From NCBI GenBank assembly GCA_963774265.1, contig CAVZDU010000005.1, forward strand, positions 352,001-416,000: 64,000 nucleotides of DNA, in the 5' to 3' direction. This document shows positions 1 to 64,000 of this stretch, piece by piece. The stretch's first letter is position 1. The number at the start of each line of letters is the position of its first letter. The notes below the pieces were generated by a model. The model did no database searches. It saw only the letters and a list, made by a program, of their open reading frames with translations, and was not told where the DNA came from. The translations under genes and the position numbers were made by a program. The stretch comes from an uncultured Chloroflexia bacterium. GTDB lineage: Bacteria > Chloroflexota > Anaerolineae > CG2-30-64-16.

Positions 1-1
1 G

Positions 2-1960
2 CTGATGCCCTGGGATTTGAGCATCCAGGGGGTGACGCCCGCAGACTGGCAGGTCGATGACTGCGTGGCGATCCTGTTGTACATGGGCCGCACGTTTGGG
101 GAGTACGGCGGTGCTGGTGGCAACGAGCTTAACAACCAAAGCTTCTACCAGCACCTGGTGGAAACCTTCGGCAGCAGCCAAGGGGCAGCGATCTTTAACG
201 ACGTGGTCCCGATCGAGGACCCGGCTGCCGCCACGACGATCCAGGTGGCTCCCCCCGCCGGCGCGGCTGGCGTCCAAGTCACGCGTTCGCCGCTGGCCGT
301 TGAAAGTGATCTGCTGGAAGACGCGCAGGCTCGGGAGGCGCGCGTGCGCCAGGCTCGCGAATCGATCGGGGTGCCGACCAAGCTGGGCAGCTTCTGGTGG
401 GCCATCACCGGTGCGCGCTCGTCCACCGGCCGCGCGTTGCTGTTCGGTGGGCCACAGATGGGATATGCGACACCCAATGTCGGCCACGAAATCAGCCTGC
501 ACGGCGCCGGCTTTGATGTGCGGGGGATGTCTGTTGCAGGCGTGCCGGGGGTGCTAATCGGCTACAACGGCCGTCTCGCCTGGAGCATCACATCCGGTTT
601 CAGCGACCAGGTGGACGTCTACGTCGAGACGCTCGATCCGGCCGACCCTTCGCGCTACTGGCAAGGGGGCGCCTGGCACGTCATGGAGCAGCGCACGGAA
701 ACGTACCAGGTGAAGGGAGGCGCTCCGGTCACCGAGACGATCTGGCGCACCGTACACGGTCCCGTCTTCGCGGTGGACCCGACCTCACATACGGCCCTGT
801 CCGAGCGCCGGGCCCACTGGGGACAGGAGCTGGCGGCCTGGCAAGCCTGGCTGCAATTTAACGCCCTGGGAACCGTGGCCGCAGGGTTGGAGGCAATCGA
901 GACTCTCCCGCTCTCGCTGAACTTCTTGTTCGCCGACCAGGATGGGCACATCGGCTATCGCCAGGCTGGGCGCCAACCCGTGCGCGCGTCCGGTTTCGAT
1001 CCCCGTATGCCGTTGCCAGGCACAGGGGAGGCGGAGTGGATAGGCTTCCTGGCGCCTGAGGACATGCCGCACGTGGTCGATCCCGCGGGAGGCGCGCTGG
1101 GCAACTGGAACAACAAGCCGATGCCGGGCTGGCCGAACGGCGACGCGGTCAACTGGGGCGCAGTGGATCGCGTGCAGCGCATCTTCACCCGGCTGGGGGG
1201 CAATGCACCAATGTCGCCGGAGATGGCCAAGGACCTCGCGCCCGACATCGGCCGGAATGACTATCGGGCCGACGCGCTGCTGCCGTACCTGCTCGATGCC
1301 CTCGCGGTCCCCGGGGTCCCGGCCGATGGGCGGCTGCCCCAGGTGAAGCAGATCCTGAGCGATTGGGATCACCGAGCGGACGATGGCGCGGTGGGCGAAA
1401 GCATCTTCAACGCCTGGCGCACGCAGGTCTTTAGCGATACGCTCGGCGACGAGCTGGGCGCCTTCCTGGTCCCGCTTCAGGACTGGTTCAACCCGGTTGG
1501 CGACTCGCTGCTGCTCCGCGCGCTCCAGGGTCCCGCGGCCTCGCTGCCGGTGGTCCACGACTACTTCGACGGCATCGAACCCGAGACGGCCCTGGTGGAG
1601 AGCCTGAGCGCCGCGTTGGACAGCCTGACCAGCAGCTATGGCACGTCGGACATGACCCAGTGGAAATTCGATCCGGGCACCATCGATTTCACGCTGGGTC
1701 CGGCGGTCGTCGCCAGAATCCCCTGGTACAGTCGGGGCTCCTACATGCAGTTCATCGAGCTGACCCGACCTCTGGCGCGGGGCATCAACATCCTGCCACC
1801 GGGCCAAAGCGGCACCGTGCTCGTCGGTTCCGACGGCTACGTTCACGCCGACCCACACTATCTGGATCAGGTTGAACTGGCCAGGACCTGGCAGTATAAG
1901 TCGATGCCGCTTTACTACCCGGCAGCGCTGTATCTGCCGCTGATCGTAAAACTGGAATGA
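2..1960 (+). CDS. Penicillin acylase family (S45 Ntn-hydrolase), 5'-truncated by window edge
   Basis: Beta-chain start LG|SFWWAITG..S.TG.ALLFGGPQM; GVPGVLIGYN, RTVHGPV, NWNNKP motifs; ends LYLPLIVKLE. Confidence 0.9.
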   Translation: MMPWDLSIQGVTPADWQVDDCVAILLYMGRTFGEYGGAGGNELNNQSFYQHLVETFGSSQGAAIFNDVVPIEDPAAATTIQVAPPAGAAGVQVTRSPLAVESDLLEDAQAREARVRQARESIGVPTKLGSFWWAITGARSSTGRALLFGGPQMGYATPNVGHEISLHGAGFDVRGMSVAGVPGVLIGYNGRLAWSITSGFSDQVDVYVETLDPADPSRYWQGGAWHVMEQRTETYQVKGGAPVTETIWRTVHGPVFAVDPTSHTALSERRAHWGQELAAWQAWLQFNALGTVAAGLEAIETLPLSLNFLFADQDGHIGYRQAGRQPVRASGFDPRMPLPGTGEAEWIGFLAPEDMPHVVDPAGGALGNWNNKPMPGWPNGDAVNWGAVDRVQRIFTRLGGNAPMSPEMAKDLAPDIGRNDYRADALLPYLLDALAVPGVPADGRLPQVKQILSDWDHRADDGAVGESIFNAWRTQVFSDTLGDELGAFLVPLQDWFNPVGDSLLLRALQGPAASLPVVHDYFDGIEPETALVESLSAALDSLTSSYGTSDMTQWKFDPGTIDFTLGPAVVARIPWYSRGSYMQFIELTRPLARGINILPPGQSGTVLVGSDGYVHADPHYLDQVELARTWQYKSMPLYYPAALYLPLIVKLE

Positions 1961-2041
1961 TGGCCCACCGGCAATACCGGACCCATGTTCGGTCAAGGTC
2001 TACCTGCCGCGGGTGATTCGCTAGACTGGCATGCGCCAAAC

Positions 2042-4183
2042 ATGACTACGACCCAGCCTATGCGCAGCATGACCTGGAATACTCTGGGCAGCACGCTCCG
2101 GCTGCTCGGCCGGCCGGCCGACATACTCGCGCGGCCTCCGCCGCGAGAACCTGGGCGCCGACCTGTTCGCGGCGTTGACCGTGACCATGGTCGTGCTGCC
2201 GCAGACCATGGCCTATGCCATCTTGGGCGGGCTCCCGCCGGAGGTGGGGCTCTACTCAGCCGCGGTCGCGAGCATCGTCGGCGCACTGTGGGGCTCGTCC
2301 ATCCAGCTCCAGACCGGCCCCAGCAACACTGTTGCGCTGCTGACCCTGGCCGCAATTACCCCGCTGGCAGCGATCGGCACGCCGGGATACCTGGCTGCGG
2401 CCGGCCTTCTGGCTCTCATGGGCGGCGTGCTGCGCCTGGTGATGGGGCTGGCCCGGCTCGGCCTGCTGGTGCGCTTCGTCTCTGATGCGGTCATCGTGGG
2501 CTTCACCGCGGGCGCAGGTGTGCTCATCGTCGGTCAACCAGCTTCCGCGACCTGCTCGGGCTTACTCTGCCATCCACTGCCGAGTTGGTGGAGACGGTGA
2601 AGGCGATCGCGCTCAACCTGAATCAGGCGCACCTGCCCAGCCTGGCGGTGGGCCTGCTGGCGATCGGCCTGATCGTCGGGCTCAGGCGAATCAACAAGCG
2701 CATCCCGGGGCCGTTGATTGCGATCATCGTGGCAGGGGCTGCGGTCGCGCTGCTGGGCCTGGATGTCAGGATGGTGAATGCTCTGCCCCGCGGCCTCCCC
2801 CCTTTCAGCATCCCGCCGCTGACCGATCTGAAGTTGATCGGTCAGCTATCGACCACGGCGTTGTCCGTCGCCGCGATCGGACTGGTCGAGGCGATCTCCA
2901 ACGCGCGCGCCATGGCCAGCCAGACCGGCCAGCGCCTGGACAGCAACCAGGAGTTCGTCGGCCAGGGTATGGCCAACATCGCATGCGGGTTCTTCACCGG
3001 CTGCCCGGTCACCGGTTCGTTCGGCCGCTCCAATCTCAACTTGCAGGCGGGCGCGAAGACACCGATGGCCAATGTATTCATCGGCCTGATGGTCATCATC
3101 GCGCTCCTCTTCGTGGGACCCGCGGCCTCGCTGCTCCCGAGGCCGTCGCTGGCCGGGGTGGTGTTGGTGACGGCCTACAGCCTGATCGACCGCAAGGAGA
3201 TCAGCCGCATCTGGCGCGGGGGCGGCGCCGACCGGCTCACCCTGGTGGTCACGCTGGTGGCCACCCTGTTGCTGCCGCTGCAGTTCGCGATTATGGCGGG
3301 CATCCTGATGTCGTTGGGCGGCTATCTGCTACAGACCAGCACCCCGCGCGTACGCACGGTGCTTCCTACGAAGGATTTTCGTCACTACGAGCACCAGCCG
3401 GGCGTGCAGCCGTGCCCCCAACTGGGCGTCACGGAGATCCTGGGCGACCTGTATTTCGGAGCGGTGCAGCACATCGACGAGCAGGTATATCGCAACCTGG
3501 TCGACCATCCGGGCCAGCGTTTCCTGCTGCTGCGCATGCAAGGTGTTCGTAACTGCGACATCAGCGGCATCCACGCGTTGGAATCCATCTTGCGCGTCGT
3601 ACCACGAGCAGGGCGGCGAGGTCTTCATGTCGCGGGTGCGCCGCCGGTCATGCAGATAGATGAGCGTCCTCCGGTTTTCTGAAGAGTCTCGGGCGAGGAT
3701 CACCTGCTGGCAGATGACTCGGCCATCGACTATCTGTATCATCGTGTGCTCGACCCGGCAATCTGCATCTATGAATGCCCGCTGCGGGTGTTCGAGCAGT
3801 GCCAGAACCTGCCCAAGCAGCTTCATGCAGAGTTTGCGCCGGTGCACCTTGGGCCGCTCACGGCGCCTGCGCCGACGATCGAGCCGCTTGCCCTGTGGCA
3901 GGCGCTGCGGAGCGAAACACCGCCGTTGGCGATCGATGTGCGCGAGCCGCGCGAGTTCGGCCAGGGCCACGTGCCGGGCAGCCAGCTCATCCCGCTGCCC
4001 AAGCTGCTGACCAACCTGGACCAGGTCCCGCGCGACCAGGCCGTGGTGCTGGTCTGTCGCGGCGGCCGGCGCAGTGCGCGGGCCGCCGCCGCGCTACTGG
4101 CGGCTGGCCACCCGAATGTCGCTTCTCTGGAGGGCGGCATGTTGGCCTGGGAGTCTGCCAATTTGCTGGAGGCCAGCGAATGA
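2042..4183 (+). CDS. SulP-family anion permease with STAS and C-terminal rhodanese domain (several frameshifts)
   Basis: PQTMAYAILGGLPPEVGLY, DSNQEFVGQGMANI, GSFGRS, STAS GDLYFG..D.SG, CIYECPLRVFEQC, rhodanese DVREPREFGQGHVPG/CRGGRRS; spread over ORFs starting at 1985, 2175, 2585, 3746. Confidence 0.85.
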
Positions 4184-5202
4184 CCGATCAAATCGATATC
4201 TCGTCCCAACTCGGGCTGGACCTGGTGCGCGCCACCGAGGCAGGCCGCGTTGGCTGCCGGACGTTGGTCCGGCCTGGGGAACCCGAATGAGGCCGAACGT
4301 GCCGGCACGGAGGCGATGATCAGGGTGCTGGAGAGAATCGAGATCGATGGCGTCGTGTGCCTGAGCGAGGGGAGAGCCGCCTGGGCGAAGGGGTGACGTT
4401 CGTCACGGGCCAACATCTGGGCGCCGGCCGCGGCCCGGCGTTGATGTGCTGGCCAAGGCGCTCGAAGGGGGACGACTGCTGGCCGGCGGTTACCCGGGCG
4501 CGCTGGCGACCGTGGCGGTGGCGCCGGCCGGCGCCATCCGGAACCCGCCGGGGATCCGCTACATGGAAAAAATCGTCGTCAATGCAGGAGGTCGCGTCCA
4601 ACGTTGGTGCCCGAGTGTCTGGATGCCCCGGCTGCGTGGACACTGGCGCTGGTGGCGCGTGCCAAGGGAAAGCAGGTCCGTGACCTGGTCGTTTTCGTCC
4701 TGGATCGTCCGCGGCATGCCGATTTGGTGGCCGAGATTCGCGCCGCGGGCGCACACGTCCTGCTGCGCGCCGGCGGCGATGTTGCGGGCGCGCTCGATGG
4801 CGTGACTGCGCGACGGCACGGTCGATCTGCTGATGGGGACGGGCGGTGTGCCGCAAGGACTGATGGCCGCCTGCGCCGTCAAGGCCGCGGGCGGGGCGAT
4901 GCTGGGCAGGCTGGCGCCGCAGAATCCGGAGGAGAAGACTCAGCTGCTCGCCGCATCCCCGGAATTTCGGGGCATCCGCTCTGTCGACGAGCTGGTGAAG
5001 GGAAAGATCGCCTTTTTCTCGGCCACTGCGATCACGGATGGCCCGCTGCTGCACGGCGTGCACTATCGCGGGCGCCGCGCGGAGTCCAATTCGATCATCA
5101 TGCGCGGCTGAGATCGGCGTTCGGCGCATCCTTCAAACCGAGCACTGGGTAAGCGAGCAGGCGCAGGCCGTCACTTTGGACGCGGAGGAATTCGAAAAGT
5201 GA
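4180..5202 (+). CDS. glpX: Class II fructose-1,6-bisphosphatase (GlpX-like), frameshifted
   Basis: LGLDLVRATEA, YMEKIVV, VFVLDRPRHADLV.EIRAAGA, MGTGGVPQG, ATAITDG.LL.GV.Y; ATGA overlap with the SulP stop. Confidence 0.8.
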
Positions 5203-5285
5203 CTGCAATGGCCGCCCGGTTTTGGCAAGACATCGGGTTCGTTCGAAAAGAGCCAGAAAATCGATCCATTGGAAGGAGTATCCAA

Positions 5286-6146
5286 ATGCATTCTGCCCAT
5301 GATCCTCTCGTGACCATCGCACCCGGCGCGGGCGACCTGCCCAAGCTAACCCTCGTTGCGCCGGACGGCGCGCGGGCCGAAGTCTACCTCTACGGCGCGC
5401 ACGTCGCGTCGTGGGTTCCGGCAGGTGGCGAGGAACGCCTGTTTTTGAGCCGGCTGTCCGCGTTCAAGCCGGGCGCGCCGATCCGCGGGGGCGTGCCGCT
5501 GGTGTGGCCCCAGTTCGGGGGGAATGGGCCGCTGCCCTTGCATGGCATCGTGCGCATCCGGTCGTGGGAGCTTGCCTCCGTAGATCTTCAGGGCAGGCGG
5601 GCGATGGTGATCCTCCGCCTGGTCGATTCTGAGGAGACCCGAGGACTTTGGACGCACGCGTTTAAGACCGAGCTGGCCGTCACGGTTGGCGGAACTGAGC
5701 TGACGGTCAAGCTCTCGGCCACGAACACCGGTGCGGCGCCGTTCACCTTCACGACCGCGCTGCACACCTACCTGGCCGTGAAGGACCTCGCCGCGGCTCA
5801 TGTCGACGGGCTGAGCGGCCTGAACTACCGCGATAACGCGGCCGGCGGGGTCGAGGTGCAGGATATCGAGCCGCAGGTGGTGTTCGGCGGTGAGGTGAAC
5901 CGGGTCTATCTCGATGCGCCGGCCGAGGTGCGGCTGGTCGACGGGGATCGCACGCTCATCAGCCGGGCCGCGGGCTTCACCGATGCCGTGGTGTGGAACC
6001 CGGCTGCGGCCAAGTGTGCGACTATGGTCGATCTGGAGCCCGAGGACTACCTCAAATTCGTCTGCATCGAGACCGCGACGGTCGGCGCGCCGGTGGAGCT
6101 GGTGCCAGGCGCGACCTGGGCGGGCAGCCAGACGCTGGTGGCCTGA
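5286..6146 (+). CDS. D-hexose-6-phosphate mutarotase (aldose 1-epimerase family)
   Basis: GAHVASW, PIRGGVPLVWPQFG, HGIVR, ALHTYL, VVWNP, FVCIE; RBS GGAG upstream of ATG 5286. Confidence 0.9.
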   Translation: MHSAHDPLVTIAPGAGDLPKLTLVAPDGARAEVYLYGAHVASWVPAGGEERLFLSRLSAFKPGAPIRGGVPLVWPQFGGNGPLPLHGIVRIRSWELASVDLQGRRAMVILRLVDSEETRGLWTHAFKTELAVTVGGTELTVKLSATNTGAAPFTFTTALHTYLAVKDLAAAHVDGLSGLNYRDNAAGGVEVQDIEPQVVFGGEVNRVYLDAPAEVRLVDGDRTLISRAAGFTDAVVWNPAAAKCATMVDLEPEDYLKFVCIETATVGAPVELVPGATWAGSQTLVA

Positions 6147-6205
6147 AAGCCTGACGAGGCGGCGACCCAGCGGGTCTCCCTTCTTCTCCCGGGAGAGGGG
6201 CAGGG

Positions 6206-6233
6206 GTAGGGGCGACCGGCTGGTCGCCCCTAC
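6206..6233. repeat. GTAG-type REP-like palindrome between convergent genes
   Basis: GTAGGGGCGACCGGCTGGTCGCCCCTAC; overlaps the decarboxylase TAG stop; near-identical core at 61504-61531. Confidence 0.75.
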
Positions 6234-7714
6234 TTCACGACCTCGCGCCCGAGCCGCACGACCTCGCGGACCAGCAGGTCGAAGTCCTCGCGGCGGCTGC
6301 GGTGGTTGGTGATGGCTGCGCGCAGCGCATAGCGGCCGCGCAACGTGGTGTAGGTTGGCGCAGCGACGCCGCTCTCATGCAGCCGGAGGAGGATCTCCTC
6401 GTTGAGCGCGTTGAGTGCGGCGTCGCCCATGTTGGGAAGGCTGCCGCCCTCACGCTTGCCGGGGTTGAAGCGGAAGCAGACGATGTTCAGGTCGACCGGC
6501 GCGATGAGCTCCAGGTCGGGGGATGACACGACCAGCTCCCCCAGGTAGCGCGCCTGGGCCGCGTTCTGCGAGATGAGCCGGCCGTACTTCTCCACGCCAT
6601 GCTCGCGCAACGACATCCAGACCTTCAGCGCTCGGAAATTGCGCGTCAACTGCACGCCGTACTCGTTCGGCCAGCGCGACCCCCCAGCCACGCCGCGCTC
6701 TTGGTGTGCCAGGTACTCAGGCGTGAGGCTGAAGGTCCCGCGGTGCGCAGCCTCGTCACGGACCAGAACGCACCCCGCCTCGAACTGCACATACAGCCAC
6801 TTGTGGAAGTCCAGCGCGAGCGAATCCGCGCGGCGCATGCCCGCGAACTTGGGCTGTAAATCGGGCGCCAGGACGGCCAGCGCACCGATCGCGCCGTCCA
6901 CGTGGAACCACAGCCCTTCGCGCTCTGCAATGTCCGCCAGCCTTTCGAGGGGGTCGATCGCGCCGCTGTTGACCGTGCCAGCGTGTCCGATGAGGCAGAT
7001 CGGCTGTAGCCCCGCGGCGCGATCTGCGGCGAGCGTGGTCTCCAATGCGGGCACGTCGATGCGGTACGCGTCGTCCACCGGGATCAGCCGCAGGCTTTCG
7101 CTGCCCAGCCCGAGCAGTTCCACGGCCTTCTGGATCGAGCTGTGCGCCTCGACTGAAGTGTACACCGTCAGCCGCCCCGTGCAGCCCTGCAGCCCCACCT
7201 TGCGCACATCGAATCCGGCGCGGGTGTTACGCGCCACGGCCAGCCCGACGAGGTTCGCCATCGATCCGCCGCTCACCAGCAGGCCGCTCGCGTCTGCGGG
7301 GAAGCCGAGCAGTGCTTTCGTCCAGTCGATCACCTGCCGCTCGACATAGATGCCGGCGTGCTCGCCGCCGCCCATGTTGGGGTTCATGCCCGCGGCCAGC
7401 ATCTCGGCCAGCATGCCCAGCGCGGTGCCGTTGCCCATGACCCAGCCCCAGAAGCGCGGGTGGGTGTTGCCCATCGCATAGGGCAGGATAGTCTGCTGGA
7501 AGTCCGCGTAGATCTCTTCGGGCGACGCCGGCTCCGTGGGGACGGGCTGCTGGAAGTGTGCCTTCACCTCCGCGGGGACGGGCTGCCACACCTTCCGCTC
7601 GCGTGCGGACTGGAGCCAGGCGAGCATGTCATCCACCATACGGTGGCCGAGTGCGCGCATCGCGCCCCAGTCCTGCGGGTCCAGGGTCTCTTCAGGTTTT
7701 TCGAGAATGCCCAT
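6230..7714 (-). CDS. PLP-dependent group II (aromatic-L-amino-acid-type) decarboxylase
   Basis: HPRFWGWV, SGGSMAN, AHSSIQKA, AGTVNSGAIDPL, HVDGA, DFHKW (PLP lysine), ALKVW. Confidence 0.92.
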   Translation of the reverse strand: MGILEKPEETLDPQDWGAMRALGHRMVDDMLAWLQSARERKVWQPVPAEVKAHFQQPVPTEPASPEEIYADFQQTILPYAMGNTHPRFWGWVMGNGTALGMLAEMLAAGMNPNMGGGEHAGIYVERQVIDWTKALLGFPADASGLLVSGGSMANLVGLAVARNTRAGFDVRKVGLQGCTGRLTVYTSVEAHSSIQKAVELLGLGSESLRLIPVDDAYRIDVPALETTLAADRAAGLQPICLIGHAGTVNSGAIDPLERLADIAEREGLWFHVDGAIGALAVLAPDLQPKFAGMRRADSLALDFHKWLYVQFEAGCVLVRDEAAHRGTFSLTPEYLAHQERGVAGGSRWPNEYGVQLTRNFRALKVWMSLREHGVEKYGRLISQNAAQARYLGELVVSSPDLELIAPVDLNIVCFRFNPGKREGGSLPNMGDAALNALNEEILLRLHESGVAAPTYTTLRGRYALRAAITNHRSRREDFDLLVREVVRLGREVVK

Positions 7715-7748
7715 CGTCAGTCCCTTTCGTTGTCTGCGGTTTCATACG

Positions 7749-7777
7749 AAGATAGCACAATTGTCGTACCAAGTCAA
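7749..7777 (-). promoter_or_regulatory. Sigma70-type promoter for the decarboxylase
   Basis: Minus strand TTGACT-17 bp-TATCTT with extended -10 TG. Confidence 0.6.
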
Positions 7778-7813
7778 CGCAGTGCGTGAATCTGCGCGCT
7801 GGACGAAGCTGGA

Positions 7814-7853
7814 CAAGAAAACACCCGAAGGGCCTGGAAACCCTTCGGGTGTT
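7814..7853 (-). terminator. Intrinsic terminator-like hairpin downstream of the small secreted protein gene
   Basis: 13-bp perfect arms AACACCCGAAGGG / CCCTTCGGGTGTT followed on the minus strand by a U-rich tract. Confidence 0.65.
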
Positions 7854-7930
7854 GATCCATACTGTTTGATCGCCCGGTGTCACTCAGGGGTCACCGGCTC
7901 TCTACGGCTGCTTGTTCAGTAGCCGCCTCC

Positions 7931-8260
7931 TCATTGCACCGCACCTTGCGGCTGCGCCCTCAGTTGCTGCTCGGCCATTTTCTGATACCGCTCCCCCATC
8001 GCCACCCAGCGCGCCTTGAACGCCTCGAAGGCCCGCTGCTGCTTGAGTGCAGCCTGTGCCGCCTGCAGCTTCTGATAGTACAAGCTCATCGCCGCCCAAC
8101 GTGCTGTTTCGGCGGCACGCGCATTATGCGTCATCACCACCGTGGCCGAATTATCCGCATGAACGACGGACGACGTAAAGACGGCCTCTCGAATAGTCAG
8201 TCCCACTACCGCTACCAACGCAATGACGATCAACATCTTGAACCACCGATTCGCTTTCAT
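7931..8260 (-). CDS. Small secreted or membrane-anchored helical protein with duplicated ARWxAMxxxYQK motif
   Basis: GGAGG RBS; basic N-terminus plus hydrophobic stretch; ARWAAMSLYYQK and ARWVAMGERYQK. Confidence 0.75.
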   Translation of the reverse strand: MKANRWFKMLIVIALVAVVGLTIREAVFTSSVVHADNSATVVMTHNARAAETARWAAMSLYYQKLQAAQAALKQQRAFEAFKARWVAMGERYQKMAEQQLRAQPQGAVQ

Positions 8261-8335
8261 CCTAGCCTCCAAACCAGTTTGGCGTTCGCTTGACTGCGTT
8301 CCGCCGTATTGATGCTCTCACGATAGCACGGCGGC

Positions 8336-8413
8336 GCTTGCCAGGCTTGCCATTTCCTACCAAAAATCTCCAAGAGGTCCCTGATTGTATTATTCTGACA
8401 AATATAGTACAAT
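8336..8413. promoter_or_regulatory. Divergent promoter region with direct repeats and an imperfect inverted repeat
   Basis: GCTTGCCA 8336-8343, GCTTGCCA 8345-8352, TCCTACCA 8355-8362; ATTGTATTA/TAGTACAAT 8384-8413. Confidence 0.45.
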
Positions 8414-8450
8414 AACAGTACTTTCAAGGTGAGTTTCCAGAGGAAGCACT

Positions 8451-11400
8451 ATGCCAGCCATTCCGTCCGGCACGTTAGAGAAATTCACGACTTTTGGCGA
8501 TCTGCTGCGCTACCTGAGACGCCGCGCGGGCCTCACGCAGTTGGAGCTGTCGATCGCAGTCAACTACAGTGACGCCCAGATCAGCCGGCTCGAACAGAAT
8601 CTGCGGCTGCCCGACATCCCCACGATCGAGGCGCGCTTCGTTTCGGCGCTTGGGCTGGAAGATGAACCCAAGGCCGTCGCGCGGCTGCTGGAGCTGGCTG
8701 CCAACGTCCGCCGCGAGGACGCACCCGGGCCGGGGCTCTGTCCCTACAAAGGATTGGATTGTTATGAGGAAACGGACGCGGATCTGTTCGTCGGGCGCGA
8801 AACGCTGACCGCGAAGCTGATCGAGCGCGTCCTTACGCTCAGCTCCGGCCCCATGACGGGTCCCTCGCGATTCCTCGCCATCATCGGGGCTTCGGGCAGC
8901 GGCAAATCCTCCCTCGTCCGGGCCGGCTTGGCGCCTGCGCTGCGCTGGAACCGGGTCTCGGCGGGGTGGCCCATCCACGTCTTCACTCCCACGGCCCATC
9001 CTCTCGAAAGCCTGGCCGCCAGTTTGACGCACGACGCAGGCTCCGTGGCAGCCACGGCCAGCCTGATGGATGACCTGGCGCAGGAGCCGCGCAGCCTGGG
9101 CCTCTTCAGCCGGCGGGTGTTGAAACTGTCCGGCGCGTCGCATCTCGCACTGGTGGTCGATCAGTTCGAGGAGTTGTTCACGTTGTGCCGGTCTGATGAC
9201 GAACGATCCATGTTCATCGATAACCTGCTCACCGCGGCGAGCGAGACGGACGGCCGCGTGGTCGTCGTCATCACCCTGCGCGCGGACTTTTATTCCTATT
9301 GTGCGGACTACCCACAACTACGGGAGGCGTTGGCCGGGCAGCAAGAATACATCGGCGCGATGGATGCGACGGAGCTGCGCCGTGCCATCGAGGAGCCTGC
9401 TCGCCGCGGGCGGTGGGACCTTGAGCCCGGCCTGGTCGATCTGCTGCTGCGCGATGCAGGCCAAGAGCCGGGTGCGCTTCCGTTGCTGTCACATGCCTTG
9501 TGGGAGACGTGGCAGCGCCGGCGGGGACGCACACTCACACTGAGCGGATACACCTCATCGGGCGGTGTGCGTGGGGCCATCGCCGAGACCGCGGAGTCCG
9601 TGTTTGCGGATCAGTTCACGGCCGAACAGCGAAAGATCGCGCGTCGGATCTTCCTGCGCCTGACTGAGCTGGGCGATGAGACCGCGACGGGCGACACGCG
9701 GCGCCGCGCCACGTTTGACGAATTGATCGCGAAACCGGATGAAGCGGCCGTCACGCAGTCTGTGTTGACGATTCTGGCCGACGCCCGTCTGATCACCACC
9801 AGCGAGCACTCTGCCGAGGTGGCGCACGAGGCGCTCATCCGTGAATGGCCGACGTTGCGCGGCTGGCTCACGGAGAATCGGGAAAGCCTGCGCCTGCACC
9901 GGAACCTCGCCGACGCGGCGCTCGAATGGCTGAAGGCGGGCCGCGAGCCGGACTTGTTGTACCGCGGTGCGCGGCTCTTCCAGGCACGTGAATGGGCCGC
10001 GGCCTACGATGAAGAGCTGAACGCTCAGGAGCGCGAGTTCCTGGCTGCATCCAGTAGTCTCAGCGAACGCGAGGTTGCGGAGCGCGAGGAGCAGCGCCAG
10101 CGTGAGCTCGTCGCCGCGCAGAAGCTGGCCGATGCCGAAAGGCAACGAGCTGAGGAGCAGTCCTGTTATGCTGCACAGCTTCGCAAGCGGGCCGTCTTTC
10201 TGGCCGGGGCATTCACCGTGGCGCTGGCGATGGCATTTGTGACGCTCTATTTCGGTTCGCAGGCGCGGCAGGCCGCGGCCGCGGCGCAAAACGAGCGCCG
10301 CATCGGTTTCTCGCGGGAACTGGCCGCGGAGGCGATCAACAACCTGGCCGTAGACCCCGAGCTGAGCATTTTGCTCGCGATGCAAGCGGTGTCGGTGACC
10401 TATGCTCAGGACCGGACCGAGACGGCCGAGGCAGAAGACGCCCTGCGCCGCGGCCTGTTGGCATCGCGCGCGCGGCTGACCCTGTCGCCTTCTGGCTCCA
10501 AGGGCCGGGCCTGGGCCGTGGCCTTCAGTCCCGCGCCTCCTGGCGGCGGCACAGACGGCGAGCTCCTGGCCGCCGCCAGCGATGACGGAACCGCGCATAT
10601 CTGGTCCGCCGCGACGGGCCACGAGCTGCTGGTCCTGCCCACCAACGCCACGCGCGGGCACCAGGGCATCGCCTTTAGCCCGGCGCCGCCGGGCGGCGGC
10701 ACAGGCGGGACGCGCCTGCTCACAGCCGGCGAAATGGGCCTGGCCAAGGTGTGGGATGCGGAGACGGGTGCGGCACTGCTGAACCTGATCGGCCACACGA
10801 ACTGGGTTACGGGCGTTGCCTTCAGCCCGGATGGGCGACGCCTCGCCACGGCCAGCGAGGATCGGACGGCAAGAATCTGGGACGCGGTGACAGGCCAGCC
10901 CCTGCTTGTCTTAACGGGCCACACAGCCGAGGTGTCCGATGTGGCGTTCAGCCCAGACGGGACGCGCGTGGCCACAGCCGGGGCGGACGGGATTGCGATC
11001 GTGTGGGATGCGGCGAGCGGCGAGCGGCTGCTCACCCTCTCCGGCCACACCAACGGCGTCGTCGCCATCGCGTTCAGCCCCGCGCGGCCTGGCGGCGGCA
11101 CAGACGGCGCGCGCCTGGCCACGGCCGGTGACGACGGGACGGCCAGGCTGTGGGACGCGACAGGCCGGCTGCTCCTGACCCTGCGCGGTCACACGGATGC
11201 GGTCTCGGATGTGGCCTTCAGCCCGGATGGACGGCGGTTGGCGACGGCCGGTGTCGACGGCAGGGTGAAGCTCTGGGACGCCGCAACCGGGCAGGAGTTG
11301 CTGACCCTCTCCGGCCCGTCGGGCGCGGTCTCTGGCCTGGCCTTCAGCCCGGATTGCCCGACGCCTGCTGGGGATGCTGCGCAAGACCAACTGGGCGCCT

Positions 11401-13622
11401 CGTCACCTGCGGAGTTGTGCGGGACCCACCTGGCCACGGCGCACCTGGATGGGACGGCCAAGATTTGGAACACCTCCTTTGCTCGCGAATTGCTCACGGT
11501 GGCCGCGCCCTCCGCCTCCGCGGTAGCGGTCAGCCCAGGCGGCGCTCGCCTGGCCACCGGCCTGCCGGATGGAACGGTGCAGGTGCGGGATGTCGCAAGC
11601 CCACCTGGCGCCGGTGAGGTCGCCGGCAGGCTGCTTATGGCATGGCACGCGCATGACGGAAGGATCACAGCCCTGGCCTTCAGCCCGGACGGGGAGCAGC
11701 TCGCGACAGCGGGAGAAGACAAGGCGGTGATCCTGTGGGACCCGGCCACCGGGGCGAAGCTCCGCGCACTGGCTGGCCAGGCCGGCCAGGTCCTCGCGGT
11801 CGTCTTCAGCCCAGGCGGCGAGCGCTTGGCCACCATTGGCAGGGATCAAGCCGTCAGGGTGTGGGATGTTGCCTCCGGTCGGCTGTTGCAGACGCTGCCC
11901 CTCTCCACCTGGGGCTCTGCTGTCGCCTTCAACCAGGACGCAACGCGTGTCGCGGCGGGCTTGAACGATGGGACGGCGAAGGTCTGGGATGTAGCGGCGG
12001 GCGACGAAGTCCTGGTGGCGCGCGGTCACGCGGGTGGGGTCTGGGGCGTCGCCTTCAGCCCGGCGCCACCGCCGTCAGGCGGCGCCGGTACAGGTGGCGG
12101 CGCCGCTGGCGAGCTCCTGGCCACCGCCGGCAACGATGGGACAGCCAAGGTGTGGGATGCCGCGCCCCCTGGAGATGGCGCCCACACTGCCAGGGAGCTA
12201 CTCACGTTGGCCGGTCACAACGGCCCGGTCAACGGCATCGCGTTCAGCCCGGCGCCACCAGGCGGCGGCACAGGTGGACTGCTCCTGGCCACTGCGGGCC
12301 AGGATGGAACGGCGAAGCTCTGGGATGCCCGCACCGGCCGGGAGGTGCTTACCCTGTACGGCCAGGCCGATGCGGTAGCTGCCGTCGGCTTTGCCTCAGG
12401 CTGCGAGGAGGCCGGGTGCCGGCCACAACTGTTCACGACGAGCGTCAACGGGATCGTGCGCGCCTATCTGCTGCAGATCGAAGACCTGATGGACCTGGCT
12501 GCCGCGCGCCTGACGCGCTCCCTGACGCCTGCGGAGTGCCGGCAGTACCTGCACCTGATGCTCGAGCAGTGTGGTGACGAGGCTACGGCGGTGACCGCAC
12601 CCGCGACCAGCGCGGCAGCAGCGCCGGTTTCCGTGCTGCCCACTCAGGCGGGGCCCGCCCGCGATAGCATTCAGGGCTTCAAGGTTTGCGAAGTAACCGA
12701 CTCGAGCGGCGTGAACGACGGCTTCTACAACCAGGGCGCCTTCCGGGGCATGCAGGATGCCGCGGCCAGGTTGGGATTGTCGTACGCGGTTCTCGAATCA
12801 CAGCAGCCGGCGGACTATGAGATCAACATCGCTAAGGCGGTCGAGTCCGGTTGCCATCTCATTGTGGCGCCGATCGGGAGCTATTTCGGGGAAATCATCA
12901 AGGCTGCGGCTGCCGGCAATCCCGATCGCAAGTTTCTGACCGTGGAGTGGGCCGAGGTCGTGCCGCAGGATAATGTCTGGGTGCAAACGTACGCGGTCGA
13001 CCAGGCAGGCTTCCTCGCCGGCTATCTCGCGGCCGCGGTTACGAAGACCGGTAAGGTGGGGACATTTGGCGGCGTTGATTTTCCCCCGGTGACCGACTTC
13101 CTGGACGGGTTCAGCCTGGGCGTGGCCCACTACAACGAACAGCACCGGGCGCAGGTCCAGGTGCTCGGGTGGGACGTCCAAAGGCGCGACGGCCTGTTCG
13201 CCGACAGCTTTACGGACACGCGCCTGGGCCGCCAGATCGGCGTCCGGTTGATGGATGAGGGTGCGGACATTCTCCTGCCGGTGGCGGGGTCTGTCGGCAT
13301 GGGGACTGCGGCGGCGATCAAGGAGCGCGGGAACGCCTATCTCATCGGCGTGGATACCGATTGGGCGCTGACTGCTGCTGAGTACGCGGACATCGTGCTG
13401 ACCAGCATCGAGAAACGCGTGGATGTGAGCGTGGCGTCTGCGGTCGAGGATCTGGCGGCCGGCACGTTCACTGGAGGCCCGCACCTCGGCACGCTGGAGA
13501 ACGGCGGCGTCAGCATCGCGCCCTTCCACGGCCTGGATGGCCTGGTCACACTGGAGATCAAGGCCGAGCTGGCGCAGGTCAAGGCCGGCATCATCGCGGG
13601 TGAGATCAAGACGAAGCCATAA
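8451..13622 (+). CDS. Membrane-spanning XRE-HTH / STAND NTPase / WD40 / BMP-family substrate-binding fusion
   Basis: FGDLLRYLRRRAGLTQLELS HTH; CPYKGL, GASGSGKSS, VVDQFEELF, PGALPLL, EVAHEAL; TM AVFLAGAFTVALAMAFVTLYFG; about 14 WD repeats; BMP motifs ND.FYNQ, IGVDTD, LTSIEKRVD. Confidence 0.9.
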   Translation: MPAIPSGTLEKFTTFGDLLRYLRRRAGLTQLELSIAVNYSDAQISRLEQNLRLPDIPTIEARFVSALGLEDEPKAVARLLELAANVRREDAPGPGLCPYKGLDCYEETDADLFVGRETLTAKLIERVLTLSSGPMTGPSRFLAIIGASGSGKSSLVRAGLAPALRWNRVSAGWPIHVFTPTAHPLESLAASLTHDAGSVAATASLMDDLAQEPRSLGLFSRRVLKLSGASHLALVVDQFEELFTLCRSDDERSMFIDNLLTAASETDGRVVVVITLRADFYSYCADYPQLREALAGQQEYIGAMDATELRRAIEEPARRGRWDLEPGLVDLLLRDAGQEPGALPLLSHALWETWQRRRGRTLTLSGYTSSGGVRGAIAETAESVFADQFTAEQRKIARRIFLRLTELGDETATGDTRRRATFDELIAKPDEAAVTQSVLTILADARLITTSEHSAEVAHEALIREWPTLRGWLTENRESLRLHRNLADAALEWLKAGREPDLLYRGARLFQAREWAAAYDEELNAQEREFLAASSSLSEREVAEREEQRQRELVAAQKLADAERQRAEEQSCYAAQLRKRAVFLAGAFTVALAMAFVTLYFGSQARQAAAAAQNERRIGFSRELAAEAINNLAVDPELSILLAMQAVSVTYAQDRTETAEAEDALRRGLLASRARLTLSPSGSKGRAWAVAFSPAPPGGGTDGELLAAASDDGTAHIWSAATGHELLVLPTNATRGHQGIAFSPAPPGGGTGGTRLLTAGEMGLAKVWDAETGAALLNLIGHTNWVTGVAFSPDGRRLATASEDRTARIWDAVTGQPLLVLTGHTAEVSDVAFSPDGTRVATAGADGIAIVWDAASGERLLTLSGHTNGVVAIAFSPARPGGGTDGARLATAGDDGTARLWDATGRLLLTLRGHTDAVSDVAFSPDGRRLATAGVDGRVKLWDAATGQELLTLSGPSGAVSGLAFSPDCPTPAGDAAQDQLGASSPAELCGTHLATAHLDGTAKIWNTSFARELLTVAAPSASAVAVSPGGARLATGLPDGTVQVRDVASPPGAGEVAGRLLMAWHAHDGRITALAFSPDGEQLATAGEDKAVILWDPATGAKLRALAGQAGQVLAVVFSPGGERLATIGRDQAVRVWDVASGRLLQTLPLSTWGSAVAFNQDATRVAAGLNDGTAKVWDVAAGDEVLVARGHAGGVWGVAFSPAPPPSGGAGTGGGAAGELLATAGNDGTAKVWDAAPPGDGAHTARELLTLAGHNGPVNGIAFSPAPPGGGTGGLLLATAGQDGTAKLWDARTGREVLTLYGQADAVAAVGFASGCEEAGCRPQLFTTSVNGIVRAYLLQIEDLMDLAAARLTRSLTPAECRQYLHLMLEQCGDEATAVTAPATSAAAAPVSVLPTQAGPARDSIQGFKVCEVTDSSGVNDGFYNQGAFRGMQDAAARLGLSYAVLESQQPADYEINIAKAVESGCHLIVAPIGSYFGEIIKAAAAGNPDRKFLTVEWAEVVPQDNVWVQTYAVDQAGFLAGYLAAAVTKTGKVGTFGGVDFPPVTDFLDGFSLGVAHYNEQHRAQVQVLGWDVQRRDGLFADSFTDTRLGRQIGVRLMDEGADILLPVAGSVGMGTAAAIKERGNAYLIGVDTDWALTAAEYADIVLTSIEKRVDVSVASAVEDLAAGTFTGGPHLGTLENGGVSIAPFHGLDGLVTLEIKAELAQVKAGIIAGEIKTKP

Positions 13623-13661
13623 GATGGACGCGCGGACGGGATTCGTGACCGCCCACTATAG

Positions 13662-13693
13662 TCACGCACCGCTTGGGTTGCGGCGGTGCGTGA
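13662..13693. terminator. Hairpin between convergent genes
   Basis: TCACGCACCGC / GCGGTGCGTGA 11-bp arms. Confidence 0.5.
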
Positions 13694-13711
13694 AATCGCC
13701 GACGGGTGCAT

Positions 13712-16700
13712 TCACGGGACGTTCCGCGCGATGAAGGGCAGATATTGTGACTGCGTGGCTTGTGTGAAGTAGCGCCCTCGATTGTCAGCGACCGCCACAT
13801 TCCCAGCGCCGTCCACTGCTTGTATGAAGTAGGCCAGGCCAAATTGAGCGGGCAGTGAACCTTCCCATATCTTCGGATCCTGGCGCGGCGCTAGCTCGAC
13901 GGCCTGCCATATGCCGTCACCAACCGTGTAGGTCGCCACGACCCGAACGACCCCGGAGAAGTCCGTTACATCCACCAGCACGGTTGTCGAAGCGTCGCCC
14001 TGCTGCTGATCGCGCACGGCCCAGATGCTGGGCGGGATGACATCGCCGGACGCGGAATAATAGACCATGTACGTCATTTCGTTGAACAGCCGCTCTACCC
14101 CCTGCGTCGCGCCGATCGCCTGGTATTGTGCAGGGATCAAGATCAATCGCTGGAGCAGGCCTTCGGGCGCGCGCACCGTATTGATCACGCCCCAGGATGA
14201 CGGTGTCCAGACCCTTGTGTCGAAGCCGGGATCGATCGCGGCGCCAACGCTGCGCGTGTCGTCGCTGGTCGGCTGCGTAAGCACAGGGGAGAACATGGCG
14301 TGGGTCTCGTAGCGCCCCCCCTCGAACAGTGTCCCGCGCGCCACCGTGCCCGCCAATGTGACACTGATCCCGGTGCGCGGCTGGATCGGCTGGCCCGGCG
14401 CCACCTGCGTTTCACCGCCGATGCTGTAGTAAGTCCGCGTTGTGTCGCCTGAAGATACCGTGTTGGGCGCATCATAGTTCGGCGCCACCAGCACCCGGCG
14501 GCAGATCAGACCCTCAGGGCAATTCTCGGCCTCGCTCGGTTGTCCGGCGGCGATATCGCCGCGACCGTGTCGCGCGATCGTGTCGGTCGTCGCGGCAGCC
14601 GCCGCGCCCGGCATCTGCACGCGATACATAGGCAGTCCATACAGGGTGGCTACGGCCAACACCTTTTCGTCGTAGGGTGTCAGCGAATGGACGCCGACCG
14701 AGTTGAAGTATTCGATCTCAGCCCCGCGTAACGCCTGGCCCACTGCGCCATCCGCCCGCAGGTGCTGGGCAAAGAGCGTCATCAATCGTTCCGAGTAACC
14801 GATGGCATTGGCGTCCCCGTAGCCATATCCCGTGTTGGCGAGGTATGTGACGCCCTTCCCCACGAGCGCCTGTGCGAAATCGAGCTGGTGGGCAGTGGCC
14901 TGCTCGTCGGGCACGGGGAGGCCGGAGTGGCAGCCCACGGAGAAGACCACGGTGCCAGAGAGTTGGCTGCTTGCGCGCACCTGCTCGGGATCCAGATCCC
15001 CCCCGGCGCCCTCGGCCGGGAGGGCGTGCCAGTGCTCGAAATGCGCGTTGATCGAGCTCAGGTCGTGACGGTCATCCAGCCATTTGGCCTTTAGCGCGGC
15101 CGCCTGCCAGGAGTCGTTGATCAGGCTGGTGTCGGTGTCCAGGCCGGCGCTCTGCATCGCGTCCGCCACAGCACGGGCCTGATCCTTGAGAAAGTCGTAG
15201 CCGACGGCCAGCCCGGTCTGCGCGGCGAGAACCGGCTGCTGCAGGAAGACATCGATCGCCGCGGCGATCTCTTCCGGGGTCTCCACGAGCCGGCCGATGG
15301 CGTAGTCGGGCAGGGTCAGCTCTCGCCCGCGCCAGGAGAACGGGGAGAACCCGGCGTAGTAGGTATCACTCAGGAAGTAGCGCCCCCGTAAGCTGGCGCC
15401 CAGGGGAGAGTCGTCAGCCAGGAAAGCGTGGTAGTCCTCTTCGTTGGCCACCGGCACCTCGTCGGGGATGCGACGGAAAGGCACCACTTCATCATCCCCG
15501 GCGATCACCAGGTTCTCCAGATCGGGATAGGCGGGGCGGAGCGCTGACAGCAGGGCCTTGATCGCGGCCGCGACCAGGTTGGCGTGCGCCGGATCGGACC
15601 GGCTACCATCCCACAGCCCGTAGACGGCCCTGACTGGGCCGTATGTGTTCAGGTCGATTACCTCGCCGGCAACCTGGGGATGCCGCGCCAGCTCACCGAG
15701 TTTATCCAGAAGCGCTTGTGTCCGCGCAACGCCGTAGCGTGCCTTGAGCCGCGTCCCGTTGGTCAGGATCAGCGTCTTGACCCCCCCGTGCGCGGCGTCC
15801 GGCGCCGCGAAGACCGGCGGCTGAAACCCGGGGTCCAACACCGCCTGGCCTTGTGTCACAGTGATCGCCAGGGTGTAGGCGTGCTGGGGATCGTTGGCGC
15901 CGTTGTGGCCGGCCACCAGCAGGTGATACCAGCCGCTCTGGTCCCAGACGTCCGTGCCGACCGTCTCCGATTGGACGCCGGTGCGGCAACTGGCGCGCAG
16001 CAAGGCGCCGGTGTCTGCCGCCAGGCCCACGCCGGCCACCTGCCCCAGGTACGTCGGTGAGCAGCTCTCGCCGCTCCCCAACTCGCCGGGGATGCCCTGC
16101 AGGTTCCCGATCCCCTGGAGGTTGCCGATGCCTTGCAGGTTCCCGACGCCACCGGGCGAGGCCCCCGGGGCTTGCTCCAGTCCGCCAAACAAGAACGCAT
16201 CGTAGTCCTGCGGCAGGGCGCTCAGTGTGGCGGTGATCGCCGCGTTGCGGGCACCCACCGGGATGCGGAACCACTGCGGATCTCGCTCGCCGGAGATGGT
16301 GAAGTGATGAACGCCGGGCACCAGAACGGGTGCGGTGAGCCAGGCGTCCTTCGCACCGGGGTCCGTGCGCCAGTTGAGCACGTTCACGTCGCCGCTGACC
16401 GCATCGCCCGCGCCGGCCGGGTTGCCCGGCGTATGTGGCCCCGTGGCGCTGCCCCACCAGGCGCCGGACGCGTCGATGGGACTGTCGCTGCCGTTTTCGA
16501 TCGCGAACCCGCCGTTGCCCGCCAGCGAGTTGCCCACAAGTGTCAGGGCGCCGCCGCGCGCCAGGATGCCGTCCTCCCGGCTGGCGGCGATGGTGCTGGA
16601 GATGACGTTGAGCGTGCCTCCATCCTGCGTGATGCCGTTTGCCGCGAACTCGACGCTGGTGTAGCTCAGCGAACCGGTGCTGCCGGCTGAGAATGAGAGC

Positions 16701-18787
16701 CCTTTCCAATCACCCGGCAGGGGCGCTGCGAAGCGCCCGGCGCTGGTGAAACGGACCGGGCCTGTTTCACTCCCAATGGCCACCAGCACTCCGGCGATCT
16801 GGGCGCCCCGGCCGAAGTCGAACTGTACGTTCACGCCCGGCGCCAGCGTCCACGTCCGGCCGGCCGGTACGGAGATGTCGTCGCTGACAACGCGGTAGGT
16901 GTCCAGGTCGCCCTGGGGTGTCCACGTCTCGTCGCGCTCACCGACTGTTCCGCCGGTCACCTGAACGACGTTCTCGCCGTTGGCCGAGAAACGGTTGTCC
17001 ACCAGGGGATTCCCCAGGGTCAGCCGAGCCGCCAGGCCGCCTTGATTAGAGATCGTGTTCTTTTGGAAGACGTTGCCGGTGCAATTCGACAGTAGCTCCA
17101 GCCCAACCGTGCGGTTGAACTCGATCAGGTTGCCGGCCGCGGCATCGGCCCCGCCAATCTGGTTGTTCGCGGCGTCATCCAGCCTGATGCCGGCGTTGTT
17201 CGGGACCGGCTTGGCGCCGGACGCGTCCGCCCCGATGCGATTGCCCGCGATCTGGTTGCCTGTTACGAGGAAATCCGATCCTTTGAGCACGATTCCTTCG
17301 CCTCGGTTGCCGCTAATCAGGTTGCCAGCCGTACCCGTGCCGACGATATTGTCGCTGGCGCCGCCGTGGAGCTTCACGCCCGCGAGGGCGTTCGGCACAG
17401 CATGGCTGCCCGTGACGTCGGTGCCGATATAGTTGCCCAGCACCTGGTTACCCGATGTGCCGGGCGATTCGAGGGCCAGGCCGTTGCTCCCGTTGCCGCT
17501 GATGACATTGCGTTCTGCTGGCGTTTGTCCGCCTATCACGTTGTCGGCACTGCCGAGGTGAATGAAGATCCCATCGTCGCCGTTTCCGAGAGCTGCCTGG
17601 CCCGCGGCATCGACGCCAATCCGGTTGCCCGCCACCACGTTGCCCGCCGCGCCTGGATTTTGGATCGAGATGCCGTTGCCCTGATTGCCGCTGATCAGAT
17701 TGGCCGCGCCGTAGCCCGTTCCGCCGATCATGTTCTGGCCCGCGCTGCCGAGGTGGATGCCATCCCCGCCGTTTGGCAACATGTCCGTGCCCGTGGCATT
17801 GGCCCCGATGATGTTGCCCGCGACCCGGTTGTGTTCCGCGCCGGTTTCCTGGATCCAGACGCCGCTCTGGATGTTACCGCTGATAAGATTGCCCGCGCCA
17901 GCCTCGCCGATCACGTTGTGGTCCGCATCGGAGACCAGGATTCCATGTCCCTGGTTGCCGAGCGAGGCGCGGCCCGTCGCATCGGCGCCGATGATGTTGT
18001 CCAGGACGCGATTGGCGGACGTGCCACTGATTTGGATGCGGACGCCGTCCTGCCGGTTGCCGCTGATCAGGTTGCCTTCCACCACGTTCTCATTAGCGCC
18101 GTCGCTGATAATCACGCCGTTTTGTCCGTTTGCCATGGCGCGCAGGCCTGCCAGGTCGGCGCCGATGATGTTGCCCAGCACGCGGTTAGCCGAGGTGCCG
18201 GTGTCTTGGATGAGGACTCCATCCTCCCGGTTGGCGCTGATGAGGTTGCCCTGTCCCAGGGGCGCCGCGCCGATAGTTCGCGATCCACCGATGACGGCAT
18301 TTCGCGCGCCGTCGGTCAACGCGATGCCATAACGCGGGAAGTTCAGGACTTGCAGCCCGCGAACTGTCACGCCCTCGGCGCCCTTGATGCTGAGGCCGGA
18401 GCTGTACTGCGCCCCGCTCCCCTCCAGGATCACGCCGGCGTTGCTGGCGTCGACTGTCAGTGACCCGGCCGTGATCACGGGAAGCCCGCTCTGCAAGGAG
18501 ATCGTCATGGGAGCTGAAGGAGGGAACACCGCGGGGTCGAACGTGATGACGTCGCCTGCCTGCGCATCGGTGAGCGCCGCGCGCAGCGTGCCCAACCCGC
18601 CGTCAGCCGGGCTGGTGACGACGACGCTGCGCGCGGCCGGCGCCAGGACCTGGCCCACGATAGACTGGGGCGGCGCAAAGCCTAGCGCCAGGAGGACGAC
18701 GAAGACGATGCGCAGGCAGGGGAGCCCTGCGTATCCGCTTTTCGTTCGTGAACGCTGCGCCACGGTGGTGGTTCTCCTGGCAGCCAT
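13712..18787 (-). CDS. Secreted parallel beta-helix repeat protein with a C25 (gingipain-like, clan CD) peptidase domain
   Basis: N-terminal hydrophobic signal; GNLISGN/GN.IG.D repeats; IAGDDEVVPF, SD.YYA, AIGRLVET, INAHF, SVGCHSG, LYGLP; ends QYLPFIARNVP. Confidence 0.8.
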   Translation of the reverse strand: MAARRTTTVAQRSRTKSGYAGLPCLRIVFVVLLALGFAPPQSIVGQVLAPAARSVVVTSPADGGLGTLRAALTDAQAGDVITFDPAVFPPSAPMTISLQSGLPVITAGSLTVDASNAGVILEGSGAQYSSGLSIKGAEGVTVRGLQVLNFPRYGIALTDGARNAVIGGSRTIGAAPLGQGNLISANREDGVLIQDTGTSANRVLGNIIGADLAGLRAMANGQNGVIISDGANENVVEGNLISGNRQDGVRIQISGTSANRVLDNIIGADATGRASLGNQGHGILVSDADHNVIGEAGAGNLISGNIQSGVWIQETGAEHNRVAGNIIGANATGTDMLPNGGDGIHLGSAGQNMIGGTGYGAANLISGNQGNGISIQNPGAAGNVVAGNRIGVDAAGQAALGNGDDGIFIHLGSADNVIGGQTPAERNVISGNGSNGLALESPGTSGNQVLGNYIGTDVTGSHAVPNALAGVKLHGGASDNIVGTGTAGNLISGNRGEGIVLKGSDFLVTGNQIAGNRIGADASGAKPVPNNAGIRLDDAANNQIGGADAAAGNLIEFNRTVGLELLSNCTGNVFQKNTISNQGGLAARLTLGNPLVDNRFSANGENVVQVTGGTVGERDETWTPQGDLDTYRVVSDDISVPAGRTWTLAPGVNVQFDFGRGAQIAGVLVAIGSETGPVRFTSAGRFAAPLPGDWKGLSFSAGSTGSLSYTSVEFAANGITQDGGTLNVISSTIAASREDGILARGGALTLVGNSLAGNGGFAIENGSDSPIDASGAWWGSATGPHTPGNPAGAGDAVSGDVNVLNWRTDPGAKDAWLTAPVLVPGVHHFTISGERDPQWFRIPVGARNAAITATLSALPQDYDAFLFGGLEQAPGASPGGVGNLQGIGNLQGIGNLQGIPGELGSGESCSPTYLGQVAGVGLAADTGALLRASCRTGVQSETVGTDVWDQSGWYHLLVAGHNGANDPQHAYTLAITVTQGQAVLDPGFQPPVFAAPDAAHGGVKTLILTNGTRLKARYGVARTQALLDKLGELARHPQVAGEVIDLNTYGPVRAVYGLWDGSRSDPAHANLVAAAIKALLSALRPAYPDLENLVIAGDDEVVPFRRIPDEVPVANEEDYHAFLADDSPLGASLRGRYFLSDTYYAGFSPFSWRGRELTLPDYAIGRLVETPEEIAAAIDVFLQQPVLAAQTGLAVGYDFLKDQARAVADAMQSAGLDTDTSLINDSWQAAALKAKWLDDRHDLSSINAHFEHWHALPAEGAGGDLDPEQVRASSQLSGTVVFSVGCHSGLPVPDEQATAHQLDFAQALVGKGVTYLANTGYGYGDANAIGYSERLMTLFAQHLRADGAVGQALRGAEIEYFNSVGVHSLTPYDEKVLAVATLYGLPMYRVQMPGAAAAATTDTIARHGRGDIAAGQPSEAENCPEGLICRRVLVAPNYDAPNTVSSGDTTRTYYSIGGETQVAPGQPIQPRTGISVTLAGTVARGTLFEGGRYETHAMFSPVLTQPTSDDTRSVGAAIDPGFDTRVWTPSSWGVINTVRAPEGLLQRLILIPAQYQAIGATQGVERLFNEMTYMVYYSASGDVIPPSIWAVRDQQQGDASTTVLVDVTDFSGVVRVVATYTVGDGIWQAVELAPRQDPKIWEGSLPAQFGLAYFIQAVDGAGNVAVADNRGRYFTQATQSQYLPFIARNVP
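16091..16144 (-). repeat. 3 x 18-bp in-frame tandem repeat encoding GNLQGI
   Basis: GNLQGIGNLQGIGNLQGI; copies differ at synonymous positions. Confidence 0.85.
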
Positions 18788-18809
18788 AGGTCCCTCCCAA
18801 AGCGTGCAT

Positions 18810-21800
18810 CTACCTCAGCACTATCGGCAGGTAGATCTGTCTCAGGTGCGTGTCGAGGCCGAACGAGAACTCGGACGTGGTTCCCTGCGGATCCGTGGCC
18901 GTGGCGTGCAAGAACGGCAGCGGCGGCGGGCTGCTCAGCGTCACCGTGAACGTGTTGGTCGCGTTCGCGGTGGCAGCCGCCAGGTAGACCGTACCCGCCG
19001 GCTGCGCGTCGAGGTTGGCGAAAACCTCCACCCGACAGCCCGCGCACGCGGCTCCGGTCAGCGTGCTGCTCTCGATCGTGTACTGGCCGAGGACTGGGGC
19101 GTTCACCGGCCCAATCGGTTGCGGTGTGTCCACGAAGTCAATCGGGAGCCCGGCGTTGTGGTGGATCGCGTTACGAGTGATCGTGTTGCGCAGGGTCTTC
19201 TCACCGCTGATGATCACGCCGGCCAGGTCGTTGAAGAGGATCGAGTTGTACGGCCCGAGGATGTTGCCCTGGCTCTCCCCGGTGAGTACGATGCCGCCAT
19301 TCAGGTTACCCAGATCGCCCGTGCCCGCTGCGCGGGCGCCGATGATATTGCCGGCCACCCGGTTGAGGGTTGTCCCGGTGTTCTGAATCCATACGCCAGC
19401 CCCGCTGTTGCCACTGATCAGGTTGCCCTCGCCCGCCGCCTCCCCGCCCACAACGTTGCCGCTGGCGGCAAAACAGATCGCCACCCCATCCGCCGCATTG
19501 GGTATGGCGTGAGCACCGCTAACATCCGTGCCGATGTAGTTGCCAAGCACGTTGTTCCCGGTCGTCCCCAGGTTTTTGATGTAAACGCCGGCCATCTCGT
19601 TCCCGCTGATGATGTTGCGCATACCGGCCTCTGCACCGCCTACCACGTTGTCAAATGCGCCGAAACCGATATGGACGCCGGCCTGCCCGTTACCGAGCGC
19701 TTTCGCGCCGGTTACGTCGGCGCCGATAGTGTTGCCCAGCACGCGGTTGCCGGTGACATCCTGGTTGATATTGACGCCCATCTCGGCGTTTCCGCTGATG
19801 AGGTTGCCATCCCCCGGCGTCTCCCCGCCGACCAGGTTGTCGCTGGCGCCCTGGGAAATGATCACCCCATCCTTCGCGTTGGCGAGCGCGGCCGTGCCGT
19901 TCACGTCTGTGCCGATGTAGTTGCCCTGCACCCGGTTGCCGGTCGTCCCCGGGTCTTGTAGCTGTACCCCATACAGACCGTTGCCGCTGATGACATTGCG
20001 CGCGCCTGCCGTGTTTCCACCGACCACGTTGCTGGTGGACCCATACATGATCAGAACACCGTTCAGTCCGTTGCCGAGCGATTGTGCGCCCGTGACATCG
20101 GCGCCGATGGTGTTGCCCTTAACTTCGTTGGCCGTGGTCCCGGCGCCCTGCATGAAAACCCCGTGCTTAGCATTGCCGCTGATAATGTTAGCCGCAGCAG
20201 GCGTTTCTCCGCCCACCACGTTTCCGCTGGGACCGTCGATAAGGGCAACGCCATCACCCTGGTTGCCGGGCGCGGTTGTGCCGTTCGCGTCTGTGCCGAC
20301 GTAATTGCCCAGCACCTGGTTGCCGGTCGTCCCTGGATCCTGCAGCCACACGCCGCCGTTGATCAAGTTGCGCGTGCCAGGAGCTTCCCCACCGACCACG
20401 TTGTTGCTGGCCGTGAAGCCGATGAACACGCCTGTCTCGCCGTTGGTCAGGGAATGCGTGCCCGTTGCGTCCAGGCCGATAGTGTTGCCGACGATCCGGT
20501 TGTGATCGGTGCCGGCTTGCTGGAGAGACACCCCGTGCCCGCCGTTGCCACTGATAACGTTGGCCGCACCCGGCGTCTCTCCGCCGATGATGGTGTCGTG
20601 CGCGCCGAGGGCCAGCACGATGCCCACGTCCCCATTGCCTAAGCTGCCCGTGCCCGTACCATCGGTGCCAATGTAGTTGCCCAATATCCGGTTGCCGGCT
20701 GTGTCTGCGTCCTGGAGGTAGATGCCGGCCTCATCAGTCTCATCGTTCCCATCGCTATTTCCGCTGATCAAATTGCGTGCACCCGGTGTATCGCCGCCCA
20801 CCACATTGTTGCTGGCGCCGGCCATGATGACGATGCCGTCTCCGGAGTTTGCCACGGCCTTCGTGCCTGTCGCGTCCGCGCCGACGGTGTTGCCCAGAAT
20901 CCGATTGTCGTCGGAACCCAAACCCTGTATGGTGATGCCCCGGTCGCCGTTGCCGCTGATGACGTTGCCCGCGCCCGCTGCGTTCCCACCGATGGAGTTG
21001 CCGCCCGCGCCACCGAGGATAGTGATGCCGTCGTTGCCGTTGCTTAGCGCACTGATACCAGTCACATCAACGCCGATCAGGTTACCCAACACCTGGTTTC
21101 CCGTGGTCCCCGCGTTTTGGATCCACACGCCGGAACCTCCGTTGCCGCTGATCAGGTTGCCCGCGCCCGCGGACGTCCCGCCGATGGTATTGCCGTGAGC
21201 GCCAAAACCAATCAGGAGGCCAGCCTCTTCGTTGCCTAGGGCGACGATCCCTGAGGCGGCCGTGCCGATGAAGTTGCCCGTCACCCGGTTGCCCGTCGTA
21301 TCTGCGTCCTTGATGAGCACACCGGACAGGCCGTTGCCGCTGATTACATTCCGCAACGCGACCGTTGCGCCGCCCACCACGTTATCGTGCGCGCCGAAGC
21401 CGATAAGGACGCCCAGTTGGCCATTGCCCAGATCGGCCGCACCGTTCACTTCCGTGCCGATGATGTTCCCCACGACCCGGTTGCCCGAGCAGTCCTCGTT
21501 GAGGTTGACGCCGATCCGGCCGTTGCCGCTGATCAGGTTGCCCGTGCCCGGCTCCTCCCCGCCCACCAGGTTGTCATCGGCCGCCAGCAGGACCACCCCA
21601 TCGACGCTGTTTGGGATGGCGCTTGTGCCGTTCAGGTCTGTCCCGATAAAGTTGCCCTGGATGCGATTGTTGATGACGCCCGGCCCCTCCAGCCAGACGC
21701 CCGTATCCCCGTTCCCGCTCACCAGGTTGCCCTGACCCAGGGGCCCCGTGCCGATCCCTCGATCGCCGCCGATGACGCAATCGTGCGCGCCGTCGAGCAG

Positions 21801-22439
21801 CTCGATGCCGTCGCTGGGGAAACCTTCAATCTGTAGCCCGCGAATGGTCACGCTGCCGGCTCCCGACACGACCAGGCCCGCGCCCGCGGACAGGCCGCTT
21901 CCGTCCAGCACCGCGCCGGCATTGCTGCCATCGATGGTCAGGCCGTTTACGGTGATGGCGGGCAGGACCGACGCCAGCTTGATCGCGGCGGGGCTTGCCG
22001 GCGGAAAGACGCCGGCGTCGAAGAGGATGGTCCCGTTCACGGCCGCCTGCAAGAGGCACGCGCGGAGGCTGCCCGAACCGCTGTCAGCCCGGGTCGTGAC
22101 CGTGCAGGTGGCGAGCGTGCCGATGATGGCCTGGCGGTCGCTAAGGCCGGCCAACCGCGCTTTCGACTCCGCGCGGCCGTGTTCGGGCAGCACGGCTCCG
22201 GCGGTGTCAGCGATCGCAGCAGCCTTCGGAGACCGAAGCTCCGCCTTCACCCGACGGCGTCCGGCAGGGGCATACGGTGCAAGCGCCTTCGGCTCGTCGT
22301 AGAGGGCGCCGCCGGCCAGGTGCGCGTCCAGGTGCGCGGCACTTTCCCCGTCCAGGTGCCCGGCACCTTCAAGGTGCCGGGCACCTCCTCCTCCTGCAAG
22401 AGCGGCGCAGATGACTATGAAAATGATCCGTCTGAACAT
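18810..22439 (-). CDS. Secreted parallel beta-helix repeat protein (paralogous to the N-half of 13712..18787)
   Basis: Signal-like MFRRIIFIVICAALAG; VTTRADSGSGSLRAC; more than 12 repeats of about 60 aa containing GN(L/V)ISGN; C-terminal ATATDPQGTTSEFS Ig-like domain; ends QIYLPIVLR. Confidence 0.85.
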   Translation of the reverse strand: MFRRIIFIVICAALAGGGGARHLEGAGHLDGESAAHLDAHLAGGALYDEPKALAPYAPAGRRRVKAELRSPKAAAIADTAGAVLPEHGRAESKARLAGLSDRQAIIGTLATCTVTTRADSGSGSLRACLLQAAVNGTILFDAGVFPPASPAAIKLASVLPAITVNGLTIDGSNAGAVLDGSGLSAGAGLVVSGAGSVTIRGLQIEGFPSDGIELLDGAHDCVIGGDRGIGTGPLGQGNLVSGNGDTGVWLEGPGVINNRIQGNFIGTDLNGTSAIPNSVDGVVLLAADDNLVGGEEPGTGNLISGNGRIGVNLNEDCSGNRVVGNIIGTEVNGAADLGNGQLGVLIGFGAHDNVVGGATVALRNVISGNGLSGVLIKDADTTGNRVTGNFIGTAASGIVALGNEEAGLLIGFGAHGNTIGGTSAGAGNLISGNGGSGVWIQNAGTTGNQVLGNLIGVDVTGISALSNGNDGITILGGAGGNSIGGNAAGAGNVISGNGDRGITIQGLGSDDNRILGNTVGADATGTKAVANSGDGIVIMAGASNNVVGGDTPGARNLISGNSDGNDETDEAGIYLQDADTAGNRILGNYIGTDGTGTGSLGNGDVGIVLALGAHDTIIGGETPGAANVISGNGGHGVSLQQAGTDHNRIVGNTIGLDATGTHSLTNGETGVFIGFTASNNVVGGEAPGTRNLINGGVWLQDPGTTGNQVLGNYVGTDANGTTAPGNQGDGVALIDGPSGNVVGGETPAAANIISGNAKHGVFMQGAGTTANEVKGNTIGADVTGAQSLGNGLNGVLIMYGSTSNVVGGNTAGARNVISGNGLYGVQLQDPGTTGNRVQGNYIGTDVNGTAALANAKDGVIISQGASDNLVGGETPGDGNLISGNAEMGVNINQDVTGNRVLGNTIGADVTGAKALGNGQAGVHIGFGAFDNVVGGAEAGMRNIISGNEMAGVYIKNLGTTGNNVLGNYIGTDVSGAHAIPNAADGVAICFAASGNVVGGEAAGEGNLISGNSGAGVWIQNTGTTLNRVAGNIIGARAAGTGDLGNLNGGIVLTGESQGNILGPYNSILFNDLAGVIISGEKTLRNTITRNAIHHNAGLPIDFVDTPQPIGPVNAPVLGQYTIESSTLTGAACAGCRVEVFANLDAQPAGTVYLAAATANATNTFTVTLSSPPPLPFLHATATDPQGTTSEFSFGLDTHLRQIYLPIVLR
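22354..22386. repeat. 33-bp palindromic element inside a CDS
   Basis: AGGTGCCCGGCACCTT-C-AAGGTGCCGGGCACCT; related copies at 22459-22492 (partial), 25783-25815, 43038-43052 (half), 57201-57232. Confidence 0.85.
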
Positions 22440-22505
22440 GGTCTTTCCTCTTCTGAATACCCGGCACCTCCTGGCACTAAGTGCCGGGCGCCACCGGGCA
22501 GATGA

Positions 22506-25500
22506 TCAGAGCGATCGGCGGAGGTCGCGCGCCAGCTCGGCGTCGAGGCGCGCGCCCAACTCGTCGAAGATGGCGAGGGCGCGCTCGCAAGTCGACCGGG
22601 CTTGTACGCGTGTCGCCCCGTCGGCCCCTGCTCCCTGCAACCGGGCGAGCACAACCAACGTCAAGGCCATTTCGTACGGGTTGCGCTGCGCTTCGAGGAT
22701 GGCCAGGCTCTCGCGTAAGGAGGTTTCTGCCTCGACACGCCGTTCCAACGCAAAGTAGACTTGGCCCAGGATGCACCGCGCCTGACCCAGCTCGATGCGA
22801 CGCTCCAGTCGGGTCGCCCAATCCACGGCCTGCTGCGCCAGCATCAGCGCTTCGTCCGGACGCCCGCCCAATAGCTGAAGCTCAGCCTGGTAGCGCAATA
22901 TCTCCGGCAGGTACACGTCAGTCCCGATGCGCTGAAAAGTGGCCAGGCCTTGCTCCAGGTGCTCCGCGGCCTGCGCGACCGCACCCTGCTTCAGGTAGGA
23001 TGCGCCCAGGTTCATGAACGCCATGCCGGTGGCCTCCTGGAAGCCGAACTCCTCGCCGATCTGCCGAGCCCGTTCGTAGACCGCGATCGCCCGTTCCAGA
23101 TCGCCCTGCCGGCGGTAGATCTCGCCCAGGTTGATGGCCGCGGCGGCCTGTCGCCATGTTTCACCGGTCCGCTCGGCCAGCTCGGCGCTGCGCTCGAAAC
23201 AACGCAACGCCTCGGGCCACCGGCTCAGGTCCTGGTACACGCAGCCGAGGTTGCTGGTGGCGCGTTCGAGTCCGGCGCTGTCGCCGGCTGCCTCGTAAAG
23301 GGCGATGCTGCGCTCGTGCGCCTCGATGGCCGGCCCGCTCTCGCCCATGTTGCGGTGGATGAGGCCTTGAAGGTTGTACGCCTGGGCGAGATCCTGCGGG
23401 CTATCGGCCTGCGCCAGGATGGCGATTCCCTGTTCGCAGGACGCCAGCGATTGGGCCAGCTCGCCGCGGCGAAAACGCAGCAATCCATTCCACACGTGCA
23501 GCCGGCCCGCCTCCAGGCACGCCTGCCCGTCTACGACGGACAACCCTTTTTCCAGCGCAGCCTGGGCTGCGACGAGATCGCCCCGGTCGTGCAACGCCAT
23601 CGCCAGCCTGCGGTACAGATCGGCCTGCCGCGGCGCGGCGAAGATCGCTGAGCCTGCCACCAACTCCAGCGCAAGCGTATAGCCGGCGATCGCCTCATCC
23701 AGGCGGCCGATCGCGGCTTGGACGCCGGCCTGCCCCTCGCTGGCCTCGACGCGCCAACGGAGGAGCTGATCCAACGTGGCGCCGCGCTCCTGTTCGGCCT
23801 CATCGGGCGGCAGGGTCGCGAAGTTCCTGGCTTTTGCCAGCGCCCGGTCGAACCAGTTCAGCGCGATGGTATTGGCCCACGTATCGGCGGCGCGTCGGGC
23901 AGCCCACAGGCAATAGCGAAGGGCTGAACAGCGGTCGTCGCTGCGGTCGAAATGATGCGCCAACAGCTCGAGAGCCTCGACCTCGCGGCCCGCGTAAACC
24001 CGCTCCAACGCCCGTCCCAGGCATAGATGTGTGCGCGGCTGTGCGTCGGCGGTGAGTGCATCGTAGGCAACTTCGCGAAGCAGGGCGTGCGTGAAGCGGT
24101 AGCTCGGTTCGCCCCAGCGATGGTAGAGAAACTCGCGGGCTTCCAATTGCAGCAGACCCTCATCCAGCGCGGCATCGCCGCCGGTCTCGGCCAGTGCTGC
24201 GGCCAACACCTCGACGTCCACCTGATCGCCGGCGACCGCAGCCATCGACAACACACGCCGCGCGGCTTCCGGCAACGCGTCCATGCGAGTCAAGATGAGG
24301 CGTTGCACCGTGCTCGGCAGGAGAGCCGGCGACGCGGCCTCGGCCGAGGCCGAGGTTGCGGATTCTCGCACCGCCAGCGTCAGCTCACGGAGGAAGAACG
24401 GGTTCCCCCCCGCCCGATCGAGGATCGCCCGAGACAGGGCGGGGGGAACGACCTCAGGCGCGAACAACGCAGCCAGCAGGCTAGCGCTCTCAGCTTCCCC
24501 AAGGCTGGCCAGCCGCAGCCAGCGATGATTCTGCCGGTTCCACCAGGGCGGCTGCCAGGAGGTCTCGGAACGGAAAAGCGCGATGAGCAGCACGGGCAGC
24601 CGCTCAAAGCCGCCGGCAAACTGGTCGAGCACGTCGAGGCTGGCATCGTCGGCCCAATGCAAATCGTCCAGAATGACGATCAGCGGCTGATGGACGGCGC
24701 GCCGTGCCAGCAGCCTGCCGAGCAGGCGCACGATCCGGCGCTGGAGGGCCCTGGGCTCAACCTGGGCCTGCGGGAGATCGATCGGTGAAGTCACGGCGAG
24801 AATTTCTGCCAGGACGGCTACGTCTTCCGAATGGGCCAACCCCGCTGCATCCACCCCCAGCGCGCGGCCGAGCGCCGCGGCCAAATGACTGCGCGCCTCC
24901 GCGCCGGCAAGGGATGGCGCAAGGTCCAACAGGCCGCGAAATAGATCCGCCACCAGTTCGTATGGGCCAGGACGATAGGATGATCGGCAGGCTGCGGCCA
25001 ACCAGCGGATCTCCCTGGTGGAGCCGGAGGTCCCTTGTTCCGCAGGGCCGGTTCCCGGTGGGTCAACTCCCTGGCGAAATTCCTGCAGCAGTCGCGACTT
25101 GCCCGACCCCGCCTCACCTGCGATGCTGACGATCTGTCCCCGGCCCTGGCGGCATACATGCCAGGCTTCCTGGAGCGTAGCCAACTCGCGCTGTCGCCCG
25201 ATGAGCGGCGCCTGGTGTCCGGGCGCCTGCCAGCGGAACGGATCACCGGCGGTCGGCCCCAACACCTGGTAAGCCGCGAAAGCGGGATCAGCTTCCAGCC
25301 GCACATCCGGCCGGGCGGCCAGCTCGAAGAGAGAACCGGTCAGGCGCCGCACTGGTTCGGCGGCCAGGATGGCGCCGTCGCCAGCCTGCCGGGCCAGCCA
25401 CACGGCCTGGTTCACCGCCTCGCCCAGCAGTGTCACGAGATGCGACCTCCAACCGTCCTGTGGAGGCCCCCCGCCGCGGTCCTCGGCTGCGAGAAGGTCG

Positions 25501-27016
25501 CCGCTGCTCAGGCCCACGGCAACGCCCGGGCCGCGGCCGGCGCTGGGGCCCTGCGTCCCACGGGGACGGCTCTCATTCACTGCGATCATCTCCAGCGCCG
25601 CGCGCACGGCCCGTTCTGCGTCGTTCTCGCGCGTCCCAGACAGGCCAAAGACGCCAATGAGGAGATCGTGGCCGAAATCCAGCGGCCGGCCGCCGTAGCG
25701 GAGGATCAGCCCGGCCAGCGCCTCGACCTGCTCCGCCAGCTCGCCCACGAGCGGCGCGCCGGCACTCCCCAGGTGCCCCCCCAGGTGCCCGGCACTTCGA
25801 AAGTGCCGGGCACCTTCTGCACCTTTTTTCTCGCGATCCGGCTCCCCCCACAGCGCCTGGACGCCCAGCAGGCGAGCGGCCAACACGGATGCAGGCCGGC
25901 GTTCGACCCGTGGCGGGGCCAGCAGTGGCGCGTCGGGGTCGCCGTAGAGGGCAAAGGAGGCCCACAGCGGATCCGCGGGGTTAGCCGTGCGCGCCGCCCT
26001 GCCGCGCCTGACGCATTGCTTCCCCCGCCGGCATCCCGCGCAGCGCCGCCTGGTAGAAGGAGAGGACGAACACGGGCGCGTTGGGGTCGGCCACCGGCCA
26101 GAGGGTGCCGATGACCGCCTGCCGCGCCGCCCTGGACAAAGGCGGAGGCCAGACCGGCGGCGTTCTGGCCAAGGTAGGCCAGGCCTGCGGGGTCGTCCAC
26201 GCTTGCGGCGTCGACCTGCTGGCGCGCGGTTTCGCACCCGTTGAGGAAAACGAACGGCCGTCCGCCAAGGTTCTTCTCGATCTCGGCGCCTGTCAGCACC
26301 TCGTTCGGCGCCAGGATCAGCCCGCCGCCTTCGGGTGTGGCAGGGTCGAAAAAAGCGTGGCCGGAGTAGTGGACCAGGTCGTATGCGCCGCTGGCGAGCT
26401 CGCCCAGCACCGCCGAACGGGTCGCGCGGCGGCGCATCAGGATGCGCGGCGGGGCTGTGCCCGGCGTGGCCTGGAGCAAGCGCACCAGCTCCTCGACTTC
26501 CCGATCTGCATGGGGCAGATCACCGGTGGGGTTGCCGATGATCAGCGCGGTGAACTGCCGGCGAGGGGGCAGGGGGTTTTGCCGCGGCGGGTGCGCCAAT
26601 AGGAACCGCCGGGCAACTGCAACCTTGAGGGCCAGGTAGTCCTCGCCATCGTGCGCCAGCTCCCACGATAGCTCCCCAGCGCTGGCGTCGATCAACAGCG
26701 ACGCCCCGGGGGGGAGCTCGGCGAGGGCTTGCATGACGGCCGGGGGCAGCCGGTTGTAGATCAGGCGCGCGATGCGGAAGAGAGGATCGATCGCCGTAGA
26801 GTCGCTGGCAGAAGCGGCAGCGTGGGGGCGCAGGATGCGTTGGCCGAGCAAACGCGCCGCGCGGTCGAGCTCGGCCCGCTGCGCCCGATCGGCCTCCGGG
26901 GACCGCGGTTCCCGCGCCAGCAGGATGGCGGCACCGGGCCGTGAGCCGGCCGGCTGCCACATGAACTGGCACGAATCGCCCTCCTGCAGCAGCGATAAGA
27001 CCGCGGGTGACGACAC
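22506..27016 (-). CDS. CHAT protease / degenerate class III cyclase / STAND ATPase / TPR protein (two frameshifts near 26120 and 25995)
   Basis: IIGNPTGDLPHA..E, VHYSGHA, FLNGCET, GLASAF, VIGTLWPV.D, WASFALYGDP; ENDAERAVRAAL; GEAGSGKS, LDDLHWAD, GGNPFFL, Y.FTHALLREVAY; TPR array; GTG start at 27016 with RBS GAAAGGGG. Confidence 0.85.
25783..25815. repeat. 33-bp palindromic element inside the cyclase-like domain
   Basis: AGGTGCCCGGCACTT-CGA-AAGTGCCGGGCACCT, translated as GARHFRSAGHL. Confidence 0.85.
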
Positions 27017-27035
27017 GGGAAACCCCTTTCGACCA

Positions 27036-27926
27036 TCAGGCCGATGCAAATAATAGCGGAAACTCCCACGCCTTCTCGGCGTACTCGACGCGAATCAGGT
27101 ACTCACCGATATCCAGGTCACGGAACAGAACCACGCCATCTGCGCCGGTGGAGGCGCCCTCCAGCAAGGTCCCATCGGCATCCCGCAACGTCACACGGGC
27201 CTGCGCGATGGGTTGGGGCGGATCGATCGTGCCGGCCGCCAGGGCGAGCACGCCCCTGTCCTCGAAGACCGGCCCGAGACTGACCTTGAGCATCAGATTG
27301 GCCTCGGGATGGGGCAGCGCGAGCAGTTCGAGAAAATCCCGTGCTTCCTCAGCGGGGGCACGCGGCCTTTTGTCCCGGTATACCGGGATGGGCGCCAACT
27401 GGACGGTCAAGGGCGCGGCCAGCACGCCGAATGAGGCGCCGGCGCGGTCGATCAACACCGGGATGGTGGCGGCCAGACGATGCAGGCCCTCGGCGGTTTG
27501 CTTCCAGAGGCCAGATTGCACGCCCGGCAGGAAGGACAGGTCCGGCCTCGGGTAGGAGGGTGGTTCCGCGCCACTCTCCCCATCAGCCAGTGAAAACAGG
27601 CCGATCAGCGACGTTTGCGCGGCGGCGCAGTGGGGACACGCCTCCAGGTGACGCCTGACGTGGACCCACTCAGGCCCGTCGGATTCGCCCAGGCTCTCTG
27701 CGGCCAGATAACCGGGCAGAACCCCCTGGCACTCCTCGCAGGTGAGGACGTCTTCGTCCGCTATCTCTGCCGCCAGCAGTCGCACCAGGTGACTTGCTCG
27801 CCCTCTGCACGCGGGGCACGCCCTGAAATGATCGTGCACCCCCACGATTTCGGAGCGGCGCGTCTCCGGAGCATTCAGAAATTCCTCGAACGCCTCGATC
27901 ACCTCGCGGCAACCGGTCTTCGCCAT
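27036..27926 (-). CDS. Putative soluble anti-sigma factor: two zf-HC2 (ZAS) motifs plus C-terminal carboxypeptidase-regulatory-like beta-sandwich
   Basis: C..HFRACPAC and CEEC..HLEACPHC; ARVTLRD..STGADGVVLFRDLDIGEY; no TM segment; directly downstream of the ECF gene. Confidence 0.75.
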   Translation of the reverse strand: MAKTGCREVIEAFEEFLNAPETRRSEIVGVHDHFRACPACRGRASHLVRLLAAEIADEDVLTCEECQGVLPGYLAAESLGESDGPEWVHVRRHLEACPHCAAAQTSLIGLFSLADGESGAEPPSYPRPDLSFLPGVQSGLWKQTAEGLHRLAATIPVLIDRAGASFGVLAAPLTVQLAPIPVYRDKRPRAPAEEARDFLELLALPHPEANLMLKVSLGPVFEDRGVLALAAGTIDPPQPIAQARVTLRDADGTLLEGASTGADGVVLFRDLDIGEYLIRVEYAEKAWEFPLLFASA

Positions 27927-28774
27927 GTCATTATTCCCCCTTGAATAGCATCGTCCGAACATGAAAGAGAGCCCGAGCCGCAAAACGTTACAGTTCTCAA
28001 CGTCGAGAACCAGGAGGCTCGCTTGACAAGGCTGCGTTCAGCTGCCGCGTCAGCCCGGAGCCGGTCCACTCCCCTGTGGCGCAGGACGCGCACATGTCCG
28101 GACGTTATGCCAAGACGATGGCCGATATCTTCATCGCTCAACCCACCGAAGAACTTCCATAATACAACGGAGCGCTGCCGGGGATAAGGCAGCCGCTCGA
28201 TTGCTTGCAGCAGCGCGGCCGTGCTCTCTGCGGACAGCAGGCGCTCGGCCAACGCACCCGCTTGACCATCGGCAAGCATTTCGGCCAGATCATCCAGCAC
28301 GACATCGCTCCCTTTCCGGGCACGCTGCTCCTGCTGGAAAGCATGGCGCAGCTTGTTCAGCGCAAACGCCAGGAAAGTGCCGGGCTCGCGGCAGCGATCG
28401 AGCTGCACATAGACCAGGACCAGCGCGCGCTGGGCCGCGTCCTCCGCCAGCTCGGGCCAGCGGTTATAGGCCGCGCGGTATAGGACGCGGTGCAGGTCCC
28501 CGAAGGCGGCCTCGCGCTTTTGAGGGTCCCGGTTTTGGAGACATGCTTCGTACAGAAGGGCCGAGTAGTGGTGCTTGGCGAGCCGGTCGAAGGTGGCAGA
28601 CGAAGCGTCGGGCCCGGCAGCACGCCAGACGCGGTCCACGAGCTCTTCTTCGCCGGCGCACGTCCAGGCGCCCCTGGCCATCAGCGTAATCACCGCCGAC
28701 CGGCAGGCCGCGCGAGCATAATCTGAGGAGATGGGTTCCTCGGCTGTTATCTCATCCATGACGGCTGCGTCCAC
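27899..28774 (-). CDS. ECF sigma-70 factor with N-terminal extension (true stop may be TGA at 27997 if one indel is corrected)
   Basis: Region 2 LAEDAAQRAL..FLAFAL; region 4 LLQAIERLP..QRSVV..GLSDEDIG.RLG.T.G.VRVLRHRG..RLR. Confidence 0.85.
   Translation of the reverse strand: MDAAVMDEITAEEPISSDYARAACRSAVITLMARGAWTCAGEEELVDRVWRAAGPDASSATFDRLAKHHYSALLYEACLQNRDPQKREAAFGDLHRVLYRAAYNRWPELAEDAAQRALVLVYVQLDRCREPGTFLAFALNKLRHAFQQEQRARKGSDVVLDDLAEMLADGQAGALAERLLSAESTAALLQAIERLPYPRQRSVVLWKFFGGLSDEDIGHRLGITSGHVRVLRHRGVDRLRADAAAERSLVKRASWFSTLRTVTFCGSGSLSCSDDAIQGGIMTWRRPVAAR
27964..27992 (-). promoter_or_regulatory. Putative ECF promoter, copy 1 (drives anti-sigma/CHAT operon)
   Basis: TGTAAC-N17-CTCTTT on the minus strand, about 40 bp upstream of ATG 27926. 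Confidence 0.65.
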
Positions 28775-28893
28775 ATGGGTTCTGGAGGCGCCTGGCTGCC
28801 CGGACGCCGGTGAATTCCATCGCGACTGGAGGCGACCGCATGATAGCGCACGCCGCGATTCTTGCCAAGTCGGTGGAGGCCGGGGCGAAAGGC

Positions 28894-28922
28894 TGTAACA
28901 CGATCGGCCGCAGCTGCTCTTT
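28894..28922 (+). promoter_or_regulatory. Putative ECF promoter, copy 2 (upstream of FxLYD lipoproteins)
   Basis: TGTAAC-N17-CTCTTT. Confidence 0.65.
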
Positions 28923-29070
28923 TATCCATAGAAAATAGGGAGTTGTCTGCCTTTGCCGCTGGCCGCACCTGATCTATCATACCGTGCTGGCCGGGATGAT
29001 CTCCACTTGCACCGATTCGCACAGACGCCGCCGCGAAGGCCGTTCGCCATGACAATGAAAGGGAAGCGCC

Positions 29071-31095
29071 ATGCGGACCCAACCTGCTCGTATCCTGTGG
29101 ATGGCACTTGTGCTGCTGGCCGTGGCAGCCTGCCAGGGAGCTGCGCCGCGAGAGCGAACAGAACCCGCGAGCACCGCGGCTGCGGCGGAGTCGACGCCCA
29201 CTGCCGTGGCGCGGGCCGCGCCCACCGCCCCTTCGCCCGCATTCCCGGGTGTGCAGGCCTCGCCTGTCGGAGTGGAGCGAATGGGAGCGCTGCGGATTTT
29301 TCCCGGGACGGTGAAGACGGTCTTTGTGCTCGAGAACCATGCGCCGCGCGGCTATGCGCCGGTCACCTACCACCTCTCCCTCTACGATCTACAGGACCGG
29401 GCCGTCGCAGAACTTGACGGCGAGATTGGCTTCATCTTCCCGAACAGCCGGTCAGCCCACGAAGCGCGGCTCTTCTATGACCGCAGCATCTCGGTGGCCC
29501 GGGTGGATTTGCGCATCCGGCCGAACCTTGACGACCGGGGCGACAACCAGGGTGCAGCGGGGAGCGGCTCCATACCGATCGCGGCCGGGAGCGCGCAGTA
29601 CTGGCCCAGCATAGACCACCGCCACGACAAGGTCACGGCCCTATTGAGCAATACCTCGGATCAGCCCATCGACTCGGCCGGCGCCACCGCGCTGCTGTAC
29701 GACGTCGCAGGGCAGATCGTCGGCAGCGGCAGCAACAGCCTCGGCGTCCTGCCCACGGGCGGCCAGATGCAGGCGGAGATCGATGTGGACATCATGGGCG
29801 ACGTGGACCGCGCGGAAGTCATTCCCTTCTTCTACCACCCGCCTGCCGGTCTGGGCGCTTCCGCGGCCCAGCCAGCGTCCCCGTCCGGCGCGCAGGAGAC
29901 GCCGCCGCCCAGTGCCCAGGCCCCCGAGATCCTGGCGAGCTGGTTCATGCAGAACAGCTCGAATGCGAGTGTATTCGACTACGCGCTCCTTCTGGCGAAT
30001 CCGAATCCATCCCTCGACCTGCACGACATCGAATACCAGGTGGTGGCCTACGACGACGCCGGTTTGGCCGTGGCATCCAGCACGGCCTGGCTCGACTGGC
30101 TGCCTGCCGGCGGCCGGCTGGGCATAATAAACACCCTCGTGGTCGACAACGACGAGATTCCGGCGAGAATCGAGGCAGCCATCGCCGCGCCCGGACGGCC
30201 GCAGGCTCCTGCCGGCGCACAAGTCGCGCCCCAAGCCGGGCCGGCGGTCCTCGCCAGCTATGGCGACTGGAATGCCGTCTCGGGCCGGGTCGGCAACGCC
30301 CTCGGCCAGCCGGTGGCCGGCGTGAGGGCTAATGCGTTGGTCTTCGACGACAGTGATCGACTCGTCGGCGCGGGAGAAGGCCACGATGATTATTTCATCC
30401 CGGCAGGCGGCCAGGCACCGGTGGCCGTGAAGATCGCCACGACGGGTGTGCCCGTCCGGGCCGAGCTCTACCCCTTCTACGCGCCGATGACGGGCGGTCC
30501 GCAGGCCGCTTCGGGCCTTCAGCCTCTCAACGTGGTCGCTGCCGGTTTTGCACAGCACCCGCAAAACCCCGGCAGGGTGACCGCGGCCATCGTGGTCGAA
30601 AACCCCAACCCTGGGCAGGCCATCTCCGGCGCCGCGTATCAGCTCGCGGCATACGACTCGGTCGGCGCACTCCTGTGCACGCTCGCCGGTGACAGAGATC
30701 CTCTTCCCGCCGTCTATCCCGGCGGCAGGACCGCCGTCGTGACCAGCTTCGAGGTGCCGGCGCAGGCCCAGGTCGCCAGGGTGGATGTAATGTGGGATCA
30801 GAGGGAGGCGAAACTGGCGCCGGGTCGGAATCCCCTGGCCGGCGACAAGGCGACTTATGTGGCCGAGACCTATCCGAAGGTCACCGGGCTGGTCCTGAAC
30901 AGCAGCGAAAAAGAGATCACACGGGTCAACGTCTATGCCGTCCTCTACGACAGGGACGGCCGCATCATCGGCGGGGGCGGAGAACAGGTCGATCGTGTGC
31001 CCGCCAACGGCCAGATCCCGGTGGAGATGATGGTCGATTCGACCGGAGTCCCGGACCGCGTGGAGATCTATGCCGGCCCGGCAGAACTCGATTGA
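29071..31095 (+). CDS. Lipoprotein with tandem FxLYD-type Ig-like domains
   Basis: Lipobox AVAAC; repeats LSLYD, ALLYDVAGQIVG, VVAYDDAG, LVFDDSDRLVG, LAAYDSVG, AVLYDRDGRIIG. Confidence 0.8.
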   Translation: MRTQPARILWMALVLLAVAACQGAAPRERTEPASTAAAAESTPTAVARAAPTAPSPAFPGVQASPVGVERMGALRIFPGTVKTVFVLENHAPRGYAPVTYHLSLYDLQDRAVAELDGEIGFIFPNSRSAHEARLFYDRSISVARVDLRIRPNLDDRGDNQGAAGSGSIPIAAGSAQYWPSIDHRHDKVTALLSNTSDQPIDSAGATALLYDVAGQIVGSGSNSLGVLPTGGQMQAEIDVDIMGDVDRAEVIPFFYHPPAGLGASAAQPASPSGAQETPPPSAQAPEILASWFMQNSSNASVFDYALLLANPNPSLDLHDIEYQVVAYDDAGLAVASSTAWLDWLPAGGRLGIINTLVVDNDEIPARIEAAIAAPGRPQAPAGAQVAPQAGPAVLASYGDWNAVSGRVGNALGQPVAGVRANALVFDDSDRLVGAGEGHDDYFIPAGGQAPVAVKIATTGVPVRAELYPFYAPMTGGPQAASGLQPLNVVAAGFAQHPQNPGRVTAAIVVENPNPGQAISGAAYQLAAYDSVGALLCTLAGDRDPLPAVYPGGRTAVVTSFEVPAQAQVARVDVMWDQREAKLAPGRNPLAGDKATYVAETYPKVTGLVLNSSEKEITRVNVYAVLYDRDGRIIGGGGEQVDRVPANGQIPVEMMVDSTGVPDRVEIYAGPAELD

Positions 31096-31116
31096 GACCG
31101 TGAGAGAGAGGCGAAC

Positions 31117-32658
31117 ATGACGGCGCAAACCAAGCTGTGCACGGTGATACTCCTCCTGGTCCTGGCGGCCCCGGCATTGGGCGGCTGCCGGTCGGCTCCT
31201 CCCGCAGCTACCAGCACGCCCACCGCCGAGACAGAGCGCGCCGTCTTACCTGCCGCGCCGGGCAGCGAGCCCGCGCCCCCGGTCGCGCAGCCTCCGGCCC
31301 TGACCGCGGCCCCCCCGGCATCGGAACAACCCCCTGCCCAGGAGGCCTATCCGGGCGTGGTGGCGTCAGGCAACGCACCGGTCCTGGGGGGCGCTGCCGA
31401 GCCGCTGGCAATCTCGCCGGTCGACGCCGAGGCCCAAGCCGTGCGCGTGGCGGAAGTGATCGAGGTGCTCAGCGTGTGGAAGGACAGCTGCGGGCAGCTG
31501 CTGGTGCTCGAAAATCCCAATCCCGATCTCGCCATCCAGAACATCCAATACCGGCTCACCGGCTACGACAGCGGCGGGGCCGTCCTGGAAACGGATGAAT
31601 CCAGGATCGACGTGCTCTATCCCGGCGAGCGCCGCAAGATTTACCTGGGCATCCGCAGCCAGGAAGGCGCGCCGGCCGCCCGGCTGGAGTTCACGATCGT
31701 CGGGCAAGGCGAACCCGGGCGGACGAGCCTGGCCGCCGACAGCCTGAGCATCGAGCGCGTGCAGTACTGGCCTGAGGCGGGCGCCGTGACCGGCATTGCC
31801 ACGAACCGCTCGGACTTCCTGATGAGGATGCCCGTGCTGACCGCTTTGCTCTACGATCAACAGGACCGGTTGATCGGCTTCGGCGAGATGCCGTCGCTCC
31901 ACTTCGTGCCGCCCCGGGGACAGGCGGGCGTATCCGTGCGCGTCCCCTACAATCTCGAAGCTGCCCGCGTGGAGCTGCTGGCCGTGCCGAAGGGCAGCTG
32001 GCTCACCGGTCCCGTCCGAGACGATCGCCCGACGCTCCGGGTGGGCGAGCTGGTGATCGGCCGCGATGCCACCGGCGACGACCTGGCCAATGCGGTCTTT
32101 CGCGTGGCCAATCCCAATGCCGACCGCGGGACCGGCAGCCTGCCGTACCAGGTCACCGTGTATGACGCCCAGGACTTCGTGTTGGGCACCCAGACGGGCA
32201 ACACCCCGATCGTGTTCCCGGGCGAGGAGGTGGCCGTGATCGTCTCCCGGTTCGCCATTCCTCCCGGGAGCTCGATCGCTCGCGGCGAGGTGCAGATCAG
32301 CCCGCTGACGCCGGAAACTGATCTGCTCGACTTCCGCGGCCTGGGGATCGAAGGAAATCCCTTCGGAGTCACCGGCGTTGCGTACGCGGTGCAGCGCTCG
32401 TCTCCGCACGTGACCTGCGTTCTCACGAACAGCTGGAAGAAGCCGATGACGCAGCCGGTGGTAGTCGTCGCAATCGCCTACGATGCCGGTGGGCGGATGG
32501 TCGGTTTTGGCGCTAATCCCGTGTATAACGTGCCGGCCAACGCGCAGGTCGACGTCGACATCTGGATGACGATGGCGGTTGATTACGATGGCGTTCCCGC
32601 GCGCATAGAGACCTGGGCCTACGTGAGTCATCTGTCTGACTTCAGCATTGGGCCATGA
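31117..32658 (+). CDS. Lipoprotein with four FxLYD-type domains (paralog of the upstream gene)
   Basis: Lipobox LGGC, Pro/Ala linker, ENPNP motif, LTGYD, ALLYD, VTVYD, AIAYD. Confidence 0.8.
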   Translation: MTAQTKLCTVILLLVLAAPALGGCRSAPPAATSTPTAETERAVLPAAPGSEPAPPVAQPPALTAAPPASEQPPAQEAYPGVVASGNAPVLGGAAEPLAISPVDAEAQAVRVAEVIEVLSVWKDSCGQLLVLENPNPDLAIQNIQYRLTGYDSGGAVLETDESRIDVLYPGERRKIYLGIRSQEGAPAARLEFTIVGQGEPGRTSLAADSLSIERVQYWPEAGAVTGIATNRSDFLMRMPVLTALLYDQQDRLIGFGEMPSLHFVPPRGQAGVSVRVPYNLEAARVELLAVPKGSWLTGPVRDDRPTLRVGELVIGRDATGDDLANAVFRVANPNADRGTGSLPYQVTVYDAQDFVLGTQTGNTPIVFPGEEVAVIVSRFAIPPGSSIARGEVQISPLTPETDLLDFRGLGIEGNPFGVTGVAYAVQRSSPHVTCVLTNSWKKPMTQPVVVVAIAYDAGGRMVGFGANPVYNVPANAQVDVDIWMTMAVDYDGVPARIETWAYVSHLSDFSIGP

Positions 32659-32748
32659 AGTGCTGCGTCAGGCTGCCCCGACGCGTGCCATCCTTGACGC
32701 GTCTCGTTGGGGCAGCTGCCGCTGTGCAATCATCAAACACTGCGAGGC

Positions 32749-32777
32749 CGTAACGCGACGCTCTCCTCGCGCTCTTT
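32749..32777 (+). promoter_or_regulatory. Putative ECF promoter, copy 3 (upstream of the HEAT/DUF4190 protein)
   Basis: CGTAAC-N17-CTCTTT, 66 bp upstream of ATG 32843. Confidence 0.65.
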
Positions 32778-32842
32778 AGATTACAGAAGGGCGTTGATCA
32801 GCCCTGCACCAACCGTGATGTTCACCAGCGAGGAGGTGCCCC

Positions 32843-35800
32843 ATGTCGCAGAAGATCGATGCTTTGAAGGCCGCAGGCGACGTCGCCGGCTTGAGCAGGC
32901 TCCTGGACAGCCGGAAGACCGAAGAAATGGGCGAGGCAGCCGAGGCGTTGGTGAGCCTGGGCGCCGCTGCCGTGCCGGCGCTGCTTTCCGCAGCAAAATC
33001 CCCAAAGTCCTCCGTCCGCATGGCGGCGGCGCTGGCGCTGGACTCGATCGCCCCACAAATGTATGCCGGCGCTCTCGACGAAGTAATCGCGGCCTTAGTA
33101 GGGCTGCTGGGGGATCGTGATGCGATCGTCGGCGTCGTGGCGAGCGACTCGCTTGCCAAGCTGGGGCCAGCAGCGCTGTCCCAGCTGACGGCTGTCCTGC
33201 AGGGATCCGGCAGCTCCGCGGAGCGAGCCGGGGCGGCGGAGGTGCTGGGCAAGATCGGAGACCCGGCTGCCGTCGCTGCCCTCCGGGCGGCTGCGGCTGA
33301 GGGGAGTCCGCTGGTGCGCCGTGCCTGCGAAGAAGCGCTGGTCAGGCTTGCAGAGCCAGGCCCGGCCGAGAATGCTGATGGCCTGGTCGCCGCACCTGCC
33401 GCACCCGGCGCCCCGACAGGCACGAACGACGACCTGGCCGCCGGACCGGAGGCCGAGGGTTCCCTGCCGTCCGCGTCAGCCGGTGGACCTGGACCCGTGC
33501 AAAACCTCTCGATTATCGTCGCCCACGGCAAAGTCGAGCGCGACGGCGAGCGGTGGGTCTTCCGAACCGGCGGCTTCTCCGAACGCACCATCTCCATGAC
33601 TCCACAAGCGTTGCGTTTTGCATACCTGTTCCTGCCCCAGCAGTTCAAGTGGCGGGCCATCCTGCCGTCGCAGACGCGCTACCGCTACCTGAACCTGGAC
33701 TCCTTGTCGGATGACGAGTATGCCGAGTTGGAGTCGGAGCTCGCTCGGCAATACCAAACCCTGGACGGGTTCTTCAAGTTCGTGCTGGCCGACCTCGAGG
33801 GCCGGGTGGTAATAGCCTCCTGGAAGGCCTTCCGCGAGGGCGGGATAGACCCGATCGAGGCGTTGGGCCGCACGCGCGCCGAGCGGCAGGGAAGCCGCGA
33901 TCGCTGGCTCAAGACGAACCCCAGCGTTGTGCCGCCGGGGAGCCGGGGTGCCCTGGCGAGCGCCATCAGCATGAATGCGGCCGGCGCTAGCTCCGGATCG
34001 CGTTTCATCCCTTGGGAATCGGTGGAGCATATCGAACTCGCTGAGGCTTATTCCTTACTCCTGTCGACTGTATGTTTTGTCAAATTTATCGCAAAGAAGG
34101 ATAGCCGGTTGAGAGGAATCAGGACAGCCATATCGCCCAAGCACGCGGAAGCCTGCTTCGCCGAGACGGACTTCTGGCGCTCCTTGGGCCGCACCCAGGT
34201 CTGGGCCACTGCGCCGGTGCAGGCAGCGACTGCCAACGTCCCGGCGCGAGGGGGATCACAGCCCGGCGCGCCCCCTGCCCCACCGGAGACGAGCCGCATG
34301 GCGATCGCCAGCCTCGCGACCGGGATCGCCACCTGGATCATCCTGCCCCTCGTTGGCGCCATCGCAGCTATCGTCACCGGCCACCTGGCGAAGAAGCAGA
34401 TCCGCCAGAATCCCAACCGGCTGACCGGTGCGGGCATAGCCACCGCCGGCATGACACTGGGATATGCGCAGCTCGGCATCGGGTTGCTGATCGCCATCGT
34501 GACGGGCATCGCAGCCATCGCCAGCCGGACGGCATCGCCGATGGCAACCCTGTCGCCCAGGGCAACTGCGGCGCCTGTGCGGCTGGCAGCCACGGCTGTT
34601 GCGGCCCCCACGAACGCAGGGGCCGCGGCCGCGGTCCGCTGCAGCGTGCAGGACGGCAAATGGACAGGGACGCTTGGCTTCAGCCTCTCCGGCTGCGTCA
34701 TCACCGATCCCATGCTCACCCTGATCACCAGCAAGGGCGATCAGGTTCAAGTCTACTTCTACTACCTGAACGACGAGATTCGGATCGAGAACGGCCGTCT
34801 CTCATATCGGAAGGCCCGCGATGGCGGGCAGGTAACGATCGAGGGCGCGTTCACCTCCCCGACAGAGGCCTCCGGAACCTGGGTCCTGACCAAGGGAACA
34901 AAGATCGCCGGGGGCACCGCGACTGTCACGCAGGACACCACCGGCAGCTGGACCGCTTCGCTCGGCCCGCCCCAGGCAGCCACGGCAGCGGAGGTGAGCC
35001 GTGCGTCGACCGCAGCGCCGCTCGTGGCGCCGACCAGGACACCGACCCGGACGCCCACCAGGATCCCGACCGCCACCGCCACGCCGCGGCCGTCGCCGAC
35101 CGCTAGCCCGACCACCGCTCCAACCTTGGAGGCGGCGGCCCCGGTCTCGCTGGGCGAGGCGTTGGACAAGAAGTTGGCCGACATCCAGATCCTGGGCATG
35201 GGCGGCGCATCGGGCGCGAGCATCCAGATCATTGCCAACGCGACCGGCAGCAGGTCTGTCTCGATCGAGATCGCGCCCGGCACGGTCCTGCGCAGCTCCG
35301 TCCCCGGCGAACAGGACATGGTGGTGCGGCGGCTCCTCGGCCTGCGCCAGGGCGAGCAGAGATATTCTCCCACTGAGGTCATCTTCCTCCCCGGCCTCGC
35401 CGCAGGCCCGCAGTCCTACGTCGTGGATGCCTACTGCCTCAACTTCCACAAGGGCAATCCCAGCGCGACCACGTCGATGGCCGTGGACGCCGGCAGCCTG
35501 GTGTCTCCGGCCGTTGCTGCAGTCCTGGCCGCCGCTGCCCGGGTGCCCGGAGCGGAGCAGGATATCGATGCCATCCAGGCCGCGGTCTGGACGGTAACCG
35601 ACCATCCGACCTGGCAGGAGATGGCCGATCGCGGGTATTCGCCGGAACGCCAGATGGTTGCCGCACTGCTGCAGTCCGCGCGCCTCGACCAGGAGTGTGC
35701 GCAGTTGTTCGGGCAAGCTTGCACGGTGCCGGACTGCTTGCAGAGCAACCCGACCGGGCTGGGCGGGACGCGTAGCGGACCCTGCGTCAGCAGGGTCTGG

Positions 35801-37336
35801 CAGCCCGACGCCGCGACGCCTGCGCCGGCGCCAATGCCCACGACGGCCGTCGTTGCTACGACCACGGTTCTCGATACGCAAGTCCTGAAGCTCTTCGCAC
35901 CCGGCCCGGACACCGCCGGCATCGCGGTCACCAGGGACGCCATCTGGGTGGCGGACGGCGAACAAAAGCGCATCCACCACCTGGACCGCAGCGGCGCGCC
36001 CGTGGGTTCGTTCCAGGTCAAAGCGCAGGGTGAATTCCGCGGCCTGGCCTGGGACGGCGAGGCGCTGCGGCTGCTGGTGCACGACTACCAGTTGGGCAGC
36101 CAGGTGATCCGCCTCGATGTGCAGGGCAAGGTCCTTTCCACCTTCACGGTGCCGGCCGACCTCCGCGATCTCACGTGGAACGCGGTCGACGAGTCCTTCT
36201 GGACCATCGTCTCAGGGTCAGATGGCTTCCTGCTGGAGCTCGGCGCCGGTGGCGAGCTGCGGCAGACGCTCAACGTGCCGGTGTTCGGCAGCATGGAGAG
36301 CCTGGCCTGGGCGCCGGACGGCCTCTGGATGCTAAGCGGGTTCGGGAAATGGCATCGATTCAGCTTCGATGGGGAATACCTCGCGTCAGCTGAGCTGCCG
36401 ATGGAGGTATTCGCCAAAGATCCGGCGTTGGCCTGGGATGGGGACGGTTTTCTCTGGGTCAGCGTGGCGGACACACGCGAGATCTATCAGTTCGCTTTAC
36501 GCCAGGCGGCAGTCGATGTAGAATTGCCATCGGAACTCCGCTCAAGCTCGGAGGCGGGTGTGGAGGGCCAATTGCCCCTGCCGCGGCCGTCTTTCCGGGC
36601 CTTGCCGGGCAGCACCAACGCCATCCTCCACGTGGCCAATGGTCTCTCTGCGCCGCTCATCGTGGCGCTGGACAGCACCAGCGGCGGCGACGTACACCAG
36701 TCGGCCGCCGCAGCACCGGGCGAGACCTGGTCGGCCGCGATCGCCAAAGGCGGCGCCTTCACCCTTTTCGTCGGCGCCAACGCAGCGGAGCCGGTCGCCT
36801 ACTACGGCAAAATCTTGCTTCTCGCCGGCTATGAGTACACCTGGGTCATCGGAGATGCCGTGACGATCACCCCACCGCCCGCGGCCACCGCCACGCCGTC
36901 CGTCCCGCTCGCCTCGGCCACGGCCGTCCCCCCGACCGCGGCGCCGACTGCCCGGGGTGCGGCTCCGCCGACCGCGGCTCCGACCCGCGCGGCCACCCAG
37001 CCTAAACCGGCGACTGCGCCGGCAGCTGCCTGCGCGGACTCGCGGGCCCGGATCACCTACCCGGCCAATGGCGCGGCCATTTCCGGAGTGACCAATTTCC
37101 TCGGCACAGCCAACCTGCCGGACCAGGCCTATTACAAGTTCGAGTACAAGCCTGCCAGCTCCCCGACCTGGCAGTACCTTACCCAGGTTGACGGCAAGAC
37201 GGTGATCAACGACAAGCTGATGGACTTCTTTACCACGACCATCGCGCCGGGCGTATACGACTTCCGACTGATTGCGGTGGACCGATCAGGCAACTATCCG
37301 TCGCCGTGCGAGATTCGGCTGACGGTGCAGCGGTGA
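32843..37336 (+). CDS. Large mosaic membrane protein: HEAT repeats, DUF4190-like TM hairpin, thioester-domain-like region, beta-propeller, C-terminal Ig-like domain
   Basis: HEAT AAEALVSLG..AVPAL / AAEVLGKIGDP; MAIASLA.GI..GAI.AIVTGH.AKKQI..G.G.A.AG; AYCLN and IQAAVW; GLAWDG repeats; Pro/Thr linkers; strong RBS GGAGG. Confidence 0.8.
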   Translation: MSQKIDALKAAGDVAGLSRLLDSRKTEEMGEAAEALVSLGAAAVPALLSAAKSPKSSVRMAAALALDSIAPQMYAGALDEVIAALVGLLGDRDAIVGVVASDSLAKLGPAALSQLTAVLQGSGSSAERAGAAEVLGKIGDPAAVAALRAAAAEGSPLVRRACEEALVRLAEPGPAENADGLVAAPAAPGAPTGTNDDLAAGPEAEGSLPSASAGGPGPVQNLSIIVAHGKVERDGERWVFRTGGFSERTISMTPQALRFAYLFLPQQFKWRAILPSQTRYRYLNLDSLSDDEYAELESELARQYQTLDGFFKFVLADLEGRVVIASWKAFREGGIDPIEALGRTRAERQGSRDRWLKTNPSVVPPGSRGALASAISMNAAGASSGSRFIPWESVEHIELAEAYSLLLSTVCFVKFIAKKDSRLRGIRTAISPKHAEACFAETDFWRSLGRTQVWATAPVQAATANVPARGGSQPGAPPAPPETSRMAIASLATGIATWIILPLVGAIAAIVTGHLAKKQIRQNPNRLTGAGIATAGMTLGYAQLGIGLLIAIVTGIAAIASRTASPMATLSPRATAAPVRLAATAVAAPTNAGAAAAVRCSVQDGKWTGTLGFSLSGCVITDPMLTLITSKGDQVQVYFYYLNDEIRIENGRLSYRKARDGGQVTIEGAFTSPTEASGTWVLTKGTKIAGGTATVTQDTTGSWTASLGPPQAATAAEVSRASTAAPLVAPTRTPTRTPTRIPTATATPRPSPTASPTTAPTLEAAAPVSLGEALDKKLADIQILGMGGASGASIQIIANATGSRSVSIEIAPGTVLRSSVPGEQDMVVRRLLGLRQGEQRYSPTEVIFLPGLAAGPQSYVVDAYCLNFHKGNPSATTSMAVDAGSLVSPAVAAVLAAAARVPGAEQDIDAIQAAVWTVTDHPTWQEMADRGYSPERQMVAALLQSARLDQECAQLFGQACTVPDCLQSNPTGLGGTRSGPCVSRVWQPDAATPAPAPMPTTAVVATTTVLDTQVLKLFAPGPDTAGIAVTRDAIWVADGEQKRIHHLDRSGAPVGSFQVKAQGEFRGLAWDGEALRLLVHDYQLGSQVIRLDVQGKVLSTFTVPADLRDLTWNAVDESFWTIVSGSDGFLLELGAGGELRQTLNVPVFGSMESLAWAPDGLWMLSGFGKWHRFSFDGEYLASAELPMEVFAKDPALAWDGDGFLWVSVADTREIYQFALRQAAVDVELPSELRSSSEAGVEGQLPLPRPSFRALPGSTNAILHVANGLSAPLIVALDSTSGGDVHQSAAAAPGETWSAAIAKGGAFTLFVGANAAEPVAYYGKILLLAGYEYTWVIGDAVTITPPPAATATPSVPLASATAVPPTAAPTARGAAPPTAAPTRAATQPKPATAPAAACADSRARITYPANGAAISGVTNFLGTANLPDQAYYKFEYKPASSPTWQYLTQVDGKTVINDKLMDFFTTTIAPGVYDFRLIAVDRSGNYPSPCEIRLTVQR

Positions 37337-37392
37337 GTTGGCTGGAGTGCAACCGTCCTTACAAGAGGGACAACGCAGAAAGGGGTGCTCTT

Positions 37393-39612
37393 ATGTGTCA
37401 GGAAGATCACATCATCCGCAGCAGAAATCGGTCAGCCAAAGGCGCCTTTGCGTTTCGCCCGACGGCCGCACGCATGAGACGCGCTGGCTTCGTACGGACA
37501 TGCCTGCTGCTGACGCTGCTCGCCGCCTGTCTGCCGGCATCGCTGGCAGGAGCGCAAGCCCTCGAAGGAAACGCGGCCGAAACGGCAGCTTCGCCAGAGG
37601 CCGCCATCTGGAGTCTCTATCCGATCTATGGCGGCAACATGGAGGCACTGGTCAGCGATCCCAACAACTCCCAGGTGTTCTACGCCGGCACCGAAAGCGC
37701 AGGTGTGTTCAAGGCCACCGATGCAGGCTCGACCTGGCAGCCGGCGCGCAGCGGCCTTCCCCCCACTGCAAAGGTGATCAGCCTGGCGGTGGACCCGCAA
37801 AATTCGAACTCCCTGTACGCGGGCACGGACGAGGTGGGCATCATCTGGAAATCGCAGGACGCGGGCGCAACGTGGACGAACATCACCCATAACATGGAGA
37901 CTGGCACGTTCGCCGACGCGTATTTGCCGTACAACATCGTCGTCGATCCGAACAACAGCAACACCGTTTACGTGGGCCTGGGAGGCTACGCCGGGCAGAT
38001 CTACAAGACGACCGACGGCGGCGCCATCTGGTGGGTGATGGACAACGGCATCCCCCGGGACGATGACACGTACACCGACGAGATCACGGCGTTAGCCATC
38101 GATCCCACTCAGTCCTCCGTATTGTACGCGGGGGTGCGCAAGGACGGCGTTTACAAGACCATCGACGGCGGTGCAAACTGGACGCCCCTGAACGAGGGCG
38201 TGCCATTTTACAGAGATGAATACAAAGAGGTGACCGCGCTTGCGGTCGACCACCTGCACGACAACCGGCCCGCAGGCATCATTGACGGCAAGTACTATGT
38301 CTTCGGGACCGACAACAAGTGGTCCCTGGTCAGCACGGGCTACGGGATCAACAGCAGCTGGGAGCACGCGCATCTGGTCTTCCATCCCACCGACACCAAC
38401 ATCATCTACAGTGCGGGAGATCAGCTGACCAAGAGCAGCGATGGCGGGATAACCTGGGTGTCAATCTCCGGTGATTCTTACAGCTGGGGGCATCCCGACA
38501 TGGCCTTTCACCGGTCGGCTCCGAACGCGCTCCTGGCCGCCAACCAGGTGACCTATGGCGACAGAGCGGCCGGCGTGCGGAAGTCGCTGAACGGCGGCGT
38601 CAACTGGATCGATGCCTCGTCGGGCATTGCCGCCCACCCGATCCAGGGCGTCGCAATTGATCCACAGAACGCGAACAACCTTTACGCCGGACGCTCGGAG
38701 GGGTATTCGGGCGTCTGGCGGAGCACCAATCGCGGCGTCACCTGGGACTACACCGCGACCGACGGCCAGATCCAGGATATTGTCGTGGATCCGCTCGATT
38801 CCATGAAGGTCTATGCCGCCGCCGATTATTACTTCATGGTTTCCAACGACCAGGGTGTCAGCTTCACGGTCATTGAAGATGTCAACGCAACCTGCCTGGC
38901 CGTCACGCCTGGCGCCTCGAACCCCGTGTATGCAGGCGGCCGCGATGGTGTATACAAAAGCATCGACGGCGGCCTGACATGGGTGCCTAAGGACAGCACC
39001 TTCCCAACCAACAGTAGTGGCGACCCAGCGCAGGTCATGAGCCTGGCCGTGGACCCCAACAACACGGCCATCGTCTGGGCGGGGACTGCCGTGGAAGGCC
39101 TGGTGCGGTCGCCGGACGGCGGTGAAAGCTGGCAGTATAAGGGCTTCCTCGACATGCCTGACGTCGACGCGGTGGCCGTCAGGCCCGGAGACAGCAATAC
39201 GATCCTGGTGGGAACCGGAGACTACCGCGGGTCGGGCGGCAGGACCGGCGGGATCTATAAGTCCACCGACGGCGGGCAGACGTGGCAGCCGAAGCAGCTC
39301 GGTGCGAGCACCATCACGGACTTTGTATTCGATCCCAGGAATCCCGACTGGGTCTACGCCGGTACGGGCTACGTGCCGAGTTACGGACCCGGGGGCACGG
39401 AGGGGATCGGGGTGCTGCGCTCCGTCGACGGCGGCGAGCATTGGTCCGTCTACAGCTCCGGGCTGTTCAACCAGGTGGTTTTCTCGCTGGCAATCAGCTC
39501 TGAGGAATCGCCTTTGCTCCTGGCCGGCACGATGGGATCGGGGTTGTACGGCACACAACCCTCACAGCCTCCGCCTATGCGGCGGTTCTACGTGCCGCTG
39601 ATTGCGAAGTAG
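37393..39612 (+). CDS. Secreted Asp-box/BNR repeat (sialidase/VPS10-like) beta-propeller protein
   Basis: Repeated (K/R)S/TxDGGxTW Asp-boxes; signal-like MRRAGFVRTCLLLTLLAAC (alternative start 37474); ends RFYVPLIAK. Confidence 0.85.
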   Translation: MCQEDHIIRSRNRSAKGAFAFRPTAARMRRAGFVRTCLLLTLLAACLPASLAGAQALEGNAAETAASPEAAIWSLYPIYGGNMEALVSDPNNSQVFYAGTESAGVFKATDAGSTWQPARSGLPPTAKVISLAVDPQNSNSLYAGTDEVGIIWKSQDAGATWTNITHNMETGTFADAYLPYNIVVDPNNSNTVYVGLGGYAGQIYKTTDGGAIWWVMDNGIPRDDDTYTDEITALAIDPTQSSVLYAGVRKDGVYKTIDGGANWTPLNEGVPFYRDEYKEVTALAVDHLHDNRPAGIIDGKYYVFGTDNKWSLVSTGYGINSSWEHAHLVFHPTDTNIIYSAGDQLTKSSDGGITWVSISGDSYSWGHPDMAFHRSAPNALLAANQVTYGDRAAGVRKSLNGGVNWIDASSGIAAHPIQGVAIDPQNANNLYAGRSEGYSGVWRSTNRGVTWDYTATDGQIQDIVVDPLDSMKVYAAADYYFMVSNDQGVSFTVIEDVNATCLAVTPGASNPVYAGGRDGVYKSIDGGLTWVPKDSTFPTNSSGDPAQVMSLAVDPNNTAIVWAGTAVEGLVRSPDGGESWQYKGFLDMPDVDAVAVRPGDSNTILVGTGDYRGSGGRTGGIYKSTDGGQTWQPKQLGASTITDFVFDPRNPDWVYAGTGYVPSYGPGGTEGIGVLRSVDGGEHWSVYSSGLFNQVVFSLAISSEESPLLLAGTMGSGLYGTQPSQPPPMRRFYVPLIAK

Positions 39613-39624
39613 TAGAAGGCGCGG

Positions 39625-39650
39625 AGGGCAGGCCAGACATGGCCTGCCCT
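39625..39650. repeat. REP-like hairpin between convergent genes
   Basis: AGGGCAGGCCA-GACA-TGGCCTGCCCT. Confidence 0.55.
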
Positions 39651-39688
39651 GCTTCCTCGTTGCCAGGGGATTTGGACCCTTGCACTAC

Positions 39689-40687
39689 CTAGAATCGCGC
39701 CAGGTCGAGCGCCTCCCGGTAGATCTTCTCCGCGTTCGGCCGGTACGCGTCCTCGAGTGGAGGGCTGAAGGGGACCGGGGTGTCGAGCCCGCCGAGGCGG
39801 CGCACCGGGCCGTCCAGGTAGCGAAACGCGCGGTCGGAGATGAGGGCCGCAATCTCGGCGCCCAGGCCGGCAAGCCGGTTCGCGGAGTGGACGACCAGCA
39901 CCTTGCCGGTCTTGCTTGCACTTTCGAGGATCGCACCCTCGTCGAGCGGCTTGAGCGTCCGCAGGTCCAACACGTCGCATTCAACGCCGTCGGCCGCGAG
40001 CCGCTCGGCGGCCGCCAAGGCCTGGTGTACCTGTGCGCCGTAGGTGATGATGGACAGGTCGGCACCCGCGCGGGCGAGGCGCGCCACCCCGATCGGGACG
40101 ACGTATTCCCCGGACGGCACAGGACCGGTCAGCGAGCGGTACAAGGGTTTGCTCTCGAAGTAGATCACGGGGTTGTTATCGCGGATCGCGGCGGAGAGCA
40201 AGCCCTTCGCATCCGCGGGCGTGGCGGGCGCGACGACCTTGAGCCCGGGCGTGTGCACGAACCACGCTTCGGGGTTCTGGCTGTGGAACGGGCCGGAATG
40301 CAGCCCGCCGTCGGAAGGCGCTCGGATCACCAGGGGGACGGCCGCGCCCCAGCGATAATGCGAGGTCGCCGCGAGCTGCACGATGCTGTCGAACGCGGTG
40401 CTGATGAAGTCCGCGAACTGCATCTCCACCACGGGCCGCAGCCCCATGAATGCCATGCCCACGGCCATGCCGGTGAATCCCAATTCGGCGAGCGGCGTGT
40501 TCATCACCCGCTTGGGGCCAAATTCCGCGGCGAGCCCTTTGGTGGCCTTGAACGCGCCGCCGAAGTCACCACCCACGTCCTCGCCCATGACGAGCACGTC
40601 CGCGTCGCGGCGCATCTCCTCTGCCAGCGCTTCGGTGATCGCGGCCAGGTAGGTGAGCGTGCGTTCCTCGCTTGTGCCGGCGCTCAA
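39689..40687 (-). CDS. 2-oxoacid dehydrogenase E1 beta subunit
   Basis: GEDVG..GGAFKAT.GL, NTPLAE, EMQFADF, PFHSQNPE, DLRTLKPLD. Confidence 0.95.
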   Translation of the reverse strand: MSAGTSEERTLTYLAAITEALAEEMRRDADVLVMGEDVGGDFGGAFKATKGLAAEFGPKRVMNTPLAELGFTGMAVGMAFMGLRPVVEMQFADFISTAFDSIVQLAATSHYRWGAAVPLVIRAPSDGGLHSGPFHSQNPEAWFVHTPGLKVVAPATPADAKGLLSAAIRDNNPVIYFESKPLYRSLTGPVPSGEYVVPIGVARLARAGADLSIITYGAQVHQALAAAERLAADGVECDVLDLRTLKPLDEGAILESASKTGKVLVVHSANRLAGLGAEIAALISDRAFRYLDGPVRRLGGLDTPVPFSPPLEDAYRPNAEKIYREALDLARF

Positions 40688-41721
40688 CGCTGCACCTCCG
40701 GACGCAGGTTACGGGTTGCAGGTTGCGGGTTTTTCCCCGCGCCCGGCGACTCAGCATAGACGCCCTCCGTCACCGTCTCTGGGCGAGGCAGGGGGCTGGC
40801 TTCCGCGAACGTCACCGCGTCCGTCACTTCCACCTGGCAGCGGCCTTCGATCTCGTCCAGTTCCACCGGATCCGTGACGCCTTCCTGCACCAGCCGCGCG
40901 GCATAGCCGATTACGGGGTCGCGCGCCTCCCACTCAGCCAACAGCCCCGCGGGCACGTATTCCGCGCCGTCGTGGATGGCGTGGCCGAGCATGCGCATCG
41001 TCTTCGCCTCGATGAGGGTCGGTCCGCCGCCCCGGCGCGCTCTTTCGATGGCTTCAGCGGCCACATTGTAGACCGCCTCCACGTCGTTGCCGTCCACGGA
41101 CAGCCCCGGGATGCCGTAGCCCCCGGCGCGTTGCGCGATCTCGGTCACCTTCATCGTGTCGTGCGTGGGGGTGGAGTAGGCGTACTGGTTGTTTTCGACC
41201 ACTACCACCAGCGGCGCGTTGTAGAGGCTGGCCATGTTCAGCGTCTCGTGAAACAACCCGGCATTGCTCGCGCCATCGCCGGTGAAGGCGACCGCGACGC
41301 GCGGTTCGTCACGATAACGAAAAGACATCGCCGCACCGAGCCCCACGGGCAGCGACTGGGGCAGGTGGCTGATGAAGCTGAAGATGCCGAGATCCAGGTC
41401 ACCGACGCCGTGCAGGTTCACGTCGCGGCCGCCGGTCGGCCCCGTCTCGCGGCCCAGCAGGTTGGCGAACATGCGCCGCGGGGTGATGCCGCGCAGTAGA
41501 AACGTGCCCAGGTCGCGGTGCATGGGAGCGACCACGTCGTCGGGGCCGAGCGCGTAGCCGACGCCCACGCTGGTCGCCTCATGGCCGCGCTGGGAGAAGG
41601 TGCCGCCCACCCCGCGGCCCTGTTTCCAGAGCGCCACCATGCGCTCGTCGAAGGTGCGCGTCAGGCGCATCCAATAGTAGAGTTCGAGCTTCTGTTGCGA
41701 TTCAAGTTTGGCTGGATTCAT
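40684..41721 (-). CDS. 2-oxoacid dehydrogenase E1 alpha subunit (TPP-binding)
   Basis: GHEA, HRD, GDGAS..ENNQYAYST, VDGND. Confidence 0.95.
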   Translation of the reverse strand: MNPAKLESQQKLELYYWMRLTRTFDERMVALWKQGRGVGGTFSQRGHEATSVGVGYALGPDDVVAPMHRDLGTFLLRGITPRRMFANLLGRETGPTGGRDVNLHGVGDLDLGIFSFISHLPQSLPVGLGAAMSFRYRDEPRVAVAFTGDGASNAGLFHETLNMASLYNAPLVVVVENNQYAYSTPTHDTMKVTEIAQRAGGYGIPGLSVDGNDVEAVYNVAAEAIERARRGGGPTLIEAKTMRMLGHAIHDGAEYVPAGLLAEWEARDPVIGYAARLVQEGVTDPVELDEIEGRCQVEVTDAVTFAEASPLPRPETVTEGVYAESPGAGKNPQPATRNLRPEVQR

Positions 41722-41794
41722 ATGGCCGGATTATAAACCGCAGCGCGCCTACGACAAACTGCCGGAATTTTCCAAACGAGTTTTCGCAAAAGAC

Positions 41795-41840
41795 TTGACA
41801 AGATTGAACAAACATGATATATATGTATACAGTTTGTATA
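41795..41840 (+). promoter_or_regulatory. Sigma70 promoter with a downstream palindromic operator candidate for the ABC exporter
   Basis: TTGACA-17-TATATA; TATACA-GTT-TGTATA at 41826-41840. Confidence 0.55.
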
Positions 41841-41863
41841 AGTAAGCGAAGCGTGGAGGATAT

Positions 41864-43027
41864 ATGGCGTTTTACCTTGCCATCAAGGAAATCTGGCGGA
41901 CACGGGGCCGCTTTCTCCTGTTCAGCGGCGTGATCGCGCTGATCACGATGCTGGTGCTGTTTGTGGCCGCGCTGGCCGAAGGGCTCGGCTCCGGCAACCG
42001 GCAGTATATCGAGAAGTTGAACGCAGACCTGGTCGTCTATCAGGACAAGCTGGACCTTTCTGCGTCGGCCTCGCGCATCAACGTGTCCGGGATGAACAAA
42101 ATTCGCCGGGTGGATGGCGTGAGAGCGGTCGGGCCGATCGGCGCGGCAAGTGTGGCGCTCGTCAGCCCCCTGAAGGAGGGCGCCGACCCGCTCAATGTCG
42201 CGTTGATCGGTGTGGAGCCGGGGCTGCCGGGCGAGCCGCCCGCGTTCGAGGGCCGCCAACTCGGCGGCCGCCAGAGTCGCGAGGCAGTGCTGGATCGCAA
42301 TGTAGCGCTCCGCACGGGTCTGCAGGTGGGCGATGTGCTCACCATTAAGTCCATCCAGGACACCCGGGAGCAATTCTACGAGCTGCGTGTGGTGGGGATC
42401 AGCGACGGGCGGCAGTATTCGCTGCAGCCGTCCATCGTCGTGCCCTTCCGGACGTGGGATGAATTGCGGCCGCAGGCGGTGATCGGTGGCACGCCGGGCG
42501 CCGAGCTGGTGGCCAACATCGTGGCGGTCCAGCTTGACAACCCGGCCGACCGGGAAGCCATGGCGCAGCGCATCGACGATGAGGTGCGCAACGTGGAGGC
42601 GGTGGACACCGTTACTGCGTACAAGGCGACGCCAGGTTACAGCGCGCAGCAGAGCACGCTGGACACGCAGCGCTATTTCGCCCTGCTGATCGGCATCCTG
42701 GTCATCGGCGGCTTCTTCCAGATCCTGACCCTGCAGAAGGTGGCCCAGATCGGCATGCTCAAGGCAATCGGCGCACCGAACTCCGTCATCGGCGCCGCGG
42801 CGATCCTGCAGATCATCGCGGTGACGGTCGTCGGCGTTGCGGGGGGTGCGGCCGCGTCACTGGCGCTGTCGCTCGGCTTCCCGCCCCAGGTGCCGATTAT
42901 CTTTTCGCCGTCGGCAGTCGCGGCGGCCATCGGTTCGCTGCTGCTCATCGGGCCGATCGGCGGGCTGGTGTCCGTGCGTTATTCGTTGAAGGTCGAACCC
43001 TTGACCGCGCTGGGGTTGGCGCAGTAG
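41864..43027 (+). CDS. ABC transporter permease (FtsX/MacB-like)
   Basis: N-terminal TM, extracytoplasmic loop, [10 protein letters not shown] and three C-terminal TMs. Confidence 0.9.
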
Positions 43028-43062
43028 CAGCAGCCGTAGGTGCCCGGCACCTAAGAAAGAGG

Positions 43063-43868
43063 ATGCAGAAGATGGAAATGGCACTCGAGACTCGTAATGT
43101 AACAAAGACCTACGGCACGGGCGCGACCGCGACGAAGGCAGTGGATAACGTATCGGTCAGCGTGCGTGCTGGTGAGTTCGTGGCGCTGGTCGGGCCGAGC
43201 GGCTCAGGCAAGACGACACTGCTGGCCATGCTGGCCGGGCTGCTGCGCCCCACCGACGGCGAGATCATCATCGCCGACGCGGACCTGGGGCGGATGAAGG
43301 ATAATCCTCGCACGGCCTTCCGCCGGGAGAAGATCGGCTTCACTTTCCAGGCCAACAACCTGGTGCCCTACCTGACCGCCTGGAAAACGTCGAGCTGATG
43401 CTGCGGCTGAACGGCCGGCTGAATCGGGAAGGCAAGGCCCGCGCTAAGGACCTGCTCGTCCGGCTGGGGCTGGGCGACCGGTTGAACAACCTGCCGCGGC
43501 AGCTTTCCGGCGGCCAGCAGCAGCGTGTGGCCATCGCCCGTGCGCTGATCCATGAGCCCGCCGTCGTGCTGGCCGACGAGCCGACGGCCAGCCTGGACAC
43601 CGAGCGGGCGTTCCAGGTGGTCGAGACTTTTGCGACGATGATCCGCGAGCAGAACCGCGCGGGCATCATGGTCACGCACGATCTGCGCATGGTGCAGTAC
43701 GTGGACCGGGTGCTCCAGATGCGCGACGGCAAGCTCGCACGCGAGATTACTGACCCGGCCGACATCCTGGCCCTGGCCGATGCGGGCGTCCATGATGCAC
43801 CGGTTGCAGTCACTCTGCCCGAAGCTATGCCGGCTTTCGCACCTGTACCCGTACCTGTCTACGGCTAA
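43063..43868 (+). CDS. ABC transporter ATP-binding protein (LolD-like), one frameshift near 43380
   Basis: [34 protein letters not shown]. Confidence 0.9.
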
Positions 43869-44080
43869 GGAGTTGAAGAGGACGAAGAAGCTGTTTATCG
43901 CACGACCCTCTTAAGTTGCACGTCCTAATCCTTTTGGCGTAGACCTTCCTTCCTACTAATCGAGTATCCAAGACCATAGTCTTTGCGGAGGCGCCCACGA
44001 CTAGGTTGCGCGATACTTGCACCAGCGGCGGATGCTCGAGCCGTGGTAAAACGTCGTCTGGTGACGGAAGAGAAGATGCG

Positions 44081-44758
44081 ATGGCACACGCCGACCTGGA
44101 TGGTTACACGGCAGATAAGGTACTGATCGACCGGGCACGCGGGGGACGGCTTGACGCGTACAACCAGCTCGTCTTGCGGCACCAGGCGCTGGCGTACGGT
44201 GTGGCTCATCGCATGCTGGGCAATGCCGATGCGGCCGCTGATGCGACCCAGGACAGTTTCCTTAAAGCCTACAAGCGGCTCGACCAATATCGCGGCGGCG
44301 GGACATCTTTTCGCGCCTGGTTGATGCGGATCGTGGTCAACACGTGTTACGACATGCTGCGCAGCCAGCGCAGGCACAGCGCACGCGTCGTGAGCATCGA
44401 CCTGGATTGCGGCGACGACGAGTGGAGCAGCAATCTGCAGGATCCCGGTGAGCGGCCGGAGGACTACGTGCTGCGGCGTGAGGTCGCCGAACGTCTTGAG
44501 GCGGCCATCGATTCCCTACCGGTTGACCAGCGCACAGTCCTGATCCTCAGCGATGTCGAAGGTCTCCCGCATAACGAGATCGCGGACATCATCCGGACGC
44601 CCGTCGGCACTGTGAAGTCGCGGCTGTCGCGAGCCCGGGCCCGCGTCCGCCACATCATCCAGGCCAGGCAGCCCGGGCTGGCCCCGGGTAGCTCCACCTC
44701 AGCGCCGCGCTTCGCGTCCGCCCCCCGGAGCTTGGACTCGCAGGATCGGTTACGCTAA
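44081..44758 (+). CDS. ECF sigma-70 factor (SigW/RpoE-like)
   Basis: AADATQDSFLKAY, FRAWLMRIVVN, EIADII.TPVGTVKSRLSRAR. Confidence 0.92.
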   Translation: MAHADLDGYTADKVLIDRARGGRLDAYNQLVLRHQALAYGVAHRMLGNADAAADATQDSFLKAYKRLDQYRGGGTSFRAWLMRIVVNTCYDMLRSQRRHSARVVSIDLDCGDDEWSSNLQDPGERPEDYVLRREVAERLEAAIDSLPVDQRTVLILSDVEGLPHNEIADIIRTPVGTVKSRLSRARARVRHIIQARQPGLAPGSSTSAPRFASAPRSLDSQDRLR

Positions 44759-45465
44759 GTCCCTGCGTATTGCCTCACGTAAGAATCTTACTTTAGGGTT
44801 ATCGTTGCCTCATAAAGAGATCTTACTTTTACCGCGGCAAAACGTAGCAGCTTGTTAAGGTTAAGGAGGGGTGGGGGGAACCTGGGTTCCCCCCGGCACG
44901 GCTGGCACAGCCGGCGCACAGGCGAGCTGCCAGAGTGCGGCTTGCCGGCGCTGGATTTGGCGCAGCAGTTCGGCTGGGTTGAGCGTGTCGTAGAGTTGGC
45001 GTAAGCGCACTTTGGTGGCGGCATCGATCTCCGGGGCCTCCAGGACCCGCTGGTAGGGTGTCTTGGGTACATCATACCGCTTTTTGACCTGGGCGCCGAG
45101 GCGCTGCTTGTCGACCAGGACCATGACGGGTTGAAAGAAGTTGAGGTACAGGCGCACGACGTGGTACAGAGCCTGCAGTGCGGTGCAGGCGCGGTCACCT
45201 TCGTAGCGCTCGTAGCCGACCAGCTGGCGCACGGCGGTCCAGTTCTTTTGCTCGACATAGGCCTGATCATTTTTCTGGTAGGGTCGGCAACGGGTGAAGG
45301 TGATCTGCTCCTGTTCGCAGAAGTGTTTGAGGTCGTAGTTGATGAATTCGCTGCCGTTATCCGAATCCAGGCCCCGTAAGGGATAGGGCAAGCGAATCTG
45401 ACAGTCGATCAGGGCGGCCAGCACCGTGGCTTGACTGCGGTTGCGTAAGGCCGCTAACTCGACCC

Positions 45466-47085
45466 CAGCAATTCTGAATTTGGCATGGCTCCAAGCCGGT
45501 GAAGTCAAGGTCGGAGGTAGCCGGGGGCTGCCTGCGTGCGGGTGGACAGCCGCGGTGGCAGATTGAGGGCCGGAAAGAGGCGGGTCGGGCGGCCGGGAGT
45601 GGAGCTGGCGGCACTGGGCGCTGGCGCTGGACAGGCGACAGCCTCCGACCGGGGCCGGGATCAATGGGCGGTCAGGCCCATCGGGCATTAGGCTGGGGCT
45701 GGCGGACCCAACTCCAGTTGGCGATACATGAAGCTGAGCAGGTGCTGGAAGCTGCGCCAGTAGAGATAGGTCGTCAAGCCGCGCAGGTCATCGAAGAACT
45801 TGCGGCGGGTGCGCAGCTTCTGGCGGATGGCCTGGTACATCAGGCAGGCCAGGTCCAGCGCCGTGTGGAACAGGAAGGCCAGCAGCAGCAAACTCAAAAG
45901 CACAGCGGCCAGGTGCTGGTCGCCATGTCCGTAGTTGTGCTCGAAATGGTAGCCGCGCTGCTTGAGCACGTTGATGCCTTCGTTTTCGACCTTCCAGCGG
46001 CTCCGCCCATCCTGGGCGACGGCCTCGACTGAAGTTTCGTCCAAAGCGTGGTCGGTGAGCCAGGCGTTGTGATACAGCTGCTCGCCGCTCTCCTGGTTGA
46101 TCAGCCGCAACTCACACCAGTTGACCTTGAGTGCGTCCTGCCCTTCGCGGATCGGCAACTCACTCGCCCAACGATATTGCCAGACCTCATGATGGCGGCC
46201 GTTCCAGCGCCGGATGCGCTTGCTTCCCACTGCCCCCTCGACCCGCTCCAGAAGCTGCAACTCTTCGTACAGCGTCGGGTGCGAGTCGGGTTTGCAGGTG
46301 AGGATGAAGTGCAGGTGGTGATCCAAGAGTAATTGACAGACCGGCTGGTGCGCATGCAGATCGTCGGTCAAGACGGTCGTACTCCAAGGCGCAAAGCGCC
46401 CGGCATGCTGCTTGACCCAGCGCTTGATGGCCCGCTGCTCGCAGTCCTGTTTGTCTGCCCCGTCCTGCGGCGTGATGAACTCCGGCGGCAGACAGACCAC
46501 GTGCGGCTGCGCGGGCGCGCCCACTACTGCAAGCAACACTTGATGCGCATAATAGGTACGTCCGTCGCGTACCGTCACCCGGCAGTTGTCACAGTGCACC
46601 TTCTGGGATGCAAAGGACTGCGTGCCGTCCAGCGACACCAACTGACTACCAGTCGCACCGTGATAGTCCCGCAGCGCCCCACGCCGGGCCAGCAGTTCGT
46701 AGCTCGCCCAAAAGGGTTCGCCCAGCAGGACCGGATCGACTGGATCGAGCAGATTGCGAGTCTGCCCATCGCTGGGAATCTCCGCCACGCCAAACAGGCT
46801 CTTGGCGTTATTGCGCCCGTGGTTCTCCTGCAGGTTCGTTTGGTAGGCCAGAAAGGAGGGCTCCTGCATGAAGAACACCGAGAAAGCCGCTAGCCCGGCA
46901 TCCGCAATCGCATAGTGCCCGTTCTCACCCCGCCGGTGCTCCGGAATCCGTTCCAGGCTGGCCCGCAAAAACCGCAGCAACTCGCTGAACCTTACCTGTT
47001 TCCCACCCATGCCTCGCCCCACCTCACGCCGGATTCGCTGGCTCACCTCCCAGTCTACCACTCCCCGCCATATTTAGAATTGCTG
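45466..47085 (-). mobile_element. 1620-bp insertion sequence (ISNCY, ISMae2-like: CAG ends, 9-bp TSD)
   Basis: TIRs CAGCAATTCTGAATTTGGC / CAGCAATTCTAAATATGGC; TSD ACTCGACCC at 45457-45465 and 47086-47094. Confidence 0.9.
45688..47010 (-). CDS. DDE transposase of the inner IS (appears intact)
   Basis: AFSVFFMQ.PSFLAYQ, SLDGT, KQDCE, TDDL, GRSRWKVENE..LK..GY.FEHNYGHG. Confidence 0.9.
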   Translation of the reverse strand: MGGKQVRFSELLRFLRASLERIPEHRRGENGHYAIADAGLAAFSVFFMQEPSFLAYQTNLQENHGRNNAKSLFGVAEIPSDGQTRNLLDPVDPVLLGEPFWASYELLARRGALRDYHGATGSQLVSLDGTQSFASQKVHCDNCRVTVRDGRTYYAHQVLLAVVGAPAQPHVVCLPPEFITPQDGADKQDCEQRAIKRWVKQHAGRFAPWSTTVLTDDLHAHQPVCQLLLDHHLHFILTCKPDSHPTLYEELQLLERVEGAVGSKRIRRWNGRHHEVWQYRWASELPIREGQDALKVNWCELRLINQESGEQLYHNAWLTDHALDETSVEAVAQDGRSRWKVENEGINVLKQRGYHFEHNYGHGDQHLAAVLLSLLLLAFLFHTALDLACLMYQAIRQKLRTRRKFFDDLRGLTTYLYWRSFQHLLSFMYRQLELGPPAPA

Positions 47086-47907
47086 ACTCGACCCAGCGCG
47101 TCTTGACATCGACCATATCCAGACTATGGAGATACTCGCCGGCCGTGCTGGGGCCACAGTGGGCGACCAAATCGACTTCCATGAAGCCGGGCTGCGCATC
47201 GTCCCACTCGGCGAACGTCCGCACGGGAATCGCCGCCTTCAGCAGCGTCCCCGGTTTGGTCGTACCCAAGCCGTGGGGCTTGGTCGCCGCCCGCGCCCGC
47301 ACGAGCAGCCGATCGGCCGTGGCTGCACTGATCTGCAGCAGCAAACCCCACGTTTCGGGATCCAACGCCAACTCACCATGCCGTTCCAGGGCCTCGACGT
47401 AGTGGGGCAGGACGGCGACCAAGCGTTTGCCGCAGATACCGTTGGCCACGCGCCACACGTTTTCGAGGGCCGCCTGCACCCGGCCGCCATACTTGCTGCG
47501 CCGCGGCCGCCGCCTGGCCACGCTGCGCGGCGGCGGATGGTTCAGCAAGTGAATCGCATACTTGCGGTGGTAGCCCGTAGCCGCCACAAATTCGTCCAAA
47601 ATCTGCTGCTTAGCCGGCCGTTGGCCCAGCGTATAGCGTGGCCGGATCGCCTTCAGCAACTCGCGCTTGCTTGTCGGACTCATCATGCCTCACATTCTCC
47701 CCGGCCCCTCGTCTTGGCTGTGACGACACGCCGGTAAGATTATGATCTGAGGCAACGATCCTTGGAAAGTAAGATTTGGCGTGAGTCAATTCGCCCTGGT
47801 GACAAAGCGTCAAAAGCGTGCTAGACTACACGTCAGCCAGGGCTATGTGGCGCCACCCGGCGCCACATTTGCGTTCGCGGGTCCCCCCTTACCGATAGGA
47901 GCCAGCC

Positions 47908-49743
47908 ATGTACTGGATCAGGCCATCTCTCGCCCGACGACCTGCCGGATGGGCTGTCAGAGTCGTCATCATCCTCCTGATCGCTGCATCCTTCATGGCC
48001 GCGTGCCAGGTGCCGGCAACTCCGCCGCCCGCAACGGCTGCTCAGGCGGCCACGGTCACCACCGAGCCACCCACCGAGACCGCTACCACCCCGCCCACGG
48101 CCACATTGACCGCTGTCCCTACGGAAACGGCGACGCCCCGCTCCACCCCGACCCCTGAGAGTGCCCCAACCGACACGCCGAGCCCGACCGTCGTGGCGAC
48201 CCCGACGATCACGGCCAGCCCGGTGCCTACGATCACGCCTGGCGCATCCCCGCGCCCCAGCGCCACGCCCCAGCCGCGCGCCACCGCCGGCCCCGCGCGG
48301 TTGCCCGACTTCGAGTCGGCGATCAGTTGGGTGCGGGGCAACCAGCCCTATGGGACCTTCGAACGTTCCGCGGACCGGCCCAAAACGGGTTCCTACTCGG
48401 GTAGGCTGAGCTACGACTTCCCTGCGGTGGCCGGCAACTTCGTGGTGTTCGAGCCGCGGCCGGCCATACCGTTGCCCGGCAAGCCTTCCGGCATCACCGC
48501 CTGGGTGTATGGTGACGGATCGGGTCACTTCCTCAATATCTGGCTGCGGGACGCGGGAGGCGAACGCCGATCTTACACGTTCGGCCCTGTGGGGCAGGCC
48601 GGCTGGCAACAGATGACTGCCTGGTTCGACGACGCGCGGGGGTGGCCTAACGGACATATTGACGGCCCGGACAACGGCCAGGTGGACTTCCCGGTGAGCC
48701 TCAACGCGTTGGTGCTGGACGGCGTGCCCGACGGTCAGGCGAGTCGTGGCGTCATCTACGTGGATGAGATGGCGACGACCGTAGAGCCGATAGCGCGTCC
48801 AACGGCGAGCCCAACGGCGCCGCCGGAAGCCAGCCCGACGCCCGCACCTACCACCGAGTCCGGGCCAACTGCCCCATCAGGGGAGTCCGTGCCCGCACCC
48901 TTAGCGGGCCGGATCGCGGTGCCGATCTATGCCCCCGATCGCGCGACCTACGATATTTACATTTTTGACCCCGCCTGCAACTGCATGGATCGCGTGATCG
49001 ACGACGCCAGCCAGCCGGCCCTCAGCCCGGACGGACGGCGCCTGGCGTTTCGCCGCTGGAAGAGCGATGATCGCGGGGTTGTGGTGATGGACACCTACGG
49101 CGGCAACAAGAAGCGCCTCAGCAACTTCCTGGAGGACGCGCTGCCCACCTGGTCGCCCGATGCTCGCACCCTCATCTTCTCCTCGCGGCGCGAGAGCGAT
49201 CGCCAGTCGCGGATTTACGCGGTGGAGGTGGCCGGCGGCGGCGACTGGCAGTTGCAGCGAGACGGGGGGCCGGTTTACGGGCAGCACCCGACCTGGGCCG
49301 CCAACAATCAGGTGCTCTATCACACAGATTGGCCCGATGTCGGCGTGGGGCTCATGAACCCGGATGGGGGAGGCTTCGCTCAGGTCGTGGCGGACGGCTC
49401 GGCCACAGCGCCTTCACCCGCCCCGGACGGGCAGGCCGTGGCCTACATGTCGCAAGTGGGCGGGTCGTGGGATATCTACCGTGTGAACGCCGCTGGCGGC
49501 GGTCGCGTCCGGCTCACCGAGAACGGCGCTAACGATGGCCTGCCGGCCTGGTCGCCTGACGGCCGCAGCATCGCTTTCTTGTCAGACAGGAGCGGCGCCT
49601 GGGCGTTGTGGGTGATGAACGCCGACGGCAGCGCTCAACGCAAGCTGGTCGACCTGCCCGGCCCGCCCGATGGCCGCGTCCGCCAGGAGCCCGACTTCAG
49701 CACGCGCGGCTGGACCGACGAGCGCATCTCCTGGGCGCCCTGA
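47908..49743 (+). CDS. Lipoprotein: Pro/Thr linker, carbohydrate-binding-like domain, TolB-like PD40 propeller
   Basis: Lipobox FMAAC; WVYGDGSGH; PAWSPDGR.IAF.SDR repeats. Confidence 0.8.
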   Translation: MYWIRPSLARRPAGWAVRVVIILLIAASFMAACQVPATPPPATAAQAATVTTEPPTETATTPPTATLTAVPTETATPRSTPTPESAPTDTPSPTVVATPTITASPVPTITPGASPRPSATPQPRATAGPARLPDFESAISWVRGNQPYGTFERSADRPKTGSYSGRLSYDFPAVAGNFVVFEPRPAIPLPGKPSGITAWVYGDGSGHFLNIWLRDAGGERRSYTFGPVGQAGWQQMTAWFDDARGWPNGHIDGPDNGQVDFPVSLNALVLDGVPDGQASRGVIYVDEMATTVEPIARPTASPTAPPEASPTPAPTTESGPTAPSGESVPAPLAGRIAVPIYAPDRATYDIYIFDPACNCMDRVIDDASQPALSPDGRRLAFRRWKSDDRGVVVMDTYGGNKKRLSNFLEDALPTWSPDARTLIFSSRRESDRQSRIYAVEVAGGGDWQLQRDGGPVYGQHPTWAANNQVLYHTDWPDVGVGLMNPDGGGFAQVVADGSATAPSPAPDGQAVAYMSQVGGSWDIYRVNAAGGGRVRLTENGANDGLPAWSPDGRSIAFLSDRSGAWALWVMNADGSAQRKLVDLPGPPDGRVRQEPDFSTRGWTDERISWAP

Positions 49744-49756
49744 AATAGGAGTCAAC

Positions 49757-50995
49757 ATGAAGATCGATGGAAAACGGCTCAACGACCGGCTGGCACGATT
49801 GGCCGCGTTCGGCCAGACCCCTGAAGGTGGGGTCACGCGGCCCACGTTCACGCCCGCGTATATGCAGGCCGCGGAGGTGGTCGCCGGCTGGATGGCCGAG
49901 GCTGGGCTGACCGTCCGCCGGGACGCGGTGGGCAATCTGATCGGCCGCCGGGAAGGCACGCGGTCCGGTTTCCCTGCTGTTGCCCTGGGCTCACACATTG
50001 ACACTGTCATCAGCGGTGGCCGCTACGATGGCGCGCTGGGCGTGTTGACCGGGATCGAGGTCGCGCAGGCGCTGCACGAGGACGGGGTGCGCCTGCAGCA
50101 TCCGCTGGAAGTCATTGCGTTCATCGAAGAAGAAGGGACGCGATGGGCCACTGCGATGTTGGGCAGCCGTTTGATGCTCGGCCTCATCTCCGAGGAGTTC
50201 GTGCAGCAGCGGACCGACCGCCAGGGTGTGACCATCAGCCAGGCGCTGGCCGGCGCGGGCCTGGACCCCAGCCGTTTCCGTGAAGCGGCCCGCGCGGCGG
50301 ACGAGTTCCACGCTTACGTTGAACTGCACATCGAACAGGGCGCGGTGCTCGAGAGCCTGGGGCTGCCAGTGGGCGCGGTGACAGGCATTGCAGGCCCGCT
50401 GTTCCTCGCGTTGCGCCTGCGGGGGCGCACCGACCATGCAGGCGCAACACCCATGCACCTGCGCCGCGATGCCCTCGTGGCCGCCAGCCAATTGGTATTG
50501 GCCGCACAAGAGGCCCCCGCGACCGTGTCGCCCACGGCTGTGGCCACGGTTGGACGGTTGGAGGTGAGCCCCGGCGCCATCAATGCGATCCCGGGTGAAG
50601 TCTTCATGACATTTGACCTGCGCGACATCGTCGAAGCCCAGCGCGACCGCCTGGAGCAGACCGTACGCGCGGCCATCGACCGGATCGCGTCCGCGGCCGG
50701 GCTGGCCTACGAGGTGGAGGAACTCACCCGCCATAAGCCCGTGCTGCTGCCCGAGCACATGGTGAATGCGGTAGTCGGTGCGTGCGAAGCCGCGGGCGTC
50801 CCAATCCACCGGCTACCCAGCGGCGCGGGCCACGACGCGCAAGTGATGGCCGAGATCACCGACACGGCGATGATTTTTGTGCGGAGCCAGGATGGCATCA
50901 GCCACAGCCCGCGCGAGTACAGCTCGCCGGAGGACATCGTCGCGGGCGCTGAGGTGCTCTATCGCACGACCCTGGCCCTGGCGGGAGCCGGCTGA
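49757..50995 (+). CDS. M20 Zn amidohydrolase (allantoate / N-carbamoyl-amino-acid amidohydrolase family)
   Basis: GSHIDTV..GGRYDG.LGV, EEEG, ELHIEQG, HAGATPM, SGAGHDA, GISHSP.E. Confidence 0.93.
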   Translation: MKIDGKRLNDRLARLAAFGQTPEGGVTRPTFTPAYMQAAEVVAGWMAEAGLTVRRDAVGNLIGRREGTRSGFPAVALGSHIDTVISGGRYDGALGVLTGIEVAQALHEDGVRLQHPLEVIAFIEEEGTRWATAMLGSRLMLGLISEEFVQQRTDRQGVTISQALAGAGLDPSRFREAARAADEFHAYVELHIEQGAVLESLGLPVGAVTGIAGPLFLALRLRGRTDHAGATPMHLRRDALVAASQLVLAAQEAPATVSPTAVATVGRLEVSPGAINAIPGEVFMTFDLRDIVEAQRDRLEQTVRAAIDRIASAAGLAYEVEELTRHKPVLLPEHMVNAVVGACEAAGVPIHRLPSGAGHDAQVMAEITDTAMIFVRSQDGISHSPREYSSPEDIVAGAEVLYRTTLALAGAG

Positions 50996-51038
50996 ACTGA
51001 GACCGTGCCGCTATTGTTTTCAAAGGAGTCCCGTTCGA

Positions 51039-51188
51039 TTGAAAGAGTCACCATCTACAAAGCGGCGCTACCCTCGGTTCTGGGAGCGCGCAGTGCCCAT
51101 CGCGGTCGCCATCATCGGCCTTCTCATCCTCGCACTGCTGATTTTTGTCGTTGCGGTTGCGCTTGGGCTGACGCCCGGCGGCCGCTAA
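51039..51188 (+). CDS. Small single-TM membrane protein (49 aa)
   Basis: AAGGAG RBS, TTG start, basic N-terminus, hydrophobic helix. Confidence 0.55.
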   Translation: MKESPSTKRRYPRFWERAVPIAVAIIGLLILALLIFVVAVALGLTPGGR

Positions 51189-51242
51189 GGCCTGCGCCGG
51201 AAGACGCCGGTCACCCTCCTCATTCGTTTTCGGAGTCGAAAT

Positions 51243-51962
51243 ATGCCTGCAATCTATCGAGTCTTGCCTTTCGTTTCTTGTGTTGTAAGCTTCATCCTGG
51301 CAGCCGCCCTGCTCAGACGCTACGCCGCGAAACGCGGCGCGCACCAGTTGCTCTGGGGGCTGGGCATGGTCTTTTACGGTATTGGGGGACTGTGCGAAGG
51401 CTATCACGGTGTCGCCGGTTGGAACCCGCTGGTGTTCAGGATGTGGTATCTCTTCGGCGCGGTGCTGGTCGCCGCGTGGCTGGGCCAGGGAACGGTCTAC
51501 TTGCTCGCGTGGCGTAGGGTAGCCAACATCCTCATGGTTGTGTTGGGGCTGGCCTCCCTGTACGCCGCGATTCGCGTTTTCGGCGCCCAGCTCGACCCGA
51601 CCTTGATGACTGGCAGCGTGCACACCGGCAGCGAGATGAGCGGCCACGCGATCGTAACACCCGGCGTACGGAGCCTGACGCCGTTCTTCAATCTCTACGG
51701 CACCGTGACCCTGGTCGGCGGCGCCGCGTACTCGGCCTGGGTTTTCTGGCGGAAGCGCGTGCTTCTCCACCGCGCGATCGGGAATGTCCTGATCGCGGTC
51801 GGTGCGATCTTGCCCGCGTTCGGTGGCGCGTTCAGCCGGCTTGGCATCGGCGGCGCGCTTTACCTGAGCGAGCTGTTGGGCGCGCTCCTGCTCCTCGTCG
51901 GTTTCTGGCGCGCCATCACGCCTATCGGGTCCGCGACTGACGTGGCCGTGAAGGACTTCTAG
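51243..51962 (+). CDS. Polytopic membrane protein (about 7 TM), function unknown
   Basis: Seven hydrophobic segments across 239 aa. Confidence 0.75.
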   Translation: MPAIYRVLPFVSCVVSFILAAALLRRYAAKRGAHQLLWGLGMVFYGIGGLCEGYHGVAGWNPLVFRMWYLFGAVLVAAWLGQGTVYLLAWRRVANILMVVLGLASLYAAIRVFGAQLDPTLMTGSVHTGSEMSGHAIVTPGVRSLTPFFNLYGTVTLVGGAAYSAWVFWRKRVLLHRAIGNVLIAVGAILPAFGGAFSRLGIGGALYLSELLGALLLLVGFWRAITPIGSATDVAVKDF

Positions 51963-52028
51963 CGCGCTCGCCGCCGCGCGACATATAATGTGACCGCACG
52001 TCCATCTCACACCAGGGATATCCTATCC

Positions 52029-55000
52029 ATGCCTGACGACCACTACGACCTCGATCTGACTCCCGGCGACATCGGTCGGTTAGAGAACCGTGAGGCGCTG
52101 ATCGCGCTCTTTGCGCGACTGGGCTACAACGTCGACGATGCGGCGAAGACGCCGCACAGCAGCCTGGGCCTGGACGCGGAGGACCTGAAGCACCAGGTGC
52201 ACTCCATCTACCGCCTCGCCGCGGACCCGGAGGATGGCGAGATTGTCATCTACCTCTACGAAGTGCGCTCAGTCACCAAAGCGCTCATCGACGCGGTCAG
52301 CCGGCCGTTCGGCAGCCGGGGCGGCTCACCCCTGCTGGTTCTGACCCACGATTACGAGCAGCTCGATTTCGTCCTGGTGCTGCCCCAGAAACGGACCCCG
52401 GGCCGCGATGGCGTGGTGCGCTATGGCGTTGAAACCCGGAGCATCAAGGTCGACCGGCGAAAGGTGTCGACCGTGCACCTGCGCGTGCTCAAACGGTTTA
52501 CCTTTACCGAGGCCGAAAGCGACCAGCAGTGGGACAAGCTCGTCGCCGCGTTCACCTACGCGGCCACCGCGGGCGAGTTCTTCAACAACCGTGCGCTCTT
52601 CTCCGATTACTACCTGACCCACCGCCTGACCGACCGGCAACTGACCCCCGAATGGCAGGAGGAAGACCAGGCGCGCTACCTCGCGCGAGCGGCCAGCCGG
52701 CTGCTGGTCAACGCGCGGGTCGCGACTGGCCAACCAGCCTCAGTCCGTCATCCGGCGTGAGCTTTTCGAGCCGCTCTTCAAGGATCTACGCCTGAAGCCG
52801 GAGGCACCGCCCAGGAACGCCGCGACGGCCAGGCAGGCTCAGCCCGACTACCTGCTCTTCGACCCCGATGACCGGACCGCCGCGCTGGCGGCCGCGCTCA
52901 TCTATCCCTGGGATCGCAACCTCGACGACGCGGACCGCCAGCGCGACCCCGAGCGGGGGGACGAGATCCCCGGCGCGCGTGTGGTCAGCGTGCTGGCCGA
53001 AGGGGGCGTCAACTGGGCGATCGTCACCAACGGCAAGGCCTGGCGGCTCTATGCGGCCAACGCGGACAACCGCGCGACCAACTACTACGAGATCGACCTG
53101 GAAGAAGCGTTGGCCTCGGTCGACCACCTGACCGCTACCAAATACTGGTGGCTCTTCTTCCGCCGCGAGGCGTTCACCGGGTTTCTCGACCGCATGCTGA
53201 AGGGGTCGGCCGAGTACGCCAAGGGGCTACGCGAGCGCTTGAAGGACCGCGTCTTCGAGGATGTCTTTGCGGCCTTCGCCGAGGGGTTCATCCTGTACGG
53301 CCGCGCGCGGGGCGCCGAACCATCCCTCGATGACGCGTTCGGCGGCACGATGACCTTCCTGTACCGGCTGATGTTCATCCTTTATGCGGAGAGCCTGGGG
53401 CTGCTGCCCGAATATGAAGCGCGCGGCTACGGCGAAAAGAGCATGGGGCGGCTCAAGCATGAAATCGCCCTCGCGGGGGGCGATGTGGAGGATGAAGCGC
53501 CTGCCCGGCTGGCCGCGGCGTATCGCGCCGACAACACGGATCTGTACCGGCGGCTCAGCGAGCTCTTCACCGCGGTCGACCAGGGCGACGCGGGCCTCAA
53601 CCTGCCGCGTTACAACGGCGGCCTGTTCAGCAAGACCACGCCTGCGGGCCAGTTCCTGGCGAGCCACGCCATCCCGGACCGCTACCTGGCGCTCGGTCTC
53701 GACCGGCTGTGCCGCGACCTGGACGACAAGACCCACGCCCTGGTCATGGTCGACTACAAGACGCTGGGCGTGCGCGAGCTCGGCTCGATCTACGAAGGGC
53801 TGCTCGAATTCAAGCTGCGAATCGCGGGGGAGCCGCTCGCGGTCGTGCGCGAGGGCGGCAATGAGGTTTACTTGCCGCTCGAAAAGGCCAAGGGCAAACG
53901 CGTGCGTCGCGGCGAAGGCTATCGGCGACGTCTACCTCGAGAACGATAAGCGGGAGCGCAAGGCCAGCGGCTCGTATTACACGCCCGACTACATCGTCAA
54001 GTACATCGTGGCGCACACCGTGGGCCCGGTGCTCCAACGCAAGTTCGAGGGGTTGCGCCCGCAGCTCGACGACGCACAGCGGAAGTATCGCAATCATAAG
54101 AAGAATGTGCTCGCGAGCGGCAATCTGCAGCCGCCTGAGCTCTTCTGGAAGAATGACGCCATGGCCCGGCTGGCGGACGACTGCCTGGACATCAAGGTGC
54201 TCGATCCGGCCATGGGCAGCGGCCATTTCCTCGTCGAGGCGGTCGATTTCGTCTCCAACCAACTGATCGACTTCCTGAACGGCTGGAGCGAGAACCCGGT
54301 GTGGGGGCTGCTGGCCCGCACGCAGGAGGACATCCTGGCCGACATGGTGCGCCAGGAGGTGACCATCGATCGGCGCAAGCTGACGCGCGTCAACCTGCTC
54401 AAGCGCGCGGTGCTCAAGCGCGGCATCTACGGCGTCGACCTGAACGAGATGGCCGTGGAGCTGGCCAAGCTGTCGCTGTGGCTGGATGCGTTCACGCTGG
54501 GCGCTCCGCTGAGCTTTTTGGATCACCACCTGAAGAACGGCAACAGCCTGATCGGCGTGCGTATCAAAGAGGTGGAGGACGCGCTCGAGGCGGCCGAAGC
54601 CGAGCAGTTGGGGCTGCTGGAGCAGAGCCAATTCGCGGGCGTGATGCTGGCGACCGACCTGATGCGGCAGGTGGGCTATCTCAGCGATAACACGGTGAGT
54701 CAGTTGGAAGAGAGCCGGCGGCAGTATGAGCAGGCCGTCGCCCACCTTGCGCCTTACAAACGCATGTTGGACGTGTACACGTCGCGCTGGTTCGGCAACC
54801 ACCCGAATCTGGGGAAGGCCAAGGCGTTCGACCCGACGATCGCGTTCCTGAAACGTGACGACGCGGTTGACTGGTTGAACGATCCGACGAAAGCCTTCCC
54901 CGAGAGAGACTACATGGACGCGCGGGGCGTGGCAGCGACCGCGCTGGCCGCGGCAAAGGGAAAACGCTTCTTTCATTGGGAGCTGGAGTTCCCGGAGGTG

Positions 55001-57188
55001 TTTTTCGCCGCGAGCACGCCAGGCGGGCAGGACATCGATCTACGCGAGGGCGCGGGGTTCGACGCGGTGGTGGGGAATCCGCCGTATGCAGAGCTTTCGG
55101 AACTCGATGCTGGTCGTTCTTTACCTGAGAAGGATTTTTTTAACTCGTACCCAGGATTCGGATCCGCACAAGAATCCGAAGGCCGACTCAACTGGTATCA
55201 CTACTTCATGGTTCAAGGCCTCAATCTGGCAAGACATGCTGGCCTATGCAGCTTCATTGTACCGATGTCTTGGATGGGGGACAGCTTCACCGTCGGTGTG
55301 CGAAGATGGATGCTCCGCGAGCACACACCGCTTCGCGTTGAAGCCTTTCCTCAGAAGGACGATCCGAGAGATCGAGTCTTTTATGAAGCCAAACTGCCTA
55401 CAAGTATCTTCGTCTCGCAAAAGGGCATCGTGCAGGCAGAGCTGCGGGTTCGAGTGCACCCAGGACGTTTGATTCTTCCGAGTCCACATTATGAAGCTAA
55501 TCTCAGTGCAATCATGGCTTTAAGCCCCAATTCCTGGCTGATCCCTCTCGTTACTCCGGACGAATGGCGAATATTATCCCGGCTTGCTCAGGATTCGAAC
55601 CTTGGTCGCCTTGACGCCCACGGAGCAGTCCCCACATCCGGGGAAATCATCTTTAATGCCGCCACACGTCCGTACATGACCTCCGACAGTCACTATGATC
55701 TGATCTTGAGGGGTAGTCACGTCCAACGCTACGAACTCGTTGAAAAGGCGAAGCAAGGGGTTCCTGAATACTTGAACACGGCCGCATACCTGGCGCAAGC
55801 AGGTACAGACTCTAAGGCTTTTGCTTTCAAACACCCTCGAATCGTGTATCAAGAAGGATCTGCTATCGATGCCTGGCGACGTGTAGTGCCCACATATCTC
55901 CCAGCGGGGGCGATTTGCGGTCACAAAATCTGCTACTTCACCGATTACAAGATAGACATGTTCGCCTTCTTGGCGATTTATGCCAGCAACTTCGTGAATT
56001 GGCTCGTTGAGAAACTGAGCGTAACGAACAGTCTTCCGGCTTACCTCATCGGCAGTCTCCCCTTTCCGATTCTCAACAAGCCGGTGAATGAAGAGCACGA
56101 AGAACTATCACAGGAAAACTTGGCTCGTTTGGCTCACCGAATGCTCGACCTCAACAAACGCCGCGCCGTCGAGACCAAGCGTTTCCTCACCTGGCTCGAA
56201 TCGCGCCTCCACATCAAACTGGACAAGGACGGCGCGACCGGCATCGACTCACTGGCGGGCAAGTCCATCCTCCAGAACTACCTGGGCGATTACCAGAAGG
56301 GCGAGCGGGAGCGGACGTGGGATGAGTTCTACGGCCGCCTCTTTCAGAATCGCCGGCGCTTCGGCGTGGTCCTGGCGGACGTCAGGGGCGAGATCGAAGC
56401 TGAGTACGAGAAGTCGCTGGCGGTGCTGCAGCCGATCAAGCAGCAGCTTGCGGCCACCGACAACCTGATCGACAAGATCGTCTATCGGCTCTACGGCCTG
56501 ACCGAGGAGGAGATCGCGATCATCGAGGGGCCCGCGTTCGAGCAGGCACAGGCCGACGCGAAGGCGGCGGTGGTCGGGGACAAAGAGCTGCAGGCCGACC
56601 CGGACAAGGCCCTTGCAGAGATGGCCGACCGGGTGCGCGCTGGCGGGCGAGCGGGTGGTCAATCAGCTCTCGCTGGCAGAAGAGCGCAGGCTGCTCGATG
56701 CGGCGCTGCCCGGGTGGAACCTCTTTCCCGACGACGTCGCCAAGGCGCTGCTCACGGGCGAATATTCGATCCGCAGCATGCCCGATGGCCTGGACTTCTC
56801 CGGGACGGTTGTGGAGTACGGCAAGGCAGTGGAGGCCGCGATCTATCATCGCATCTTCCTGCGCTTTCGCGCGGAGGCCGGGTGCACCGCGGATGATGTC
56901 CAAAACGAAGAGGTGTTCAAGCCGTTCATGGGGAACCCGGATAAGAAGATCACGCTCGGCAGCTTCACCATGCTGTTCAGTTCCAAGGAGAAGGCGTTGC
57001 ACGCGTTCGTCCGTCGCATCTACCCGCGCGTGGATGAAGTGATCTACGGGAAGGCGGGGGTGCTCAAGCTGTTGAGCGATCAGGCGAATATCGATCTGCG
57101 CAACGCGGCCGCGCACGACAAGGTGCTCGACCGCGAGGCGGCGAAAGCCGTGCGTGCGTGGGCGTTTGCGGTGCTGCGGAATCTGTAG
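52029..57188 (+). CDS. Type IIG/Eco57I-like fused restriction endonuclease-N6-adenine methyltransferase with C-terminal HEPN-like extension (frameshifts near 52740-52790, 53905, 56640)
   Basis: WAIVTNGK.WRLY, LYRLMFILYAES, YNGGLF, LGSIYEGLLE, SGSYYTP, LDPAMGSGHFL, GNPPY, IDKIVYRLYGLT; then YGKAVE..LRNAAAH. Confidence 0.85.
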
Positions 57189-57200
57189 AGGTGCGGACTT

Positions 57201-57232
57201 AGGTGCCCGGCACTTCGAAGTGCCGGGCACCT
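57201..57232. repeat. Intergenic copy of the AGGTGCCCGGCAC palindromic element
   Basis: Perfect 32-bp palindrome AGGTGCCCGGCACTTCGAAGTGCCGGGCACCT. Confidence 0.85.
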
Positions 57233-57256
57233 GGCGGGGCACCTGACCGAAGCGCA

Positions 57257-57307
57257 TTGACACGCCTGGCCGGCAGTGCTACAATGTGACCACATGAAGT
57301 GGTCACA
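57257..57307 (+). promoter_or_regulatory. TA operon promoter and autoregulatory operator
   Basis: TTGACA-17-TACAAT (extended TG) directly followed by the inverted repeat TGTGACCAC-ATGAA-GTGGTCACA. Confidence 0.8.
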
Positions 57308-57324
57308 AAGGGACGAGGTGTATC

Positions 57325-57591
57325 ATGCCGGAGATTGGCATTCGTGAATTGAAGAGCCAGGCATCAGAAATCGTGCGCGCGGTGCGCGAAGGCCGGGTGG
57401 AGTATGTGATCACCCACCGCGGCCGGCCGGTTGCGATGATCGTGCCGTTCGAGGAAGCATCGGAAGAGACAATGCGGTCTCATGAGGCGTTTTGGGACGA
57501 GATGGACGCGTTGGCGGATGAGTTGGCCGCAACATGGGACGCTGAGAAGAGCCCGTTGGAATACTTCTTTGAGCAGAGGCGCCAGTCGTGA
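57325..57591 (+). CDS. Phd/YefM-family antitoxin
   Basis: IGIRELK..ASEIVRAV..G....ITHRGRPVA.IVP. Confidence 0.92.
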   Translation: MPEIGIRELKSQASEIVRAVREGRVEYVITHRGRPVAMIVPFEEASEETMRSHEAFWDEMDALADELAATWDAEKSPLEYFFEQRRQS

Positions 57592-58035
57592 TTCCTTCGA
57601 TCATCGTACTCGATCCCAGTGTCCTCGTTGCCTCGGTCAGCCAGATGGAAGATGGGCACCAGAGTGCGAGAGTACTTATGCGCCAACTGGCAGCAAGCCC
57701 GATGCAGATCTTGATGCCAGTGATTGGATTGCCGGAGCTAGCCTCCGGTCTTGGTCGCGGCCGGCGGTCGCAACCTACCGCGTTCAAGTTGCTCTCGCGT
57801 TTCAGGGAAACACCCAACCTGCACTTGCGGCCTGTGCTGGAGTCGCTGGCTGATGTCGCTGCAGAGTTGGCGCTGAGCCACAGAATCAAAGGTTGCGACG
57901 CTATTTACGTGGCATTAGCGCGCGAAATGCAGATTCCACTCATCACGCTCGATCAAGAGCAAGCGAGGCCGCGCGCCTGTGGAGGTTATAGTCCTGACGC
58001 CCGAACAGGCCCTGGCGGAGTGGTTAGCAACGTGA
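57588..58035 (+). CDS. PIN-domain (VapC-like) toxin; one frameshift near 57965
   Basis: VLDPSVLV, PE, DAIYVALA, LITLD; the +1 frame gives ..VLTPEQALAEWLAT* ending in a GTGA overlap with the next gene. Confidence 0.85.
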
Positions 58036-61000
58036 AGCGCATCCCTTACGTCATCGACAACATCTCGGTCACGCTGGCCGACGTGCTGAACCAGCTTATT
58101 GCGGAGCAGGGCGGCCGGCAGTTAGATATCGCCACGGCCTACTTCAGCGTGCGCGGGTGGGCGCTGCTGCGGGATAATCTGCGGTCGGTGCGCCATTTCC
58201 GCCTGCTGCTGGGCGATCAACCTGCGGCGGGCGACGACATCGGATTGGGACCCGACTCCGCCGCATATCTCCGTCACGAGTTGAACGCGGAGCCGCTGAG
58301 CGAGGCGACGCGGCGGCTGGTGGAGGAGTTGGTGCGCTTCCTGCACCGCGAGAGTGTGGAGGTGCGGCTGTATTTGGGGTATGAGCCCGGGGAAAACGAG
58401 CGGCGGCGTTTCCTGCACGCCAAGTGCTACCTGCTGTACGGCGATACACATGGCCGGACGTCGCTCATCACGCACCTGAACCCCCTGATCGGCATCGTGG
58501 GGTCGAGCAATTTCACCGCGCCCGGCCTCGTTTCCAACCGCGAGCTCAACCTGGTGCACAAGACGCTGCTCGCGCCCGACGAGGTGGAGGACCCGCTGGC
58601 GGCCGCGGCCGTGACTCGCCAGGGCCAGCACCGCGTCGATGGACACGTGCTGCCCGAAAACCGGCAACTGATGAAGAGCGAAGTCGGTGCGCGCGCCATC
58701 CTCGATCTGGTCGAGTGGTACGACGACCAGTGGCGGCTGGCGGAGGATTTCAAGGATCGGCTGATCGAGATGCTGGAGAACTCGAAGTTCGGCGGCCGGG
58801 AGTACACCCCGTACGAGATCTACATGAAGGCGCTCTTCGAGTACTTCCGCGATGACCTGGAAGGCGAGGCGCCGCAGGCCGCGACCCGTTCGGCCGTGGA
58901 GCTGTCGGAGTTTCAGGACGATGCGGTCAAGAAGGCGCGGCGCATCCTGGCGCGCTACGATGGCGTCCTGGTCGCGGACTCGGTGGGGCTGGGCAAGACG
59001 TGGATCGGCAAGAAGCTGCTGGAGGATTTCGCCTATCATCAGCGGCAGAAGGCGCTCGTCATCTGCCCCGCGTCACTGCGTCTCATGTGGGAGCACGAGC
59101 TGCAGTCGGCCACGATCTCGGCAGCCGTTCTCTCGCAGGAAGAGCTCGGCCAGGAGGACTTCGATCTGCGGCGGCTGGCCGACGTGGATGTCGTGCTGGT
59201 CGACGAGGCGCACAACTTCCGAAACCGGCGCACCGCGCGCTATGCAGCCCTTGAGCAGTTGCTGGCCCTCAACGGCCGCCGGGGGCGGAGCGGGGGCCGT
59301 AAGAAGCTGATCCTGCTGACTGCCACGCCGATCAACAACAACATCTTCGACCTCTACAACCAGATCAACCTGTTTGCAGGCAACGACCGGACCTACTTCG
59401 CGAGCGCGGGCATCGGCGATCTGTACAAGTATTTCCTGGCCGCCCGGCGCGATTCGATCGAGCAGGGCAGCGTGCGCATCTTCAACCTGCTCGAAGAAGT
59501 CGTCGTCCGCCGCACGCGCCAGTTCATCCGCAAGGCCTATCCCGAGGCGACCATCGGCGGCAAGCGCATCCACTGGCCCGAGCGGCGGCTGCGCACGGTA
59601 CGCTACGACCTGGAGGCGACTTACGAGGGGCTCTATCGGGAGGTCGTGCCGCGATATCGAGGCGCTGCACCTGCCGCACTACAACCTGGAGTCGTACAAG
59701 GCGGATCAGCAGAAACAGGATGACTTCGAGCTGGGTCGGCAGGAGGCGCTGGTCGGCATCTTCAAGAGCCGGTTCCTAAAGCGACTCGAGTCGAGCATCG
59801 ACGCGTTTCGCATCTCGATCCGTCGCGCGCTGGAGTTCGTCAAGACGTTTGACGAATACGTGCAGGAAGGCGTTATCCTGGACGCCGCCTCGTTCCAGGC
59901 CGCCATGCGGTTGGTCGCTGCAGATGAGGAAGACGCTGATGGCGGCTCGAACGGCCACGTGCCCGGCTCGCAGGCCGAGCGGATCGATGAAGTCGCCGAA
60001 GCGCGGGCCATCATCGAGAGCCTCCCGCGGCTCGACCCCACGAAATACGACCGCCGGCAGCTGCACCGCGACCTGACCAGCGACATCGAGACGCTCGACC
60101 GACATCTGGTACAAGGTCCGCGACATCACCTACGTAGCAAGACGACAAGCTGGCCGCGTTCAAGGCGCTGCTCCAGGCGGAGCTGCGCAGGGCAAGAAAG
60201 TGCTGGTCTTCACCTACTACAAGGACACGGCGCGTTATCTCTATCGCGCGCTGACCGACGGCGGAGAGGCGCGGCTGGCGCGAGGCCGCGGGCGATCCGC
60301 ACGATCCGCCGCATCGACAGCGGCGCCGATCCGACGGGACCGGGTGCGGCTGATCGAGGCGTTCGCGCCACGTGCCAACAACCGGCCGGAGCTCGCGGGC
60401 AGCGACCGGGAGATCGACATCCTGATCTCGACCGACGTGCTCTCCGAAGGCCAGAACCTGCAGGACTGCGGCTACCTGCTCAACTACGACCTGCACTGGA
60501 ACCCGACGCGCATGGTGCAGCGCGCCGGGCCGCATCGATCGCCTCGGGCCCGAATTCGACACGCTCTCGATCTACAACATGTTCCCCGAGGAGGGGCTGG
60601 AGGACCTGCTCGGTCTCGTCGCGCAGCCTGACGGCCAAGATCGACGTGATCAACCAGACCGGCTTCCTCGATGCCAGCGTGCTGGGCGAGGTGGTCACCC
60701 CGCGCGACTTCAACACGCTCCGCCGCATCGCGGAGGAGGACAACACGGTGATCGAGGAGCAGGAATCTTTCCTCGAGCTGGCGAGCAGCGAAGCCATGCT
60801 GGCCGAGTTGCAGCGGGTGCTGGCGACCGAGGCCGCGCGTTGGGTGACCGACCTGGACGATGGGATTCATTCAGGGCTCGCGCCGGGAAGGTGCGCGGGG
60901 TGTCTTCTTCTATTTCAAGGCCCGCCGCGGCAACGGCAGCACATCCCACTTCTGGCGTTACTACGATCTGCGGCGACGAGAGATCATCGACAACCGCTAT

Positions 61001-61465
61001 CAGATCGTGCAACTCATCGCCTGCACGCCGGAGACGCCGCGCCATCCGCCGCCCTACGACGAGGTCGACATCTACGATGTACAGGGCCGCGTGCTTGCCG
61101 ACATCGTAGGTCAGGCCGAGGAGCAGCAAGGCGCCGCGTTGGTGGCCAAGCCGGTGGCGGAGGAGCAGATGACCGCCTCCCACATCTTGCGCGAGCATCT
61201 CAACGATTCGACCTTGGATCGCAACGAGGTGCGAGAGCTCCGCAAGTTCTTGAAAGAACCACTGGTGGGCGCGTCGGTCCAGGAGCTGCGCCGCGCGTTG
61301 AAGGCCTTCACTGCCACGTCAGATGTCCTGCCGCTCGTGACGACCGTGCGTGAGATCGCCAGGGAGCAGAGCGTGATGCGGGAGGAAGCGTCTGCCTATG
61401 GCACGGCAAGGGGCCTGCGTCGCGAGGATTTGCATCTGGTTTGTTACGAGTATATCTGCACGTGA
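58032..61465 (+). CDS. Phospholipase D-like nuclease / SNF2-type helicase fusion (several frameshifts)
   Basis: IATAYFS, LHAKCY, GSSNFT..G...NRELN; ADSVGLGKT, DEAHNFRN, LTATP, LKRLESS, STDVLSEGQNLQ, NYDLHWNP.RMVQR.GRIDR. Confidence 0.88.
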
Positions 61466-61503
61466 AATTCGGGGAACCCGATGCGCTGTGTCCCCCCGAT
61501 AAA

Positions 61504-61531
61504 GCAGGGGCGACCGGCCGGTCGCCCCTGC
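61504..61531. repeat. REP-like perfect palindrome between convergent genes
   Basis: GCAGGGGCGACCGGCCGGTCGCCCCTGC, same core as 6206-6233. Confidence 0.75.
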
Positions 61532-61549
61532 TCCATGGGTCCGCCGGCT

Positions 61550-61786
61550 CTACCCACCACCCACCGCCGTAAAGAACTCGACCGTATCCCCGTCCCCGGC
61601 GACGCTCGTCTCAAGGTCGACCGCGCGACGGTTCACTGTTGCGACGGCGATCTCCGCGGCCGGGATGCCCAACTTGCGCACCAACTCGAGCAGGGTGATC
61701 GGCCCCGGCTGGGGCAGCTCCAGCCAGGGCCGTTTCTGGGGATCGTACCAGCTCAGGTGGCCGCCGAGATGGACCCGCATCGTCAC
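61550..61786 (-). CDS. MoaD/ThiS-family sulfur carrier
   Basis: Ubiquitin-like size, ..DGDTVEFFTAVGGG C-terminal GG; follows the AOR gene. Confidence 0.85.
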   Translation of the reverse strand: MTMRVHLGGHLSWYDPQKRPWLELPQPGPITLLELVRKLGIPAAEIAVATVNRRAVDLETSVAGDGDTVEFFTAVGGG

Positions 61787-61794
61787 TCGCCCCG

Positions 61795-63699
61795 CTACAC
61801 GCCCACCAGGTTAGCGGCCCACTCGAGCTCCAGCTCAGCCAGGCGGCCGCGGGTGGGGACCGTCGTGACCGGGTCCCACCCTTTCCACTGGTACAAGGCC
61901 GTCATGGCCTGCTCGAATTCCTCTCTGGAAATGGCAATGCCCGCCAGCGCGCCGTTTTCCAGTGGCTGGAAGAGGCGCTCGGGCAGCGTGTCATCGCGGC
62001 GGGTGAAGCCCTCGCGCACGTTGAAGAGGCGCGCCAGGTTGGTTGCCCGCTCGCCGATGCGCAAGAGATCCCCGGCGTCGACCTGCCAACCGCTGGCTGC
62101 ACGCACCGCGGTCAAAACATCTTCAACTGGAATGAACGAACGCGGCGTGGGGCCGAAAAAGCAGAGGCCGATGACCTTTTCGAAGCTGGCCCAGTTTTCC
62201 ATCAGCCAGTAGTTGCGAGCCTTCCTGGCGCTGAGCTCCCGGGGCGGCAGCGCCTCGGTGATTCCGAGCGGCTGCGCGCCCTTGAAGCTCAACGAATCGG
62301 GGTTCGCCAGCGCGGGATCGTGCACCGCGGTCAGATGATCGGCGCCTGCTTCGTTGATCGCATAGCCCAACCCCAGCCCCACCTTGCCGCGCGGGTCGTG
62401 CATGGCCAGCTCCTGGCCCTTCACATGCATGGCGAAGAGCGCGGCGCCGCCGCCGATGGTCTCGGCCGCGCGGCGCACGCCCTCGGCCAGCAGGTCGCCG
62501 ATGTGCTCGCGTCGCGCGATCAACTCCACGCACGCGACCATGGCCTCGGCATTCCCGAAGCGCAGATCCAATCCACCCGTTTCCTTTGGGCCGATCAGCC
62601 CGTGCTCGAAACATTCCATGGCGAATGAAATCGCCGAGCTGGCTGAGATCGTATCGATGGTGTAGCGGTTGCAAAGCTCGTTGGCCTTGGCGACCGCCTG
62701 CAGATCGTCGATGCCGCAGTTCGAGCCGAAGCCGGCTACGGTCTCGTATTCCGGGCCGCCGTACGAGTCGCTGACCTGGTATCGGTCGTTTACCTTGACC
62801 TCGCGCTTGCAGCGCACCGCGCAGGCGTAGCAGCTGCGCCGGCCGCTGAGCAGTTCTTTCTCGTACGTCTCCCACCGCAGGCCATCGACGCCTTCGAACG
62901 CACCCTGCCGGAAATTGCGCGTGGGCAGGATGCCGGCCGCGTTGAGGCCCGCGGTGAGGCCCGGCGTGCCGCGCACCTGCAAATCCCAGCTGCTGGGATG
63001 CTCTTTGACCGCCTTCGCGAGGCGCCGGCCCAGGTCGCCGAGGGGCGGCGCTTCGTGGGCTGCGTCGAGGTACTTGCCCGAACCGCGCACTGCGACCGCC
63101 TTTACCTGTTTGGAACCCATTACCGCGCCCAAGCCCGACCGGCCGTTGAAGTGCCGCAGCTCGTTGGTCAAGGCGCCGTAGCGCACCAGGTTTTCCGCGC
63201 CGAGGCCGATCTGCAGCACCCGGGTCAGCTTCTCCTCTGTCTCCTGCCGGATCGTGGTCTGGACCTCTTCGGGGTCATGGCGCCACAGATGCCGGGCATC
63301 CCGAATCTCGACCAGGTCGTCCTTGATCCACAGGTAGACCGGATCGGCCGAGCGGCCGGTCATGACGATCGCTTCCCAGCCCGCCAGCTTCAGCTCGGGG
63401 CCCCAGAAGCCGCCCGCCTCCGATTCGCCGAAACCGCCGGTGAGCGGCGAGCGGGCGACTGCTGAGAAGCGCGTTGCGGTCGAGAATGGGGCGCCGGTCA
63501 GCAGCCCATTGGCCAGGATCAGGATGTTGTCCGGTCCAAGGGGATCCACGCCGGGGTCCAGCTCTCGGAGCAGGATGGCCGCAGCGAGCGCCTTGCCGCC
63601 GGGATAGAGATGATAGAACTCCTCGCTCAGCGACTCCGTCCAGGCCTTGTGGTTTGTCAGATCGACCCGCAGAGTCTTGCCGGAATATCCGTATCTCAT
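61795..63699 (-). CDS. Aldehyde:ferredoxin oxidoreductase family (tungsto-pterin enzyme)
   Basis: LRVDLT, RSPLTG, GRSGLGAVMGSK..KA, C.AC.VRC, GPEYET, KGQEL.MHDPR, DDTLP.R. Confidence 0.93.
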   Translation of the reverse strand: MRYGYSGKTLRVDLTNHKAWTESLSEEFYHLYPGGKALAAAILLRELDPGVDPLGPDNILILANGLLTGAPFSTATRFSAVARSPLTGGFGESEAGGFWGPELKLAGWEAIVMTGRSADPVYLWIKDDLVEIRDARHLWRHDPEEVQTTIRQETEEKLTRVLQIGLGAENLVRYGALTNELRHFNGRSGLGAVMGSKQVKAVAVRGSGKYLDAAHEAPPLGDLGRRLAKAVKEHPSSWDLQVRGTPGLTAGLNAAGILPTRNFRQGAFEGVDGLRWETYEKELLSGRRSCYACAVRCKREVKVNDRYQVSDSYGGPEYETVAGFGSNCGIDDLQAVAKANELCNRYTIDTISASSAISFAMECFEHGLIGPKETGGLDLRFGNAEAMVACVELIARREHIGDLLAEGVRRAAETIGGGAALFAMHVKGQELAMHDPRGKVGLGLGYAINEAGADHLTAVHDPALANPDSLSFKGAQPLGITEALPPRELSARKARNYWLMENWASFEKVIGLCFFGPTPRSFIPVEDVLTAVRAASGWQVDAGDLLRIGERATNLARLFNVREGFTRRDDTLPERLFQPLENGALAGIAISREEFEQAMTALYQWKGWDPVTTVPTRGRLAELELEWAANLVGV

Positions 63700-63834
63700 C
63701 GACAGCCTCAACCTTTACGATCGTAACAGCGGAATTGTGGCGTTGGCCCAGGGCATCACCCCGATGGCTGAAGCACACTCGGACATCATTTGTGACTTAC
63801 TTGCAGCAGTCTTGCCGTACAGGCTGTGGCGCGA

Positions 63835-63905
63835 AATAGCAGCAAGCCTGTCAGGTCCACGTCGATATGCTCGGACATGGTTGCGACGGTCAGCGGATTG
63901 GACGA
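63835..63905 (-). pseudogene. Possible remnant of a UxaA/SuyB-family dehydratase C-terminus
   Basis: Short peptide SNPLTVATMSEHIDVDLTGLL resembles, from memory, the NPxTxxxMxEHIDVDxxGLL motif of that family; flanks do not continue. Confidence 0.3.
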
Positions 63906-64000
63906 CCTGGCCCACCTCACCGGCGGTCGCCCTGTGGTGAGCCAGGCCGGCTCTGAGCCTGAGCATCTCACTGCAGTGGATTTTGGCCGGGCGCGCATCC

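Follow-up and report, generated by a model that had tools for sequence, protein, structure and literature searches.

A candidate CHAT-STAND sensor for protease-gated control of an ECF-type sigma factor in Chloroflexota

Does a caspase-like protease carried on a STAND NTPase control the ECF-type sigma factor encoded beside it, or is it merely expressed under that sigma factor? The question is raised by a locus of an uncultured Chloroflexia bacterium (GTDB Chloroflexota; Anaerolineae; CG2-30-64-16), analysed here within a 64,000-nt stretch, the window, of contig CAVZDU010000005.1 (GCA_963774265.1; positions 352,001 to 416,000, forward strand). We give an even chance to the locus being a three-part cytoplasmic signalling module of Chloroflexota, in which a CHAT-STAND sensor gates the ECF sigma factor by cleavage of its anti-sigma. 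The genes, motifs, linkage, intact catalytic and Walker residues and predicted docking on which this reading builds were computed here. The features are the following:

13712-18787, minus: beta-helix protein with a weak Peptidase_C25-like stretch (PF13229, PF01364)
18810-22439, minus: beta-helix repeat protein with a signal-like N-terminus (paralogy with the neighbouring beta-helix gene)
22506-27049, minus: CHAT/cyclase-homology/AAA_16 STAND NTPase/TPR protein, one gene with two frameshifts (Pfam, NCBIfam)
27036-27926, minus: predicted soluble anti-sigma, 296 aa (two ZAS motifs, CarboxypepD_reg-like C-terminus)
27899-28774, minus: ECF-type sigma factor, 291-aa ORF (TIGR02937, Sigma70_r4)
27964-27991, minus: putative ECF-type promoter of the anti-sigma gene, TGTAAC-N16-TCTCTTT (one-mismatch match)
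28840-28868, minus: putative sigma-70-type promoter of the sigma gene, TTGGCA-17-TATCAT (10/12 match)
28895-28922, plus: putative ECF-type promoter GTAAC-N16-GCTCTTT, divergent from the sigma gene (exact match)
29071-31095 and 31117-32658, plus: FxLYD-domain lipoprotein genes 1 and 2 (NF038353)
32750-32777, plus: putative ECF-type promoter GTAAC-N16-GCTCTTT before the HEAT/DUF4190 gene (exact match)
32843-37336, plus: HEAT/DUF4190 protein (Pfam, NCBIfam)
37306-39612, plus: BNR/Asp-box propeller (Pfam, NCBIfam)

From the sigma gene to the last beta-helix gene, the first three minus-strand genes overlap in succession and the remaining gaps are 66 and 22 nt. Domain searches bear out the order read by the first-pass annotation (sigma factor, double-ZAS anti-sigma, a single "NLR-like" effector/NTPase/repeat gene and two beta-helix genes), and the NF038353, Pfam and NCBIfam matches do the same for the plus-strand FxLYD pair, HEAT/DUF4190 protein and Asp-box propeller. 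Its exclusion of CRISPR also holds in the window, where no CRISPR array was found and the scanned ORFs contain no Cas domains. The window additionally encodes an nSTAND1-WD40 gene, an Eco57I-like methylase and a PIN-PLD-SNF2 gene.

The sigma factor matches TIGR02937 (sigma70-ECF) with 57.7 bits (cut-off 42.9) and Sigma70_r4 with 36.3 bits (cut-off 24.1), while Sigma70_r2 reaches only 17.7 bits, below the cut-off of 24; by these profiles it is a predicted member of the ECF (group 4) sigma-70 family. Orthologues share 79% (L033), 64% (L037), 54-55% (L019, L034 and L035) and 43% (L036) identity with it, and among 127 related clusters all the named ones belong to Chloroflexota. At its N-terminus the protein has a conserved extension of roughly 70-90 aa, and the orthologue alignments begin at residue 1-21. 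Upstream of the gene, TTGGCA-17-TATCAT is the best sigma-70-type match in the region, and by eye the same element is found in L033, L034, L035, L036, L019 and L037. As a correction to the first-pass annotation, the sigma gene itself has this conserved sigma-70-type promoter rather than the ECF-type motif.

The anti-sigma contains two zinc motifs of the HxxxCxxC type, both conserved in the alignment (C6..H33xxxC37xxC40 and C63xxC66..H93xxxC97xxC100). Its AF2 model (pLDDT 77.9) has helices at 6-55 and 63-114, disorder at 118-138 and strands at 141-295, that is, two three-helix ZAS bundles, a disordered linker and a C-terminal beta domain; the linker is conserved despite its disorder (EPPxYPxPxLSF). 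No transmembrane helix appears in the model, and the most hydrophobic stretch, which includes conserved Arg/Asp, is modelled as beta strands. A double-ZAS anti-sigma lacking a membrane segment, as first described, is supported by the aligned motifs and the model. The zf-HC2 profile (PF13490) scores above cut-off for orthologues (L034, 32.4 bits; L077, 30.9; L033, 24.1). The window's own protein stays below curated cut-offs (RsrA model, 21 bits vs 62.5), and its similarity to the solved anti-sigma domains of RslA, RsiW and ChrR is weak and non-significant (E 0.06-0.5). As a HxxxCxxC helical domain encoded beside a sigma factor, it is a putative ZAS/zf-HC2 class I anti-sigma.

The following gene begins with a CHAT part (26150-27049; PF12770, 74.2 bits, cut-off 24; 131.6 bits in L033) and continues through two frameshifts into 22506-25991, where AAA_16 (88.4 bits) and TPR_12 (123 bits) are matched; TPR_MalT also matches the gene in the Pfam search. 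The His-Cys dyad is intact (HYSGHA and FLNGCETA) and is kept in all 11 aligned domains, from the window and 10 relatives; with the model above cut-off, this points to a caspase-like CHAT domain. Walker A (GEAGSGKS) and Walker B (LDDLHWAD) motifs are read in the translation of the STAND NTPase, and the G-x-x-G-x-G-K and D-D columns are invariant across 39 homologues. CHAT, P-loop NTPase and C-terminal repeats in one protein suggest a STAND NTPase with an NLR-like tripartite layout. Between CHAT and AAA_16 we found a match solely to the cyclase/ATPase part of TIGR03903. PF00211 was not detected in the window's copy at E<=0.01; it is found in L076 (E 6e-8) and listed for 9 of 60 homologues. The position that we take to be the first metal Asp of the cyclase motif is occupied by Arg, both in the window and in the consensus of the family. 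With no PF00211 match and this Arg, a class III adenylate/guanylate cyclase was rejected. The original description of a CHAT-cyclase-STAND-TPR protein therefore stands as to the single gene, while its "cyclase" is a degenerate cyclase-homology domain.

Three-frame reading and DNA alignment to L033 place two +1 insertions near 26116 and 25993, 123 nt apart, whereas the L033 orthologue is a single intact ORF of 1513 aa. These insertions could mean that the CHAT-STAND gene is a true pseudogene and that signalling by the module has been lost in this organism. We regard such decay as very improbable, because the rest of the gene is an open 1161-aa reading frame with 70% identity to L033 (76% in the CHAT part), and indel errors are frequent in the same assembly, where rpoC lies in two frames and secA in four. 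Since these two genes are also split, the insertions are likely an assembly error.

One promoter-like motif had been proposed to precede three transcription units on both strands, and two exact copies and one with a single mismatch agree with this. The window has 3 matches to GTAAC-N16-GCTCTTT at <=1 mismatch, against 0.08 expected, and none of 100 shuffles reaches 3. The 5.5 Mb genome contains just two exact copies, one before the FxLYD unit (28895-28922, plus; 149 nt before gene 1) and one before the HEAT/DUF4190 unit (32750-32777, plus; 66 nt before the gene). The third copy (27964-27991, minus) lies 38 nt upstream of the anti-sigma ATG, within the 3' end of the sigma ORF, and TGTAAY-N16-xCTCTTW is at the same spot in all 8 orthologous loci inspected. 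Divergent copies are also present in L033, L036 and L019. In L033 the HEAT/DUF4190-BNR pair is likewise divergent from the sigma gene, with 70% identity over 982 aa for HEAT/DUF4190, and the contig breaks off 66 residues into BNR (47% identity); the FxLYD genes are absent from this locus. Those of the window match NF038353 (E 1e-17 and 1.6e-13) and have lipobox-like N-termini. The beta-helix genes are paralogous (45% identity over 551 aa), although only 13712-18787 matches Pfam Beta_helix (PF13229, E 1.3e-19), with a weak Peptidase_C25 match (PF01364, E 3.8e-7). No copy of the motif precedes them; in the 66-nt gap after the TPR stop no terminator-like site was found, and if controlled at all they would be reached by read-through from the anti-sigma promoter.

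The CHAT gene thus lies downstream of the anti-sigma promoter, itself a candidate target of the sigma factor, so the neighbourhood alone could reflect co-regulation. The CHAT-STAND-TPR protein would then be an output, a protease of NLR-like build (such as an effector of defence or cell death) merely expressed under the sigma factor, with the ZAS protein sensing something else, for instance thiol oxidation as in RsrA-type anti-sigmas. The promoter position, conserved in the window and those 8 loci, is compatible with this, and so are the two zinc motifs, whose HxxxCxxC type is redox-capable. Conflict systems commonly employ STAND proteins with a protease as effector, and the nSTAND1-WD40, Eco57I-like methylase and PIN-PLD-SNF2 genes also lie in the window. 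PADLOC, on the other hand, gave no defence-family match except a weak BovA match and a TPR match.

The linkage goes further against a mere output. The conserved synteny of ECF, zf-HC2 and CHAT genes, a check suggested by the first-pass annotation, was recovered at two scales. CHAT is the next gene after the anti-sigma in 5 of 5 close relatives with enough sequence (the window, L033, L019, L034 and L035, the last two near-identical; the contigs of L036, L037 and L038 end too early and were left out of this count), and in the phylum sample a CHAT gene lies within about 10 kb in 11 of 20 fetched loci. Where the ZAS open frame has at least 241 aa, CHAT is present in 11 of 13 loci, against 0 of 7 with <=142 aa, a split chosen after seeing the data. 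Three sensor architectures occur while CHAT stays constant: cyclase-AAA_16-TPR (with SBP_bac_5 added in L076), BNR propeller (L077 and L078) and N-terminal TPR in the rest. The linkage thus survives full sensor replacement, and a protein fusing zf-HC2, TPR and CHAT exists (P0220, from the Pfam domain list). In the window's genome, one of seven CHAT genes adjoins this anti-sigma type, which occurs once there. Searches with this query did not recover the module from any of 7 genomes of the same genus, of which one gave a weak match (E 2.5e-5); the module is therefore accessory.

Modelling of the CHAT/anti-sigma complex, also suggested at first, predicts a contact of the anti-sigma beta domain with the CHAT domain at a score of 0.78, while the best of 3 controls scores 0.00. 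Of 157 solved complexes, 116 attain this score, as do 2 of 215 mismatched pairs; the calibration is approximate, since our own alignments were used. At least 92% of contacts are shared between runs, and the pLDDT of the partner is no lower than 70. CHAT residues 176-207 are predicted to touch anti-sigma residues 278-308, and the contact residues are identical or nearly so in the window's proteins. The predicted contact sits away from the CHAT active site and therefore shows docking, not substrate engagement. A predicted specific contact between CHAT and the extra domain of the anti-sigma is also against the protease being only an output, which we now consider rather unlikely.

Docking is equally compatible with an adaptor role, in which the ZAS protein brings the sigma factor to the protease and CHAT acts on the sigma factor itself, the N-terminal extension being an inhibitory pro-sequence. 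Alignments to all close orthologues take in this extension, starting at residue 1-21, and the ECF54 literature, as far as covered by the review PMC8999054, puts forward direct control by proteolysis with no anti-sigma involved. The two ZAS motifs and the location downstream of the sigma gene, however, suit a classical inhibitor, and in the analogues, according to the cited accounts of Csx30 (PMC10028731) and CalpT (bioRxiv 10.1101/2024.05.08.593097), it is the inhibitor that gets cut. We find a pro-sigma improbable, less favoured than the output reading, and return to cleavage of the anti-sigma.

No characterised example of this architecture was known to the first-pass annotation, a claim that needs correction: a similar gene context is published for ECF54, and DdvA, craspase/Csx30 and CalpL/CalpT are characterised analogues. 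ECF54 sigma factors have been suggested to be under proteolytic control (Huang et al. 2015; Casas-Pastor et al. 2021, PMC7826278 supplementary text; review PMC8999054). In that supplementary text, an ECF sigma factor always has a CarboxypepD_reg-domain protein at +1, with CHAT and TPR proteins nearby, a context also found at the window locus. The group is described as 100% Actinobacteria and without an anti-sigma, whereas here the +1 protein has two ZAS motifs and CHAT is fused to a STAND NTPase. The ECF54 promoter (GTATCAG / CTCC) is similar in style to the local TGTAAC-N16-GCTCTTT, but the pattern GTATCAG (-35) and CTCC (-10) has 0 matches in the window, and no subtilase domain, an ECF54 neighbour, occurs among the scanned window ORFs. 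Among 401 genomes sampled from the phylum to which an actinobacterial MAG (L023/G458) belongs, 9 match at E<=1e-10, in the ZAS part of the profile only.

In Myxococcus xanthus, CHAT-dependent proteolysis is proposed to release the ECF sigma factor DdvS, and DdvA couples a zinc-binding anti-sigma domain to TPR-CHAT with an intact His-Cys dyad (PMC11506125). As described there, DdvA is a single transmembrane protein with cytoplasmic ZAS, periplasmic TPR-CHAT and RseP-dependent release, and the regulon of DdvS comprises CBASS/CRISPR; here two separate genes encode products predicted to be soluble, a STAND NTPase is present and the candidate regulon is of envelope proteins. A DdvA-type single polypeptide was rejected, given the separate genes and the hydrophobic stretch modelled as beta strands. 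In type III-E craspase, Cas7-11-Csx29 cleaves Csx30 and frees CASP-sigma (PMC10028731), and this report and PMC11506125 are, in their accounts, characterised precedents for protease-released ECF-like sigma factors. There, once allosterically activated, a cytoplasmic TPR-CHAT protease cleaves a soluble inhibitor of the sigma factor, and the sigma factor then acts on promoters of its own locus, the scheme proposed here; craspase is activated by crRNA-guided RNA binding, while here the activating module would be the STAND NTPase with TPR. Csx30 is not described as a zinc-finger anti-sigma in the available text of PMC10028731, in contrast with the ZAS motifs found here. A craspase or other CRISPR-associated protease system was rejected, with neither array nor Cas domains in the scanned window ORFs. 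CalpL-CalpT-CalpS (bioRxiv 10.1101/2024.05.08.593097) and SAVED-CHAT/PCaspase (bioRxiv 10.1101/2023.06.23.546230) likewise use, by these preprints, a ligand-activated protease that cleaves an anti-sigma and frees an ECF-like sigma factor. CalpL is presented as a Lon-type protease activated by cyclic oligoadenylate via SAVED, unlike CHAT-STAND, and both systems as CRISPR type III accessories without a STAND or TPR sensor.

The course of events that we infer for the locus studied here, from sigma binding and the signal to the cleavage, its position and the promoters used by this sigma factor, is as follows. The ECF-type sigma factor would be made from a housekeeping-type promoter and held by the soluble anti-sigma with its two tandem ZAS bundles, whose C-terminal beta domain would dock on the CHAT domain of the large CHAT/cyclase-homology/AAA_16 STAND/TPR sensor. 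On sensor activation, the CHAT dyad would cut the docked anti-sigma, the likely site being the disordered, conserved linker, and the freed sigma factor would read three local promoters (TGTAAC-N16-GCTCTTT). The first would re-express anti-sigma and protease as feedback, possibly reading through into the two beta-helix genes, the second would drive the two FxLYD lipoproteins, and the third the HEAT/DUF4190 membrane protein with the BNR propeller. By cutting the inhibitor, the module probably turns on a small set of envelope genes beside it, and what we rate as new here is this CRISPR-free, STAND-coupled form of protease-gated sigma control.

The window (G000:C5:352001-416000) belongs to an assembly of 5.5 Mb in 10 contigs, estimated to be 84% complete. 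ORF listing and family scans of the window agree with the gene list of the first-pass annotation, and the minus strand of the locus carries the following genes, given with the basis of each call:

27899-28774, minus strand: ECF-type sigma factor (ORF and family scan)
27036-27926, minus strand: candidate anti-sigma factor, 296 aa (ORF and family scan)
26150-27049, minus strand: CHAT-domain reading frame (ORF and family scan)
22506-25991, minus strand: AAA_16 and TPR repeats, 1161-aa frame (ORF and family scan)
18810-22439, minus strand: first large repeat protein (paralogue of 13712-18787)
13712-18787, minus strand: second large repeat protein (Pfam Beta_helix, weak Peptidase_C25 match)

The two repeat proteins are paralogues with 45% identity over 551 aa. 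Two FxLYD-domain lipoprotein genes, a HEAT/DUF4190 protein and a BNR/Asp-box propeller lie on the plus strand. The sigma carries an N-terminal extension (residues 1-90) that every close orthologue shares, the conservation starting at residue 1-21; about 245 aa is the length of most of the 127 related clusters. At its 5' end the first beta-helix gene contains a 24-nt tandem repeat (22325-22370, 1.9 copies), and the cyclase-like region of the STAND protein includes a similar low-complexity stretch rich in His, Leu and Gly. A 1723-aa protein (8451-13622, plus strand), encoded convergently to the beta-helix genes, combines an nSTAND1 NTPase and many WD40 repeats with a PnrA/Bmp-like solute-binding domain at its C-terminus and is a second NLR-like sensor of the neighbourhood. 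Elsewhere in the window, 44006-47061 holds a second ECF sigma (44006-44758) and a fragment of an integrase core (44861-45688), and 53384-61353 holds an Eco57I/MmeI-like methylase (53384-56896) and a PIN-PLD-SNF2 protein. The latter is spread over two frames (57588-59723 and 59374-61353) whose overlap may reflect a further frameshift. No noteworthy match in the window came from PADLOC.

The linkage of sigma, anti-sigma and CHAT genes is conserved, and we regard the finding as real. In the close family, with sigmas 43-79% identical and anti-sigmas 40-63% identical, the next gene after the anti-sigma encodes a CHAT protein in all 5 loci reaching past it (the window, L033, L019 of genome G055, L034 and L035), L034 and L035 being near-identical and three further loci ending before this point. 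L033 shows the same co-directional CHAT-AAA_16-TPR form as the window, while L019, L034 and L035 have a convergent TPR-CHAT protein of 714-781 aa without NTPase. From 401 genomes of the phylum sample, 32 match the anti-sigma profile at E<=1e-8. We examined 20 of the 35 places outside the window's own assembly, namely the 19 best by E-value and G096:C3, picked for its long frame, and found a CHAT gene within 10 kb on either side in 11 of them (own HMM and Pfam). When these loci are divided by ZAS open-frame length, a split made after the fact, CHAT is present in 11 of 13 with at least 241 aa and in none of 7 with at most 142 aa. Conserved co-occurrence with a CHAT gene, which the first-pass annotation had called for, is seen in 5 of 5 close loci and 11 of 20 phylum-sample loci.

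The sensor portion varies among these loci. TPR-CHAT is the architecture in eight loci of the phylum sample, CHAT is fused to a BNR/Sortilin propeller in L077 and L078, and L076 has a CHAT-cyclase-AAA_16-TPR-SBP_bac_5 architecture (G075:C449, ORF 4995-10016, minus strand, CHAT/Guanylate_cyc/AAA_16/TPR ending in the SBP_bac_5 solute-binding domain). Sensor modules seem to be freely exchanged on one protease. With this query the module was found in none of 7 same-genus genomes (one weak match, E 2.5e-5), and in the window's genome 1 of 7 CHAT genes adjoins such an anti-sigma. The module is accessory. A 983-aa metagenome protein (P0220), listed with zf-HC2, TPR and CHAT in one chain, is a natural anti-sigma/protease fusion outside Myxococcota; the characterised DdvA likewise joins the two partners in one protein.

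Members of the anti-sigma family come from metagenomes and MAGs only. A word-indexed search retrieved 25 clusters and an exhaustive one 114 representatives at E<=1e-30, many of them unrelated giant proteins sharing the beta domain only; at E<=0.001 the profile matches 3744 proteins. Scanned against genome contigs, the profile gave 13 loci with weak, partial matches (E 2e-7 to 3e-4), which were left out of the counts. Zinc is expected to be bound at two motifs in the alignment, C6..H33xxxC37xxC40 and the invariant C63xxC66..H93xxxC97xxC100; after them come a conserved EPPxYPxPxLSF and a variable linker that leads to the conserved C-terminal domain. In the AlphaFold2 model (mean pLDDT 77.9), residues 6-55 and 63-114 each form a three-helix bundle, residues 118-138 a disordered linker and residues 141-295 an all-beta domain. 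Foldseek with the whole model returned beta-sandwich matches to the C-terminal domain and none for the helical part. The zf-HC2 domain is above the Pfam cut-off in three orthologues, the window's own protein is under significance, and matches to the solved domains of RslA, RsiW and ChrR have E of 0.06-0.5. Since the own-sequence and solved-domain matches are sub-significant, the role of this candidate anti-sigma, with its putative sigma binding, rests on motif, fold and position. Its most hydrophobic stretch is borderline (Kyte-Doolittle 1.0-1.9) and was modelled as strands, so we rejected a transmembrane anti-sigma and take the protein as soluble, as had been proposed.

The CHAT-STAND-TPR gene is broken in the assembly. 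Read in three frames, the CHAT sequence shifts to another frame for about 40 residues before it enters the AAA_16 frame, which corresponds to two single-base insertions, near 26116 and 25993 and 123 nt apart, relative to the intact 1513-aa orthologue of L033 (a metagenome contig). Outside these two sites the gene stays open, with 76% identity to L033 over the CHAT part and 70% over the remainder. CHAT retains its catalytic His and Cys, and both Walker motifs, A and B, are present. In the same assembly, rpoC is in two reading frames (G000:C7:4204-8551) and secA in four (G000:C1:715721-718117), so consensus indel errors are common in it. An assembly error is the likelier cause of the CHAT-gene frameshifts, and a gene that is truly inactive in the organism is in our view very unlikely. 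Frequent single-base indel errors may also be the reason for the 84% completeness estimate of a 10-contig genome. A run search with the stretch matched only two metagenome runs, at 4-5% of words each, and no RNA run was among the matches.

A phmmer search of the CHAT domain against PDB sequences gave no meaningful match. Between CHAT and AAA_16 lies a cyclase-homology domain, which matches TIGR03903 over its cyclase/ATPase part. PF00211 is found in relatives (L076 and 9 of 60 homologues). The cyclase domain named in the first reading stands as homology, but the window's copy has no PF00211 match, and Arg occupies the position of the first metal-binding Asp of the class III cyclase motif.

We predicted the complex between CHAT residues 1-400 of L033 (39-sequence alignment) and its own anti-sigma (30-sequence alignment). 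The score was 0.78, the best of three controls being 0.00; solved complexes attain this mark in 116 of 157 cases and mismatched pairs in 2 of 215, figures only roughly valid for user-made alignments. Contacts are shared between runs to at least 92%, with partner pLDDT of at least 70. In the model the CHAT strand 193-202, just before the catalytic His, pairs with strands 278-308 of the anti-sigma C-terminal beta-domain, the predicted strand pairing itself involving anti-sigma residues 289-295 in L033 numbering, and the interface residues recur in the window's proteins. The interface is a predicted docking contact away from the active site, and such a score supports binding between CHAT and anti-sigma short of proving it.

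With the anti-sigma docked in this way, its disordered linker would stay free to reach the catalytic dyad; sensor activation would let CHAT cut the docked anti-sigma, and the released sigma would act at three local promoters. This proposal is plausible, the docking prediction giving it a putative physical basis, and we see about an even chance that a sensor-activated CHAT cleaves the docked anti-sigma in this manner. It is improbable, in our judgement, that CHAT instead processes the conserved N-terminal extension of the sigma, with the ZAS protein as adaptor.

The claim that one motif precedes three transcription units was borne out. GTAAC-N16-GCTCTTT has 3 window matches at one mismatch or less, with 0.08 expected, and none of 100 shuffles reaches three:

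28895-28922: promoter motif, exact, 149 nt before the first FxLYD gene
32750-32777: promoter motif, exact, 66 nt before the HEAT/DUF4190 gene
27964-27991: promoter motif, one mismatch, 38 nt before the anti-sigma start codon

The whole genome has no exact copies beyond the two in the locus. One-mismatch matches outside the locus were discarded, as they do not exceed the reversed-pattern control (14 altogether versus 23). The refined TGTAAY-N17-CTCTTW has two genome matches, both within the locus, and its control pattern one. The motif lies ahead of the anti-sigma in 8 of 8 orthologous loci examined, with copies divergent from the sigma in L033, L036 and L019 and ahead of downstream genes in L034, L035 and L038.

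Upstream of the sigma gene itself is TTGGCA-17-TATCAT, a sigma-70-type promoter that scores better than any other such site in the region and is also seen in the orthologues. This suggests that sigma synthesis is constitutive and its control post-translational, with anti-sigma and protease being re-supplied in a sigma-dependent manner. The CHAT protein could be merely a regulated output of this circuit, with the ZAS sensing redox, which we regard as unlikely beside the predicted docking. A scan of the locus found neither a motif copy nor a terminator-like site upstream of the beta-helix genes; we rejected an own promoter for them, and any control by the sigma would have to occur by read-through. 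ECF-type promoters face two Ser/Thr kinases in L019 (11973-16719), a propeller, a PPC protein and an M4 peptidase in L036 (2-6263), and a gene of unknown function followed by an M23 peptidase in L035 (6766-7761). The regulon appears local and variable among relatives.

The gene context is shared with ECF54 of Actinobacteria, described as having a CarboxypepD_reg protein at +1 and a subtilase, CHAT and TPR proteins nearby (Casas-Pastor et al., PMC7826278), with a "lack of putative AS factor" in the supplementary text, and placed under proteolytic control in a review (PMC8999054). On the published description the present locus is set apart from it: its +1 protein has clear ZAS motifs, it has no subtilase and comes from Chloroflexota, and its promoter differs, the ECF54 pattern having 0 matches in the window. 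In an actinobacterial sample of 401 genomes, the anti-sigma profile matched over the ZAS part only. Characterised analogues include DdvA/DdvS (PMC11506125), craspase Csx29/Csx30/CASP-sigma (PMC10028731) and CalpL/T/S. Protease-released ECF-like sigmas are characterised so far only as CRISPR accessories (craspase, CalpL), and such release is proposed for one membrane anti-sigma, DdvA. Full-text searches, with incomplete coverage, found no paper on Chloroflexi ECF with CHAT domains, and CRISPR papers only on CHAT, STAND and anti-sigma cleavage. The locus is a variation on protease-gated sigma control rather than a separate mechanism class.

Four proteins and three promoters make a compact, testable system, and the predicted docking domain and conserved disordered linker offer direct handles for mutagenesis. 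As a tentative joint reading, somewhat short of even, a "caspase-to-sigma" signalling family that does not depend on CRISPR would be widespread in Chloroflexota, built on CHAT proteases whose cytoplasmic sensors are interchangeable (STAND-TPR, TPR alone, BNR propeller, solute-binding domain). In this reading the tandem-ZAS anti-sigma would be brought to the protease by its dedicated docking domain, the NLR-like switch would lead to transcription and not to cell death, and the same logic would supply the "missing" anti-sigma of ECF54-like groups. The locus and its relatives suggest a stand-alone logic of protease-released sigma with a STAND/NLR-like sensor, serving ordinary gene regulation, and provide a candidate anti-sigma for ECF groups described in the literature as having none.
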